Below the pieces are notes generated by a model. It searched no databases. It worked only from the letters and a program-made list of their open reading frames with translations, and was not told the origin of the DNA. The translations under genes and the position numbers were made by a program. A stretch of DNA of 42,336 nt, taken from contig JAFUEE010000179.1 in NCBI GenBank assembly GCA_017464085.1, positions 1 to 42,336 on the forward strand. The letters run 5' to 3'. This document shows positions 1 through 42,336 of the stretch, one piece after another. How positions within the stretch are numbered: the first letter of the stretch is position 1; the number at the start of each line of letters is the position of its first letter. Origin of the DNA: Pseudomonadota bacterium. GTDB lineage: Bacteria > Myxococcota_A > Bradymonadia > UBA4248.

Positions 1-91
1 TAAGTCCGAGTTCGCGAGCAAGCCTCTTGTAACCATAAATCCATTGACGGTAAGTTGCCAGTATTCTTTCCCGTTGTTCGTTGGTGATCAC
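1..91 (-). CDS. Possible partial CDS, N-terminal part only (gene continues beyond window start); unknown function
   Basis: The minus-strand frame is open from a GTG at about 89-91, which has a GGGAGA SD-like motif 6 nt upstream, to the window edge. The translation (M)ITNEQRERILATYRQWIYGYKRLARELGL looks protein-like and an in-frame TGA lies just upstream. The fragment is too short to classify. Confidence 0.22.
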   Translation of the reverse strand, partial: MITNEQRERILATYRQWIYGYKRLARELGL

Positions 92-209
92 TTCTGTTCT
101 CCCTGTGTTTGAAGTGTCAACCAAAACAGGGATAGGTCAAACCTCCGGGTGTTTTCGTTTTGACGGCATACGGCAGGTTGTGTCACAATCCAGACGGTGT
201 GTGGGTTAC

Positions 210-371
210 TCTGTTCAACAAGCGTGGATATGGCCCCTAAATGCCATGTATTCGGCAATCGGGCATCGATAGTCTCTCCGCATAAAGCGATAGCCATTGT
301 CATGCGCGCTACTGTCTACCTTCTATTGCCTACTGTCTTGTATTTCCTCCCCACAGATGTTGAACACAGCC
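210..371. mobile_element. MITE family A copy (inverted relative to the 23465 and 25728 copies), immediately upstream of the VIT-vWA gene start
   Basis: The reverse complement of 23465..23636 aligns along the whole length at about 85% identity. It accounts for the spurious N-terminal 32 codons of track ORF 297 and the mirror ORF 23323..23547. Confidence 0.7.
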
Positions 372-392
372 TATTTTACAAGGAGGCGTGTG

Positions 393-3300
393 ATGTGCAA
401 AGAGCAATTCAATAGACGTTGGATGGCGTTGTGTGCGGCGTGTGCGGTGATTTCGCTGGGATGTGGTCCTCAGACGACTCAGGTGCCGTCAGATGAGGGA
501 TTGGGCGTATCAGGGCTGACTGATAGCGGCGACAACGCAGCTGGTATCGACAAATGTCGTCCCGAAGGCAAGATCATCACGTGCATAGAGGGGATTTGTG
601 ACCCGGCGACGGGCGATTGCGTGGAATGTCTGAGCGGAAGTGATTGCAGGACAGATGAAAAGCCTGTGTGTGCGGAGAAAAAATGCATGCCGTGCGATGC
701 ATCGCATGCCTGTGGTTCGGGCAGATGTGATGTCGTATCGGGCAAGTGCGTGGAGTGTATTTCGGATGGCGATTGCACGCTCCGGGAACGCGGCGTGTGC
801 TGGCAGGGGGTGTGTACGGCGTGCAGTCAGGAGAATTGCAAAGAGGCATGTCATGAGGTGACAGGCAGATGCGGTGCGTATGTGCCGATGCCTTGTCCTG
901 GCGGTAACTGTGGGGTGCCATCACCAATTGGGATTGGCACGATTGACCCGGGTACAATCGCGATCGGCAACAACATTCGTGTCGTGACGGTCGGTGTCCG
1001 CGATCTGAGGGCGCAGGAAAGAATGACCGAAATCGGGTCTTACAAAGTCGATGCGCGCGTCAGCGGCATGTATGCCGTCGTCTCGACAGAATTCTCGGTC
1101 TATAATCCCAACATGCGCGCGTTCGAAGGGGAGCTTGAGTTTCCGCTGCCCGATGATGCGGTGGTCTCTGGCTATGCCATCGATGTGAACGGCGTTTTGG
1201 TCGAAGGCCGCGTCGTCGAAAAGGAAAAAGCGCGCATCGCGTTTGAAAATGAAGTCAAGAAAGGCGTGGATCCCGGGCTGGTGGAACAGGTCAAGGGCAA
1301 TGCCTATCGCACGCGCATTTATCCGATTCCGGCCCAAGGAACTCGTCAAATCAGAGTGGTTTATACGACGCCGCTCACGATCGCGCCCAATGGCGATGCC
1401 GCGCTTGCGCTCCCGATGCCCAAGACGAAGCTCGCTAGACGCGATATATCGATTTCAGTCGCGAGCGGCATGCCTGCGCCCGCAGTCGGGGGCTTGGGCG
1501 ACAAACGATTTGAAGCTGCCGAAGCTGTCTGGAGAGTGGAGTCTCACGATACGGATATCACCCCGACAGAGAATGTTCTGGTCGCCATGCCGAACCTTCC
1601 CGATGTCGTGACGGCTGTCGAGAGGGGGAACGGGGAGCTGTTCTTCTCCGCGAGTGTCAAAGTGGCCGATGCGCCTGCTTCTCATGAGGTATTGCCAGCC
1701 AAATGGCGCATCATCTGGGATGCTTCGGGCAGCAGAAGCCCGGAAGATGTCGCCGCCGCGAGAAAGCTCATAGACAGCTTGCCAGATACGGCTGCTTATG
1801 AACTCCATGTGTTCCGCAATGATCTGGAACCGGTGCAGAACTTCGGTTCTCGTCTGGAACTCGCGGCTGCGCTCGATGCGCTTGCGTATGACGGCGGCAC
1901 GGATTTCGAACCGCTCAAGGCTGTTGCAGGGAGCAAATTCGATGGAATGACGCTTTTCTTTACCGATGGCATGGACACGATGACCAGCGCTTTGCCCGAG
2001 TTTGGCGCGAATTCGGTCGCACTGATTTCAGGGGCGGCGCGCGATGTCTCGTCGATGCGCCGGATATGCGGCGGCCGCACGATCAGCCTCGATATCGTGA
2101 ACGGCGCGGATGCCGTGCACCAGATCTTGGCACCTCAGCCCGTCATCTCGGGCATGAATGGCGCTGGACTCAGCGATATTCAGGGGATTGGGTTGCAGGC
2201 ATCGGGGAGGGTCACTGTCGTGGGCCGCATGAAAACGCCTGTTTCACAGGCGACAGTGCAATTATCGGATGGCCGGCAGATACCCGTTTCGTTCAACACA
2301 GCCGCCGTTCCTTCCGGGCGGACAATCGCCTCCGCCTGGGCTGCGCTCCGCATCGACGAGCTCTCTCCGCGCGCCGATGACAACCGCGAAGAACTGCTCG
2401 CGCTCGGCAGGCATTTCTCCATCGTCAGCCCGGTTTCCAGCATGATCGTCTTCGAGCGGCTCGATCAGTGGCTCCAGTACGATATCGAGCCGCCTGAATC
2501 TCTCGCGGACATGCATGCGCAATGGATGCGCCGGCATAAATCCGAGAGCGAAAAACAGTCCGAAAAGCTTCGCCTCGAACAGCAGTGGCTCAATAAACTC
2601 ACGGGCGAATGGAATGCGCGCGTCACGTGGTGGAACAATCCCGTTCCTAAATTTGTCAGGCACCAAAAACCAGATGCCCCCAGGTGGGCAGGAAGACGGC
2701 ACGGTGCTTCGGAAAGTGCGGTCATGGATAGTACCATGGTGCAGGAAGAAGCTGCAATGCCAATGCCTGCACCCGCTGCAGAGCCTGGTTATGCGCTCGG
2801 GGCAAGGGGAGCTGGTGGTGGCGGCGCTGGTTTAGGCGGTGCGCTGATGGCAAACAAAAAATCGGCCAGTGCCTCGGCCAGTGAATCACGAGAACCGCGC
2901 CACGCAGGGGCATCCATCACCGTCAAGGCCTGGGATCCGGACACGCCCTATCTCACGGCCATCAAAGACGCATATAAAATATATAAAACGCCGGAAGCTT
3001 TATATAGCGAATATATAAAACAGCGCGCAAATTACAGCGGCAGCCCGGCATTCTTCCTCGATTGCGCCGGGCTCTTCTTCAGCGAGAAGCAGAACAGGCT
3101 TGCGGTGCGCATTCTGTCGAACCTCTCGGAACTCAAGATCGACGATGTCGGCATGCTCCGCATCTATGCATGGCGTCTGCGCGAAGCAGGCGATTACGAC
3201 ACCGCGCTCATCATCCTGCGCAAGGTTGCCAAGCTCCGCGCCGATGAAGCCATCAGCTGGCGCGATCTGGCACTCACGCTCACGATGCGCGGCAAGCAGA

Positions 3301-3872
3301 ATCACAGCGCCGCCGACATTCAGGAAGCGCTCGAGCTTTTCCACAAAACCGCATTTACCGCCTGGCAGCGCAGCGACGCGATGTGGACCGCGCTCATCGC
3401 GCTCGAGGAATTCAATGAACTCGCGGCTTGGACGCGGCGCGAACAATGGCCCGGCGACGCCCCGCGCATCCCGGACATTGATGAAAAATTCGCTCAGAAC
3501 CTCGACACCGACCTGCGCATCATGATGACTTGGGATGCCGACAACACCGATATCGACATGCACGTCAAAGAACCCAGCGGCGAAGAGGTCTTTTATGCGC
3601 ATAATCGCTCGCGCACTGGCGGCCTTGTCAGCCATGACGTGACCACTGGCTATGGCCCGGAGGAATTTCTTCATAAAATTGCCCCGAAGGGCAGATATGA
3701 AGTCTTTACCAAATACTTCGCCTCACATCAGCAGTCGCTCGTCGGTCCGGCAACGATCACGCTCACGTTTTATACAAACTGGGGGCGGCCTGCGCAAAAG
3801 AGCGAATCCGTCAGCCTTCGCCTCGATAAACAGAAGGACAAGGTCATTGTCGGCTCAATCGATGTCAAATAA
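393..3872 (+). CDS. Large secreted/lipoprotein: N-terminal Cys-rich CxxC repeats, VIT (vault/inter-alpha-trypsin) domain, vWA domain (DxSxS motif 'WDASGSRS'), TPR-like helical middle, DUF2135/YfaP-like C-terminal domain
   Basis: The start is ATG 393, in frame with track ORF 297..3872 and preceded by AGGAGG at 381-386. Bases 297-392 of the track ORF lie inside a MITE copy. A signal peptide with a lipobox-like 'VISLGCGP' follows. VIT-like and vWA-like motifs are recognisable in the translation. The C-terminal 'DMHVKEPSGEEVFYAHNRSRTGG...TTGYGPEEF' looks like DUF2135. Confidence 0.75.
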   Translation: MCKEQFNRRWMALCAACAVISLGCGPQTTQVPSDEGLGVSGLTDSGDNAAGIDKCRPEGKIITCIEGICDPATGDCVECLSGSDCRTDEKPVCAEKKCMPCDASHACGSGRCDVVSGKCVECISDGDCTLRERGVCWQGVCTACSQENCKEACHEVTGRCGAYVPMPCPGGNCGVPSPIGIGTIDPGTIAIGNNIRVVTVGVRDLRAQERMTEIGSYKVDARVSGMYAVVSTEFSVYNPNMRAFEGELEFPLPDDAVVSGYAIDVNGVLVEGRVVEKEKARIAFENEVKKGVDPGLVEQVKGNAYRTRIYPIPAQGTRQIRVVYTTPLTIAPNGDAALALPMPKTKLARRDISISVASGMPAPAVGGLGDKRFEAAEAVWRVESHDTDITPTENVLVAMPNLPDVVTAVERGNGELFFSASVKVADAPASHEVLPAKWRIIWDASGSRSPEDVAAARKLIDSLPDTAAYELHVFRNDLEPVQNFGSRLELAAALDALAYDGGTDFEPLKAVAGSKFDGMTLFFTDGMDTMTSALPEFGANSVALISGAARDVSSMRRICGGRTISLDIVNGADAVHQILAPQPVISGMNGAGLSDIQGIGLQASGRVTVVGRMKTPVSQATVQLSDGRQIPVSFNTAAVPSGRTIASAWAALRIDELSPRADDNREELLALGRHFSIVSPVSSMIVFERLDQWLQYDIEPPESLADMHAQWMRRHKSESEKQSEKLRLEQQWLNKLTGEWNARVTWWNNPVPKFVRHQKPDAPRWAGRRHGASESAVMDSTMVQEEAAMPMPAPAAEPGYALGARGAGGGGAGLGGALMANKKSASASASESREPRHAGASITVKAWDPDTPYLTAIKDAYKIYKTPEALYSEYIKQRANYSGSPAFFLDCAGLFFSEKQNRLAVRILSNLSELKIDDVGMLRIYAWRLREAGDYDTALIILRKVAKLRADEAISWRDLALTLTMRGKQNHSAADIQEALELFHKTAFTAWQRSDAMWTALIALEEFNELAAWTRREQWPGDAPRIPDIDEKFAQNLDTDLRIMMTWDADNTDIDMHVKEPSGEEVFYAHNRSRTGGLVSHDVTTGYGPEEFLHKIAPKGRYEVFTKYFASHQQSLVGPATITLTFYTNWGRPAQKSESVSLRLDKQKDKVIVGSIDVK

Positions 3873-3902
3873 TATATATTTTATATTGACCTGTCGCTCC
3901 CC

Positions 3903-3936
3903 TATTTGCGGTTTATGAACTCATAAACCGCAAATA
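3903..3936. repeat. Perfect 34-bp palindrome (16-bp arms TATTTGCGGTTTATGA / TCATAAACCGCAAATA, 2-nt spacer), followed by two more GC-rich hairpins up to about 4020
   Basis: Seen directly in the sequence. It lies between the convergent VIT-vWA and NimA-like genes, has no flanking U-tract, and looks REP-like. A related 'CTATTTGC...GCAAATACG' palindrome sits at about 22583-22603. Confidence 0.6.
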
Positions 3937-4098
3937 CGGCTCGCAAGCGGCGCTATTGGCGACGATGTCGCCAATACGCGCCTTTTCGCCAGGCTATCGC
4001 GATGCGATACGCCTGGCGATGCTGTTCGCTGCGTGTCATAACGCGCAGTTTATTTGAACAATTTATAAATAATACGAATCGTAGGCATTTGATGTTTT

Positions 4099-4273
4099 AG
4101 GAAACTCTGAACAATTGCATAATCTTCAATCATGATATCGCGCAAATCCGCTCCCCTTGCCCCCTCGGGGAAAGGCCCGCTCGTCGCGTGCGCGAGGCTC
4201 GAAGCGAGCCGCTCCCCTTGCCCCATCGGGGAAAGGGGCCGGGGGGGAGGGGCCAATTAATCAGACTTTCCTT
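4099..4273. mobile_element. MITE family B, variant copy (about 175 bp): B-like terminal inverted repeats (AGGAAACTCTGAA ... TCAGACTTTCCT) enclosing a direct duplication of a 'CCGCTCCCCTTGCCCC(C/A)TCGGGGAAAGG' hairpin motif
   Basis: The ends match B copies 5350..5462 and 23642..23754 and the internal part differs. The element abuts and slightly overlaps the 3' end of the NimA-like gene. Confidence 0.45.
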
Positions 4274-4749
4274 TATGATTCGTTTACGAGTTTGCCAGTC
4301 ATGTGCTCTATGGTGAATTCGAGGCATTGAACTCTGTTGAATGCGGTTTCTAATTCTTTTTGAATATAAGCGGTATCATCTGTGAATTTGAAGGAAAGCT
4401 TTGTGCAGATTTCTTTTGAAAGCTGCATATCTTCGAGGAGATGAATCCGGCCAAATAGGACGACGCTCTTGATATTTAACGCCCATTCACCATCTTTTTG
4501 GAAGCCTTTGTCATAAACGCAAAAACAGGCTTTGTCACAGCGCTTGATGGCATCGATTTTATGTCCCTGTTTTGCCCCGTGAAAGTAGAGCTTATGCGTT
4601 GATGCATCATAATAATGGTTCAATGGAATGGCGTATGGGTAGCCGTCATCTCCGATGACAGAGAGAACGCCGCGAGGTTCGGTTTCAAGAATCTCAATAC
4701 ATTCTGCTTCCGTAATCTGCTGTTTGATTCGTCGCATTGCTCTAAACAT
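4273..4749 (-). CDS. Pyridoxamine 5'-phosphate oxidase-like FMN-binding split-barrel protein, NimA (5-nitroimidazole reductase)-like
   Basis: The 158-aa translation 'MFRAMRRIKQQITEAECIEIL...' is typical of the Nim/PNPOx-like family. Confidence 0.75.
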   Translation of the reverse strand: MFRAMRRIKQQITEAECIEILETEPRGVLSVIGDDGYPYAIPLNHYYDASTHKLYFHGAKQGHKIDAIKRCDKACFCVYDKGFQKDGEWALNIKSVVLFGRIHLLEDMQLSKEICTKLSFKFTDDTAYIQKELETAFNRVQCLEFTIEHMTGKLVNES

Positions 4750-4767
4750 AATCTGTTCCTTTAAGTT

Positions 4768-5088
4768 TTATTCCTCAGCAAACAATTTTAATCCCGTGAT
4801 GCCAATGATGATCAGAATCACGCAGATCATCTGAGGAAGAGAGGCTTTTTCATGAAAGAGAAAAATACCCAGCAGAGAGGTTCCGGCAATGCCGACGCCT
4901 GTCCAGATGGCGTATGCAGTGCCCAAGGGCATTTTTTTCATGGCAAGCGATAAAAACAAAGCACTGGCAAGATAGGCGATGACTGTAATGAGCGTCGGGA
5001 CGATTTTGGAAAACCCTTCCGAATACTTCATGCTGCATGCCCAGGTAATTTCAAACAGGCCGGCTAGCGCCAGCATCAACCACTTCAT
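4768..5088 (-). CDS. sugE: SMR-family small multidrug resistance protein, Gdx/SugE-type (guanidinium/quaternary ammonium exporter)
   Basis: The 106-aa product has 4 TM helices and the signature 'GLFEITWACSMKYSEGF...GTAYAIWTGVG', which closely resembles Gdx/SugE. Confidence 0.85.
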   Translation of the reverse strand: MKWLMLALAGLFEITWACSMKYSEGFSKIVPTLITVIAYLASALFLSLAMKKMPLGTAYAIWTGVGIAGTSLLGIFLFHEKASLPQMICVILIIIGITGLKLFAEE

Positions 5089-5134
5089 CGCTGATCCTCT
5101 CCAGTTCTCTTTATCTTCAAAGACCTAACGATAA

Positions 5135-5180
5135 AGAAAGGGTGTTGATCCTGCGACCCGGTGGCCGCAGGCACCATGTT
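5135..5180 (-). ncRNA. Structured 5' leader of sugE/gdx: nested GC-rich hairpins (GGUGC[CUGCG-GCCACCGGGU-CGCAG]GAUCAACACC) plus a second hairpin occluding the region just upstream of the SD; possible riboswitch-like element, class not assignable
   Basis: Found by reverse-complementing 5089..5200. Gdx genes are commonly controlled by guanidine riboswitches. I see partial resemblance (ACCGGGUC...AGGA) to guanidine-III but no pseudoknot and no match to the guanidine-I or -II consensus. Confidence 0.25.
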
Positions 5181-5272
5181 CTATTCGAATAGTATGTGCA
5201 GTCTTTTATATAATGTCAAACGATATTTCGAAATATATCGGCAGATAGATTGCTATTCCGCATGGTGTGGCA

Positions 5273-5570
5273 CACCCCCCCATCGCAGGCTTCGCTGGCG
5301 GCATTCGACAATGGCCAAGCCATGCACTTGAAATCAAAGCCATAGCTTTAGGAAGCTCTGAATAATTCGAAAACCTCATGGGGATGCGGGCGTCTCGCCC
5401 GCACAAAACTTATGCGTCTGAAATACTATTGTCCAAAAAACGGCAATTGTTCAGACCTTCCTTTATCATGCTCACCATTGCCTGTTGCCTGTTGCCTGTT
5501 GTTTGCACGCAAAATCACTCAATACTCCAGACCCCCCCCAATGGGGCTGAATAGTAACAATCTGAAGGTT
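5273..5570. repeat. Dispersed repeat family C copy (about 150 bp, starts 'CCCCCCCATCGCAGGCT', contains a (GCCTGTT)x3 heptamer tract) interrupted by a nested MITE-B insertion at 5350..5462
   Basis: It is homologous to 6452..6600, where the B insertion site is unoccupied (AGCTT|CATCATG there versus AGCTTT[B]TTATCATG here). Confidence 0.55.
5350..5462. mobile_element. MITE family B copy (113 bp; TIR AGGAAGCTCTGAA / TTCAGACCTTCCT; internal GCGGGCG-TCTC-GCCCGC hairpin)
   Basis: It is almost identical (1-2 mismatches) to 23642..23754 and has imperfect 13-bp terminal inverted repeats. An empty homologous site exists at about 6515, and no coding capacity is seen in the element. Confidence 0.7.
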
Positions 5571-5677
5571 TGAGTCGAGTGATACTTTTACAATTTCAAT
5601 GGTATTGAAAATTTGTTAGTGTCATCAGGCGGCAGAATTTTGCCGTATGCTAGATGAAACAAAAAAGGTGGTGTTGT

Positions 5678-6334
5678 ATGAATTATCAGGAAATCAAACA
5701 CAACGAGGAAATCAATACTTATATCAGGCAGGCGGACCTGTCGCTGTCTGCGCTTGGATATACAGAACACAGCTTTGCGCATGTGACGCTGGTCGCTGAA
5801 AAGGCTGGCTATATCCTTGAGACGCTTGGCTATCCGGCGCGCACGGTCGAGCTTGCCAAAATTGCAGGATACCTGCACGATATCGGCAATCTCGTCAACC
5901 GAGTGGATCACAGCCAGTCAGGCGGAATCATGGCTTTCAGGCTTCTGGATCATTTAAAATTTCCGCCAGAGGAGATCGGCATGATCGTGTCTGCAATTGG
6001 CAATCATGACGAAGGCACCGGGGTGCCAGTCAGCGCGCTCGCGGCCGCTCTGATTCTCTCCGATAAGAGCGATGTCCGACGCAACCGTGTGCGCAATCAG
6101 GATGTCGCGTCCTTTGATATCCATGATCGCGTGAATTATTCTGTGACCATGTCTGAATTGAAAATCAATGACGCGAGGACAATTATCACATTAAAGCTTT
6201 CGATTGATACGCATTATGGCTCTGTCATGGATTATTTTGAAATCTTTTTGCAGCGCATGATACTTTGCCGCAAAGCTGCGGAAAAACTGGGACTTCAGTT
6301 TAAATTGGTCATCAATGATCAGCAGCTCATTTGA
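5678..6334 (+). CDS. HD-domain metal-dependent phosphohydrolase (family member unassigned)
   Basis: The start is ATG 5678 after AAGGTGG. The motifs 'H..HV......AGYLHDIGN' fit the H...HD signature. Confidence 0.7.
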   Translation: MNYQEIKHNEEINTYIRQADLSLSALGYTEHSFAHVTLVAEKAGYILETLGYPARTVELAKIAGYLHDIGNLVNRVDHSQSGGIMAFRLLDHLKFPPEEIGMIVSAIGNHDEGTGVPVSALAAALILSDKSDVRRNRVRNQDVASFDIHDRVNYSVTMSELKINDARTIITLKLSIDTHYGSVMDYFEIFLQRMILCRKAAEKLGLQFKLVINDQQLI

Positions 6335-6451
6335 GTTTCTGTTCAAGGAAAAAGCTGAACAATAGGCATCAGCGCGCGAAGCGGCAAGAAACGCAGGTCT
6401 GAGAAAAAACGAAATTGAATGTCTGAACGTTACTATTCAGCCAGGAGTGAC

Positions 6452-6600
6452 ATCCCCCCCATCGCAGGCTCCGTTTGCGGCCATTCAATCCATGCTGCTG
6501 AATGCGAAGCCAGAAGCTTCATCATGATCACTGCTGCCTGTTGCCTGTTCGTAAAAGCCTTAATGGGGCGGCTGAATAAATAATGCCTGAACATTTCATT
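6452..6600. repeat. Dispersed repeat family C copy (uninterrupted)
   Basis: It is collinear with 5273..5570 minus the B element and lies upstream of the SH3b lipoprotein gene. Confidence 0.5.
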
Positions 6601-6688
6601 TGATTGTATTTCTTGATAATCCCCGGGGATGGGGGTAGAAATGGGATGGGGTATTTTTACGGGACGAGCAGGGCTTCAGGAGGTCTTG

Positions 6689-7909
6689 ATGAAACGATTT
6701 CGAATATTTGAAAGCGCCGTGCTAGTGACGGCAATTTTCATGGGATTTTCTCTGAATTCGTGCACTGACGAGGAAGACTGGATGCTTCTAGACGATGAGT
6801 TTGGAGAGGTTCAGTCCGCGCTTTCGAGTGCCACGATTACCAAAGGTGCTGTCTCTGTGCGAACAGGTCCTGGGGTTTGGTATGATCGCATCGGGGGGTT
6901 GCGCTATGGGAAAACTGTGAGCGTTGTCAAAGAACAGGCTGGATGGCTCAAGATCAAGTATGGGGATTCGGAAGGCTGGATTTATCGTCCGGATACCGAT
7001 CTTGCATCCTCAAGCGCTGCCGCAAGCTGCTCCGCAGATGTTGCCAATTTCATCCGCGACAATTATCCCGATGGCTACAATATTATATTTGCTTACAACG
7101 GCTCTGATCAGGCTGCGGAATTTCATAGCCAGGCAAAGCAGTTTTCATCTGAATATCATACACTTAATGTATCCAGTGGCGAGCTCAAAAAAGATATATA
7201 TAGAAAAGTTAAGAACTATTCCGAGTTCAAGAATGGCATTCTTGAGACAGGCCGTGCCGTTGTCAAATGTCTGGAAGATAACCCGCGCGCCGGTTATGAT
7301 GACAGCAAGTGCTCGCAGATCAAGAACCTGACCGTGATGACGCACGGCTTCACAACCGGTCTGAATTTTGGCGGCGGCTATTTCAATAACACCGACATTC
7401 CGGATTTTGGCTCGACGGTTTATGGATATCTTAACAACAAGTCGCTTCGCGTGCAGCTTTATGCATGCAGCGCGGCGCGAAATAAAGATACTAAAGAAAA
7501 CTGGTATGAGCGCTATACGGGCGATATCATCAAGGAACAGGATCCGTTCAAGGGCGGCAAAGGCTCGTTTGCGCAGCTTTTGTCTGAAGAAATGGGGCCG
7601 GATGCCACCGTCTTTGGGCACACGACTGCCGGTCATCTTTCCGGAAACTACGCCGCTCGCTGCTATGGCAAGATGGCCAACGGCGCGGTTCACGGCAAAC
7701 ACATGTTTGATGTCTATTTCCCACAGTCGTTCGTTGCTGAACAGGCAAAACGTATCGGCAAAAGCGAAGATGCGACCCGCACCTCGATGTATTCATACTA
7801 TCGATCGAATGGAGCATATCCGGGCAACAACAGCGGGCGAGATACTTTTATGGATCCAGAAGGCAAAGGCAAGAAAATGCGCGATGCCTGGCTGAGCAAA
7901 AATCCATAA
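6689..7909 (+). CDS. Lipoprotein with SH3b (bacterial SH3) domain and an uncharacterized C-terminal domain (about 280 aa; contains 'LYACSAAR' and 'GHTTAGH' motifs, possible hydrolase)
   Basis: The start is ATG 6689 after CAGGAGG. The signal peptide is 'MKRFRIFESAVLVTAIFMGFSLNSC' with a lipobox. The SH3b-like segment is 'GAVSVRTGPGVWYDRIGGLRYGKTVSVVKEQAGWLKIKYGDSEGWIY'. Confidence 0.7.
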   Translation: MKRFRIFESAVLVTAIFMGFSLNSCTDEEDWMLLDDEFGEVQSALSSATITKGAVSVRTGPGVWYDRIGGLRYGKTVSVVKEQAGWLKIKYGDSEGWIYRPDTDLASSSAAASCSADVANFIRDNYPDGYNIIFAYNGSDQAAEFHSQAKQFSSEYHTLNVSSGELKKDIYRKVKNYSEFKNGILETGRAVVKCLEDNPRAGYDDSKCSQIKNLTVMTHGFTTGLNFGGGYFNNTDIPDFGSTVYGYLNNKSLRVQLYACSAARNKDTKENWYERYTGDIIKEQDPFKGGKGSFAQLLSEEMGPDATVFGHTTAGHLSGNYAARCYGKMANGAVHGKHMFDVYFPQSFVAEQAKRIGKSEDATRTSMYSYYRSNGAYPGNNSGRDTFMDPEGKGKKMRDAWLSKNP

Positions 7910-7967
7910 TCCTGATGGCTCGAATTGCTGAAAGCTTGGAAATTAATCTGACTCCGGGAGGTTCACT

Positions 7968-9470
7968 ATGAATAAAATCAGTTGGCTCATGAGTTTGGTT
8001 GCCGTTTCAGTGTGCTGCATGTATGGCTGCGACAGTGGCGACACAATCGTCTTCGGGCAAGCCAATGATGTCGGGGATACGACTGCCGGCGATAAGGACG
8101 GCGTTGACAAGACCGACGGCTGTGAGAAAGGCCAGAAATATGTAGATGGCAAGTGCTATGACATAAGCAATTACTGCGAGATGGATTCAGATTGCAGGGA
8201 TGGGTATATCTGCAAATCTAATGTCTGCACGAAAAAAACATCAAGCAGCGCAATTGCTTCCTGCTCCGATCATAAGAAAAATGGGGATGAGGCAGATGTT
8301 GACTGCGGCGGTTCATGCGGCGGATGTGCTGTAAATATGCACTGCAATGCGAACGCTGACTGCATGAGTAACCGTTGTGACGGCGGCATCTGCAAGGCTG
8401 TCGAGCAGTGCGCGGGTGGCAGCTGTGATGTCGAAGTCGCTCCATGTGCGGACGGCAGCTGTGATGTCGAAGTCGCTCCATGTGCGGACGGCAGCTGTGA
8501 TGTCGAAGTCGATCTATGCAAAGACGGCAAGCGTTCCGGCAATGAATCCGATGTCGACTGCGGCGGGTCTTGCGCGCTCTGCGTGGATGGCAAGTCCTGC
8601 AATTCTGGTGCGGATTGTGAGAGCGGTATGTGCGATGGAGTTTGTGTCTCCTGCTCGGATGGCATTCACAATGGCAATGAGGCCGATGTCGATTGCGGCG
8701 GTGCATGCGGAAAATGTGCGGACGGCGCAAAGTGCAATTCAAAAGAGGATTGTGCCAGCGGTTTCTGTGACGGCAACATGTGTGTTTCGTGCAACGACGG
8801 CATCCGCAATGGCAATGAAGCCGATGTGGACTGTGGTGGCCGATGCGGTGCCAGCTGCGCGGCGGATAAGCGTTGCAATACAGATAATGACTGCGAAACA
8901 TATAACTGCGTCGAGCAGATCTGCCGGCCCATTGATTGCCCGGATAAGGCCGAGGTCGGGGATATTATTATTAATGAAGTGTTTTCCAATCCCGACACGA
9001 ATGCAATAATGCAGCATTCCAACAATAAGCAGATGAAATATATCGAGCTCTATAATAAGTCCGACAAGACATTGCAACTCTATAACCTCTCTTTGACATA
9101 CGCCGGAAATGAAGTGCGTGCAAAGGGCTGCATCCCTGCCGGGAGCTATCTTGTCATTTATCCTGCGGGACAAAACCTCACAGCCCTCGACATCGACGCC
9201 AAAACTCTGGCTTCCGACAACATTGATGCGGCGATCAGCGCCATGTCCGGTGCGGTCAGGCTTGTGAAACGCGCAGACGGCGCGGTCATACATTCAGCGA
9301 CGGTGCCCGAGACCGAAAAAGGGACTTCCGCAGGCCGCGCAGCGGCAGAGGGCAGCAGCACAAATGACGAAGCCATGGTTCCGCATTCGTCGGTCAAGAC
9401 CATCGAATCTGGCGTTAAAAACCTCTATACACCGGGCCTGCCCAATAATGTCGGTTTCCCGATGGGGTAA
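7968..9470 (+). CDS. Cys-rich secreted lipoprotein with 5 'GNEADVDCGGxCGxC' modules and a C-terminal lamin-tail domain (LTD)
   Basis: The signal and lipobox are 'MNKISWLMSLVAVSVCCMYGC'. LTD-like segment: 'IIINEVFSNPD...KYIELYNKSDKTLQLYNLSL'. Confidence 0.8.
   Translation: MNKISWLMSLVAVSVCCMYGCDSGDTIVFGQANDVGDTTAGDKDGVDKTDGCEKGQKYVDGKCYDISNYCEMDSDCRDGYICKSNVCTKKTSSSAIASCSDHKKNGDEADVDCGGSCGGCAVNMHCNANADCMSNRCDGGICKAVEQCAGGSCDVEVAPCADGSCDVEVAPCADGSCDVEVDLCKDGKRSGNESDVDCGGSCALCVDGKSCNSGADCESGMCDGVCVSCSDGIHNGNEADVDCGGACGKCADGAKCNSKEDCASGFCDGNMCVSCNDGIRNGNEADVDCGGRCGASCAADKRCNTDNDCETYNCVEQICRPIDCPDKAEVGDIIINEVFSNPDTNAIMQHSNNKQMKYIELYNKSDKTLQLYNLSLTYAGNEVRAKGCIPAGSYLVIYPAGQNLTALDIDAKTLASDNIDAAISAMSGAVRLVKRADGAVIHSATVPETEKGTSAGRAAAEGSSTNDEAMVPHSSVKTIESGVKNLYTPGLPNNVGFPMG
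8418..8513 (+). repeat. In-frame 36-bp tandem repeat x about 2.7 (GSCDVEVAPCAD units) inside the LTD lipoprotein gene
   Basis: Two perfect copies and one partial copy of 'GGCAGCTGTGATGTCGAAGTCGCTCCATGTGCGGAC' are present at the nucleotide level. Confidence 0.85.
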
Positions 9471-9503
9471 TGGATACGCGGGGATATGCCGCGTTTGGGC
9501 ATG

Positions 9504-9647
9504 CGCCTATGCCTGACGGCATACGGCGCGCAAGTTCCACGGAACGTCTCTACATTTTGCTCGCCTATGCCTGACAGCATACGGCGCGCAAGTTCCACGG
9601 AACGTCTCTACATTTTGCTCGCCTATGCCTGACGGCATACGGCGCGC
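9504..9647. repeat. REP-like family D: 58-bp unit in tandem x 2.5 (each unit = GCGCC-TATGCC-tgac-GGCATA-CGGCGC hairpin + GTTCCacGGAAC palindrome)
   Basis: The array is a direct tandem with no unique spacers, so it is not CRISPR. Dispersed copies occur at about 30571-30627 and about 39235-39300. Confidence 0.8.
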
Positions 9648-9797
9648 TAGCTATGCTCGGATGCCAGTTGCTGAATGCCGGAAAAGCAGTGCTTCGTGAT
9701 GTTTGGGCTTCACATTCGGCGAATGGGGGATGTTTGCGTGTGTGGTGGTGTGGTAAAGTGGGTGATATGTGTGATATTTGTAATACATTGGATATGC

Positions 9798-9811
9798 TGG
9801 TGGGATATGCA
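9798..9811 (+). promoter_or_regulatory. Candidate sigma-54 (-24/-12) promoter TGGTGggatatGCA upstream of gdhA, within a cluster of GATATG direct repeats (9760-9815)
   Basis: The GG-N10-GC spacing and a TGGYR...TGCA approximate the TGGCAC-N5-TTGCA consensus. gdh is sigma-54/NtrC-controlled in several bacteria. This is speculative. Confidence 0.25.
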
Positions 9812-9956
9812 AATATTTTAAATAAACCTGAATAATATTCGGATTTAGCTTGTGTGTTTCCCAGAGTGCGCGTAAAGTGCGCGATATTGTGAGCGCTCGC
9901 AGGTGCAAAGCGCTGATACGTCCGAAGTGGACAGGACTTGCAGAGGGAGAGAGAAG

Positions 9957-11240
9957 ATGGCATTTAATCCTTTTGAAATGGCTCAAAAACAGTTCGATAC
10001 GGTTGCGGAACAGCTCAAATTGAGCAGCAGTATTCGTGCGCTCCTTCGCGAGCCTATGAGGGAATTTACATTCAGCCTTCCTATTCGTATGGATGACGGC
10101 TCAATGAGAGTGTTCAAGGGGTTCCGAGTCCAGCACAATGATGGCAGAGGCCCCTGCAAGGGCGGTATCCGCTTTGCACCAGGAGAGACGATCGACACGG
10201 TGCGCGCGCTTGCGACGTGGATGACTTGGAAATGCGCGGTGGTGGACATTCCGCTTGGGGGTGGCAAGGGCGGTATTGACTGTGACACGCATGAGCTTTC
10301 GATGACGGAGCAGGAGCGTCTTTGCCGCGCTTGGGTGCGCGCGCTTTCGAGCGAAGTCGGTCCGGTTCAGGACGTTCCGGCGCCTGACATGAACACGAAA
10401 GGCTATCACATGATCTGGATGCTCGATGAATATGAAGCGATTCATCATGGCAAATTCCCTGGGTTCATCACGGGCAAGCCCGTTGGGAGCGGCGGATCGC
10501 TTGGGCGTACGGAAGCGACAGGCTATGGTGTGATCTGCTGCCTGAATGAAGCGTGCAAGGCTTTGAGCATCGATATCGCGAAATCGACGGCGGCTGTGCA
10601 GGGGTTCGGCAATGTCGCGTACTATGCCTGCGAGCGTTATCTGAAACTTGGCGGCAAGCTGATCTGCGTGTCGTGCTGGGACAACAGCGACAAGTGTTCC
10701 TACACGTTCAAACGCACGAGCGGCGTGGATATCGTCGAGCTCCGTAAGATCACGAATGAGCATGGCGAAATCGACAAGGCACAGGCCAAGGCGCTTGGCT
10801 ATGAGATCCTTCCGGGCGATGAATGGCTCGCGCAGGATGTGGATATCCTTATTCCTGCGGCGCTTGAGAACCAGATTAACGCGAACACGGTGGGCAAGAT
10901 CAGGCCGGGCGTGAAGATTATTGCAGAAGGCGCGAACGGCCCGACGACGCCCGAAGCTGATGCCGTGATCAAAGAACGCGGAATCTTCGTGATCCCTGAC
11001 TTCCTGTGCAATGCAGGCGGCGTGACGTGCTCATATTTCGAGCAGGTCCAGTGCAATATGAACTATTTCTGGCCAAAGGACGAAGTCCTGACGAAACTGG
11101 ATCAGAAGATGGCGTCTGCGTTCCACGGCGTGTATGAGATGTCCGTCGAGAAGAAGGCTTATATGCGCGATGCGGCATACATGATCGCGATTGACCGCGT
11201 TGCGAACGCATGTGTTGCGCGTGGCTGGGCCATGAAGTAA
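9957..11240 (+). CDS. gdhA: NAD(P)-dependent glutamate dehydrogenase
   Basis: The start is ATG 9957 after GGAGAGAG. The catalytic region 'KGGIRF', 'GGGKGG' and the dinucleotide fold 'GFGNVAYY' are present, for a product of about 427 aa. Confidence 0.92.
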   Translation: MAFNPFEMAQKQFDTVAEQLKLSSSIRALLREPMREFTFSLPIRMDDGSMRVFKGFRVQHNDGRGPCKGGIRFAPGETIDTVRALATWMTWKCAVVDIPLGGGKGGIDCDTHELSMTEQERLCRAWVRALSSEVGPVQDVPAPDMNTKGYHMIWMLDEYEAIHHGKFPGFITGKPVGSGGSLGRTEATGYGVICCLNEACKALSIDIAKSTAAVQGFGNVAYYACERYLKLGGKLICVSCWDNSDKCSYTFKRTSGVDIVELRKITNEHGEIDKAQAKALGYEILPGDEWLAQDVDILIPAALENQINANTVGKIRPGVKIIAEGANGPTTPEADAVIKERGIFVIPDFLCNAGGVTCSYFEQVQCNMNYFWPKDEVLTKLDQKMASAFHGVYEMSVEKKAYMRDAAYMIAIDRVANACVARGWAMK

Positions 11241-11257
11241 GCTGAGTTTCTGAGTCG

Positions 11258-11288
11258 AAAAAAAGCGCCTGAATGGGCGCTTTTTTTG
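11258..11288 (+). terminator. Rho-independent terminator of gdhA (AAAAGCGCC-tgaatg-GGCGCTTTTTTT)
   Basis: A perfect GC stem is followed by a T7 tract. Confidence 0.85.
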
Positions 11289-11412
11289 TGCGGATAGTTG
11301 CCTTCCGGGATGTCGTTGAGCAGTTAATCAGATATCTGGTTTGAAAAAGCGCGAACTAAACGGTATAACGGCAGAAGATGGTGTTTTCGCCAACGACTTT
11401 AAGGAGATTAGT

Positions 11413-13893
11413 ATGAAAAAAGCCCGTATAGCGATTTTAGTGTGTATGCTTTCAGGGTGTTTTGCCGTGTGCGGGTGCGGAAGCAGTGACGTGATCATCG
11501 GCAATACCGGCGGAAGCGGCGGAAGCGGCGGAGGCAATCAGGATAAGCCTTGCGTCGGGGATGCGTGTGATACGGAGGATGCGTGTACGGCGGAGAGCTG
11601 TCCGGATGGAGAGTGCGTGGATGGTCAGTGTGTACCGGATTGCACGGGCGATTCCTGTGGCGAGCCGGAGACATGCACGTTTGAGACTTGTCCGGATGGG
11701 GATTGTGTAGACGGTGAATGCGTGCCGCGTGAGGAAACGTGCAATGCCGAGACATGCCCGAATGGAAAATGCATCGCTGGGGAGTGTGTCATACCGAAAT
11801 GCGATGCGCCCGATGCGGACAATGACGGCATATCCGATGAGAATGAGGGGCGTGCGGAGAATCGCGACAGCGATGGCGATACGGTGCCTGACTATCTGGA
11901 CGATGACAGTGACGGGGACACGATTCCTGATCGCATCGAGGCTGGTAATGAAGGCTGCGCCAACACAAAGCCGGTTGATACGGACAGCGATATGATTCCG
12001 GATTATCTGGATGATGACAGCGATGATAACGGCATTCCTGACAGCCTGGAAGCCGGCGCGAATCCTCAGAGCCCGATAGACACGGATGGGGATACGGTGC
12101 CGGATTATATCGATGATGACAATGACGGGGATGGCATTCCCGACATTCTCGAGATTTATGGCGAAGTCGTGAGCGGCGCGAATCTTCCGGAAGGCAAGAT
12201 CTCTGCGGATTGCGATGGGGACGGCCAGGCGGATGATGCTGGGACGGCAGAGAATCCGCGTGATTGCGATGCCGATGGCGTGCCTGACTATATGACGCCT
12301 GACAGTGACGGCGATACGCTTCGTGACGATTATGAAGGCAGCAGGCGCGTCGGGCCTTATCTTGCGAGATATTCGACAGACAGCGATTCCAATGGGATAT
12401 CCGACGCGGATGAATGCCGTGGGCAGATGTCTGATGGCTATCAGATCAGCTGTGCGGATACGGACAATGATACGGTTCCGGACTTCCTCGACCTGGATAA
12501 TGACGGCGATTCTCTGTCGGATGTGTATGAAATCGGCAAGGGATATGACCCGAATAATTCTGATTCGGACGGTGACGGCGCGGACGACCTGATCGAAATC
12601 GGGGCAGGGACAGACCCGAAGGATCCGAATGTGAATCCGCAGAGCGAGGGAAACTTCGTGTTCAAAGTGCCGTATAAGAAGAAAGCCGAGCCAGAGAAAC
12701 AGTCGCTGAGCTTCGCGACATCGGTCCAGACGGTGGATATTTACTTTGCCGTCGATACGAGCGGCTCGATGAGCGGGGAGATAAATACACTTAAGAGTGA
12801 GCTGCCTGCGATGCTTGAGGAGATGCGCTGCAAAGACCTTGGCCGTAATTGTGCGGACAATAATGACTGCGAAGGGCTGAATGGAGGGAAGGCGATCTGT
12901 AGCGAGTCTGGACGTTGTATTGTGGATCCGTCAGAAGGTGATGGTTGTTTTGCGGATATGTGGACGGGATTTGGCGTCTGGGGCAATGTGAACCGGTTTG
13001 AAAACTGGCAGTCTCTTGATGCGACGCCGTCAAACACGACGAAAGAACTGGGTAATGTAAAGTTAAATGATCAGGGAATGTCTGAAAATAGCATTCAGGT
13101 CGGGGCGTGTGTTTCAGAAGGCACGAAATACTGCAAGAATACATCGTCGATTAAATGTTATCAAGGAAGTGGTCGCGTTGGTTGTGTCGGTTTCCGCCAA
13201 GATGCGATTAAAATCTTGATTCAGGCAGGTGATGAGGCGAATTACGATTCTTCTGATTGGAGAGTGACAGATGCCAAGAAGACTGGGGATTCGCTGCGCA
13301 AGAATAATATCCGATATATCGGTCTGTACGGCTGTAGCGGGTCAGGTAGTAAGAAAAAATGTGAGGCACGAGATAAGGGGCAGGCGCAAGTGGCGTGCTG
13401 GGCAGGTTCGTGTGCAGCAGGCGGGAATTGTGCGGCATCTTGCGACAGCATCAGCTCAAGCGAGATGAGCGGGCTTTATCTGGCGGAGATTGCGGACGCG
13501 ACCATTCGCAGTGAGACGATCGCAAATGTGCGCAAGCTCGCGAAAGGCATGAACCTTCACATCACTTCGGGCGTGGAGGATGTGGACAAGGGGGCTGCGC
13601 AGCTCGTGAAGGAGCTGAAGGTGAACATCACGGATTCGGAAGTGCAGGGCCGTACGTGCACGAAAGTGAGCGGGATTTCCGGGGATACGTTCCAGTCGAT
13701 CGAGAAGCTTGCGCCGGGCACGAGCGTGTGTTTCGACGTGATTCCTGTGGACTATCAGGAGCTTTTCCCGCCGACGAACGAGCCTCAGGTGATCAAAGCG
13801 AGAATCAAGGTCATGGGCGACGGCTCGACGCTGAATTCGGGAATCGCTTATTTCCTTGTTCCGCCTGAGATTCAGGAAGAGCATATCAACTGA
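11413..13893 (+). CDS. TSP3-repeat / vWA-domain lipoprotein, paralog 1 (Cys-rich CPDGxC repeats; about 12 thrombospondin type-3 Asp-rich Ca-binding repeats; vWA metal-binding motif 'DTSGSM'; Cys-containing C-terminal domain)
   Basis: The start is ATG 11413 after AAGGAG. The lipoprotein signal is 'MKKARIAILVCMLSGCFAVCGC'. It is 60-70% identical to the next three genes, judged by eye. Confidence 0.85.
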   Translation: MKKARIAILVCMLSGCFAVCGCGSSDVIIGNTGGSGGSGGGNQDKPCVGDACDTEDACTAESCPDGECVDGQCVPDCTGDSCGEPETCTFETCPDGDCVDGECVPREETCNAETCPNGKCIAGECVIPKCDAPDADNDGISDENEGRAENRDSDGDTVPDYLDDDSDGDTIPDRIEAGNEGCANTKPVDTDSDMIPDYLDDDSDDNGIPDSLEAGANPQSPIDTDGDTVPDYIDDDNDGDGIPDILEIYGEVVSGANLPEGKISADCDGDGQADDAGTAENPRDCDADGVPDYMTPDSDGDTLRDDYEGSRRVGPYLARYSTDSDSNGISDADECRGQMSDGYQISCADTDNDTVPDFLDLDNDGDSLSDVYEIGKGYDPNNSDSDGDGADDLIEIGAGTDPKDPNVNPQSEGNFVFKVPYKKKAEPEKQSLSFATSVQTVDIYFAVDTSGSMSGEINTLKSELPAMLEEMRCKDLGRNCADNNDCEGLNGGKAICSESGRCIVDPSEGDGCFADMWTGFGVWGNVNRFENWQSLDATPSNTTKELGNVKLNDQGMSENSIQVGACVSEGTKYCKNTSSIKCYQGSGRVGCVGFRQDAIKILIQAGDEANYDSSDWRVTDAKKTGDSLRKNNIRYIGLYGCSGSGSKKKCEARDKGQAQVACWAGSCAAGGNCAASCDSISSSEMSGLYLAEIADATIRSETIANVRKLAKGMNLHITSGVEDVDKGAAQLVKELKVNITDSEVQGRTCTKVSGISGDTFQSIEKLAPGTSVCFDVIPVDYQELFPPTNEPQVIKARIKVMGDGSTLNSGIAYFLVPPEIQEEHIN

Positions 13894-13925
13894 TTGGCAG
13901 CTGGCCTGCTTTATCGTGGGGTGAA

Positions 13926-13958
13926 GCGAGCCGTCCGCAAGGGCGGCTCGCTTTTTTA
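13926..13958 (+). terminator. Rho-independent terminator after paralog 1
   Basis: GCGAGCCGTCC-gcaa-GGGCGGCTCGC followed by TTTTTT. Confidence 0.85.
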
Positions 13959-14063
13959 TTGGGGCAGAAAATTGCCGGGCGTATCGCGCAGCGATAGCAC
14001 GGCAAAGGCGGCCGTATGCGCCTTTGCGCATAGGCTGCCGCAGACAGGATGTCCTGATGAGGC

Positions 14064-14106
14064 AAAAAAAAATCGAAATCGGAAAAAACATCTGCTAAGT
14101 AATAGG
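14064..14106 (+). promoter_or_regulatory. Conserved A-rich upstream module (A9 tract ...ATCGAAATCGGAAAAAACATCTGCTAAGTAATAG) about 150 bp upstream of paralog 2; homologous copy 16941..16988 upstream of paralog 3
   Basis: The two intergenic regions share this module and neighbouring REP-like palindromes, so the duplication appears to have included the regulatory DNA. The A9/A8 homopolymer could slip. Confidence 0.4.
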
Positions 14107-14213
14107 CGTTTGCGATTTTGGACTGAATGTCCGGCTGGTTTTTAGACGTAGAAGCCCGTTCAACGTGTTGATGCGTTTTGTTGTGATGCCTATCCGTGGG
14201 CAGGAGATTTGAT

Positions 14214-16739
14214 ATGAAGAAAGTGCATCTCATGATGCTTGTCTGGTTGATTGGCAGCGCGTGTGCTGCGACCGGTTGCGATGAAAAGACGAGTGAAGAG
14301 GCGCAGAAGCAGGCAGAATGCGTGGGGGATGCTTGCGAGCCGTCGTGCACGCCGGAAAATTGTCCGGACGGCACATGTGAGGATGGCAAATGCGTGAAGC
14401 CGTGTTCAGGAAGTGCGTGTGGGACGGTGGAGACGTGCAGCGCCGAGACATGCCCGGACGGAGACTGTGTGGATGGGGCGTGTGTGCCTCGTGCTGAGTC
14501 GTGCAGCGCAGCGACGTGTCCAAATGGCAAGTGCATCCAGGGCGAATGCGTGATCCCGAAATGCGATGCGCCGGACGAGGATAATGACGGCATTTCGGAT
14601 GAGGATGAAGGGCGCGCGGAAAACCGCGACAGCGATGGCGATACAGTGCCGGATTATCTGGATGAGGACAGCGACGGGGACACGATCCCGGACCGCGTGG
14701 AAGCGGCGAATGACGGATGTTCGCGCAACAAGCCGGTAGATACGGACGGCGATGCGATTCCGGATTATCTGGATGAGGACAGCGACGATAACGGGATACC
14801 GGACAGCGTGGAAGCAGGGGCGGATCCGAAGAATCCGGTGGATACGGATGGCGACGGGGTGCCCGATTACCGCGACGATGACAATGATGGGGATGGATTT
14901 TCTGATATCCTCGAGATTTATGGTGAAGTGGCTGCCGGTGTGGAAGTGCCGGTGGGAAAGATTTCTTCGGACTGCAATGGCGATGGCGTGGCGGACGATA
15001 TGGGGACGCTCGATAAGCCGAGGGATTGCGACGGCGACGGGGTGCCCGATTACATGTCACCGGACAGTGACGGCGACTCTTTGCCCGATGCTTATGAAGG
15101 AAGCAAACGTGCTGGGCAGTGGCTCGCAAGATATTCGAAAGACAGCGACCTGAACGGCATTCCGGACAAGGAAGAATGCGGCGGGACGAAGGACGAGGCC
15201 GGGCATCAGACGGATTGCGTGGATACGGACGGGGATACGCTGCCAGATTTTCTGGATCATGACAACGACGGCGATTCGCTTTCGGACGTGTATGAGATCA
15301 GCAAAGGGTACGATCCCGGCAAAGCTGACAGCGACGGGGACGGCGCGGACGATCTGATCGAGGTCGGCGCTGGGACTGATCCGATGGATCCGAATGTGAA
15401 TCCGCAGAGCGAGGGCAACTTCGTGTTCAAGGTGCCGTACAAAAAGAAAGCAGAGCCTGAGAAGCAGTCGCTGAGCTTTGCGACTTCGGTGCAGACGGTC
15501 GATATCTATTTTGCCGTGGATACGAGCTCTTCGATGGGGGATGAAATCAAGACATTGAAGACTGAGCTCCCTGCGATGCTGGATATGATGCGCTGTCGTG
15601 ACCTTGAGCGTGACTGCGTCGCCAATTCGGACTGCAAGGATCTGAATGACGGCAAGGCGATCTGCAGTGTCGCTGGGCGATGCATCGTGGATCCCAATTC
15701 GGTTGTCGAGAAGAATCCTGAGACGAAACAGGATGAGGTCGTCGGGTGTTTTGTGGACATGTGGACGGGCTTCGGCGTGTGGGGCAACCTGAACACATTC
15801 AGCAACTGGCAGTCTCTGGATGCCGATCCGAGGAAGACGACGAAGGCGCTCGATATCGTCAATATGGATTCTCAAGGCGATAATGAAAACAGCGTCCAGG
15901 TGGGGGCCTGTGTGTCTGAAGGGCTCACCTATTGCTGCAGGAATATGGACAATGTGTGCACTCAGGAAGAGGCGCAGGTATGCCAGAATGAGGACAAGAT
16001 CAAGTGTTATGACGGCGATGACCGTATCGGGTGCGTGGGGTATCGAAAGGATGCGATCAAGATTCTGATTCAGGCTGGGGATGAGCGCAACTTTGAATCG
16101 GGCACTGTCGAGCAGAAGTGCTGGCGATACAGCAATGCTGAGCGGACGGGCACATCGCTTCGGAAGAATAATATCCGATATATCGGTCTGTATGGCACGC
16201 CTGAGGCGCGCGACAAGGGGCTGAGCCAGGTGGCTTGCTGGGCCGGCTCATGCGCGGCGGGCGGCAATTGCGCGCTTTCGTGCAATGTCATGTCAGACAG
16301 CGAGAAAGCGGGGCTGTATCTTGCGGCGATTCATAACGAAGATATCAAGGAAAAGACGGTATCTATGGTGCGCAAGCTCGCGAAAGGCATGAACCTGCAC
16401 ATCACATCTGGTGTCGAGGATATGGATGCGGATGCGTCCAAGCTCGTGAAAGGGCTTCAGCTGAATGTGACGGACGAGAGCGTTCAGGGGCGCAACTGCA
16501 CGAAGATAGACGCTTCGCTCGTATCCTCGGATGCTTTCCCGGGGATTGAAAAGCTTGCGCCGGGCACGACAGTCTGCTTTGATGTGCTGCCCGTCGATTA
16601 TCAGGAAATTTTCCCTCCGAAGGAGGAACCTCAGGTAAAGAAGGCCAAGATCAATATATTTGGTGACGGCTCGATGCTGAATTCGGGGATTGCGTATTTC
16701 CTCATTCCGCCTGAGATACAGGAGGATCAGGTCAACTGA
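14214..16739 (+). CDS. TSP3-repeat / vWA-domain lipoprotein, paralog 2
   Basis: The start is ATG 14214 after CAGGAG. The signal is 'MKKVHLMMLVWLIGSACAATGC', and it has the vWA metal-binding motif 'DTSSSM'. Confidence 0.85.
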   Translation: MKKVHLMMLVWLIGSACAATGCDEKTSEEAQKQAECVGDACEPSCTPENCPDGTCEDGKCVKPCSGSACGTVETCSAETCPDGDCVDGACVPRAESCSAATCPNGKCIQGECVIPKCDAPDEDNDGISDEDEGRAENRDSDGDTVPDYLDEDSDGDTIPDRVEAANDGCSRNKPVDTDGDAIPDYLDEDSDDNGIPDSVEAGADPKNPVDTDGDGVPDYRDDDNDGDGFSDILEIYGEVAAGVEVPVGKISSDCNGDGVADDMGTLDKPRDCDGDGVPDYMSPDSDGDSLPDAYEGSKRAGQWLARYSKDSDLNGIPDKEECGGTKDEAGHQTDCVDTDGDTLPDFLDHDNDGDSLSDVYEISKGYDPGKADSDGDGADDLIEVGAGTDPMDPNVNPQSEGNFVFKVPYKKKAEPEKQSLSFATSVQTVDIYFAVDTSSSMGDEIKTLKTELPAMLDMMRCRDLERDCVANSDCKDLNDGKAICSVAGRCIVDPNSVVEKNPETKQDEVVGCFVDMWTGFGVWGNLNTFSNWQSLDADPRKTTKALDIVNMDSQGDNENSVQVGACVSEGLTYCCRNMDNVCTQEEAQVCQNEDKIKCYDGDDRIGCVGYRKDAIKILIQAGDERNFESGTVEQKCWRYSNAERTGTSLRKNNIRYIGLYGTPEARDKGLSQVACWAGSCAAGGNCALSCNVMSDSEKAGLYLAAIHNEDIKEKTVSMVRKLAKGMNLHITSGVEDMDADASKLVKGLQLNVTDESVQGRNCTKIDASLVSSDAFPGIEKLAPGTTVCFDVLPVDYQEIFPPKEEPQVKKAKINIFGDGSMLNSGIAYFLIPPEIQEDQVN

Positions 16740-16768
16740 TCGGCATGAGGCGCATGCCGATGGATGCG

Positions 16769-16796
16769 AGGCCGCCCTTCGGGGCGGCTTTTTTTG
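16769..16796 (+). terminator. Rho-independent terminator after paralog 2 (GGCCGCCC-ttcg-GGGCGGC + T7), preceded by a CGGCATG/CATGCCG hairpin
   Basis: Seen directly in the sequence. Confidence 0.9.
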
Positions 16797-16940
16797 ATTA
16801 CTTTTTTGGTGGCATGAGACGGCGCTTTTGAGCGTGCTGCACTGCTTGAGCGAGAAAATAGTGGCAGCCGTGCGTATCGGCGCAGCCGATAGCGCGGCTG
16901 GGCGGCAGTATGCGCATGGCGCATAGGCCGCCCGACAATT

Positions 16941-16988
16941 AAAAAGCAAAAAAAATCGAAAAGGGTAAAAACATCTGCTAGATATAGT
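16941..16988 (+). promoter_or_regulatory. Second copy of the conserved A-rich upstream module, about 130 bp upstream of paralog 3
   Basis: See 14064..14106. Confidence 0.4.
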
Positions 16989-17070
16989 CGGATATGCTAG
17001 AGGCTTGTCTGTTGTCAGCACGGCATATTTTTGACCAGTTTGAAGAAAGTCCTTTTTCAGGAGAACGGAT

Positions 17071-19530
17071 ATGAAAAAAATGCATCTCAAGATGCTTGTC
17101 TTGTTACTTGGAAGCGCGCTTCTTGTGTCTGCTTGTGACAGCAATTCGGAAAATCAGGAAGAGAAGCCGGGACCCGGAGTTGGGACTTGTGAAGGGGATG
17201 ATTGCGAGGATCCTGAGGTGTGCACTCCTGCGAATTGCCCCAATGGCACATGCATGTATGGCAAGTGTGTGGAAGCGTGTACGGGAAGTGACTGCGAAAA
17301 GCCGGAAACATGCACGTCTGCGAACTGCCCGGATGGGGAATGCGTGGACGGCGTATGCAGAGAGATTTGCCCGAACGGCCGCAATGAGGATGGCAGCTGC
17401 ATCGTCGTTTCGAAATGTTCCGCGCCTGATGAAGACAAGGACGGGATCTCGGATGAACATGAGGGACGCGCGTCCAATCGTGACACGGATGGCGACACGG
17501 TGCCGGACTATCTGGATGATGACAGCGACGGCGACACGATTCCCGACAGCGTGGAAGCAAACAATGGCGGATGTTCAGGAACCGCGCCCGATGATGCGGA
17601 CTATGACCTGATACCGAATTACCTCGACACGGACAGCGACAACAACGGCATTCTCGACAGCGCGGAAGCCGGTGCGGATCCGGCGAAGCCCGTGGACAGC
17701 GATGGCGATACGGTGCCGGATTATCTGGATGACGACAACGACGGCGACGGCCTGTCGGATGATCTGGAAATCTATGGGGAAGCGGCATTTGGCCTGGATG
17801 TTCCTGAAGGAAAGATCTCTGCGGACTGTGACGGCGACGGCGCGCATGATGATGCAGGGAGCCCGGAACATCCGCGCGACTGCGACAAGGATGGCGTGCC
17901 CGATTATATGTCTGTTGACAGCGATGGCGACACGATCCCGGATCAGCATGAAGGGCAGCACCGCGCGAGCCAGTATTTGGCGCGGTATTCCAAGGACAGC
18001 GATGAGAATGGCATTCCGGACAGCGTGGAATGTCACGGTACGCCCGATGAGAACGGGCTTATGACGGTCTGTGTGGACACGGATGGCGACACGATCCCGG
18101 ATTATCGCTCGCTCGACAATGACGGGGATCTGCTCTCTGATATGTACGAAAAAGAGATCGGCACAGACCCGGACAACGCGGATACGGATGGTGACGGCGC
18201 GAACGATATGGTCGAGATCGGTGCGGGGACGGATCCGCTTGATCCGAATGTCAATCCGCAGAGCAGGGGCGATTTTGTGTTCACCGTGCCTTATGGCAAG
18301 AAATCCACGCCCGACAAGCAGTCGCTGAGCTTTGCGACATCTGTGCAGAAGGTCGATATCTATTTTGCAGTCGATACGAGCATGTCGATGCAGGATGAGA
18401 TCAAGACGCTGCAGGAATATCTGCCCGATATGCTCGAGGAGATGCGGTGCAAAGAGCTCGGCAAGGACTGCGAGAGCAACAGCGACTGTCTGGAACTGAA
18501 TGAGGGCAAGGCGCTGTGCAGCGAGCAGAAGCGATGCATCGAGGATCCGCATACGGTCACGGCTGTGAATGCAGAGGGGGAGGAAGAAATCGTCGGCTGC
18601 TTCACGGATATGTGGACGGGATTTGGCGTGTGGGGCAATCTGAACTCGTTCAAGAACAAGCAGTCCATTAACGAGGACACGAAGGCGACGACGGATGCGC
18701 TCGGCGCAGTTGTTTTTAATGCCGAGGGTGACGATGAGAATACGATACAGCCTCCGGCATGCGTGTCTGAGGGCGTGACGTTCTGCACGAACACTGAGAC
18801 GATCGCATGCTATAAGGGCAAGGAAAAGCGCAAGGGGTGTGTCGGCTATCGCAAGGACGCGATCAAGATTCTCGTGCAGGCAGGCGATGAGCAGAACAAA
18901 AATGACGGTCTCGGCTTCAATGTGTCTGATGCCGGAAAAGTCGGGGAGTCGCTGCGCAAGAACAGCATCCGGTATCTCGGCCTGTATGGCAGCAAGGATG
19001 CTTATGACCATGGCATGAAGCAGCTCGCGTGCTATGCCGGCTCCTGTCCGGACAGCGAGGATTGCGCGGCGACCTATCATGACTGCACACGCATGACCGC
19101 AGCGGAAAACAAGGCGCTTTTCCTCGCGGCGATCAATAACGCGGACATCAAGGAAAAGACTGTCGAGAACGTGCGCAAGCTTGCGAACAAGATGAAGCTC
19201 AAGATCACCTCGGACGTGGAGGATATCGATAAGGATGCGTCGAAACTCGTCAAGGCATTGAAGGTCAATATCACGGATGAGGAAGTTCAGGGCAAGCCGT
19301 GTTCGAAAGTCGAAGGCATTTCCGGAGAGCCGTTCGAGTCTATCGCGCATCTGTCACCGGGCCTGAGCGTGTGCTTTGATGTGATTCCGGAAGATTTCCA
19401 GAAGGTGTTTCCGCCGACGGACAAGCCGCAGCTCAAGCGGGCCAGAATCAAGGTTATGGGCGACGGCTCGACATTGAACACGGGGGTCGCGTACTTCCTG
19501 ATCCCGCCTGGAACGCAGGAAGTCAACTGA
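17071..19530 (+). CDS. TSP3-repeat / vWA-domain lipoprotein, paralog 3
   Basis: The start is ATG 17071 after CAGGAG. The signal is 'MKKMHLKMLVLLLGSALLVSAC', and it has the vWA metal-binding motif 'DTSMSM'. An A7 tract lies in codons 2-3. Confidence 0.85.
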   Translation: MKKMHLKMLVLLLGSALLVSACDSNSENQEEKPGPGVGTCEGDDCEDPEVCTPANCPNGTCMYGKCVEACTGSDCEKPETCTSANCPDGECVDGVCREICPNGRNEDGSCIVVSKCSAPDEDKDGISDEHEGRASNRDTDGDTVPDYLDDDSDGDTIPDSVEANNGGCSGTAPDDADYDLIPNYLDTDSDNNGILDSAEAGADPAKPVDSDGDTVPDYLDDDNDGDGLSDDLEIYGEAAFGLDVPEGKISADCDGDGAHDDAGSPEHPRDCDKDGVPDYMSVDSDGDTIPDQHEGQHRASQYLARYSKDSDENGIPDSVECHGTPDENGLMTVCVDTDGDTIPDYRSLDNDGDLLSDMYEKEIGTDPDNADTDGDGANDMVEIGAGTDPLDPNVNPQSRGDFVFTVPYGKKSTPDKQSLSFATSVQKVDIYFAVDTSMSMQDEIKTLQEYLPDMLEEMRCKELGKDCESNSDCLELNEGKALCSEQKRCIEDPHTVTAVNAEGEEEIVGCFTDMWTGFGVWGNLNSFKNKQSINEDTKATTDALGAVVFNAEGDDENTIQPPACVSEGVTFCTNTETIACYKGKEKRKGCVGYRKDAIKILVQAGDEQNKNDGLGFNVSDAGKVGESLRKNSIRYLGLYGSKDAYDHGMKQLACYAGSCPDSEDCAATYHDCTRMTAAENKALFLAAINNADIKEKTVENVRKLANKMKLKITSDVEDIDKDASKLVKALKVNITDEEVQGKPCSKVEGISGEPFESIAHLSPGLSVCFDVIPEDFQKVFPPTDKPQLKRARIKVMGDGSTLNTGVAYFLIPPGTQEVN

Positions 19531-19547
19531 TCTGAGTGAATAAGTTT

Positions 19548-19577
19548 ACGGGCGCATTTGAATGCGCCCGTTTTCTG
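19548..19577 (+). terminator. Rho-independent terminator after paralog 3 (ACGGGCGCA-tttgaa-TGCGCCCGT + TTTCT)
   Basis: The 9-bp stem is perfect. Coordinates are +/-1. Confidence 0.8.
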
Positions 19578-19639
19578 TATCTGATTGAGTGGCTGCTTGG
19601 ATTGATGCGCGCAGTGCTTGGGGCTGATATGGAATCAAT

Positions 19640-19800
19640 CATAATGTATGGCTGTTCAGAAATTGCATGAAGATTGCAATTTAGAATATTATATATTATT
19701 TGTGGAATTTGTATTTATATAATTATGTATAAATATGGTGATAATATATATAAATTTTCAGTCATTTGAATGGCAATGATTTTTCGGCAGCAGTGGGAAG
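19640..19800. promoter_or_regulatory. Markedly AT-rich island (about 160 bp, visually <25% GC versus a genome around 57%) with the inverted repeat AAATTGCA-N7-TGCAATTT; upstream of paralog 4
   Basis: Compositional contrast is seen directly. Multiple TATAAT-like hexamers are present. Confidence 0.5.
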
Positions 19801-20030
19801 ACACTGATGGGATTCCGGGAGACAATAGCCAGTATGTGCGAGAGGCACATCTGCGAGGCGATTTGTACGGATGGGGCACAGGGCGCATGGTGAAGCTGAG
19901 CGAGATGCCGACGCATGCTCTGTGTTGCCCACAAAAAAATGCGCAGTGATTGCAAATATCTGTTAAGCTATGAAAGTGTTGTGTGTTTGAACAAGCCCTT
20001 TGTGGTGATGTTGTGTTGGAGTGAGTGATC

Positions 20031-22502
20031 ATGGCGATACAGAAGCGTTTGGGGATGATCTTGTGCATGTTTTCCGGAATTTGGGCGTTATCTGGATGCG
20101 GCGGGGAGAAGCCGCATTCGGATAACGATCCGTGCGCGGATGGGGCTTGCCAGGAGGCGCATTGCAATGCCGAGACATGCCCGGACGGGGCGTGTCTCGA
20201 TGGGGAATGCGTCAGAACGTGCGCAGGCGCGTCATGTGATGCGAAGTGCAGCGCCGAGACATGCCCGGACGGGGAGTGCGTGAATGACGAATGCCTCGAG
20301 AAGTGCCTGAATGGCAGAGATGAAACAGGCAGATGCATGGAGGATGCGCCGAAGTGCAAGGCCCCCGATGCGGACCGCGACGGTATTTCGGATGCGGACG
20401 AAGGGCGTTCGGAAAATCGCGATACGGATGGCGATGGAGAGCCAGATTATCTGGACGATGACAGTGACGGGGATACGATACCGGACAGCGTGGAAGCGCG
20501 CAACGGCGGCTGTTCGGATAACAGGCCGGCGGATACGGATTATGACGGGGAGCCTGATTATCTGGATGACGACAGCGACGGCAACGGTATTCCGGACCGC
20601 ATTGAGGCGGGGGCGGATCCAGCGCATCCGATCGACACGGACGGCGACGGGGAGCCCGATGTTGTAGATGATGACAACGATGGGGACGGCATCTCGGATG
20701 TCATTGAAATCTATGGCGAAGTCGCGACAGGCCTTCAGGTGCCTGCGGGCAAGATCTCTGCGGACTGCGACGGGGATGGCGAACCGGATGACGAAGGGAC
20801 TGCGGAAGCGCCGCGCGACTGCGACGCGAATGGGATGCCCGACTATCTCGATCCGGACAGCGACGGGGATACGCTGCCCGATGCGTATGAGCGCTTCGAA
20901 CGCACCGGGCAGTGGTTTGCGCGCTATTCATCCGACAGTGACGGAAATGGGGAGCCGGATCGCGAGGAATGTGGCGGATCGCCGGATGAGAATGGCTATT
21001 TGTCAGCCTGTGTCGACACGGACGGTGACGGCAAGCCGGATTATCTCGATCTCGACGATGACGGCGATTCGCTTCCCGATATCTATGAGAGGGCGCACGG
21101 GCTTAATCCCAAACATCAGGATACGGACGGGGATGGCGCGGATGATCTTATTGAAATCGGTGCAGGCACGGACCCGACAGATCCGAACGTGAATCCGCAG
21201 AGCGAAGGGAATTTCGTGTTCAAAGTGCCGTACCGCGGGAAATCGTCGCCGGAAAAGCAGACCCTGAGCTTCGAGACTGCCATTCAGCTGATAGACCTGT
21301 TCTTTATCGTGGACAACACGGGGTCGATGGGGGAGGAGACGCAGGCATTTGCCGAATCGCTCCCTGCGATACTCCAGACGCTTCAGTGCACGGACAAGGG
21401 CAAGAAGTGCGAGGATAACAATGACTGTGCGGAATTCGAGCATTCGATCTGTTCTGAATCCGGCAAATGCATCCAGTCGCCAGCGTACGGCGATGGCTGT
21501 TTTGACAAGATGCAGACGGGCATCGGGTTTTATTCGAAGATGGATTCATTCTGGGTCGCCAGTGCTGTCGGGGACGATGTGAAAAAGACTGTTTCGGCGC
21601 TCAAGGCACGTTTCAGCTCGATCACGACGAAAGACGAGAGCTATGACGGGTTCTGCTCGACAGGTAATTATGAGCCGCCTTATCAGATGCCGATTTGCGC
21701 GCTTCTGGGCACGGATACGTTCAATGGCAAGCAGTACTGCCGAGCGGAGGGGAATGCGACGTGCAAGGTCTCCCCGACTGCGGACAAGACATGCGGCGTG
21801 TACAGCACGTGCAAGATCGGGTGTTCTGGCGACAGCACTCGCTTGGGGTGCGCCGGCTTCCGGAATGAGGCGATACGCCTGATCATTGAGGTGTTCGACG
21901 AGGAAGAATGCGCGCTGAACAAGGGGGATGATGTCAAGGCGCGCTGCGATTCGTTCCGGGCGTCGATCGGCTCGGTGCTCAAGAAATATACGACGCGATA
22001 TATCGGCCTGTGGGGGACATATAACAACGTCGCGATGGAAGATACGGCAAAGGCGATCAGCCTGGCGGTCAACGGCACAGACCAGTATGCGTTCGAGGCG
22101 CAGGATGCGAATGTCGTGGCCCAGACGATCGATGGCGTCCGCAAAATCGCCAAGAATATGCCGATTGATGTGACCACAAGCGTCGAGGATATCGACGAGA
22201 ACGCATCAAAGCTCGTGAAGGCGCTCAGAGTGAACGTCACGGATGAAGAAGTTCAGGGGCGTGCGTGCACGAAAGTCCCGAACATCAGCGGTGAGGATTT
22301 TCAGTCGATCGGGGCGCTCCACCCGGGCACGAGCGTCTGTTATGACGTGATCCCGCTCGATTATCAGGATGTGATCAGGCCGACGTCGGAGCCGCAGGTG
22401 GTCCGCGCAAAGATCAAGGTCATGGGGGACGGCTCGACGCTGAACTCGGGCATTGCATATTTTCTGATTCCGCCGGTGATCGGGGATGAGCAGGTGAACT
22501 GA
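20031..22502 (+). CDS. TSP3-repeat / vWA-domain lipoprotein, paralog 4 (most divergent: 'DGEPDY' repeat variant; vWA metal-binding motif 'DNTGSM'; longer Cys-rich post-vWA region)
   Basis: The start is ATG 20031; the track ORF starts at an in-frame GTG at 20025. The signal is 'MAIQKRLGMILCMFSGIWALSGC'. Confidence 0.8.
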   Translation: MAIQKRLGMILCMFSGIWALSGCGGEKPHSDNDPCADGACQEAHCNAETCPDGACLDGECVRTCAGASCDAKCSAETCPDGECVNDECLEKCLNGRDETGRCMEDAPKCKAPDADRDGISDADEGRSENRDTDGDGEPDYLDDDSDGDTIPDSVEARNGGCSDNRPADTDYDGEPDYLDDDSDGNGIPDRIEAGADPAHPIDTDGDGEPDVVDDDNDGDGISDVIEIYGEVATGLQVPAGKISADCDGDGEPDDEGTAEAPRDCDANGMPDYLDPDSDGDTLPDAYERFERTGQWFARYSSDSDGNGEPDREECGGSPDENGYLSACVDTDGDGKPDYLDLDDDGDSLPDIYERAHGLNPKHQDTDGDGADDLIEIGAGTDPTDPNVNPQSEGNFVFKVPYRGKSSPEKQTLSFETAIQLIDLFFIVDNTGSMGEETQAFAESLPAILQTLQCTDKGKKCEDNNDCAEFEHSICSESGKCIQSPAYGDGCFDKMQTGIGFYSKMDSFWVASAVGDDVKKTVSALKARFSSITTKDESYDGFCSTGNYEPPYQMPICALLGTDTFNGKQYCRAEGNATCKVSPTADKTCGVYSTCKIGCSGDSTRLGCAGFRNEAIRLIIEVFDEEECALNKGDDVKARCDSFRASIGSVLKKYTTRYIGLWGTYNNVAMEDTAKAISLAVNGTDQYAFEAQDANVVAQTIDGVRKIAKNMPIDVTTSVEDIDENASKLVKALRVNVTDEEVQGRACTKVPNISGEDFQSIGALHPGTSVCYDVIPLDYQDVIRPTSEPQVVRAKIKVMGDGSTLNSGIAYFLIPPVIGDEQVN

Positions 22503-22711
22503 GTGCCGGGGCGTTGGCTCAGGCATTCGGGACTTCGATATGCTTGTTTTGTTTTGGGGAGGGGGAAGACTCCCCCTTCGCGGCTATTTGCAAGCAAATA
22601 CGCCGCTGCCCCCTCGACATTGGGCTTGCAGGTGCCAAATTCAATGGTGAATATTGAGCGAATAATTTATACTCAGAGAAGCACATTTTCGTGCTTGTAG
22701 CGGAGAGTGAT

Positions 22712-23350
22712 ATGGTCAGCTGGTTTTCTGGATTGAGCGGGTTTGAGCAAGTTTTTTATGTGATTGCTTTTATATCGACATTATTTTTTATACTGAAGAC
22801 TGTGCTGATGACCTTGGGCATAGGCAATGGCGGGATTGATATCGATGGCGACGGGATTGTGGATATTCCGGACAGCTTGGATATCAATGGCGATGGCGTG
22901 CTCGACAGCGCGGACGAGAATGCGGCATCAGCGCTTCATTTTTTCAGCCTTCACGGCATTCTGGCATTTTTCTGCGTGGGCTCGTGGGTGACGCTTGGCA
23001 CGCTGAACGCGTTTGGCATTCATATTCTTGCGCTGTTGTGCGGGTTTGTGGCAGGCAGCATCATGCTCGTGGTATGTGCCTATCTGACGCGCGCCCTGAT
23101 GAGCCTGGAAGCGAGCGGCAATGTGAACACGAAGCGCGCGATCGGCAAAGAAGGGGAGGTCTATCTGATGATCCCGCCGCACGAGAAGGGCAAGGGCAAG
23201 GTCAATATCGAGCTCAATGGCAAGCTGTGCGAATATGATGCGGTGAGTCTGGATCCGATGCCGATCAAGTACGGCACGCAGGTGCGCGTTGTCGATGTGC
23301 TCGACGACGATGTGATGGTCGTTCAGCGCCTGGCAGAAGAGCTTGAATAG
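22712..23350 (+). CDS. NfeD-like membrane protein (N-terminal TM helices, Asp/Gly-rich loop, C-terminal OB-fold 'GKVNIELNGKLCEYDAVSL...VRVVDV')
   Basis: The start is ATG 22712 after GGAGAG. This is the typical partner of SPFH/flotillin proteins. Confidence 0.7.
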   Translation: MVSWFSGLSGFEQVFYVIAFISTLFFILKTVLMTLGIGNGGIDIDGDGIVDIPDSLDINGDGVLDSADENAASALHFFSLHGILAFFCVGSWVTLGTLNAFGIHILALLCGFVAGSIMLVVCAYLTRALMSLEASGNVNTKRAIGKEGEVYLMIPPHEKGKGKVNIELNGKLCEYDAVSLDPMPIKYGTQVRVVDVLDDDVMVVQRLAEELE

Positions 23351-23464
23351 CGTTCCGCGCAAGGTGAAAGTTTAGTTTTGGGGAGCTTGTCGGCAGTGAT
23401 GACTGTGCATGATTTCATTTTGCGGACGAAAATTGAGTAATTTGACGGAAACCATGTTTTACTT

Positions 23465-23636
23465 AAGGCTGTGTTCAACGTCCGTGGATATGAAATACAA
23501 GGCAGCAGGCAATAGAATGTAGGCAGTAGTGCGCATGATAAAGGCAAAAGCTTTTATATGGAGAGGCTATTGATGCTTGATTGCCGATAATACATGGCAT
23601 TTGGGAGCCATATCCACGCCTGTTGAACAGAGCCTT
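23465..23636. mobile_element. MITE family A copy (about 170 bp; TIR TAAGGCTGTGTTCAAC ... GTTGAACAGAGCCTTA)
   Basis: It is homologous to 210..371 in inverted orientation and to 25728..25922. It sits between the NfeD-like and flotillin genes. Confidence 0.7.
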
Positions 23637-23641
23637 ACTTA

Positions 23642-23754
23642 AGGAAGCTCTGAATAATTCGAAAACCTCCTGGGGATGCGGGCGTCTCGCCCGCACAAAA
23701 CTTATGCGTCTGAAATACTATTGTCCAAAAAACGGCAATTGTTCAGACCTTCCT
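23642..23754. mobile_element. MITE family B copy (113 bp), immediately adjacent to the MITE-A copy
   Basis: It is nearly identical to 5350..5462. Confidence 0.7.
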
Positions 23755-24052
23755 TAATTATTATTTATAATGCAGGTCTTTTATCGTCATGGAGTGATGG
23801 GGAGATTCTGGCGGATTTGCCACTTGATGCAGCTGTGATAGGTAAGGAAAGTTTAACTTCAAGTGTGTTTGGCAAGTGAAATGGCGTTGCAACTGCAGGC
23901 GTGTTAGGGTAGAAATAGATACGTGAGCTTGGTGCGGTCTTAAAAAAAGATAACGCGCCGTATGAAATAGGCGCGTTTGGGGAGCGTATTTTCGCCTGGC
24001 GAAAATAGCTCCCTGTACGCAAAATCATCACCCACACGAGGAGGGAAAAGCC

Positions 24053-25723
24053 GTGGATGACATGATACTTTGGATTGTTGTTGCTGTTTGTGTGATCATT
24101 GTGATCAGTTTGATTGCGGGGTTCATGAAGCGTTATCATCGCTGCCCGTCGGATAAGGTGCTTGTCATCTACGGACGTCTTGGCAAGGATGCCAATGGAG
24201 AGCAGAAGTCGGCCAAATGTATCCACGGCGGTGCGGCATTTGTGTGGCCGTTCCTTCAGGATTGCCAGTTCCTCGATTTGACGCCGTTTTCGATCAACAT
24301 CGACCTGAGAGGCGCGCTTTCGAAGCAGAACATCCGTGTGGACGTGCCCGCGAGCTTCACGGTCGGCATCTCGACAGAGCCGAAAGTCATGCAGAATGCG
24401 GCAGAGCGCCTCCTTGGCCTTTCGCTCCACAATGTCGTGAGCCTTGCGAATGAAATCATCCTCGGCCAGCTTCGTCTGATCATCGCGACGATGGATATTG
24501 AAGAGCTGAACACGCAGCGCGACAAATTCATGAGCGAAGTTCAGCAGTGCGTGGAATCGGAGCTCAAGAAGATCGGCCTGAAGCTGATCAACGCCAACCT
24601 CACGGATATCCGCGACCAGTCCGGTTATATCGAAGCTCTCGGCAAAGAGGCGGAAGCGAAGGCGCTGAACGAAGCGAAGCGCAACGTTGCTGAGCGCAAC
24701 CGTGAAGGTAACACGGGTGAAAAAGACGAGAAGGCTCGCGAAGCGATCGAACTGGCGCAGAAAGATCGTGAGCAGCGTGCCGGTGTTGCGAAGGAAATGG
24801 CGGCGGCCATTGCGGCGGAAAAAGAAGCAGAGACGAAACAGCGCTCTGACATCGCGAATGCGGATGCGGCAGCCATCGCGGCAGAAAAAGCGGCTGAGAC
24901 GAAGAAGAGAGCTGACATCGCGAATGCGGATGCGGCGGCCATCGCGGCAGAAAAAGCGGCTGAGACGAAGAAGAGAACGGATATCGCGAATGCGAACGCT
25001 GAAGCTGTGGCTTCCGAAAAAGCGGCAGAAAAAGAACAGCGTGCGGCAGTGGCCAATGCCAATGCCGAGGCCATCGCGGCAGAAAACCAGGCTGCTGCAG
25101 CCATCGCGCTCTCTGAAGCAAGCCGTCGTGAGGCCGAAGCTGAAGCCCGCGCCCGTGCATACAGCGCCGAAAAGGTCAAGAATGCCCGCGCTTTGAGCGA
25201 AGCGTATGCAGCAGAAGAAAAAGCAGAAATCGCCCGTGCCGAACGTCAGAAAGCGACGATGCAGGCCGATGTCCTCGTTCAGGCCGATATTGAAAAACGC
25301 CGTATCGAGATTGCTGCTGAGGCTGAAGCTGAAGCCATCCGCCGCAAGGCAAAAGGTCAGGCAGACGCTATGCTGGTCAAGATGCAGGCGGAAGCTGACG
25401 GTATCAAGGCTCAGCTCGCGAAACGCGCTGAAGGCTTCATGATGCTCGTCAAAGCCGCCAATGGCGATCCGGATGCCGCTGTCCGCTTGATGATGACTGA
25501 TAAGGTCGAAGATATCGTCAAGGCTCAGGTCGAGGCCATCAAGGGCGTGAACATCGACAAGATCACGGTTTGGGATTCGATGAGCGGTCAGGACGGTGCG
25601 TCCACGACTTCAAACTTCCTCAGCTCCATGATCAAATCAGTTCCCCCGATGAAAGATGTTTACAACATGGTCGGGCTGGATGTTCCCGTGATTAAAGACA
25701 AGGCCGAAACAAAAGAAGCCTGA
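24053..25723 (+). CDS. Flotillin-like SPFH/band-7 protein (YqiK/FloT-like) with a long Ala/Glu/Lys-rich repeat region
   Basis: The probable GTG start at 24053 has GAGGAGGG 7 nt upstream; ATG 24062 is the alternative. An N-terminal TM helix is followed by an SPFH core and 21-aa EA-rich repeats. Confidence 0.85.
   Translation: MDDMILWIVVAVCVIIVISLIAGFMKRYHRCPSDKVLVIYGRLGKDANGEQKSAKCIHGGAAFVWPFLQDCQFLDLTPFSINIDLRGALSKQNIRVDVPASFTVGISTEPKVMQNAAERLLGLSLHNVVSLANEIILGQLRLIIATMDIEELNTQRDKFMSEVQQCVESELKKIGLKLINANLTDIRDQSGYIEALGKEAEAKALNEAKRNVAERNREGNTGEKDEKAREAIELAQKDREQRAGVAKEMAAAIAAEKEAETKQRSDIANADAAAIAAEKAAETKKRADIANADAAAIAAEKAAETKKRTDIANANAEAVASEKAAEKEQRAAVANANAEAIAAENQAAAAIALSEASRREAEAEARARAYSAEKVKNARALSEAYAAEEKAEIARAERQKATMQADVLVQADIEKRRIEIAAEAEAEAIRRKAKGQADAMLVKMQAEADGIKAQLAKRAEGFMMLVKAANGDPDAAVRLMMTDKVEDIVKAQVEAIKGVNIDKITVWDSMSGQDGASTTSNFLSSMIKSVPPMKDVYNMVGLDVPVIKDKAETKEA
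24848..24979 (+). repeat. Near-perfect in-frame 63-bp tandem repeat x 2 (DIANADAAAIAAEKAAETKKR), within a wider degenerate repeat tract at about 24797..25088 of the flotillin gene
   Basis: The nucleotide-level direct repeat is visible. Confidence 0.8.
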
Positions 25724-25727
25724 TAAA

Positions 25728-25922
25728 AAGGCTCTGTTGAACGACTGTGGATATAAAAGGCAGTAGGCAGTAGGCAATAGGCAGTAGTAAGCATGATAAA
25801 AGTTCTAGTTTTATGCGGAGAGATTGTCATTGCTCACTTGCTGCTTGCCGATTGCCGATAAAAGGCTTGAGGATGATGTTCGACGACTCTCATTGCCATA
25901 TCCATGCTGGTTGAACAAAGCC
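25728..25922. mobile_element. MITE family A copy (about 195 bp; TIR AAGGCTCTGTTGAAC ... GTTGAACAAAGCC) inserted between the flotillin stop codon and its terminator
   Basis: It is homologous to the other two A copies. A further TIR-like fragment GGCTTTGTTCAA sits at 25959-25970 and another at about 26053-26064. Confidence 0.65.
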
Positions 25923-25925
25923 AAT

Positions 25926-25958
25926 AAAAAAGCCGCTGGAAACAGCGGCTTTTTTTAT
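25926..25958. terminator. Rho-independent terminator (AGCCGCTG-gaaa-CAGCGGCT + T7; A-tract on the other side, so potentially bidirectional)
   Basis: Seen directly; it follows the flotillin gene and the MITE. Confidence 0.85.
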
Positions 25959-26162
25959 TGGCTTTGTTCAATTTGTGAGGAGATTTTTTGTTGCACCTAT
26001 CCAGTGCGATTTACAAGCAATTATCTCGTTTAGACGCTTCGCTCTCATTTTGAACAGAGCCGTTTCTATCCGTTTTCCCAAAAACAATGCCTTTCTTTAG
26101 GAAGGGGGTATGGGGGAAACCCTTTCTTTGGGCACCAAAGAAAGAGGTTCCCCCACAAAAAA

Positions 26163-27770
26163 CTAACCAACTTTACGGCCGGGTTGGACGGCGGCGATGA
26201 ACTCGATATTTTTATCTTTATAATCATCGATGATGCGGCGCATCATCCATTCGCTTGTGAACAGAACGATAAGCCTGTCTTCGATATCGCGCAAGCAGAG
26301 CGTGCCGCTTCTGCGAGCCATTTCCTTGACATCGAGGTCGCCTTCGATCCAACGGGCATGCTGATAGGGCAGTCCGTCAAAGGTGACATTGACGTTGTAC
26401 TCGTTGAGGAGTCGGTTTTGTACGACATCGAACTGGAGCTTGCCGACGGCGCCGAGGATGGGATCGCGTTCCATGCGCTCGAGGTCGTAGAAGACCTGGA
26501 CTGCGCCTTCTTCGGAGAGTTCGTCGAGGCCTTTTTTGAGCTGTTTGCGCTTGAGCGGATCGCGGAGGACGACGCGGACGAAATTTTCGGGGCTGAATCT
26601 GGGGATTCCTTCGTATCTGACGGGCTTGCCAGTATAGAGTGTGTCTCCGATGTGGAGCTGTCCGGAGTCCCAGAGGCCGACGATATCGCCGGCATAAGCT
26701 TCATCGACGTTGCAGCGTTCCTGTGCCATGAAAGTGAGTGATTTCGCGAGCGTGAGCTTTGCGCCGGTGCGCTGGAGCGTGGCCTGCATGCCGCGTTCAA
26801 ATTTGCCAGAGCAGAGCCTGAAGAATGCGATGCGGTCGCGATGGCGCGGATCCATGTTTGCCTGGATTTTGAAGACGAAGCCAGAGAATGCGTCGACATC
26901 TGGTGCGATGATATCGCCGTCAGCAGTCATGCGTTCGCGTGGAGCGGGCGCGAGGTCGATGAATGCATCGAGGAACGGTTCGACACCGAAGTTTGTGAGC
27001 GCGCTTCCGAAGAAGACGGGGCTGAGTTTTCCGGCGAGGAAAGCGTCGCGGTCGAAGCTGTCGCCTGCGCCGTCGAGAAGCTCAAGGCCGTCGCGAAGAT
27101 CGTTATACATGCGGTCGCCGAGTTCGTTGCGCAGCGTGGGGTCATCGAGGGATGCCTCAATGACGGGGACGCGGTTCGAGCCGCCTTCAGCGCGCTCAAA
27201 GCGCAGGAGCTTCTGGTGCCAGCGGTCATAGACGCCGAGGAAGGCTTTGCCCTGTCCGACTGGCCAGGTGGCCGGCGAAGTCGGGATACCGAGCACTTCT
27301 TCGATTTCCGAGAGGAGTTCGAGCGGATCGCGGCCCTCGCGGTCCATTTTATTGATGAATGTGACGATAGGAATACCGCGCATGCGGCAGACCTGGAAGA
27401 GCTTGATTGTCTGGGGCTCGACGCCTTTGACTGCGTCGATGAGCATGATTGCGGAGTCGGCAGCCGCGAGCGTGCGGTACGTGTCTTCGCTGAAGTCGTT
27501 ATGTCCCGGCGTGTCGAGCAAGTTCATCTCGCATCCGGCCCATTCGAAGCGCATGACGGATGTGGAGATCGAGATGCCGCGTTCCTGCTCCATGGCCATC
27601 CAGTCACTGGTGGCATGTCGGTCGCTTTTCCTGGCTTTGACCGAACCGGCGGTATGCACGGCCCCTCCGTAAAGGAGGAGCTTTTCGGTCAGCGTTGTCT
27701 TGCCGGCATCGGGGTGAGAGATGATGGCGAATGTGCGCCTTTTCTGGATTTCCTCTGTATATGATGACAT
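26163..27770 (-). CDS. prfC: Peptide chain release factor 3 (translational GTPase)
   Basis: The N-terminus 'RTFAIISHPDAGKTTLTEKLL' with G-motifs and the overall length (535 aa) fit RF3. Confidence 0.95.
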   Translation of the reverse strand: MSSYTEEIQKRRTFAIISHPDAGKTTLTEKLLLYGGAVHTAGSVKARKSDRHATSDWMAMEQERGISISTSVMRFEWAGCEMNLLDTPGHNDFSEDTYRTLAAADSAIMLIDAVKGVEPQTIKLFQVCRMRGIPIVTFINKMDREGRDPLELLSEIEEVLGIPTSPATWPVGQGKAFLGVYDRWHQKLLRFERAEGGSNRVPVIEASLDDPTLRNELGDRMYNDLRDGLELLDGAGDSFDRDAFLAGKLSPVFFGSALTNFGVEPFLDAFIDLAPAPRERMTADGDIIAPDVDAFSGFVFKIQANMDPRHRDRIAFFRLCSGKFERGMQATLQRTGAKLTLAKSLTFMAQERCNVDEAYAGDIVGLWDSGQLHIGDTLYTGKPVRYEGIPRFSPENFVRVVLRDPLKRKQLKKGLDELSEEGAVQVFYDLERMERDPILGAVGKLQFDVVQNRLLNEYNVNVTFDGLPYQHARWIEGDLDVKEMARRSGTLCLRDIEDRLIVLFTSEWMMRRIIDDYKDKNIEFIAAVQPGRKVG

Positions 27771-27851
27771 GTGGGATAATAAAGCAAAGGCCGCATGTTG
27801 CGGCTTGTGGTCTGGGTGCCGGAAGCGTTTGTATGCTTCCGGCGCGATGGA

Positions 27852-30476
27852 TTATTCGACGATTTTGTAGATATTTTCGATGGCTTCGTCGAGCTTGGAG
27901 ACATCGGTGCCGCCTGCCTGAGCGGAGTTCGGCTTTCCGCCGCCTTTGCCGCCGAGGATGGCGGCGCATGCGCCGACGAGCTTGCCTGCATGGATGCCGG
28001 CTTTGACAGCTTCGGGGCCAGCGACGCATGAAAGCGCGGGCTTGCCATCGATGACTGCGCCGAGAAGCGCGACACCGTTCGTCATGCGGTCGCGTACGAG
28101 GTCGCCGTAAGTGAGCATGTCTTTGCGGTCGGTGACATTGAGGCGCGATGCGAACACGGCGATGCCCTTTGCGCTGTCTTTGCGCGTCGCCATGATGGAG
28201 ACGACTTCGGCCTGCGCGATGCGCAGCTTGAGCTGTTCGATCTGTTTTTCGAGCGCTGTCTTCGTCTCATTGAGCTTGTCGATGCGGCTGACGATTTCGT
28301 CCGCATTGCAGTGCAGTGCGCGGCAAGCGCCAGAAACGGCAGCGCGTTCCTGGGCATACAGCGCCATCGCGCTCTTGCGCGTCACGCATTCGATGCGGCG
28401 GATGCCGGCGGAGCAGGCGGATTCGGAGACGACGCGGAACGTCTGGATATCGCGCGTGTTGTCGACATGGATGCCGCCGCAGAATTCGACGCTGACATTG
28501 GGCACCTCGATGACGCGGACCTTGTCGCCATATTTTTCGCCAAAGATTGCCATCGCGCCCATGGTACGTGCTTCCTCGATGGGCACGTCTGCGTGCTTGA
28601 CGACCGGGTGCGCCTCTGCGATGACCTGGTTGACGCGTTTTTCAACTGCGGCGATCTCTTCGTGCGTGAGCGCGCGGTTGAACGTGAAGTCAAAACGGAA
28701 GCGGTCCTGGCCGACGAACGAGCCGGCCTGATGGATGTCCATGCTGATGAGGTTGCGCAGCGCGGCCTGCAGCAGGTGCGTGCAGGTATGGTTGCACGAA
28801 ACCGCAAGGCGGAACTCCGGATCGACAGCTGCTGTAAACTGGCCTTTCATCACTTCCGGCGTCACGAAGCCTTCGCGGATCTCACAGATATGGACAATGC
28901 CGCCTTCGCCGCGCATCGTGTCGATGACATCGAACACAAGGTCTGCTTCTTTCGAGGAAATTGTGCCGTGATCGCCGACTTCGCCGCCGCCTTCGGCATA
29001 GAATGGCGTGTTGCGCAGAATGATCTCGCAGATGTCGCCGCTGTGTCGGTAGCGCAGGATATCGCTTTCGAGCGTATCTGCCGTATAGCCGCAGAACGTG
29101 CAGGTCTGTCCTTCCTGCAGGATTGTCCATGGCGTCTTGTCGGCGACATAGAATTTGGCTTTTTCGCTTGAACGCTGTCGCTGTTCTTCGAGCGCGGCAT
29201 TGAAGCCTTCGCAATCGACAGTCATCTTGCGCTCTTCGGCCATGATCTGCGTGAGGTCGAGCGGGAAGCCGTAGGTATCGTACAGCACGAACGCATCGCG
29301 TCCGTCGATCGTGTTGTTCTTTGCCTTGGCGGCGACTTCTTCAAAGCGCGCGATACCGCGGTCGATTGTCGCGAAGAACCGCTCCTCTTCGATGCGGATG
29401 ACGTCCTGCGTCTGCTTGGCGACGAGCGCGATTTCCGGATAAGCCTTGGAGAACGAGTCGACAACAGCCTGCGAGACTTTGCACAAAAACGGCTCATGGA
29501 AACCGAGCATGCGGCCGAAGCGGACAGCTCTTCTCAATATTCTGCGCAGCACATAGCCACGGCCGTCGTTCGAGAACGGCTGTCCTTCGCTGACCGCGAA
29601 TGTCAGCGTGCGGATGTGGTCGGCAATCACGCGGTATGCCGTGCAGTCGGCAGATGCGAGAATTTCAGCCTGCGACATAGGTTTGCCGAGCAGTGATGCG
29701 ATCGATTCGAGAATGTGCTTGAACAGGTCTGTTTCATAGACCGAGTCCACATGCTGCAATACCGCCAGGATGCGCTCCATGCCCATGCCGGTGTCGACGC
29801 TGCACATCGGGAGGCGCGTCAGCTTGCCATCTTCCGAGCGCTCGAACTGCATGAACACCACATTCCACAGCTCCAGATATCTGTTGTCGGGGAAGCCGTC
29901 CCCCCAGAGCATCTCCCCGGACGGATCCAGGTCGATGTAGATCTCCGTGCAGGGGCCGCACGCGCCTACGGGACCCATGCTCCAGAAATTCTCTTCATCG
30001 TCTTTTTCGATGTCGCCAAAGCGCGCGATGCGGAAATCTTCCAGCCCGACCTTGTTGTGCCAGATGTCGTATGCCTCATCGTCGTCTTTGTAGATGCTCA
30101 CATACAGGTGTTTCGGGTCCAGGCCGAGGTGTTTCGTCATGAATGTCCACGCCCACTGGATGGCATCTTCCTTAAAATAGTCGCCGAATGACCAGTTTCC
30201 GAGCATCTCGAAAAATGTCAGGTGACGGCCGTCTTTTCCGACTTCGTCGAGGTCGTTGTGCTTGCCGCCTGCGCGGATGCATTTCTGGACGCTCGTCGCG
30301 CGCTTGTAACTGCGCACTTCGTTGCCCAGGAAGACTTCCTTGAATTGGTTCATGCCGGCGTTTGCGAACAGCAATGTCGGGTCATTTCGGGGGATGACAG
30401 GGGAGCTCGAAACGACTTCATGGTTGAGGCCTGCGAAATAGGCCAAAAATTTTTCTCTTAATTCGTCAGCTTTCAC
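27852..30476 (-). CDS. alaS: Alanine--tRNA ligase
   Basis: The 874-aa product starts 'MKADELREKFLAYFAGLNHEVVSSSPVIPRNDPTLLFANAGMNQFK', the canonical AlaRS N-terminus, and has a C-terminal editing/C-Ala region. Confidence 0.95.
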   Translation of the reverse strand: MKADELREKFLAYFAGLNHEVVSSSPVIPRNDPTLLFANAGMNQFKEVFLGNEVRSYKRATSVQKCIRAGGKHNDLDEVGKDGRHLTFFEMLGNWSFGDYFKEDAIQWAWTFMTKHLGLDPKHLYVSIYKDDDEAYDIWHNKVGLEDFRIARFGDIEKDDEENFWSMGPVGACGPCTEIYIDLDPSGEMLWGDGFPDNRYLELWNVVFMQFERSEDGKLTRLPMCSVDTGMGMERILAVLQHVDSVYETDLFKHILESIASLLGKPMSQAEILASADCTAYRVIADHIRTLTFAVSEGQPFSNDGRGYVLRRILRRAVRFGRMLGFHEPFLCKVSQAVVDSFSKAYPEIALVAKQTQDVIRIEEERFFATIDRGIARFEEVAAKAKNNTIDGRDAFVLYDTYGFPLDLTQIMAEERKMTVDCEGFNAALEEQRQRSSEKAKFYVADKTPWTILQEGQTCTFCGYTADTLESDILRYRHSGDICEIILRNTPFYAEGGGEVGDHGTISSKEADLVFDVIDTMRGEGGIVHICEIREGFVTPEVMKGQFTAAVDPEFRLAVSCNHTCTHLLQAALRNLISMDIHQAGSFVGQDRFRFDFTFNRALTHEEIAAVEKRVNQVIAEAHPVVKHADVPIEEARTMGAMAIFGEKYGDKVRVIEVPNVSVEFCGGIHVDNTRDIQTFRVVSESACSAGIRRIECVTRKSAMALYAQERAAVSGACRALHCNADEIVSRIDKLNETKTALEKQIEQLKLRIAQAEVVSIMATRKDSAKGIAVFASRLNVTDRKDMLTYGDLVRDRMTNGVALLGAVIDGKPALSCVAGPEAVKAGIHAGKLVGACAAILGGKGGGKPNSAQAGGTDVSKLDEAIENIYKIVE

Positions 30477-30570
30477 TTAAAATTCTCCAGAATCTGGCGA
30501 GGGAAAATTCCTCGCAAAATAGCGGCGCGCTTTTATCACAAAGTGCGGGGTTTTATGAGTATTTTTTTAG

Positions 30571-30627
30571 CGTTCCGAGGAACGCCTTTACATCTGGCGC
30601 GCCTATGCCTGACGGCATACGGCACGC
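30571..30627. repeat. REP-like family D dispersed copy, at the start of a 570-bp repeat- and palindrome-dense intergenic region (30477..31049) that also holds two 34-bp direct repeats (CCCTTGCCCCAATACGCC(T/A)GGCGCCATTGT), two GGGCACGGCATGCCCGTCG palindromes and GCGCGGCGTAT...GCGC repeats
   Basis: Seen directly in the sequence. Confidence 0.6.
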
Positions 30628-30991
30628 ATCTGTATGGGCGCGTCTATCGGCTTTGCCGATATGCCGCGCATGCGCCTGGCTATTGGTGGCAAGCGGGCAT
30701 GCCCCCTTGCCCCAATACGCCTGGCGCCATTGTTCGACACACTTTCAGCACTGAAAACGCTTGACCCTTGCCCCAATACGCCAGGCGCCATTGTCGCGAT
30801 ATCACGGGCACGGCATGCCCGTCGCATCCAATCAGCGTAGATGGTTCGGGCACGGCATGCCCGTCGGATTGTCATATGCGCAAAGGCGCAGGATGTCTGC
30901 GGCGCGGCGTATGCGCAGCATAGTCGCGCCTTAAGCGCGGCGTATCGCAGATAGCCGCGCAAAAATTTTGGAACGTGTCGGGAAAAAATCA

Positions 30992-31020
30992 TTGAATGCA
31001 GTGATTTGCAAGGTTAGACT
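30992..31020 (+). promoter_or_regulatory. Candidate sigma-70 promoter TTGAAT-N17-TAGACT for the 31050 gene
   Basis: The spacing is consensus-like and the -10 hexamer lies about 30 nt upstream of AGGAGGG-N4-ATG. Confidence 0.35.
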
Positions 31021-31049
31021 GCGCGCAGGTTTTTCTATAGGAGGGTGAT

Positions 31050-32435
31050 ATGAGTATTTTTGACAAGCAGAATCAAAGGGAAAAAACGAGTGCCGCACCT
31101 GAGAAACAGGCAGCGGAGCGTGTCGCTGGCGCGGTGGCTGCGCCCAAGACGGCTGAGATGGAATTTTCGGAAGCGTTGATCTCGAAGTCGGGCAGTGCGG
31201 CTGTCGCGGCGCTTGAAAAAGCGCAGCCGGAAGAGCGGAGGAGCATTGCTGCCAACAGCGCGCTGATGTCGACGATGAAGCAGTCGCTCGACAAGAAAAG
31301 CCGCAAGGCATGCGAGAAATTTTTGCCGGTCAAACCGTCGCGGAATCCGCTTGCGAGCCTGTGGGGCGGTCTCAAAGACAAGGCTTCGAATGTGCTTTCG
31401 GATGCATCCGACTGGCTGGATGGCGCGAAAGATTCTGCATCCGATCTGATTTCGGGTGCGAAAGACTCTGCGGCCGATCTGCTTTCGGGTGCGCAAGGGG
31501 CTGTTTCGGGGCTGCTGACAGATCCGAAAGGCACTGTCTCTGATTTTTTGAACGGCGCGAAAGATACAGCCACAGACCTTTGGAATGGCGCAAAAGAAAC
31601 CGCGACAGGGCTCTATAACGATGCCAAAGAAAACGTGATCGATCCCGCTGTGGATTCAGCCAAGGCGTTCATTCCTCAGAACGTTTCCAATGAGGTCGTC
31701 GTCGGCGCGTATGACCTGATGAGCCGTTTCACAAATACGATGTCTGATAAGGATATTGAGCAGCACCGTTCGGACAATGCGAAGACGATCGGCATGGATG
31801 ACGCGGGCAATTCTGCGATTTTGAATCTCGACAAGGATCATCAGTTTATTGAAAATCAGAATGATCTTGAGGATATCGCGTATGGCAAGGGGCTGAGCAA
31901 CATGTCGTATTCCGGTTGCGAGATTATTGCGACGTTCAATGCGCTGCGCGCGGTCGGTGAAAATCCGAAACTTGAAGATCTGATTGCCGATTATGAAAAG
32001 AATGGCATGGCGCTGAACGGCCAGTTTGGCACGGCGCCTGGCGCGATACTCAGATTTTTCCAGAAAGAGGGCTTTGCCTGTGAGATGCTGACGGAATTTT
32101 CACCGGAATCACTGGTGGAGTTCAGCAGGAAATATCAGACGTTCATCGCCACGGTGTATAATGACGAAAATGATATCACAAATATGATTCATACCGTCAG
32201 CATTACGAAAGATAATGCATCCGGCAGCGATCAGTTTGCGGTGCATAATGCGTATGCATACAGCAATAATGCCAGCGATCCTCGCAGGGCGCACATGAAA
32301 GTGACATCTGGGAAGCAGTGGGTTGCGCTTGAGGGGTATGCATCCATCGAGGATGCGATTGCCGATATATCCAAATCGAGCGTCAAGCCGATTACGCTGA
32401 TCGGCATCAACGGCAAACAGCTCTCTGATAAATAA
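31050..32435 (+). CDS. Non-secreted repeat protein: N-terminal approximately 11-residue 'GAKD-x-A-x-DL' amphipathic repeats (about 8 copies) plus a C-terminal putative papain-like Cys/His domain ('SYSGCEIIATFNAL' ... 'IHTVSI' ... 'HNAYAY')
   Basis: The start is ATG 31050 after AGGAGGG. No signal peptide is present. The order and spacing of Cys, His and a downstream polar residue fit a papain-like (C39/BtrH-like) fold. The family is not identified. Confidence 0.7.
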   Translation: MSIFDKQNQREKTSAAPEKQAAERVAGAVAAPKTAEMEFSEALISKSGSAAVAALEKAQPEERRSIAANSALMSTMKQSLDKKSRKACEKFLPVKPSRNPLASLWGGLKDKASNVLSDASDWLDGAKDSASDLISGAKDSAADLLSGAQGAVSGLLTDPKGTVSDFLNGAKDTATDLWNGAKETATGLYNDAKENVIDPAVDSAKAFIPQNVSNEVVVGAYDLMSRFTNTMSDKDIEQHRSDNAKTIGMDDAGNSAILNLDKDHQFIENQNDLEDIAYGKGLSNMSYSGCEIIATFNALRAVGENPKLEDLIADYEKNGMALNGQFGTAPGAILRFFQKEGFACEMLTEFSPESLVEFSRKYQTFIATVYNDENDITNMIHTVSITKDNASGSDQFAVHNAYAYSNNASDPRRAHMKVTSGKQWVALEGYASIEDAIADISKSSVKPITLIGINGKQLSDK

Positions 32436-32478
32436 TAATATATTGAAAAGAGTTTGAAGCGTTATCAATATATTAATT

Positions 32479-32513
32479 CAGGCTGATGGGTGTTGTTCAT
32501 CAGCCTTTTTTAT
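32479..32513 (+). terminator. Rho-independent terminator (AGGCTGATG-ggtgttgtt-CATCAGCCT + T6) only about 15 bp upstream of the next start codon
   Basis: Seen directly in the sequence. The implication is partial read-through into the AAA gene or an independent downstream promoter. Confidence 0.75.
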
Positions 32514-32527
32514 ATATAGGAACAGGG

Positions 32528-34792
32528 ATGGAAAACAAGGATACGCGGACAGATTATGAGCTTCCAGGCGCTGTGTCGCCGTTTGAATCGCATGTGTCGA
32601 TGATGCATGCCTACGGGGAGGTGTTTGTCATTCTGTGCCTGAGATATATGGGTCTGCATGGGGAGCGGATTGTGAACGATGCGGGCGGTTATGGGCCGCA
32701 GTCTGTCGCGCTTGCGGAGCTGTTCGAGGCCGTGACAGGGCAGCGTTCGCAGCAGAGCCTTGAATGGATGCAGGGACACAGGGTGCCGCCGCCGGAAGCA
32801 TGCCGACTCGCCGCCCAGGCGCGTCTGGAACACATACGGCATTGCTGCGAGCGGACATTTGAAGCGCATGAAGCTGGGAAGCTTGAGAATTTCCCGAAAG
32901 ATGCGGATCCGGTGCCTGTCGAGACGCTTCAGAACAATTTTGGACTGACGACGCTTGAAGTGTTTGTCATCCTGTCATGCGCGCTGATTCAGTTTGACGA
33001 GCGATATGCACGCGCGTGGCATTATGTGACGGGGGCGAATGCGGACGCACATCCGACCGCTGGATTTCTGACCGAGCTTTTGCGCGATTTTGCGCGCGAT
33101 GACCGCGAGCTTGTGTCTTGTTTTATGCAGACATCCGCGTTGCGCCGGTATGCGCTTGTGGAGATTGCAAGCGCGCCTGGGCGCAACGACAGCGAGCCTC
33201 CAGTGAGCAGTGCGCAGGTCTCGGTGCCCAACCGGATTGTCTCTCTTCTGATCGGGAATCAGGCGGTGTGTGTGCCTGAGTCATGCCGCATGCTGGAACG
33301 CTCATCTGCCGAGGCGCTTGCGTCTGCCAAGACAGCGGAGAACGCGATATTTCGCCAGATGCAGAAAAAGAGCATGCGCCTGGCCGTGCTCGGGTATCGC
33401 GGCATTGGGCGGAGAGATGCTGTCTGTCAGGCTGCGGGGCGGCTGGGCGTTCCCGTGATGCTTCTTTCGCTTGACGAGCTGTGCGACCGCCTGATGCAGG
33501 ATCGTCAGACAGAGCGGTATTTTGCATCTATTTTGCGCGAGATACGTATCAGTCATGCGGTGTTGCTCGTCGATGCGGAAGCGCTTCAGTCTGAACATGA
33601 GACCTGGCTGCTCAGGCATGCGCACAAGATCAGGATGGTCTTTGAAAAAGAGGCGCATCTTTCGCTGGCAGTGCTGCTCGAACGCCAGAATTCGCTGTCT
33701 CGGGAAGTCTTTGGGGAGCTTTCGGAAATCGCGATTCCCGCGCCGAGCAGGGCGGAACAGCCAAAACTCTGGCGCGCTGCGCTTTCGCGTCTGCTCGACG
33801 GAGAGACGGCTCAGAGCGTTTCTGAGATGATGGCTGGCGGCTATTGCCTGAGCTATGCAGAAATTATCTCGGCAATTGACCGGACGCGTGCGCGTTTTCC
33901 CTTTGATGCGCCGGCGCGCGCGCTGACCGCCGAGAACCTTTCGGATACCCTGAACAAGACGCGTGGCCAGAAACTTGAAGGTTTGGCTTCGCTTCGCAGC
34001 ACGTCTCTGTACTTGAAAGATATCGTCCTGTCTGAGGATATCCGGAAAGTGCTCAACGAGATTATCAATTATGCAAAATACAGCGAGACCGTCATGCGTG
34101 ACTGGGGCTTCGCGAAATACAATACCTCTGGGGCCGGTCTGAGCGTGCTTCTGTCGGGCGTGCCGGGCACAGGGAAGACGCTGACTGCGCTCGTGCTCGC
34201 GCATGAGCTTGGCAGGGCGCTCTATGTCGTGGATCTTTCCAGGGTTGTCGACAAATATATCGGGGAGACTGAGAAAAAACTTGCGCAGATATTCGATGAG
34301 GCGGAACGTTCTCAGGCGATGCTTCTGTTCGACGAGGCGGACTCGCTGTTTGCCAAGCGCACAGATGTGAAGAGTTCCAATGACAGGTATGCGAATCTGG
34401 AGGTCAATTACCTCTTGCAGCGTCTCGAGGCATATCGCGGCGTGTCGATATTGACGACGAATTTCGGCGGCGGCTTGGATGAAGCGCTTGCGCGAAGGAT
34501 TCAGTTCAAGATCGATTTCCCGATGCCCGATGCGGCACAGCGCACACTGCTGTGGCAAAAGCTGATACCGCCCGGTGCGCCTTGCGCGTCAGATATCGAC
34601 TTCGGTGCGATTGCGGAACACTTCGAGATGAGCGGCGGACACATCAAGAATGCCGTGTTTCGCGCCTCCATACAGGCACTGTCGGAGAACGCCGAAATCA
34701 GCCACGCGATGCTTTGGGAAGCTGCCGCGCATGAATACCGCTCGATGGGGCACATTATGCGTGATGACAGCGAGGATGAGCGCCTGGTCTAG
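32528..34792 (+). CDS. ATPase with N-terminal domain (about 230 aa), a degenerate AAA-like domain (no Walker A) and a C-terminal canonical AAA domain
   Basis: The start is ATG 32528. The canonical AAA domain has Walker A 'GVPGTGKT', 'IGETEKKL', Walker B 'LLFDEAD', second region of homology (SRH) 'TTNFGGGLDEALARR', the conserved residues of classic-clade AAA. Confidence 0.8.
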   Translation: MENKDTRTDYELPGAVSPFESHVSMMHAYGEVFVILCLRYMGLHGERIVNDAGGYGPQSVALAELFEAVTGQRSQQSLEWMQGHRVPPPEACRLAAQARLEHIRHCCERTFEAHEAGKLENFPKDADPVPVETLQNNFGLTTLEVFVILSCALIQFDERYARAWHYVTGANADAHPTAGFLTELLRDFARDDRELVSCFMQTSALRRYALVEIASAPGRNDSEPPVSSAQVSVPNRIVSLLIGNQAVCVPESCRMLERSSAEALASAKTAENAIFRQMQKKSMRLAVLGYRGIGRRDAVCQAAGRLGVPVMLLSLDELCDRLMQDRQTERYFASILREIRISHAVLLVDAEALQSEHETWLLRHAHKIRMVFEKEAHLSLAVLLERQNSLSREVFGELSEIAIPAPSRAEQPKLWRAALSRLLDGETAQSVSEMMAGGYCLSYAEIISAIDRTRARFPFDAPARALTAENLSDTLNKTRGQKLEGLASLRSTSLYLKDIVLSEDIRKVLNEIINYAKYSETVMRDWGFAKYNTSGAGLSVLLSGVPGTGKTLTALVLAHELGRALYVVDLSRVVDKYIGETEKKLAQIFDEAERSQAMLLFDEADSLFAKRTDVKSSNDRYANLEVNYLLQRLEAYRGVSILTTNFGGGLDEALARRIQFKIDFPMPDAAQRTLLWQKLIPPGAPCASDIDFGAIAEHFEMSGGHIKNAVFRASIQALSENAEISHAMLWEAAAHEYRSMGHIMRDDSEDERLV

Positions 34793-35742
34793 CGGATTCT
34801 GTCGAGTCCGAAGTTGAGGATGCTGACCGCTTTGAGCCCCATGTCAAACCAGGCCATTTGAACGTCCTCGATGCGGCTGATCGGCGTGCAAGCGATGACG
34901 AAGCCGCCGCCACCGGCGCCAGTCATGCGCGCGCCGCATGCGCCTTGGTTCAATGCCTCCTGACAGGCTGTCTGCATCGCTTTGGTGACGATGCCGCATG
35001 TTTCATAGATATCTTCCGATTCATTCATGAGCGCGCCGACCCTGAGCGTGTCGCCATGCTGGAGTGCTTCTGCCAGTTGAACGGCGTTCTCTGACATGGC
35101 TTTGTGGTGCGCGATATATTGGAGCGGCTGATCTTGCTTGAGTCCGCGCATGACCGCGTAGGGATCGATCTCAGACCTGGGACCTGTCGTGCCGACGACG
35201 AAAAACATCGGGCTCCCGAGCGGTATGAATTTCGTGGTCTTGTCGCGCTCATAGAACATGATGCGCTTGTAGGCGATGGCGGCGTTGTCGATGCCCGATA
35301 CTGTGCCATGCCATTTGTTTTCAAGCTGTGTGCTGAACCATCTGAGGTAGTTGGGATGCAGATCGTCTGCTAAAAAATGGCGCATCATGGCTTCCATGAT
35401 GGCCTGGCTCAGGGATGAGGATGAGCCTGCGCCTTGCCCGGGTGGAATCGAACTCTTGACCATGCATCGCAGGCCGATGCCGCGCAGGTCGATGCCGAGG
35501 ATCTGCGCGGATTTGATGATCAGGTCTTTGACAAGAGCCTCATGTGTGTCGCGGAGTTCATCAAGCCCTGGCTGCCCGCAGTTGAAATTGCAGATTGCGG
35601 TGATTTCCGGTGTTTCCTGGTCATAGAGGCTGACCTGCGTCGAGAAGCAGGATGCCGGGATGACCACGCTTGGCGCGCCCTCAACGACGAAATGCTCGCC
35701 AGACAATATAAATTTTGAATATGCAGTAGCTATGGTTTGCAT
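34789..35742 (-). CDS. GHMP-family kinase, mevalonate-kinase-like
   Basis: 'SKFILSGEHFVV' and the GHMP motif 'PPGQGAGSSSS' are present. ATG 35742 is preferred because the longer ORF start at 35796 would overlap the upstream terminator hairpin. The gene's 3' end overlaps the convergent AAA gene by 4 bp, sharing a CTAG palindrome for the two stop codons. Confidence 0.65.
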   Translation of the reverse strand: MQTIATAYSKFILSGEHFVVEGAPSVVIPASCFSTQVSLYDQETPEITAICNFNCGQPGLDELRDTHEALVKDLIIKSAQILGIDLRGIGLRCMVKSSIPPGQGAGSSSSLSQAIMEAMMRHFLADDLHPNYLRWFSTQLENKWHGTVSGIDNAAIAYKRIMFYERDKTTKFIPLGSPMFFVVGTTGPRSEIDPYAVMRGLKQDQPLQYIAHHKAMSENAVQLAEALQHGDTLRVGALMNESEDIYETCGIVTKAMQTACQEALNQGACGARMTGAGGGGFVIACTPISRIEDVQMAWFDMGLKAVSILNFGLDRIR

Positions 35743-35773
35743 GACAACGCTGAGGTGGAGAGGGAAGCGGGCA

Positions 35774-35800
35774 TGAAAAAGGCTGTGCAGAAGCACAGCC
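35774..35800 (-). terminator. Rho-independent terminator of the gap-pgk-tpiA operon (GGCTGTGC-uucu-GCACAGCC followed by U-tract on the minus strand)
   Basis: The 8-bp stem is perfect and is followed by the complement of AAAAA. Confidence 0.75.
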
Positions 35801-35834
35801 CTAATAATATCACGATTTACGTGATCAAATGCAA

Positions 35835-36590
35835 TCAGACAGCGGCTTTGATGATTGCTGCGAAATCGGCTGCTTTGAGGGAGGCACCGCCGACGAGCGC
35901 GCCGTCGATATCTTTCTGGCCGAGGAGTTCTTTTGCATTGGAGGCTTTGACGCTGCCGCCGTACTGGAGGCGCATGGCATCCGCATTATCGGCGCCAAAG
36001 AGTTCAGCGAGTTTTGCGCGGATTGCGGCATGAACTTCCTGCGCCTGATCGGGCGTGGCGGTCTTGCCAGTGCCGATGGCCCAGACGGGCTCATAAGCGA
36101 TGACGACTTTGGGGGCTTCTTCTTTCTTGACGCTTGCGAGGCCGTTCACGATCTGGCCCAAAACGACATCGAAGGTCTTGCCGCTTTCGCGTTCCGAGAG
36201 AGATTCGCCGACGCAGACGATGGGGATGATGCCGTTGTCGAGTGCGGCACGGACGCGTTTGGCGACGCCTTCATCTGTTTCGCCAAAATACTGGCGGCGC
36301 TCGCTGTGCCCGATGATGGCGTGGGTGCAACCCACGTCTTTGAGCATATCAGCACTGATTTCGCCGGTGTATGCACCGCTCACGGCATACGAGATGTTCT
36401 GGGCGCTGAGTTCGATATTGGAGCCCTTGAGGATCTCTGCGACATCCTGAAGGCAGGTGAACGTCGGTGCGACGGCGATCTCGACATCTTTGACATCCGC
36501 GACGAGCGGCTTGAGCGCGCTCACGAGCTCTTTGGCTGCCGCGCGCGTATTGTTCATTTTCCAGTTTCCGGCGATGAAAGGTTTACGCAT
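35835..36590 (-). CDS. tpiA: Triose-phosphate isomerase
   Basis: The start 'MRKPFIAGNWKMN' is preceded by AGGAGAT. The motifs 'AYEPVWAIGTG' and 'IQYGGSV' are present. Confidence 0.93.
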   Translation of the reverse strand: MRKPFIAGNWKMNNTRAAAKELVSALKPLVADVKDVEIAVAPTFTCLQDVAEILKGSNIELSAQNISYAVSGAYTGEISADMLKDVGCTHAIIGHSERRQYFGETDEGVAKRVRAALDNGIIPIVCVGESLSERESGKTFDVVLGQIVNGLASVKKEEAPKVVIAYEPVWAIGTGKTATPDQAQEVHAAIRAKLAELFGADNADAMRLQYGGSVKASNAKELLGQKDIDGALVGGASLKAADFAAIIKAAV

Positions 36591-36707
36591 GATGATCTCC
36601 TGAGTGATAGGTGCATAAAAAATGAAAAACGGCGCGCGTATTCGCGTGAGCGGATAGCGCGCCGGAGTCATCGCGTATGGCCGCAGGCCATAGCGATGGG
36701 ATTGGCA

Positions 36708-37973
36708 TTACTTCGCGATGCGGAGTGCTTCGATGCCGGGGAGTTCTTTGCCTTCGACGAGTTCGAGGGAAGCGCCGCCGCCCGTGGAGACGTGCGTGAC
36801 TTTGTCGTCAAGGCCGAACTGGCGGATGGCTGCTGCGGAGTCGCCGCCGCCGACAACTGTGTTGCCTTTGCATTCGGTCAGGGCCTTTGCAACTGCGATC
36901 GTGCCGTCTGCATAGCGCGGATTTTCGAAGACACCCATCGGGCCGTTCCAGAAGACCGATTTGGCTTTTTTGATGACGTTTGCATAGGGCTCGCGGGTCT
37001 TGGGACCGATGTCGAGGCCCATTTCGCCGTCGCTGAAGGATTCGACGACTTTGCAGGGGGTCGTGTCATCGAGTGCAGTCGAGACGACGTGATCGATCGG
37101 GAGAAGGAGCTCGCATTTGCTGTCGGCGACTTTCGCGAGGATGTTCTTGGCGATATCGAGCGCATCTGTTTCGACGCGGCTTGCAGCGACGTTGACGCCC
37201 TTGGCGGCGAGCAGCGTATAGGCCATGGCACCGCCGATGCAGATCTGGTCGCATTTGCCGATCAGGCTTTCGATGACGCCGATTTTGTCGGAGACTTTGG
37301 CGCCGCCGAGGATTGCGACATACGGATGCTCGGGATCATAGACGATGTTGCCGAGGTACTTGATTTCTTTCTGGAGCAGGTAGCCGCAGCCTTTGTTTTC
37401 GCCGAAATTCGGGACCATGACGGCCATCGAAGCGTGCGCGCGGTGGCAGGTACCGAAAGCGTCGTTGACATAGACATCGGCGAGGCTTGCGAGTGAAGCG
37501 GCAAATTTCTTCTGGCTTTCCTTGACGGCTTTCTTGGCAGCGGCTTTTTCTTCGTCGGTCGCGAACTTGCCACGGGGCTTGCCTTCTTCTTCCTCATAGA
37601 AGCGGAGGTTCTCGAGGAGGAGGATCTGGCCAGGCTGGAGGCGCTTGGCCTGCTCGACAACACCGTCGCCGATGCAGTCAGAGGCAAAGATGATTTCGCG
37701 CTCAGGAAGGAGCTCGATGAGGCGCTCGGCGACCGGCTTGAGGGAGAATTCAGGGCTGGGATTTGCTTTGGGACGTCCCAGGTGAGAGGCGACGATCGGA
37801 AGGCCGCCGTTGCGGATGATGTACTGGATCGTCGGGATCGCCTGACGGATGCGGAAGTCGTCAGTGATTTTGCCGTCTGCATCGAGGGGGACGTTGAAGT
37901 CCACGCGCACGAAAACGCGTTTGCCATCGAGGTTGAGATCTTCTACGGATTTAATGCCATCAAGGTATGCCAT
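36708..37973 (-). CDS. pgk: Phosphoglycerate kinase
   Basis: The 421-aa product has '[12 protein letters not shown]' and the canonical PGK fold motifs. Confidence 0.95.
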
Positions 37974-38088
37974 GTTTAAAGATTTCCTTATATAAAAGGT
38001 GTCAGGAACGGCCGCAGGGCCGCAAAAAAAGAGCCAGAGCCCGTTTGGGGAACTCTGGCTCTCAGATAAGCATCAGATTCTCAAGAAA

Positions 38089-39300
<1,212 letters not shown>

Positions 39301-39409
39301 ACTTTTGTGCTTTTTGAATTATCCAGGAGGTTCATTCCGGCCTGTGGGTCAGACTGGAAATTACTGCAAGCATATACCAGACGTGACAGGCGGCAAAAAA
39401 AGGACCTTT

Positions 39410-41611
39410 TTACTCGATCATCTCCCGGAGCGCCTGGCGCGTGATCGGGAGTTCGGCTTCTTCACGGTGCGACAATGTGCTGCTGTCCATGCCTGTGGTG
39501 AAGAGCGCGTCGACGCCTTCGCGCTTGATGCGGTAGAACCAGCTGCCGGCAGCTGTCGCGCTCAGGCCGTCGTAAAGCGCGACCGGATGCGAGGCATGAC
39601 GCGTGAAGACGGTCTGGGTTCCGGCAGGCGCTTCTGCGCCGATCAGCGATAGCACGGATGCAGAAAGGTCGGCTGCGCTTGTGATATCTTCAAGCCGGAT
39701 CCCCACGGGATGTTCCGGGCGATATATTATATATGGTGTCAGGAGTTCCCAGGGGGTGATGCCCTGTTCATAGCCGAGCGTCGATTCCCCGATCGAGGTG
39801 CCGTGCGTGCCATACGCGATGACGAGCGTGTCCGCATCCAGCTTCGCGACGAAATCGCCCACGGCGTCGTCCACGCGCTTGAGCTCTGCGTCATAATAGG
39901 CTTCGTATTGGCGCGCATCGACTTGGCCGGGGTCGCGCATCACTGCGATATTGTTCAGTGCGGTTTCGTTTACCGGGCCGTTGTAGCCGGGCACGGCATA
40001 TTGCGCGAATGTCTCCGGGTCCACTCGGTGAGGCAGGCGCAGCTCCGAGAGGTGTACATAAAACAGCGAGTGTTCAGGCGAATCTTCAAGCGCATGGCGC
40101 ACTTCTTCAAGTGCAGCTCCTGTTTCTGTGATGTTCTCTTTGTTCAGCGCATAGAGCACGTCAAAGCCCTGTGCAAAGCCGTGCACAGTGTCGACGATTC
40201 CGGATGTCGTGTAAAAATATGTCTTCCAGTCGAGCGGGCTGGCCGCCTCTGCAAGCGTTGTCAGCATGCTCTTGATATATGCGCCGGGTTCGTACACGCC
40301 GTGCACGTCCGCCGGGACGCTTGTCAGCATCGAGGCTGCCATCGCGACGAGTGAACGTCCTTCGCCCATCAGAATGCCGAGAAGCCCATCTGAGGCCATC
40401 TTGCTCAGGTTGGATGCTGCTCTCCCTTTGCTCTCGTCATGCAGGCGGTCTGCGCGCAGCGTGTCTATGCCCAGTATGACGATGCGTTTTGCGCCTGCAA
40501 AGGCTTTTTCGGCTTTTTGGAGCGCATCTGTGCCCGCCGCGAGCAGCTGTGGGGAGGAGATATAGATATCTGGGCGGAATTCGTCTGTCGGGGTGAACAG
40601 CGTGTCGTCTGTTTCGGGGATGAACGACATCACGAGGCGTGCTGCTTTGCTGCTGTATTCTGAAAGGTCGATCGCGAGCGGCTTCCAGCATTCTCCGGGC
40701 GATATATGGAGCTTGGAAATCTCTTCTGGCTCTGAGCCGTCAGTCTGTATTTTAATGATGAGGTCGCCCGGAGAGTCCAGGAACGCGCCCGGCGCGGCAT
40801 TCAGGCTCAGAGAGGCTTCTGTCGGCACGATGAAAAAACGCTCCAGGTGCATGTTGCGGAGCAGGCCGAAGCCTTCAAGTTCCTGGTCGAGGATGCGGTA
40901 TTTTTCCGGATAGGACTGGCGCGGTTCGAGCTCGAATTTTCCTGTGCTGAGATCCCCTGTGCGCAGCGCGATATGGGAAAACTTCGCTGATACGCGGTTC
41001 TCTCCTTCAAAAAAAGATCCCGGAAAAGACACGCGCATCAGCTGCATGCCGTCTTTGCTCAGGTATTCGCGCGGCACTTTCCAGCGGTAGCCGTGATAGC
41101 CCGGGGTGAGGTTAGTCGTGAGCGGCTCGGACCACGTGCGGCCGCCGTTGCCGTCCGGCTTGTAAAATCGAACTGCCATCGACTGGTTCATCTTTGGGCG
41201 AAGGCCGACTTCGACAAAGATATCGCCCTCCCATTCGTCTGGATAGAATGGAAAATGAAGCGTCCCCATTGTGGAGCCCAGCCAGCGGACATAGCGGTCT
41301 GATGCCCACAAGAGTTTTTCTTTGCGTGCGGTTTCTGCAGAAATCAGCTCTGGCTCGACCCAGGGGGAAAATCCCTTGCGTTCCAAGTATTTTTGAGCGC
41401 TATCTTCACCGAGGTCGAAATACAGGCCTCGGTCATAGATGTGGATGAGGCCCGATTCTGGCGACCAGGTCTCATAAGGATGCGCATGGATGACCGGTTT
41501 TTCGCACACCGAAACGGCAGCAGGACTGGACGGATTTGTCGGACACGATTTAGATTGACAGCCCATCAGGGCGCACAGGCAGAAAAATAACGGTATGATG
41601 TTGCGGTTCAT
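39410..41611 (-). CDS. Lipoprotein with C-terminal alkaline-phosphatase-superfamily (sulfatase/phosphodiesterase-like) domain; N-terminal about 370 aa unassigned
   Basis: 'IVILGIDTLRADRL' is a metal-binding Asp motif of the AP/sulfatase clan, and no sulfatase C-x-P-x-R motif was found. The signal 'MNRNIIPLFFCLCALMGC' has a lipobox. The start at ATG 41611 was chosen over 41653. Confidence 0.65.
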   Translation of the reverse strand: MNRNIIPLFFCLCALMGCQSKSCPTNPSSPAAVSVCEKPVIHAHPYETWSPESGLIHIYDRGLYFDLGEDSAQKYLERKGFSPWVEPELISAETARKEKLLWASDRYVRWLGSTMGTLHFPFYPDEWEGDIFVEVGLRPKMNQSMAVRFYKPDGNGGRTWSEPLTTNLTPGYHGYRWKVPREYLSKDGMQLMRVSFPGSFFEGENRVSAKFSHIALRTGDLSTGKFELEPRQSYPEKYRILDQELEGFGLLRNMHLERFFIVPTEASLSLNAAPGAFLDSPGDLIIKIQTDGSEPEEISKLHISPGECWKPLAIDLSEYSSKAARLVMSFIPETDDTLFTPTDEFRPDIYISSPQLLAAGTDALQKAEKAFAGAKRIVILGIDTLRADRLHDESKGRAASNLSKMASDGLLGILMGEGRSLVAMAASMLTSVPADVHGVYEPGAYIKSMLTTLAEAASPLDWKTYFYTTSGIVDTVHGFAQGFDVLYALNKENITETGAALEEVRHALEDSPEHSLFYVHLSELRLPHRVDPETFAQYAVPGYNGPVNETALNNIAVMRDPGQVDARQYEAYYDAELKRVDDAVGDFVAKLDADTLVIAYGTHGTSIGESTLGYEQGITPWELLTPYIIYRPEHPVGIRLEDITSAADLSASVLSLIGAEAPAGTQTVFTRHASHPVALYDGLSATAAGSWFYRIKREGVDALFTTGMDSSTLSHREEAELPITRQALREMIE

Positions 41612-41962
41612 GACGCGATATAGATGATAACAGAAAGAGCAGACACGAGACATCTGCCATTGTCAGTTTAACATATTCTGTTAGGGATGCGTAAAGCGGT
41701 AATTGTTCGATGCCACAGGCGTTTATTTGTGAGCCGTTATAGCTTTATGTTTGATGCTTTGTAGCGCTTGTGCGCAAAAATAGCGCCGCGTATTGCGTAA
41801 GCAATAGCGGCGCGCCGCAGAGCGTATTGGCCGCAGGCCAATAGCGGCGGCCCGAGGCCGTGCTGCTCAATCTCGCTTTAAAAAACTCGCCATTTGCATA
41901 CAGGCGAGTTAAGGTCATGTGGCAAGCGGGAGAAGGCTTGCCAGGAGCACACGGAGGGCGCG

Positions 41963-42336
41963 ATGGGATTATATATCGATCAAGGCAATTTTGGATTCGA
42001 GCAGGCGGTGCACCATGCGTTGTATGTCGATAAGTCGCAGCTGCTTGGATATTTGAACCGCATGATCAATACGTGGCAAAAGTTTATTTGCGTGACGCGT
42101 CCGCGCAGGTTTGGCAAGAGTTTGGCGGCAAAGATGCTGTGTGCCTATTACGACAGATCGTGCGATTCTCGTTCGCTTTTCGAGGGGCTGGCGATTGCGC
42201 TGGATGAGACGTTCGAGCGGTATCTGAACAAGTTCCCGGTGATTTCTTGCGATGTGCATGAGGTGCGCAGTCGCGTCCATGATGGGATGGATTTCGTGCC
42301 ATGGCTGCAGAAGACGATTCTTGATGAAATGCGCGA
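41963..42336 (+). CDS. Predicted AAA-ATPase, DUF1703/'AAA-ATPase_like' family (5' part; continues beyond window)
   Basis: The start is ATG 41963 after GGAGGG. The N-terminus 'MGLYIDQGNFGFEQAVHHALYVDKSQLLGYLNRMINTWQKFICVTRPRRFGKSL' matches the 'YVDKT...F.SRPRRFGKS' signature of this family. It is not in the track because no stop lies inside the window. Confidence 0.7.
   Translation, partial: MGLYIDQGNFGFEQAVHHALYVDKSQLLGYLNRMINTWQKFICVTRPRRFGKSLAAKMLCAYYDRSCDSRSLFEGLAIALDETFERYLNKFPVISCDVHEVRSRVHDGMDFVPWLQKTILDEMR

Follow-up and report, generated by a model that had tools for sequence, protein, structure and literature searches.

Correia elements of Neisseria and the ERIC/IRU repeats of enterobacteria are intergenic imperfect palindromes of 100-160 bp that are often co-transcribed with neighboring genes and can form long mRNA hairpins. 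Correia elements duplicate TA and have ends that are unrelated to those of family A, the repeat family described here, and ERIC repeats have no defined target duplication; we know of no sequence similarity between family A and either of them. Elements of the IS6/IS26 group are thought to move via cointegrates. IS6-family ends are characterized by GG tips, cTGTt and caaa motifs, an inverted repeat of 14-20 nt and 8-bp direct repeats, and two IS6-family MITEs, of 227 and 336 bp, are found in ISfinder (PMC7986276). ISL3 elements also produce 8-bp, often AT-rich duplications and carry inverted repeats of 24 nt, some of which start with GGCTCTT, as in ISArsp7; the duplications of the ISL3 element ISPst2 are TTTTTAAA and CAAAAAAG (PMC6305408). 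In archaea, MITEs partnered with ISL3 and IS1595 are 165-179 bp in length and are flanked by duplications of 7-8 bp (PMC3852290).

The window, by which we mean the whole stretch of 42,336 nucleotides that was analyzed, contains three full, non-coding copies of family A, with lengths of 165-193 bp. We are highly confident that family A is a MITE family and, as such, it is a new family of an otherwise common, known kind. With the ends taken as GGCT...AGCC, the copies are as follows.

Positions 207-371, minus strand: copy c1, 165 bp
Positions 23467-23634, plus strand: copy c2, 168 bp
Positions 25730-25922, plus strand: copy c3, 193 bp, which carries a 31-nt internal insertion

Copies c1 and c2 share 84% identity across 167 nt (E 1.5e-41), and c3 is 67-71% identical to c1 and c2 (E about 1e-15). 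A preliminary description of this DNA had grouped three segments as a single repeat family that lacks coding capacity and occupies intergenic or UTR positions, and it had named failure of the segments to align as an outcome that would speak against this grouping. All three segments are present and align with 67-84% identity, the coordinates given for them fall within 0-3 nt of the refined boundaries, and all of the copies in the window are intergenic. All six frames contain stops, and the copies have no conserved ORF in common. A short ORF that follows a conserved GGAGAG...ATG within the element was considered and rejected, as it is not conserved between copies. The second outcome named as contrary, a regulatory motif present once per operon, does not describe family A either: some copies are 5' and others 3' of genes, some adjoin other repeats, and orthologous loci lack them.

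The true ends of family A are GGCT...AGCC, and its terminal inverted repeats extend for approximately 26 nt with the pattern GGCTSTGTTSAAC-N3-4-GTGGATATG. In c2, these ends are GGCTGTGTTCAACGTCCGTGGATATG and CATATCCACGCCTGTTGAACAGAGCC, and the arms are 82% complementary over 34 nt when the duplicated 8-bp flanks are counted, or at about 22 of 26 positions without the flanks. The ends are the best-conserved portion of a six-copy alignment of the family. Their 12-nt core, GGCTNTGTTSAA, occurs exactly eight times in the window versus 1.11 occurrences expected from shuffles, and in a search that tolerated at most one mismatch, none of 100 shuffles reached eight. The TIR had initially been given as TAAGGCTGTGTTCAAC; the inverted ends are real, but this start lies 3 nt early, because its TAA belongs to the c2 target duplication, and the true start is GGCT. 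Fragments downstream of c3 had likewise been described as degenerate solo TIRs. TIR-like sequences are indeed present there, but their cores are exact and face one another as a pair.

Positions 25960-26061, plus strand: facing pair of end cores spanning 102 bp, with an exact GGCTTTGTTCAA at 25960-25971 (plus) and an exact TTGAACAGAGCC at 26050-26061 (minus)

This pair is either a short decayed copy of 102 bp, 'c4', or a palindrome-copied tip together with a solo end.

A profile search recovered seven distinct full copies at five loci, comprising the window and four others (L018, L011, L005 and L006). These copies, 163-193 bp in length, are found in either orientation and in contexts that are unrelated to one another. 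The L011 copy comes from the same species as the window, and L025, the corresponding MAG contig, shares 98.5% identity with window positions 1938-9120. When the reverse strand of the element was translated and searched against a protein collection, two matches to spurious ORFs led to L006-L010 and to L011. An exact-pattern scan with GCCATATCCAYGCNNGTTGAACA, a pattern that was too strict in hindsight, identified one true copy in JGI metagenomes, the non-autonomous L005 copy, and in GTDB species genomes it returned a single chance match in a coding region (L004) and no true copy. An end-pattern scan of viral contigs gave 0 matches, and blastn of c2 against plasmids gave none.

Flanking duplications are clearest at c2 and c3, where the following features are found.

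Positions 23459-23466, plus strand: left target duplication of c2, TTACTTAA
Positions 23635-23642, plus strand: right target duplication of c2, TTACTTAA, matching at 8 of 8 positions
Positions 25722-25729, plus strand: left target duplication of c3, GATAAAAA, which overlaps the flotillin stop codon TGA (25721-25723)
Positions 25923-25930, plus strand: right target duplication of c3, AATAAAAA, matching at 7 of 8 positions
Positions 25926-25955: intrinsic-terminator hairpin of flotillin, bidirectional, the AT-rich target of c3

The target duplication of the L005 copy matches at 6 of 8 positions. Those of L011, L006 and 'c4' match at 4-5 of 8, which is about chance for AT-rich DNA, and a duplication is not recognizable in the c1 flanks (1 of 8). 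Altogether, duplications are at the chance level for four of the seven distinct copies, or for five of eight rows when 'c4' is counted. The flanks are 88-100% A+T for every copy except c1 (62%), in a genome with 54% G+C.

The comparison of filled and empty sites that had been proposed for identifying target duplications could be made cleanly at one site, that of c3, which is missing at the orthologous position in L013, L014, L015 and L018. In L013, L014 and L015, the empty site reads CCT GATAAAAA AGCCGCTGGAAACAGCGGC, with a single GATAAAAA followed by AGCCGC. In the window, the filled site reads CCT GATAAAAA, then c3, then AATAAAAA AGCCGCTGG. Thus, 8 bp are doubled at the c3 site versus the single copy in these three relatives. 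L018, which is 94-98% identical to the window, has the orthologous c2 copy (L018:2636-2803) and is without c3; at the c3 site it reads GATAAAAA-AGTCT-GATAAAAG, a footprint-like duplication. An empty site for c2 was not identified in L012-L015, where the intergenic region is too diverged for precise comparison, nor was one identified for c1, whose closest VIT homologues (L021-L023) are non-syntenic upstream.

These observations bear on whether family A transposes at all. If it were an ERIC/REP-like palindromic repeat, dispersed through recombination or duplication instead of transposition, its AT-rich flanks would yield apparent target duplications by accident. The chance-level duplications at four of the seven copies are what such a repeat would show, a search of approximately 205 kb yielded no transposase partner, and the genome contains several other palindromic repeat families. 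We nevertheless consider this origin improbable: the c2 duplication is perfect, c3 is an exact insertion with a doubled target relative to three related assemblies, and the tips correspond in sequence to an end known to be bound by a transposase. Taken as a whole, the data are best explained, in our view with a confidence only slightly below that for MITE identity itself, by a MITE family of 165-193 bp with inverted ends of about 26 nt and an 8-bp AT-rich target duplication that is moved in trans, most likely by an IS6-type enzyme. On this reading, AT-rich intergenic DNA is the insertion target, 8 bp of it are duplicated, and mobility is presumably supplied by a DDE transposase whose gene lies elsewhere in the genome. 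By an IS6/IS26-type route, formation of a replicative cointegrate and subsequent recombination between the two copies would give rise to the 8-bp duplication.

Our inference of an IS6/IS26-type driver rests on the agreement of the tips with the IS6 end motif, that of IS6100 especially, and on the 8-bp duplications that IS6 elements make. Both ends of IS6100, as read from plasmid NC_003227.1, are GGCTCTGTTGCAAA. The 9-10 leading nucleotides of family A are identical to these ends, as are 9-11 of the first 14, and the score of this alignment was reached by none of 5000 shuffles. All intact tips of family A carry GG, the mutated 3' tips being TA in place of GG at one end of c1 and AG in L006. CTGTT is found at positions 5-9 in four of six 3' ends, the other two (c3 and L005) having TTGTT; among the 5' ends, which are variable, c1, c2 and L011 have GTGTT. 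At the position of caaa, family A reads CAAC or GAAC, one base nearer the tip. GG tips, CTGTT and CAA motifs, and 8-bp duplications at AT-rich sites are common to family A and the IS6 family (IS6100, IS26 and IS257). Family A differs from that family in that it is without a transposase gene, has an inverted repeat of about 26 nt (through GTGGATATG) rather than 14-20 nt, reads CAAC where IS6 reads GCAAA, and resides in an uncultured gut bacterium that is labelled only 'Proteobacteria bacterium'. The footprint-like duplication in L018 also argues against an IS6 route, as it is not predicted by replicative transposition. A tblastn search with the IS6100 transposase found no IS6-type transposase in approximately 205 kb, and no autonomous IS with family A ends was found in the same 205 kb or among the plasmids and viral contigs scanned. 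At its left edge, the window carries a truncated ORF of 30 aa, which was considered as the N-terminus of an IS6 transposase and rejected; its full-length relatives are helix-turn-helix and coiled-coil proteins of 120-220 aa with no Pfam match. Judged from its ends and duplications, we put the chance that an IS6-family transposase drives family A at about even.

Derivation from and movement by a transposase of the ISL3 family, or of another family with GG tips and 8-bp duplications, is a weaker candidate that we would still take seriously. Features that family A has in common with ISL3 elements and MITEs (ISArsp7, ISPst2 and an archaeal 179-bp MITE whose partner is ISMac21) are AT-rich duplications of 7-8 bp, ends for which GGCTCT is a possible start, and the length of the inverted repeat: the approximately 26 nt of family A lie closer to the 22-24 nt or so of ISL3 than to the IS6 range of 14-20 nt. 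An ISL3 element would be recognized by a repeat of about 15-39 nt, a GG tip (GGCTCTT in many cases) and an 8-bp AT-rich duplication, and the repeat length and duplication of family A fit. However, the ends of family A diverge past the first six bases and match ISL3 ends at 6-7 of the first 14 nt, against 9-11 for IS6100, in what is a thin test limited to three published ends of two ISL3 elements, and the motif GG..cTGTt..caa that is found across the IS6 family is present in family A.

The positions of c1 and c3 relative to genes had been correctly assigned as 5' of the VIT gene and 3' of flotillin. Copy c1 ends 21 nt upstream of the start of the VIT/DUF2135 gene (ATG at 393; RBS AAGGAGG at 380-386), and c3 separates the flotillin stop codon from the flotillin terminator, which forms the center of a 61-nt perfect palindrome (25911-25971). 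By adding a long hairpin to the VIT 5' leader and the flotillin 3' UTR, these insertions may affect the genes concerned. The large effect on local gene expression that had been proposed for them drew no support, however: promoter scans within family A gave only weak consensus matches, and the same genes are expressed in relatives that lack the elements. The element folds as a long hairpin (-68 kcal/mol) that is far more stable than shuffled sequences (z = -6.3). This stability would be expected of a structured regulatory RNA or protein-binding module selected beside particular genes, as would the location of c1 and c3 in leader and trailer regions that are probably transcribed and an internal block, common to family C (see below), that is conserved as strongly as the ends. 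The fold itself, however, is not under detectable selection: a compensatory change is seen in one of 50 predicted pairs, the covariation term is +1.87, and changes break pairs. Rfam yielded 0 matches at gathering score on the element, with sub-threshold matches falling on the terminator only. The copies differ in where they lie and how they are oriented with respect to genes, and the element is missing beside orthologous genes in relatives. A regulatory RNA or module is thus largely refuted, and we regard it as highly improbable.

Two further MITE families, B and C, lie beside or are nested with family A. A family B element adjoins c2, and its left target duplication, TTAA, is the last 4 nt of the right duplication of c2. 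More distant relatives, in which flotillin is 69-77% identical, have no copies of family A or B within up to 10 kb on each side. Inside a family C element is a block that resembles the interior of family A.

Positions 5460-5501, minus strand: A-like internal block with heptamer repeats and GCATGATAAAGG, inside a family C element and not itself a family A copy

Families A and C have in common an internal block of about 45-55 nt, AAAGCYATWG(C)CTTTATCATGCKCACYAYTGCCT followed by CTGCCTR heptamers. Their ends are unrelated and their duplications are of different lengths (8 versus 9 bp); therefore, they are presumably moved by different transposases. It is conceivable, if rather unlikely, that the block is functional cargo (a promoter, a protein-binding array or a small RNA) captured by two MITE chassis and scattered beside genes, and not a mere recombination scar.

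Since MITEs are common, the finding is mainly of value for annotation. Assemblies from other samples break at these repeats, and family A accounts for the fragmentation, at these points, of assemblies of this uncultured ruminant-gut lineage. The elements are also markers of recent strain divergence, with two MITE presence/absence differences between contigs that are 94-98% identical. The wider interest lies in the IS6-like end, as IS6-family MITEs are rare, with two in ISfinder (PMC7986276). A family with clean simple insertions would be a natural test case for how IS6-type enzymes yield simple insertions.

The three segments recognised in the preliminary description as copies of a MITE, family A, do exist in the window and are homologous. 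Their positions, with ends set as GGCT...AGCC, are given below together with those of two other MITE families that lie beside or are nested with them.

Copies of families A, B and C in the window and in L018, the contig of a close relative
207-371, minus strand: family A copy c1
23467-23634, plus strand: family A copy c2
25730-25922, plus strand: family A copy c3, 193 bp
5351-5461 and 23643-23753; L018:2800-2930: family B MITE, 111 bp, copies 95% identical
about 5247-5557 and 6429-6590; L018:3035-3205: family C MITE, about 165-200 bp, ends about TTACTATTCAGCC

In pairwise alignments, c1 and c2 are 84% identical across 167 nt (E 1.5e-41); c3, which holds a 31-nt internal insertion, has 67-71% identity with each of them (E about 1e-15). 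For the family A end core GGCTNTGTTSAA, 1.11 occurrences are expected in the window and eight are present, a count reached by 0 of 100 shuffles; seven of the eight are element ends. The eighth, an exact core (GGCTGTGTTGAA) at 2292-2303 on the minus strand, lies within the VIT/DUF2135 gene (hereafter the VIT gene) and is probably a chance match. The family A copies have no ORF in common and no Rfam match at gathering score; at E <= 1, only generic matches appear, all on the neighbouring terminator. Folding of the element gives one extended hairpin (-68 kcal/mol, z = -6.3), as is expected of any inverted-repeat element. Only 1 of 50 predicted pairs has a compensatory change across copies; the majority of changes disrupt pairing, and covariation scores unfavourably. 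Nothing indicates selection for RNA structure.

We examined the flanks of the copies for target duplications. The direct repeat bordering c2 is 8 bp long and perfect (TTACTTAA); c3 lies between GATAAAAA and AATAAAAA (7 of 8 positions matching), and a copy in the metagenome contig L005 between TATTATTA and TATTTATA (6 of 8). For the other copies the flanks agree no better than by chance, with no duplication at c1, and flank A+T content is 88-100% for every copy except c1 (62%). The comparison of filled and empty sites proposed in the preliminary description was carried out at c3 using three related assemblies (L013, L014 and L015) in which flotillin is 96% identical to that of the window and DNA identity is 87-91%. 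The empty site reads ...GAAGCCT GATAAAAA AGCCGCTGGAAACAGCGGC..., and the filled site in the window reads ...GAAGCCT GATAAAAA (193-bp c3) AATAAAAA AGCCGCTGG...; both flanks are exact and the 8-bp target is doubled. Such a pattern is the mark of an insertion made by a transposase, and we regard the comparison as decisive. The insertion point is six bases past the flotillin stop codon, within the A-tract of flotillin's bidirectional terminator.

L018, which is 94-98% identical to the window, has the c2 orthologue and the adjacent B element in common with it and is missing c3. At the c3 site, L018:5005-5035 (orthologue of window 25715-25935) reads GATAAAAA-AGTCT-GATAAAAG, that is, two target copies 5 nt apart without the element. 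This arrangement is possibly a footprint of loss, by excision or deletion, and it could also be an independent small duplication. The intergenic flanks at the c2 site are too diverged for a filled/empty comparison, and no syntenic relative was found for the c1 site. At or next to these repeats, the assemblies of other samples are interrupted: L002 stops at window 26121, L026 stops at 5343, and L020 covers 87-3997.

Two TIR fragments noted earlier to the right of c3 are present, at 25960-25971 (plus strand) and 26050-26061 (minus strand), but they are exact cores rather than degenerate ones; they form an inward-facing pair, 102 bp apart. The 61 nt of window 25911-25971 form a perfect palindrome, in which the terminator separates the 3' tip of c3 and its target copy from the mirror image of both. 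Since the mirror position in L018 has a different sequence (TTATGAGCAATG), without the mirror arm, template switching that used the left arm, and not a second insertion, may have produced the right arm. Alternatively, 25960-26061 would be a short decayed family A copy. In L013-L015, a family A subterminal fragment (GCTCAACGACTGTGGGTATGG), 14/15 identical to the c3 5' subterminal region, lies 3' of a duplicated terminator; more than one family A event has therefore taken place at this spot.

A strict pattern scan of JGI metagenome contigs yielded one more copy, L005:267-430, and the same scan of GTDB species genomes gave a chance match only. Translations of the element's reverse strand matched two spurious ORFs in a protein collection, and through these further copies were located in L006-L010, a single locus present in five samples, and in L011, from the NCBI MAG GCA_054274495.1. 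Because L025, another contig of this MAG, is 98.5% identical to window 1938-9120, L011 raises the number of full copies in this species to four. An alignment of six copies has a mean column identity of 71%, with the ends and one internal block best conserved. No A or B copies were found in contigs of distant relatives (flotillin 69-77% identical) within the fetched flanks of up to 10 kb per side, and the distribution of family A therefore appears narrow. A solo family A end (GGCTGTGTTCAACGAGTGTGGATATG) lies at L012:6157-6190 (also L013:1419 and L016:26), intergenic between two of the tandem paralogous genes (described below) of the related strain, and is missing from the matching window region 19531-20024.

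At 14 of 17 positions, by manual count, the ends of family B (GGAAGCTCTGAATAATT and GGAAGGTCTGAACAATT) agree with the verified end of IS5, GGAAGGTGCGAACAAGT; the duplications of this family are 4 bp (TTTA, TTAA). One B copy abuts the right target copy of c2; the other is nested within a family C element. The 171-bp family C insertion at L018:3035-3205 lies between a 9-bp duplication (CTTCAAGTG) of which window 23857-23865 has a single copy, a clean filled/empty pair between contigs 94-98% identical. Families A and C have an internal block of ~45-55 nt in common.

Members of the IS6 family make 8-bp direct repeats; their terminal repeats are short and related to one another, with GG at the tip and the motifs cTGTt and caaa; and their transposition is replicative, through cointegrates that host recombination resolves (PMC7986276). 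In plasmid NC_003227.1, the 880-bp element annotated IS6100 has GGCTCTGTTGCAAA at both sides. The family A ends (GGCTCTGTTCAAC, GGCTCTGTTGAAC, GGCTGTGTTCAAC) agree with it over the leading 9-10 bases and at 9-11 of the initial 14 positions, and a gapped 28-nt alignment scores above 5000 of 5000 shuffles. Ends of the ISL3 elements ISArsp7 (GGCTCTTCGCGG...) and ISPst2 (GGGTATCC...), both with 8-bp duplications (PMC6305408), match at only 6-7 of 14 positions. Given this better match to IS6100, the IS6 family is the best candidate driver suggested by the ends, although the inverted repeat of ~26 nt is longer than is typical of IS6, the caaa motif is imperfect, and the ISL3 comparison covered just three end sequences from two elements. 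A tblastn search with the IS6100 transposase found no partner in the ~205 kb examined. With an IS6-like driver, recombination between the two ~165-bp copies would resolve cointegrates and so give simple insertions with duplications; copies whose flanks do not match, as at c1, would result from intramolecular events.

The window, a bacterial metagenome contig (ENA ERZ27256836, k141_594403; 42.3 kb; G+C 54.5%), carries ordinary chromosomal genes, including those for release factor 3, alanyl-tRNA synthetase, glutamate dehydrogenase, flotillin and the VIT/DUF2135 protein. The closest proteins in databases bear the label 'MAG: Proteobacteria bacterium', and related contigs belong to the metagenome sets XIEF21 and LIUQ22; from the names of these sets, we take their source to be the ruminant gut. 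At the edge of the contig, a truncated ORF (2-91, minus strand) was considered as an IS6 transposase and rejected as a small helix-turn-helix and coiled-coil protein. Its full-length relatives (proteins P0243, P0246 and P0247; 120-220 aa; same architecture) have no Pfam match and are possibly products of an IS OrfA-like gene. The window's own contig stops at this ORF, and L020, from another assembly, starts at 87. Four tandem paralogous genes (11341-22502, plus strand; 819-850 aa; ~2.8-kb repeats, 68-81% DNA identity) contain a great many repeat units of 36-39 nt, Cys-rich and Asp-rich (GACAGCGACGGCGAC...), here interpreted as repeats of calcium-binding type; the one paralogue scanned, the first (11341-13893), has no Pfam match. 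Other G+C-rich palindromic (REP-like) repeats lie at 4140-4250 and 26086-26150, L011:4300-4370 and L013:7060-7330. A 17-nt tandem array (GCCATCATTTACCCGGG) is present in L013-L015, and a tandem array of ~60-nt units (...AAATGAAATGACCTGTCTGCCCGGGGAATCGTGCTTT...) at L006:1-250, directly 5' of the L006 family A copy. The lineage is generally repeat-rich.

The positions first described relative to the VIT and flotillin genes are correct: c1 ends 21 nt 5' of the VIT start codon, just upstream of the ribosome-binding site, and c3 is located in the flotillin 3' untranslated region. The large effect on gene expression attributed to the family is unsupported by any evidence here; promoter scans gave only weak matches inside family A, and in relatives these genes occur with no such element. 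The best promoter-like match of the region, by consensus match only, is at 23742-23771 (plus strand; TTCAGA-18-TATAAT, 10/12), ~280 nt upstream of flotillin, with the -35 hexamer supplied by the right end of the B element and the -10 hexamer by the DNA that flanks it.

Family A is a genuine MITE family: its ends are IS6-like, the target duplications it makes are AT-rich and 8 bp long, and at least one of its insertions is recent. To the extent covered by the collections and literature searched, it is newly described; MITEs are a known kind of element, and its significance is modest.

Follow-up and report, generated by a model that had tools for sequence, protein, structure and literature searches.

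MITEs with IS5-type ends around a Nim-like/Gdx-like gene pair in an uncultured bacterium

Genes and older repeats at the locus

The window (the whole stretch of 42,336 nucleotides analysed here) carries a Nim-like gene and a Gdx/SugE-like exporter gene, together with short repeats that fall into the families termed B, Bv, C and A (Table 1). The sequence features listed in a first-pass annotation of this DNA are present where it had placed them, within a few bases. The Nim-like protein matches the Pfam families PF12900 (64 bits) and PF01243 (34 bits), and its earlier description as NimA-like holds insofar as it is a Nim-like PNPOx split-barrel protein; it is not, however, a recognised nim gene product, as it reaches about half of the NCBIfam cut-offs, both of which it misses (135.6 bits on NimIJ, cut-off 270; 128.9 bits on NimABCDEF, cut-off 260). 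Its nearest homologues are 67-75% identical, those with names being from Lachnospiraceae, Treponema and Eubacterium MAGs, and the nearest of all (75%) lies in a different context that contains neither sugE nor a MITE. The exporter scores 113 bits on the NCBIfam SugE model, just below its cut-off of 126, and its best match among solved structures is Gdx-Clo (6wk5, E = 7e-27, as compared to 2.6e-15 for EmrE). It is predicted to adopt the SMR fold and to lie nearer to Gdx than to EmrE or Qac, and is referred to here as Gdx-like. Guanidine riboswitches are common, though not universal, upstream of Gdx/SugE genes; an Rfam search of positions 3900-6700, at the gathering threshold and at E <= 10, found none upstream of the exporter. 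The idea that the MITEs supply a promoter or terminator was rejected, since the best sigma-70-like promoter match for the exporter lies outside every repeat and no terminator-like site was scored inside them.

Table 1. Coordinates of the genes, repeats and related sites in the window.
Feature	Position	Strand	Description	Basis or detail
Bv left TTTA duplication	4096..4099	.	left copy of the Bv duplication	right copy 4272-4275
Bv	4100..4271	.	172-bp IS5-type MITE	TIRs GGAAACTCTGAACAATTG and, reverse-complemented, GGAAAGTCTGATTAATTG
Nim-like gene	4273..4749	-	PNPOx-family split-barrel protein	158 aa, 42% GC
Gdx/SugE-like gene	4768..5088	-	SMR exporter, 106 aa	PF00893, 109 bits
Sigma-70-like promoter match	5191..5219	-	upstream of exporter gene; TTGACA, 17-nt spacer, CATACT	consensus match only
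C1	5253..5553	+	older repeat of the A/C family, split by B1; 186 bp excluding the insert	alignments
B1	5351..5461	.	111-bp IS5-type MITE nested in C1	TTTA duplications 5347-5350 and 5462-5465
Site empty in the window	5586..5589	.	GATAC TTTT ACAATTTC	directly preceded by a Bv-type right end in L009
HD-domain gene	5678..6334	+	phosphohydrolase between C1 and C2	218 aa
C2	6433..6578	+	second C copy, uninterrupted at the B1-equivalent position	
A2	23466..23632	-	family-A repeat	others at 209-372 and 25730-25912
B2	23643..23753	.	identical to B1 at 110/111 nt	TTAA duplications 23639-23642 and 23754-23757

The C repeats end in short CTATTCMGC inverted sequences and are homologous to the three repeats of family A. 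When B and one TTTA are removed from C1, the remainder is colinear with C2 across the insertion point (AGCTTTATCATGC versus AGCTTCATCATGA), and it is likewise colinear there with A1-A3. At the position equivalent to B1, C2 and A1-A3 contain a single 4-mer only (TTTA, TTCA or TTGT); these empty sites are paralogous repeats of about 75% identity, not true alleles. C2 is also conserved in a contig of a related strain (L009, sample SRR27361822), at about 870-1020. The alignments of the C and A repeats thus bear out the proposal that the B copy at 5350 is nested in an older repeat whose uninterrupted site is kept in paralogs. Both C repeats had been described correctly as present and homologous, although their boundaries were misplaced and lie at about 5253-5553 and about 6433-6578.

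The B and Bv elements and their IS5-type ends

Two copies of B were seen directly in the 42 kb, and the window holds one copy of Bv. The cores of B1 and B2 (GGAAG...CTTCC) differ by a single mismatch over 111 nt, and a repeat search pairs the segments containing them, 5346-5469 and 23638-23761, at 97% identity. Each copy ends in terminal inverted repeats (TIRs) of 17-19 bp with the sequence GGAAGSTCTGAAYAATT. A search of the window with the TIR consensus, allowing up to 3 mismatches, returned 5 sites as compared to 0.01 expected by chance; four are the ends of the two B copies, and the fifth is the left end of Bv. A perfect 4-bp direct repeat flanks B1 (TTTA), B2 (TTAA) and Bv (TTTA), and the open reading frames within B and Bv are merely short, overlapping mechanical ones of 42-68 aa with no credible coding capacity. 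B2 is separated by 6 bp from the end of the repeat A2, and B1 is 100% identical in two other contigs (L001 and L002). Because B1 and B2 are nearly identical, the spread of B appears to have been recent, and the earlier view of B as a recently moved MITE is upheld by its TIRs, its 4-bp duplications and the 1/111 difference between its copies. Scans of JGI metagenomes with the left end of B and with the right end of Bv gave 0 matches each.

Bv had been regarded as a variant of B, which is true of its ends only: 16/19 positions match B at either end, placing both in the same TIR class. The interior of Bv contains GC-rich hairpins and, as had been noted, a duplication (28 bp, direct; 4148-75 and 4209-36, 96%), and is unrelated to the interior of B. 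The right-hand TTTA of Bv shares bases with the TAA that terminates the Nim-like gene.

The right end of B (GGAAGGTCTGAACAAT) matches the annotated end of E. coli IS5A (GGAAGGTGCGAACAAG) at 13/16 positions, and the first 12 nt of the left TIR of MITEPsy1 (GGAAGGTCTGAAAAAGCC) agree with it as well. Genome contigs were scanned with the TIR, the source organism being absent among the matches listed. These matches include a 1181-bp element of Stenotrophomonas (contig L019, positions 2886-4066) that has the same ends, a TTAA duplication and a transposase of 322 aa, which scores 347.8 bits on the IS5-family model NF033581 (cut-off 140) and matches PF01609 and PF05598. At least about 30 elements from the scan, 98-210 bp long, combine these ends with matching duplications of 4 bp (TTAA, CTAA, TTAG, TTTA and others); among the matches listed, their hosts belong to Gammaproteobacteria, Nitrospira, Binatia and Nitrosomonas. 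The interiors of B and Bv matched none of the TIR-sharing elements with which they were compared, so that the TIRs alone are shared, and a Pfam search of the 14 large open reading frames in the window found no transposase. Judged from their ends and duplications alone, B and Bv appear to be MITEs of the IS5 group, because their TIRs match those of IS5, MITEPsy1, the Stenotrophomonas insertion sequence and similar elements with 4-bp duplications.

B1 contains an internal hairpin and, like Bv, which folds as DNA at -38.5 kcal/mol, it folds more stably than shuffled sequences (z = -3.6 and -2.3, respectively). This folding, along with the confinement of B and Bv to intergenic DNA, would suit host structured intergenic elements (REP-like sequences, terminators or RNA-stability elements) that do not derive from transposons. 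We consider such an origin extremely unlikely, as every copy has perfect 4-bp direct repeats, the TIRs are also those of a transposase-bearing insertion sequence, the nesting in another repeat indicates insertion, and B and Bv have neither an Rfam match nor a terminator-like site scored within them.

The end of Bv occurs in more than one context. Logan assemblies from two samples stop 29 nt inside Bv (window position 4128), and in SRR27361822 one 30-mer that ends at the Bv terminus has two continuations: in contig L132 it leads into the Nim-like gene, whereas in L009 it leads to a point 90 bp upstream of the HD gene, where the window has an empty site. Because a related strain has a Bv end at this site and assemblies break inside Bv, the element is probably mobile and present in several copies. 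Had Bv inserted a second time, at 5586, a left junction would be expected at which GATACTTTT runs directly into GGAAAC. The L009 junction is also explicable by a deletion of 4272-5585 through 4-nt (CTTT) microhomology and is not proof of a second insertion; its flanking TTTT is an atypical target for the IS5 group. A reading of L009 as a clean empty site that lacks nim and gdx was rejected, since L132, from the same sample, has both genes.

Bracketing of the gene pair

Short-read Logan contigs break at window positions 4128, 4216 and 5342/5343, which would be in keeping with unrelated pieces having been joined at repeats, in which case the bracketing of the gene pair would not reflect real chromosome order. 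Such an artefact is barely plausible, as two independent assemblies of different strains preserve the order across 1938-9120 and have no large indels: L001, an ENA metagenome contig, departs from the window only in 2 mismatches and in the copy number of a tandem repeat near 8454-8482, and L002, a contig of an NCBI MAG, is 99% identical. In addition, L130 runs from VIT into Bv, and both L003 and L132 run from Bv through nim and gdx to the left half of C1.

The first-pass annotation proposed that the nim/sugE block is a composite bracketed by MITEs. In such an arrangement Bv and B1 would form the two ends of a unit of roughly 1.36 kb (4100-5461) that brought the Nim-like and Gdx-like genes here or could take them elsewhere. 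Its outer ends are good inverted repeats, as the left end of Bv (GGAAACTCTGAACAATTG) and the right end of B1 (GGAAGGTCTGAACAATTG) face outward, are inverted, match at 16/18 positions and bracket the cargo, and the outermost flanks are both TTTA, as in the TIME-COMP criterion (PMC13367494). The cargo has a GC content of 42-47% as compared to about 58% in neighbouring genes, the gene pair is absent downstream of VIT in relatives, and MITE pairs are known to move cargo in IMU and TIME-COMP. Against this, the putative unit takes in the left half of C1 (5253-5346) but not the right half (5466-5553), and the two halves jointly form one complete C/A-type repeat; it follows that B1 was inserted into C1 in place and was not a boundary of the block on its arrival. 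The inner flanks are TTTA as well; with TTTA on all four sides, each MITE has a duplication of its own, and the match between the outer pair is uninformative. Furthermore, the Nim-like protein, exact or at >=90% identity, always occurs in the same context across contigs, and the DNA similarity of the cargo to its nearest homologues ends at the boundaries of the open reading frames. The composite proposal is thus not borne out, and we regard it overall as quite improbable: it is contradicted for the past insertion, while future mobility is possible in principle. We view it as very improbable that Bv, paired either with B1 or with a second copy of itself in the related strain, makes up a unit that could be moved in trans by a resident IS5-family transposase; if it did, the locus would represent a non-Tn3 "MITE-COMP" carrying a Nim-like reductase and a Gdx exporter in an uncultured bacterium.

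The exact Nim-like protein is recorded in one genomic context only, and its 90%-identity cluster adds the syntenic copy in L132 alone. In relatives whose VIT is 73-86% identical (L127, L128 and a contig of GCA_016648615.1), other genes lie downstream, so the gene pair was not observed at the same position in MITE-free relatives, a finding that would have told against its mobilisation. A search for B-type TIRs in L127 and L128, the two relatives with DNA, found none, and there is no true empty allele there. A recent horizontal transfer of the cargo was also rejected as a candidate, because its nucleotide similarity to the nearest homologues, at 73-78%, is limited to the open reading frames and no donor segment or boundary can be defined.

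In our judgement, B and Bv are very probably IS5-group-derived MITEs that inserted separately, with the bracketing of the gene pair being a by-product and not the footprint of a composite. Under this model, the elements would retain only the 17-19 bp TIRs that an IS5-family DDE transposase recognises, and this enzyme, presumably encoded elsewhere in the genome, would move them in trans into 4-bp A/T-rich targets (TTTA, TTAA) that are duplicated in the process. The target of Bv would have been the TTTA at the stop codon of the Nim-like gene, and that of B1 a TTTA within C1, an older and unrelated repeat in the divergent spacer that separates the exporter and HD genes; B2 would have inserted 6 bp away from another member of the older C/A repeat family. 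The bracketing may then simply reflect MITEs accumulating in A/T-rich spacers, in a part of the chromosome that is variable and lower in GC.

The locus is a clean and internally controlled case of IS5-type MITE activity in an uncultured lineage, displaying a nested insertion, paralogous empty sites and probable strain-level variation in element position. Together, the TIR and a 4-bp duplication identify MITEs of a class that is very widespread among phyla and for the most part unannotated, which should be useful for annotating MAGs and for explaining breaks in short-read assemblies. The locus reveals no new mechanism, this being ordinary mobility of bacterial junk DNA, and there is no evidence here for resistance-type genes being moved.

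Comparison with known systems

The closest parallels to B and Bv are found in MITEPsy1 and in the IS5 group itself. MITEPsy1, a 100-nt element of Pseudomonas syringae pv. phaseolicola (Bardaji et al. 2011), is thought to derive from ISPsy2 of the IS5 family, generates a 4-nt duplication at CTAG or YTAA, and was trapped while transposing in vivo (PMC3189936). It resembles B and Bv in its length of about 100 nt, its roughly 18-nt TIRs starting GGAAGGTCTGAA, its 4-nt duplication, its lack of an open reading frame, and its location in other mobile elements and intergenic DNA. It differs at TIR positions 13-18 (AAAGCC versus CAATTG) and has an unrelated interior; moreover, MITEPsy1 has been shown to move, whereas for B and Bv, which target TTTA and TTAA, we infer mobility, and their host, unlike that of MITEPsy1, is an uncultured MAG labelled Proteobacteria. 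The E. coli IS5 and the IS5 group (NF033581, transpos_IS5_4) share with B and Bv their ends (GGAAGGTGCGAAYAAG in IS5, GGAAGSTCTGAAYAAT in B) and 4-bp duplications at A/T-rich, YTAR-like targets, and the 1181-bp Stenotrophomonas insertion sequence, with its TTAA duplication, has ends near-identical to those of B. However, members of the group are about 1.2 kb long, whereas B and Bv are 111 and 172 bp and have no transposase.

Units bounded by MITEs have been documented as IMU, as TIME-COMP (Tn3-derived MITEs) and as MITE-flanked class 1 integrons in Acinetobacter (PMC13367494, PMC10969869), and the earlier suggestion that a MITE-bracketed arrangement would be unusual was overstated. As in these units, two MITEs with outward-facing TIRs surround drug/xenobiotic-type genes at the present locus. 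The IMU, TIME-COMP and integron units have Tn3-type MITEs and duplications at their outermost ends only, and occur in several contexts or have been moved experimentally. In contrast, Bv and B1 are IS5-type MITEs that differ from one another and have a duplication apiece; one of them inserted in place, and the pair has a single known context.

Ends, target duplications and nesting of the B-type repeats

The repeats described in the first-pass annotation are real and were carefully observed. In a repeat search of the window, 5346-5469 pairs with 23638-23761 at 97%, and the cores of the two B copies (GGAAG...CTTCC) differ at 1 of 111 positions. The consensus end AGGAAGCTCTGAACAATTG, allowing up to 3 mismatches, occurs at five sites in the 42 kb as compared to 0.01 expected; these sites comprise the two ends of each B copy (B1 and B2) and the left end of the element at 4099 (Bv), whose right end differs from that of B at 3 of 19 positions. 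Bv had been described as a variant of B with matching ends; its interior is unrelated to that of B and contains a 28-bp direct duplication. When element boundaries are set at GGAA (start) and TTCC (end), all three copies are flanked on both sides by a perfect 4-bp direct repeat. Because TTTA differs from its reverse complement, these repeats cannot be extensions of the inverted repeats and are instead target duplications.

Coordinates of features in the window (~, approximate)
Feature	Position	Left duplication	Right duplication
Bv	4100-4271	TTTA 4096-99	TTTA 4272-75
28-bp duplication in Bv	4148-75, 4209-36
B1	5351-5461	TTTA 5347-50	TTTA 5462-65
B2	23643-23753	TTAA 23639-42	TTAA 23754-57
C1 (interrupted by B1)	~5253-5553
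C2	~6433-6578
A1	209-372
A2	23466-23632
A3	25730-25912
Nim-like gene (-)	4273-4749
Gdx/SugE-like gene (-)	4768-5088
Sigma-70-like match	5219-5191
HD-domain gene	5678-6334
36-bp tandem repeat	8400-8529
Spacer, 254 bp	9477-9730
58-bp tandem repeat	9504-9619
Third copy of 58-bp repeat	30600-30657
Four tandem paralogues	11341-22502

The interpretation of B1 as a MITE nested in C1 also holds: once B1 and one TTTA are removed, C1 aligns with C2 end to end (junctions AGCTTTATCATGC in C1 and AGCTTCATCATGA in C2), the real extents of both C repeats being slightly wider than first annotated. Family C is a diverged relative of repeat family A, and at the position of B1's insertion A2 and A3 contain a single TTTATCATGC and A1 contains TTGTCATGC, so the uninterrupted state is present in four paralogous copies. 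Families A and C constitute a second, older MITE-like family with ~20-bp inverted ends (CTCTGTTCAACAAGCGTGGA), in which C is a degraded form of A. B1 lies inside a member and B2 lies 6 bp from another, suggesting a preference of B for these A/T-rich repeats.

The gene pair between Bv and B1

The 158-aa protein belongs to the PNPOx-family split-barrel proteins (PF12900, 64 bits) but reaches only about half of the NCBIfam Nim cut-offs (135.6 versus 270 and 128.9 versus 260) and matches solved structures weakly (E = 2e-7 to 7e-7). "Nim-like" is therefore accurate, but its designation as a nim gene is not established. The exporter gene encodes a 106-aa SMR transporter nearest to the guanidinium exporter Gdx-Clo (6wk5, E = 7e-27, versus 2.6e-15 for EmrE), and it scores just below the NCBIfam SugE cut-off (113 versus 126). 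The drug-resistance framing is weaker than initially stated. An Rfam search of the gene-pair region detected no guanidine riboswitch or other Rfam family; a good sigma-70-like match (TTGACA-17-CATACT) is located upstream of the exporter gene, outside the repeats.

The GC contents of the two genes (42% and 47%) are low as compared to ~58% for VIT (the gene on the Bv side of the pair), AlaRS and RF3, and the nearest Nim-like homologues are 67-75% identical, the named ones belonging to Lachnospiraceae, Treponema and Eubacterium MAGs. Composition and homology thus make a foreign origin of the pair plausible. At the nucleotide level, the nearest homologues are only 73% similar, and this similarity ends at the ORF boundaries, so neither a recent transfer nor a donor segment can be shown. 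The neighboring 218-aa HD protein shares 85-92% amino acid identity with proteins of Ruminococcus, Lachnospiraceae and other Firmicutes (nucleotides 77-78%), a pattern that reflects either unusually strong cross-phylum conservation or an old transfer.

The pair had been proposed to lie in a composite-transposon-like unit bounded by Bv and B1, whose outer ends are good inverted repeats and whose outermost flanks are TTTA on both sides. However, the inner flanks are likewise TTTA; each MITE is thus flanked by a duplication of its own, and nothing can be concluded from the agreement of the outer flanks. Moreover, the proposed unit would include the left half of C1 and exclude the right half, and the two halves, when joined, restore a single intact A/C-type repeat with one TTTA at the join. 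Insertion of B1 thus took place within C1 at its present position, so the segment cannot have come in with B1 as its boundary. Four recorded contigs carry the exact Nim-like protein, all of them in the same context, its only cluster-mate at ≥90% identity is syntenic (L132, a Logan contig), and a 75% homologue resides in an unrelated context without the exporter or MITEs. The composite-transposon reading is contradicted for the past and unsupported for the future. Relatives with a VIT protein 73-86% identical carry different genes downstream, so the locus is variable; they provide no informative empty allele, and no B-type ends occur in those with readable contig DNA (L127 and L128).

Even if it were mobile, the arrangement would only add a variant to an already known kind, as MITE-bounded units have been described as IMU and TIME-COMP (PMC13367494) and as the MITE-flanked integrons of Acinetobacter (PMC10969869). 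A 2026 survey was aware of no such units with non-Tn3 MITEs as their boundaries in Enterobacteriaceae (PMC13367494), and such boundaries are the sole angle lending the composite reading some interest.

Assembly robustness, copy number and strain differences

The order VIT, Bv, nim-like, gdx-like, C1 with B1, HD, C2, SH3 recurs in two independent assemblies from slightly different strains, an ENA metagenome contig (L001, essentially identical) and an NCBI MAG contig (L002, 99% identical), with no large indels over 1938-9120. As short Logan contigs also span the VIT-Bv junction and the Bv-to-C1 stretch, it is unlikely that the bracketing arrangement is an assembly artefact.

Evidence that B is multi-copy and mobile in this lineage comes from the two copies in the window, which differ at a single base. 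For Bv, the Logan contigs L130 and L131, which come from two samples, stop at the same point, 4128, 29 nt inside the element; de Bruijn assemblers break contigs at repeats, and this break is counted toward Bv being multi-copy. In sample SRR27361822, which contains a strain sharing 90-96% identity with the window, two contigs start with the same 30-mer, GTTAGGGGCCAATTAATCAGACTTTCCTTT. One (L132, 96.5% identical) follows the arrangement of the window through the Nim-like and exporter genes to the left half of C1, stopping at 5342. The other (L009) continues with TTTTACAATTTC..., which corresponds to the window starting at 5586, a position 90 bp upstream from the HD gene at which the window is empty with no Bv end. 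A second Bv-type copy in that strain would explain this junction most simply; a rearrangement adjoining Bv or a 1.3-kb deletion via the 4-nt microhomology CTTT would yield the same junction. That L009 is unbroken past the junction argues against a wild-type left flank co-existing in the sample.

Contigs L003 and L132, from two different samples, both end at 5342/5343, 7-8 nt before B1, so the preceding C1-left 30-mer has a second continuation elsewhere in those metagenomes. In L009 (3870-8364), the spacer containing the 58-bp tandem repeat gives way to ~4.5 kb of DNA with a Fic-domain gene, an ORF of 886 aa and two further small ORFs, which makes this a strain-specific island located at a repeat. 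The LTD-domain gene contains a 36-bp tandem repeat whose number of copies is not the same in the window as in L001, a contig that is otherwise identical. The four tandem paralogues (820-850 aa) contain Cys-rich modules and many DxDxDG (thrombospondin type 3-like) repeats, and the first has no Pfam match.

Relationship to IS5-group MITEs

Judged from their sequences, B and Bv are two new families of IS5-group MITEs, a class that is known and very widespread, and their placement can be made precisely on three lines of evidence: the match to IS5 ends, a full-length relative accompanied by many small ones, and a published MITE. The right end of B (GGAAGGTCTGAACAAT) resembles the annotated termini of E. 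coli IS5A (MG1655; GGAAGGTGCGAATAAG and GGAAGGTGCGAACAAG). A search for AGGAARSTCTGAAYAATTS in one genome per species returned at least 111 loci. Among the matches listed, a Stenotrophomonas locus (L019, 2886-4066) holds a 1181-bp element that shares these ends and is flanked by a TTAA duplication; its 322-aa protein scores 347.8 bits on the IS5-family transposase model NF033581 (cut-off 140) and also matches PF01609 and PF05598. At least ~30 further loci contain elements of 98-210 bp that also share the ends and have matching 4-bp duplications (TTAA, CTAA, TTAG, TTTA, TTAT, TCAA), in hosts that include, among the matches listed, Gammaproteobacteria, Nitrospira, Binatia and Nitrosomonas. No match to the B or Bv interiors was found among the other fetched elements.

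At six loci (L020, L049, L050, L065, L107 and L122; Binatia, Nitrosomonas and several Gammaproteobacteria MAGs), 2-3 IS5-type MITEs with the same TIRs are 0.4-1.3 kb apart, so such clustering is common and not peculiar to this locus.

The neighborhood is chromosomal (AlaRS, RF3, glutamate dehydrogenase), and Pfam scans of 14 large window ORFs revealed no transposase, so the enzyme would have to be encoded elsewhere in the genome and move B and Bv in trans. The practical value of these assignments is in MAG annotation and in accounting for assembly breaks; their general interest is low.

The closest published parallel used here is MITEPsy1 of Pseudomonas syringae, a 100-nt element with left TIR GGAAGGTCTGAAAAAGCC and a 4-nt duplication at CTAG or YTAA, which is thought to derive from the IS5-family element ISPsy2 and whose transposition was trapped in vivo (PMC3189936). 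Together with the IS5-like ends and the full-length relative, this likeness places B and Bv as IS5-group MITEs of the MITEPsy1 type.

Follow-up and report, generated by a model that had tools for sequence, protein, structure and literature searches.

Do two adjacent genes, one for a repeat-bearing protein with a peptidase-like C-terminus and the other for an AAA ATPase, form a functional unit, and if so, for what purpose? The question arises from a 42,336-nucleotide stretch of DNA from a Pseudomonadota bacterium, referred to here as the window (Table 1). The initial annotation had suggested as plausible a protease-like effector paired with an ATPase remodeller and had matched the pair to no named system. 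We consider it reasonably probable (about 0.6) that genes 1 and 2 constitute an effector-loader cassette whose origin lies in extracellular contractile injection systems (eCIS).

Table 1. Coordinates of the two genes, their domains and the flanking elements, as positions of the window
Feature	Position	Strand	Basis or remark
Intergenic region separating gene 1 from the divergent alaS, with two pairs of local direct repeats and REP-like palindromes	30477..31049	.	
Gene 1, putative modular effector, 461 aa	31050..32435	+	ORF call; identical to annotated MAG protein
Lys/Glu/Ala-rich tail, predicted disorder, residues 1-34	31050..31151	+	AlphaFold2
Small five-helix N-domain (FSEAL..KSG..AV..L..AQPEE..IA..LM), residues 35-90	31152..31319	+	AlphaFold2, HMM
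About nine 11-residue amphipathic repeats, putative linker, residues 107-205	31368..31664	+	Repeat searches
Candidate papain-fold C39-like cysteine peptidase domain, residues 206-461	31665..32432	+	Fold, conserved residues
Candidate catalytic residue Gln270	31857-31859	+	
Candidate catalytic residue Cys290	31917-31919	+	
Candidate catalytic residue His381	32190-32192	+	
Candidate catalytic residues His399-Asn400	32244-32249	+	
AT-rich inverted repeat, 14-nt arms, 93% complementary	32436..32475	+	Directly 3' of gene 1 stop; folds as hairpin
Intrinsic-terminator-like hairpin, 12 pairs, with T-run	32480..32516	+	Between genes 1 and 2; folding
Gene 2, Afp15/Pvc15-type AAA+ ATPase, 754 aa	32528..34792	+	Pfam, BLASTP, hhalign
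Winged-helix N domain PF22977, residues ~84-245	32777..33262	+	Pfam
Degenerate AAA domain D1	33335..33937	+	Motifs, hhalign to Afp15 D1
D1 Walker-A-like loop GYRGIGR, residues 289-295	33392-33412	+	
Active classic-clade AAA domain D2	34025..34762	+	Pfam, motifs, BLASTP
Mevalonate-kinase-like gene	34789..35796	-	Convergent on gene 2; overlaps gene 2 stop codon by 4 nt

Gene 2 and the cargo-loading ATPases of eCIS

Over its full length gene 2 is homologous in sequence to Afp15/Pvc15, the ATPase that loads cargo in eCIS, a result that sharpens the likeness to ATPase partners of injection machines remarked on in the initial annotation. BLASTP against Serratia entomophila Afp15 gave 41% identity over D2 (E 3e-60) and a collinear match in the winged helix. 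Gene 2 belongs to a narrow clade of ATPases that share at least 46% identity with it (46-83%), and in hhalign the clade profile aligned to Afp15 across winged-helix, D1 and D2 with a probability of 100% (E 1e-53, 585 columns). Pfam assigns one and the same pair of domains, PF22977 and PF00004, to gene 2 and Afp15; PF22977 scores 60 bits in gene 2 against a cut-off of 27 (E 3e-16, compared with E 6.6e-20 in Afp15), and the Pfam AAA match in gene 2 has an E of 1.4e-25. Gene 2 and Afp15/Pvc15 also have in common a winged-helix N domain, a degenerate D1 with Arg for the Walker-A Lys, an active D2 and the identical pore-loop segment KYIGETEK.

The motifs of the two AAA domains bear out the earlier description of a D1 without Walker A followed by a canonical D2. 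In the GYRGIGR loop of D1 the Lys is replaced by Arg and no Ser/Thr follows, and the Walker-B region, VLLVDA, is missing its acidic pair. D2 has Walker A GTGKT at residue 547, the pore loop KYIG at 576, LLFDEAD at 599 (Walker B DE at 602-603), LTTN at 642 (sensor-1 Asn645), ARR at 655 (Arg fingers 656-657) and the second region of homology, as in the classic clade. The same Lys-to-Arg change is present in D1 of Pvc15 (PMC11495950). Signal recognition, unfolding and cargo loading all require Pvc15 (PMC9054023). The reading frame of gene 2 is open from 32486; an ATG at that position falls inside the inter-gene hairpin, and the start given in the initial annotation, 32528, which matches NCBI protein P0019, is the better call.

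Domain organization of gene 1

The product of gene 1 is identical to the NCBI-annotated MAG protein P0001, has orthologues of 68-70% identity in loci L001 and L015 and on the contig of P0003, and was assigned to no known family by Pfam and other profile searches. Its N-terminus contains no hydrophobic stretch, in keeping with the signal peptide reported as absent; the label 'cytoplasmic' holds for the site of synthesis only, and the protein is probably exported. In the full-length AlphaFold2 model residues 1-33 have a pLDDT of ~30 and the adjoining N-domain one of 63-86. This small, conserved N-domain had been overlooked, and it is common to effectors of another enzymatic type. Its HMM has only 9 matches among 1.84 billion representative proteins. 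The repeats, earlier counted as about eight, follow the form xAxDLxxGAKD with a 33-nt period at the DNA level (TRF and a second repeat search) and are modelled, with low confidence, as one long helix; their copy number changes from orthologue to orthologue by insertions or deletions of 11 and 22 aa exactly.

The C-terminal domain is best described, from fold and conserved residues, as a candidate C39-like papain-fold cysteine peptidase. The Cys, His and polar-residue motifs lie where they had been placed (SGCEII at residue 288, MIHTVSI at 379 and VHNAYAY at 398) and are unchanged in all 18 copies of the domain, in which Gln270, Cys290, His381 and His399-Asn400 are invariant and occupy canonical positions in the secondary structure. 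Examined for a fold other than that of a Cys/His hydrolase, the domain proved to have a papain-like alpha+beta arrangement, and the original C39-type assignment stands. Gene 1 has no match to Pfam PF13529 at E <= 0.1; the family is matched by 8 of the 18 homologous domains, with P0014 at 29 bits and P0015 at 25.5 bits lying above its 24-bit cut-off. A sequence search found no solved-structure relative of the domain.

The best structural neighbours of the C-domain include PCAT1 and ComA, which are double-glycine leader peptidases, as well as Josephin and UfSP-type ubiquitin-like-protein proteases. These neighbours are what might be expected if the domain were a processing peptidase for double-glycine leaders or ubiquitin-like tails to which the ATPase presents the substrate, and in Butyrivibrio a homologue that consists of the domain alone overlaps two ABC exporter genes. 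We regard such a role as improbable: no ABC gene adjoins a second homologue of this stand-alone kind, no leader-bearing substrate gene conserved beside the pair was found, and homologues with several domains carry this one at the C-terminus, in the warhead position that follows trafficking modules.

Modularity of the effectors

The peptidase domain of gene 1 appears from its homologues to be a polymorphic-toxin cassette, since it is seen fused to the PAAR-like DUF4280 beside VgrG-like genes and an RHS-ADP-ribosyltransferase gene, directly 3' of the T7SS genes YukD and EssC behind a T7SS-linked N-terminus, and alone. This use of the domain by VgrG/PAAR-like and T7SS routes went unnoticed in the initial annotation. 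The Tox-PLC39 class of domains has been described with T2SS, T6SS and PVC trafficking (PMC3482391). The N-domain is modular in the converse sense: depending on the protein, this N-domain (HMM E 1e-12) is followed by a single C39-like domain, by a pair of them or by an HExxH metallopeptidase-like domain, so that a conserved N-terminal module is combined with interchangeable C-terminal domains, as in polymorphic toxins. The HExxH-type effectors are always followed by a conserved lipoprotein gene, and this immunity-like lipoprotein is confined to the HExxH variants. No cognate immunity gene lies 3' of gene 1, where the next gene is the ATPase and the 92-bp gap contains no small ORF; the lack of an accompanying immunity gene counts against an eCIS-derived cassette.

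The pairing of ATPase and protease also brings to mind an intracellular conflict or defence module like Iet (IetA and IetS), in which the AAA+ protein would be the sensor or the activator for a protease that breaks down proteins of the cell or of a phage. Matches to the PADLOC IetA models (E 2.4e-33) and to NCBIfam IteA (E 5e-28) were found for D2 of gene 2, and the small size of the module, its variable contexts and the missing signal peptide of gene 1 would fit. IetA is a single-domain protein of ~370 aa, however, and the gene 2 matches are limited to D2 and reach 98 bits for IteA against a cut-off of 510, whereas the full-length architecture is Afp15-like. The partner of IetA, IetS, is a subtilisin-like serine protease; gene 1 has a papain fold and no PADLOC match. 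Its protease domain is a secreted-toxin cassette fused elsewhere to PAAR-like and T7SS modules, and the alternative HExxH cargo is accompanied by a lipoprotein, outside the cytoplasm. Membership in Iet was rejected on these matches, and we think an Iet-like function unlikely.

Linkage of the pair and absence of injection genes nearby

A clade ATPase is immediately preceded by an effector-family partner in 9 of 10 distinct contexts (the window/L015, L001, L002-4/L097, L008, L011/L096, L098, L099, L100/101 and L102). The partner contains the N-domain in eight of these; the HExxH partner of L102 is cut N-terminally by the end of the contig. In 7 of the 10 contexts the HMM itself detected the protein directly 5' of the ATPase, HExxH-type effectors included, the window/L015 partner being the query. 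Flanking genes differ from context to context, which argues that the pair moves as a unit. One clade member, L010, has no visible partner, a point against the cassette. The terminator between the genes and the lack of a known family for gene 1 could suggest that two unrelated genes are neighbours by accident, but the co-occurrence across genomes, a check proposed with the initial annotation, refutes this very improbable reading: the pairing is kept despite differing flanks, ATPase identities of 46-83% and varied effector types.

The elements around and between the genes are consistent with the earlier description. The 570-bp spacer upstream, noted as repeat-dense, contains two direct-repeat pairs and several palindromes, more than chance predicts (none expected); the palindrome GGCGCGCCTATGCCTGACGGCATACGGC at 30596-30633 is present again in the related contig L015, and the spacer presumably carries the gene 1 promoter. 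Downstream, the overlap with a convergent gene was confirmed. The terminator-like hairpin has its stem at 32480-32506, followed by TTTTTT, and ends ~15-20 nt before the ATG of gene 2. L015 and L001 have hairpins homologous to it, and L002/L097, L008 and L011/L096 have hairpins of other, unrelated sequence in the equivalent place; the position is occupied in 8 of 9 loci. That unrelated hairpins hold one position supports the idea, raised in the initial annotation, that the terminator would attenuate gene 2.

No contractile-injection structural gene (Afp1-14 homologues) was detected within 10 kb of the ATPase in any of the 10 clade contexts, on contigs of up to 94 kb, or at any other point of the 42-kb window. 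Among 79 more distant ATPase loci, 57 proved in this search to have at least one Afp1-14 homologue (Fisher p = 1.3e-5 versus the clade), in the canonical order Afp11-Afp12-tape-measure-ATPase. An Afp16 (tube-terminator) query matched no locus, clade or distant, and provides no contrast. The absence of injection genes nearby is evidence against an eCIS-derived cassette and in favour of an ATPase co-opted for machine-free export or activation, which would feed N-domain-tagged toxins to another translocon, to vesicles or to lysis release, or hold the toxin inactive until release. The Afp15-derived unfoldase lineage would then have split from injection systems to drive or gate a machine-free polymorphic-toxin pathway with the folded 55-residue helical domain as its portable tag. 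The cassette is self-contained and mobile; L016 and L017, long ATPases of the same architecture, also lie outside injection-system clusters; and the putative address tag is folded, in contrast to the known signals of PVC/Afp payloads, which are short disordered peptides, a difference that likewise weighs against the eCIS-derived cassette. Yet no candidate translocon conserved beside the pair was found, all characterised members of the ATPase family work with a contractile injection particle, and absence from 10-kb flanks is not absence from the genome. We hold machine-free export or activation to be a tentative alternative, and the lineage split that it entails to be possible at a similarly low likelihood.

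A proposed mechanism and its implications

For the preferred eCIS-derived cassette we envisage that the disordered tail and the ~55-residue helical N-domain of gene 1 act as an address tag, the 11-mer repeats as a linker and the C39-like peptidase as the warhead. Gene 2 would form an AAA+ hexamer of the Afp15/Pvc15 family in which D2, with its KYIG pore loop, is catalytic and D1, by analogy with Pvc15, probably has a scaffolding role. The ATPase may recognise the N-terminal module of the effector, stabilise and unfold it, and then pass it on for export. The device that receives it would most likely be a contractile injection particle whose genes lie in another part of the genome, or alternatively an undescribed route. 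The inter-gene terminator hairpin would keep the ATPase at lower stoichiometry than its cargo.

The way in which eCIS ATPases select and load cargo is poorly understood and matters for the engineering of PVC/Afp delivery tools. The clade would offer a naturally minimal system of one ATPase, one cargo and a short folded tag common to enzymatically unrelated warheads, and the recognition step is therefore directly testable. If the genomes encode no injection machine, the ATPase module would be able to work alone, and the pair would point to a route of toxin handling, as yet undescribed, among uncultured Pseudomonadota (of animal gut or rumen where labelled). A further outcome of the analysis is a well-defined family of C39/Josephin-like peptidase toxins common to VgrG/PAAR-like, T7SS and ATPase-linked routes.

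Comparison with known systems

Several features set the gene 2 clade apart from Afp15/Pvc15. Its closest relatives outside the clade (L014, L016 and L017) are at most 32% identical, gene 2 does not lie between tape-measure and tube-terminator genes, the cargo gene is upstream with a terminator between it and the ATPase, and all known members of the clade come from MAGs of uncultured Pseudomonadota or from metagenome contigs, of animal gut or rumen origin where labelled. Gene 1 resembles the PVC/Afp payloads Pnf, Pdp1 and Afp18, which are encoded next to the ATPase, have no Sec signal peptide and carry N-terminal targeting ahead of an enzymatic domain. The characterised loading signals of such payloads are ~50 residues long and poorly conserved, whereas the tail of gene 1 is followed by a conserved folded five-helix domain common to different enzymatic types.

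With Tox-PLC39/Peptidase_C39_2 (Zhang et al. 2012, PMC3482391) gene 1 shares a papain-like fold, an ordered Cys, His and polar third residue, and a C-terminal warhead position in T6SS/PVC-type and other trafficking modules. It differs in staying below the PF13529 threshold, which only some of its relatives reach, in having His-Asn rather than Asp at the third catalytic position, and in ~85 extra N-terminal helical residues. In auxiliary T6SS modules (VgrG/PAAR, adaptor/chaperone, effector, immunity) the handling factor is a DUF4123/DUF1795/DUF2169 adaptor and not, as here, an eCIS-type AAA+ unfoldase, and the pair has no spike protein; these modules nonetheless resemble the pair in combining an effector with a dedicated handling factor in a mobile cassette away from the machine, and the immunity-like lipoprotein of the HExxH variants is a further parallel.

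Gene 2 encodes an Afp15/Pvc15-type ATPase

The two genes are clean reading frames whose products are identical to P0001 (gene 1) and P0019 (gene 2), both annotated in the MAG of an uncultured 'Proteobacteria bacterium'. The gene 1 frame of the initial annotation stands, and the motifs quoted there for both proteins all lie where it placed them. Its 754-aa gene 2 is likewise upheld, since the ATG of the longer reading frame falls within a hairpin, and the preferred start is also that of the NCBI gene model (Table). Pfam assigns PF22977, a winged-helix variant, and one AAA domain to gene 2, and both are present in Afp15. Our reference Afp15 comes from a plasmid of Serratia entomophila, on which its neighbours are the contractile-injection tape measure on one side and a DUF4255 protein on the other. 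In BLASTP, D2 of gene 2 is 41% identical to Afp15 (E 3e-60), and the winged-helix regions match collinearly as well. A profile built from 12 clade members aligns with Afp15 along 585 columns that take in the winged helix, D1 and D2 (probability 100%, E 1e-53). The proposed layout of a degenerate D1 and an active D2 is also seen: D1 reads GYRGIGR, an Arg standing in place of the Lys, and has no Walker-B acidic pair, whereas D2 has all catalytic motifs and a KYIG pore loop. The D1 degeneration of Pvc15 has been described in exactly these terms (PMC11495950). Pvc15 is essential for N-terminal signal recognition, cargo unfolding and loading into PVC particles (PMC9054023), and Afp15 homologues are a core component of extracellular contractile injection systems (eCIS; PMC6899500). 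Judged by sequence, gene 2 is an Afp15/Pvc15-type ATPase.

The clade of gene 2, with members at least 46% identical to it and the next relatives at most 32%, is set apart by its surroundings. Iterated HMM searches with Afp1-14 and Afp16 revealed contractile-injection structural genes at 57 of 79 distant ATPase loci from genomes and at 41 of the 48 that span at least 15 kb, usually arranged as Afp11-Afp12-tape measure-ATPase; many of these distant ATPases are shorter forms of ~450 aa. No such gene occurs in the 10-kb flanks of the ten clade contexts (Fisher p = 1.3e-5) or anywhere in the 42-kb window. The Afp10 and Afp16 queries matched in no locus. Two long winged-helix/D1/D2 ATPases that share ~32% identity with gene 2, one encoded in a Deltaproteobacteria MAG and the other by an uncultured bacterium, also lie outside contractile-injection clusters, the one at L016 directly downstream of an uncharacterised 859-aa protein.

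Effector and ATPase genes travel together

A partner of the effector family lies immediately upstream of the clade ATPase in nine of ten distinct contexts, which answers the co-occurrence check proposed in the initial annotation and leads us to reject incidental adjacency; the sole context without a visible partner is L010. The partner carries one C39-like domain in the window and its relative L015 and in L001, is represented by two tandem genes with one such domain each in L008, and is one protein with two tandem C39-like domains in L002-4/L097, L099 and L100/101. In L011/L096, L098 and L102 it has instead an HExxH metallopeptidase-like domain and is followed by a conserved lipoprotein of ~220 aa. 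These HExxH-type effectors have a zinc-metallopeptidase-like HELGH motif, and the lipoprotein, always next and ahead of the ATPase gene, looks like an immunity protein. The N-domain is found on the upstream partner in eight of the ten contexts, the HExxH partner of L102 losing its N-terminus at the contig end. Flanking genes vary from context to context; a conserved large neighbour was sought across them, and this yielded a single case, a large ORF (~1,440-1,500 aa) downstream in L002/L004 and L097, matched on size and position only. From these gene neighbourhoods we consider the pair to be a conserved, mobile cassette. A search of 1.84 billion representative proteins with the N-domain profile gave nine matches, three of them weak and to annexin-like or other repeat proteins, and no further warhead type behind the N-domain was found among the nine.

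The terminator reported ahead of gene 2 is present as a hairpin followed by a T-run. A strong hairpin and T-run precede the ATPase gene, after the cargo or lipoprotein gene, in 8/9 loci examined, and the intergenic hairpins take at least four unrelated sequence forms. Because the gap between the genes in the window is too short for a separate promoter, the ATPase is probably expressed by read-through. The repeat-rich 570-bp spacer upstream of gene 1 and the convergent overlap downstream (4 nt, with a mevalonate-kinase-like gene) were confirmed as well. The direct-repeat pairs in that spacer may be operator sites or further REP-like elements. The genes around the pair are housekeeping (prfC, alaS, mvk, tpiA, pgk, gap), and the downstream side is syntenic with L015, a contig of the water-buffalo rectum MAG RGIG7731, in which an unannotated ORF separates REP-like repeats from the orthologue of gene 1. 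Neither Rfam nor a tRNA scan gave a hit in the window. Elsewhere in the window are four tandem paralogous genes; the first, the only copy translated, encodes a lipoprotein that combines Cys-rich modules with thrombospondin type-3-like calcium-binding repeats and a vWA-like MIDAS (DTSGSMSGE), and Pfam gave no assignment save a weak TSP3_bac match in the third.

Coordinates of the features described
Sequence	Positions	Strand	Feature
Window	297-3872		1191-aa protein, VIT and DUF2135 domains, unrelated to the pair
Window	7968-9470		500-aa protein, lamin-tail domain, unrelated to the pair
Window	11341-22502	+	four tandem paralogues (850, 847, 819, 825 aa; 47-66% mutual identity)
Window	30596-30633		REP-like palindrome GGCGCGCCTATGCCTGACGGCATACGGC
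L015	1-34, 104-141		same REP-like palindrome (related MAG contig)
Window	30704-30794		direct-repeat pair, 30 nt, 61 nt apart
Window	30805-30869		direct-repeat pair, 23 nt, 42 nt apart; unit itself palindromic, CGGGCACGGCATGCCCG
Window	31050..32435	+	gene 1, 461 aa
Window	32436-32475		AT-rich inverted repeat immediately after the gene 1 stop codon (14-nt arms, 93% complementary)
Window	32480-32506		GC-rich hairpin, then T-run
Window	32528 (start)		gene 2, 754 aa
L011	5890-8142		HExxH-type cassette
L096	2453-4714		HExxH-type cassette
L098	7568-9994		HExxH-type cassette
L102	2-1865		HExxH-type cassette
L016	49-4920		long ATPase locus
L017	9464-11632		long ATPase locus
L103	9001-13371		stand-alone peptidase homologue and ABC exporter gene pair
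L106	10001-11281		peptidase homologue beside EssC and YukD
L107	8892-10172		peptidase homologue beside EssC and YukD

The effector and its C39-like domain

The full-length AlphaFold2 model of gene 1 comprises a disordered tail (residues 1-33), a five-helix domain (35-90; pLDDT 63-86), a helical repeat region modelled with low confidence (95-211) and the domain at the end of the protein. The 11-residue repeats described earlier occupy residues 107-205, with a 33-nt period in the DNA, and the length of this region differs among orthologues by exactly 11 and 22 residues. Pfam, NCBIfam and PADLOC returned no significant match to gene 1; its best matches, YtxH (E 0.026) and DivIVA (E 0.0019), were dismissed as low-complexity helical similarity.

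Modelled alone from an 18-sequence alignment, the C-domain reaches pLDDT 90.3 and pTM 0.90. The fold of this model is papain-like, and its structural neighbours include Staphopain C (score 10.0), the PCAT1 C39 domain (9.6), Josephin-2 (9.5), bacterial Josephin-like 'clippases' (9.2-9.4), ComA and another double-glycine peptidase (9.1) and the C39-like protein 3erv (8.6). Gln270, Cys290, His381 and His399-Asn400 are invariant in the 18 copies and canonically placed in the model, with the Cys at a helix N-terminus and the His, then His-Asn, on consecutive strands. Pfam Peptidase_C39_2 matches eight of the 18 copies at E <= 0.1, and the 24-bit threshold is exceeded by the homologues P0014 (29 bits) and P0015 (25.5 bits), gene 1 falling below it; when the PDB was searched by sequence with the C-domain profile, no relative came up. 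The Gly-Gly cutters among the neighbours (C39 peptidases, Josephin, UfSP) may suggest candidate substrates.

The C-domain has homologues in four kinds of context: behind the N-domain in gene 1-type effectors; in fusion with PAAR-like DUF4280, where VgrG-like, pentapeptide and RHS-ADP-ribosyltransferase genes lie alongside; immediately downstream of YukD and EssC of the T7SS; and as stand-alone proteins of ~240 aa in rumen Butyrivibrio and relatives. Such a spread of contexts is that of a polymorphic-toxin warhead, and it fits the published Tox-PLC39 class (PMC3482391). For the T7SS-adjacent protein P0068, position beside EssC and YukD, and that only, supports the linkage; its N-terminus appears WXG/LXG-like by eye, with no confirmation from Pfam. 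The T7SS-adjacent homologue as recorded stops ahead of the catalytic His and may be frameshifted. An immunity gene common to the DUF4280-fusion loci and the window was sought and none was found. In Butyrivibrio sp. JL13D10 a stand-alone homologue (241 aa, hydrophobic N-terminus) overlaps the start of an ABC exporter gene pair, an arrangement that recalls split C39-peptidase/ABC bacteriocin exporters. It is possible that the C39-like domain is a processing peptidase, but the domain architectures do not favour this. Reading the pair as an Iet-like defence system, of ATPase and protease, is weak: IetA matches are confined to gene 2 D2 and fall far under the family threshold, and the warhead is clearly in use by secretion systems.

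Discussion

The pair is best read as an eCIS-derived effector-loader cassette. The gene 2 ATPase would recognise the effector by its N-terminal tail and helical domain, unfold it and hand it over for export, either by an injection particle encoded elsewhere or by a different route, with the C39-like peptidase as the putative warhead. A literature search found no description of this arrangement of ATPase, N-domain effector and terminator. Gene 2 resembles Afp15 in having the winged-helix domain, D1 and D2 in collinear order, and each component of the pair belongs to a known kind. The novelty lies in their combination: a distinct Afp15-like ATPase clade apart from injection-system clusters, its strict coupling, by way of a small folded N-domain, to polymorphic effectors, and a conserved terminator between the effector and ATPase genes.
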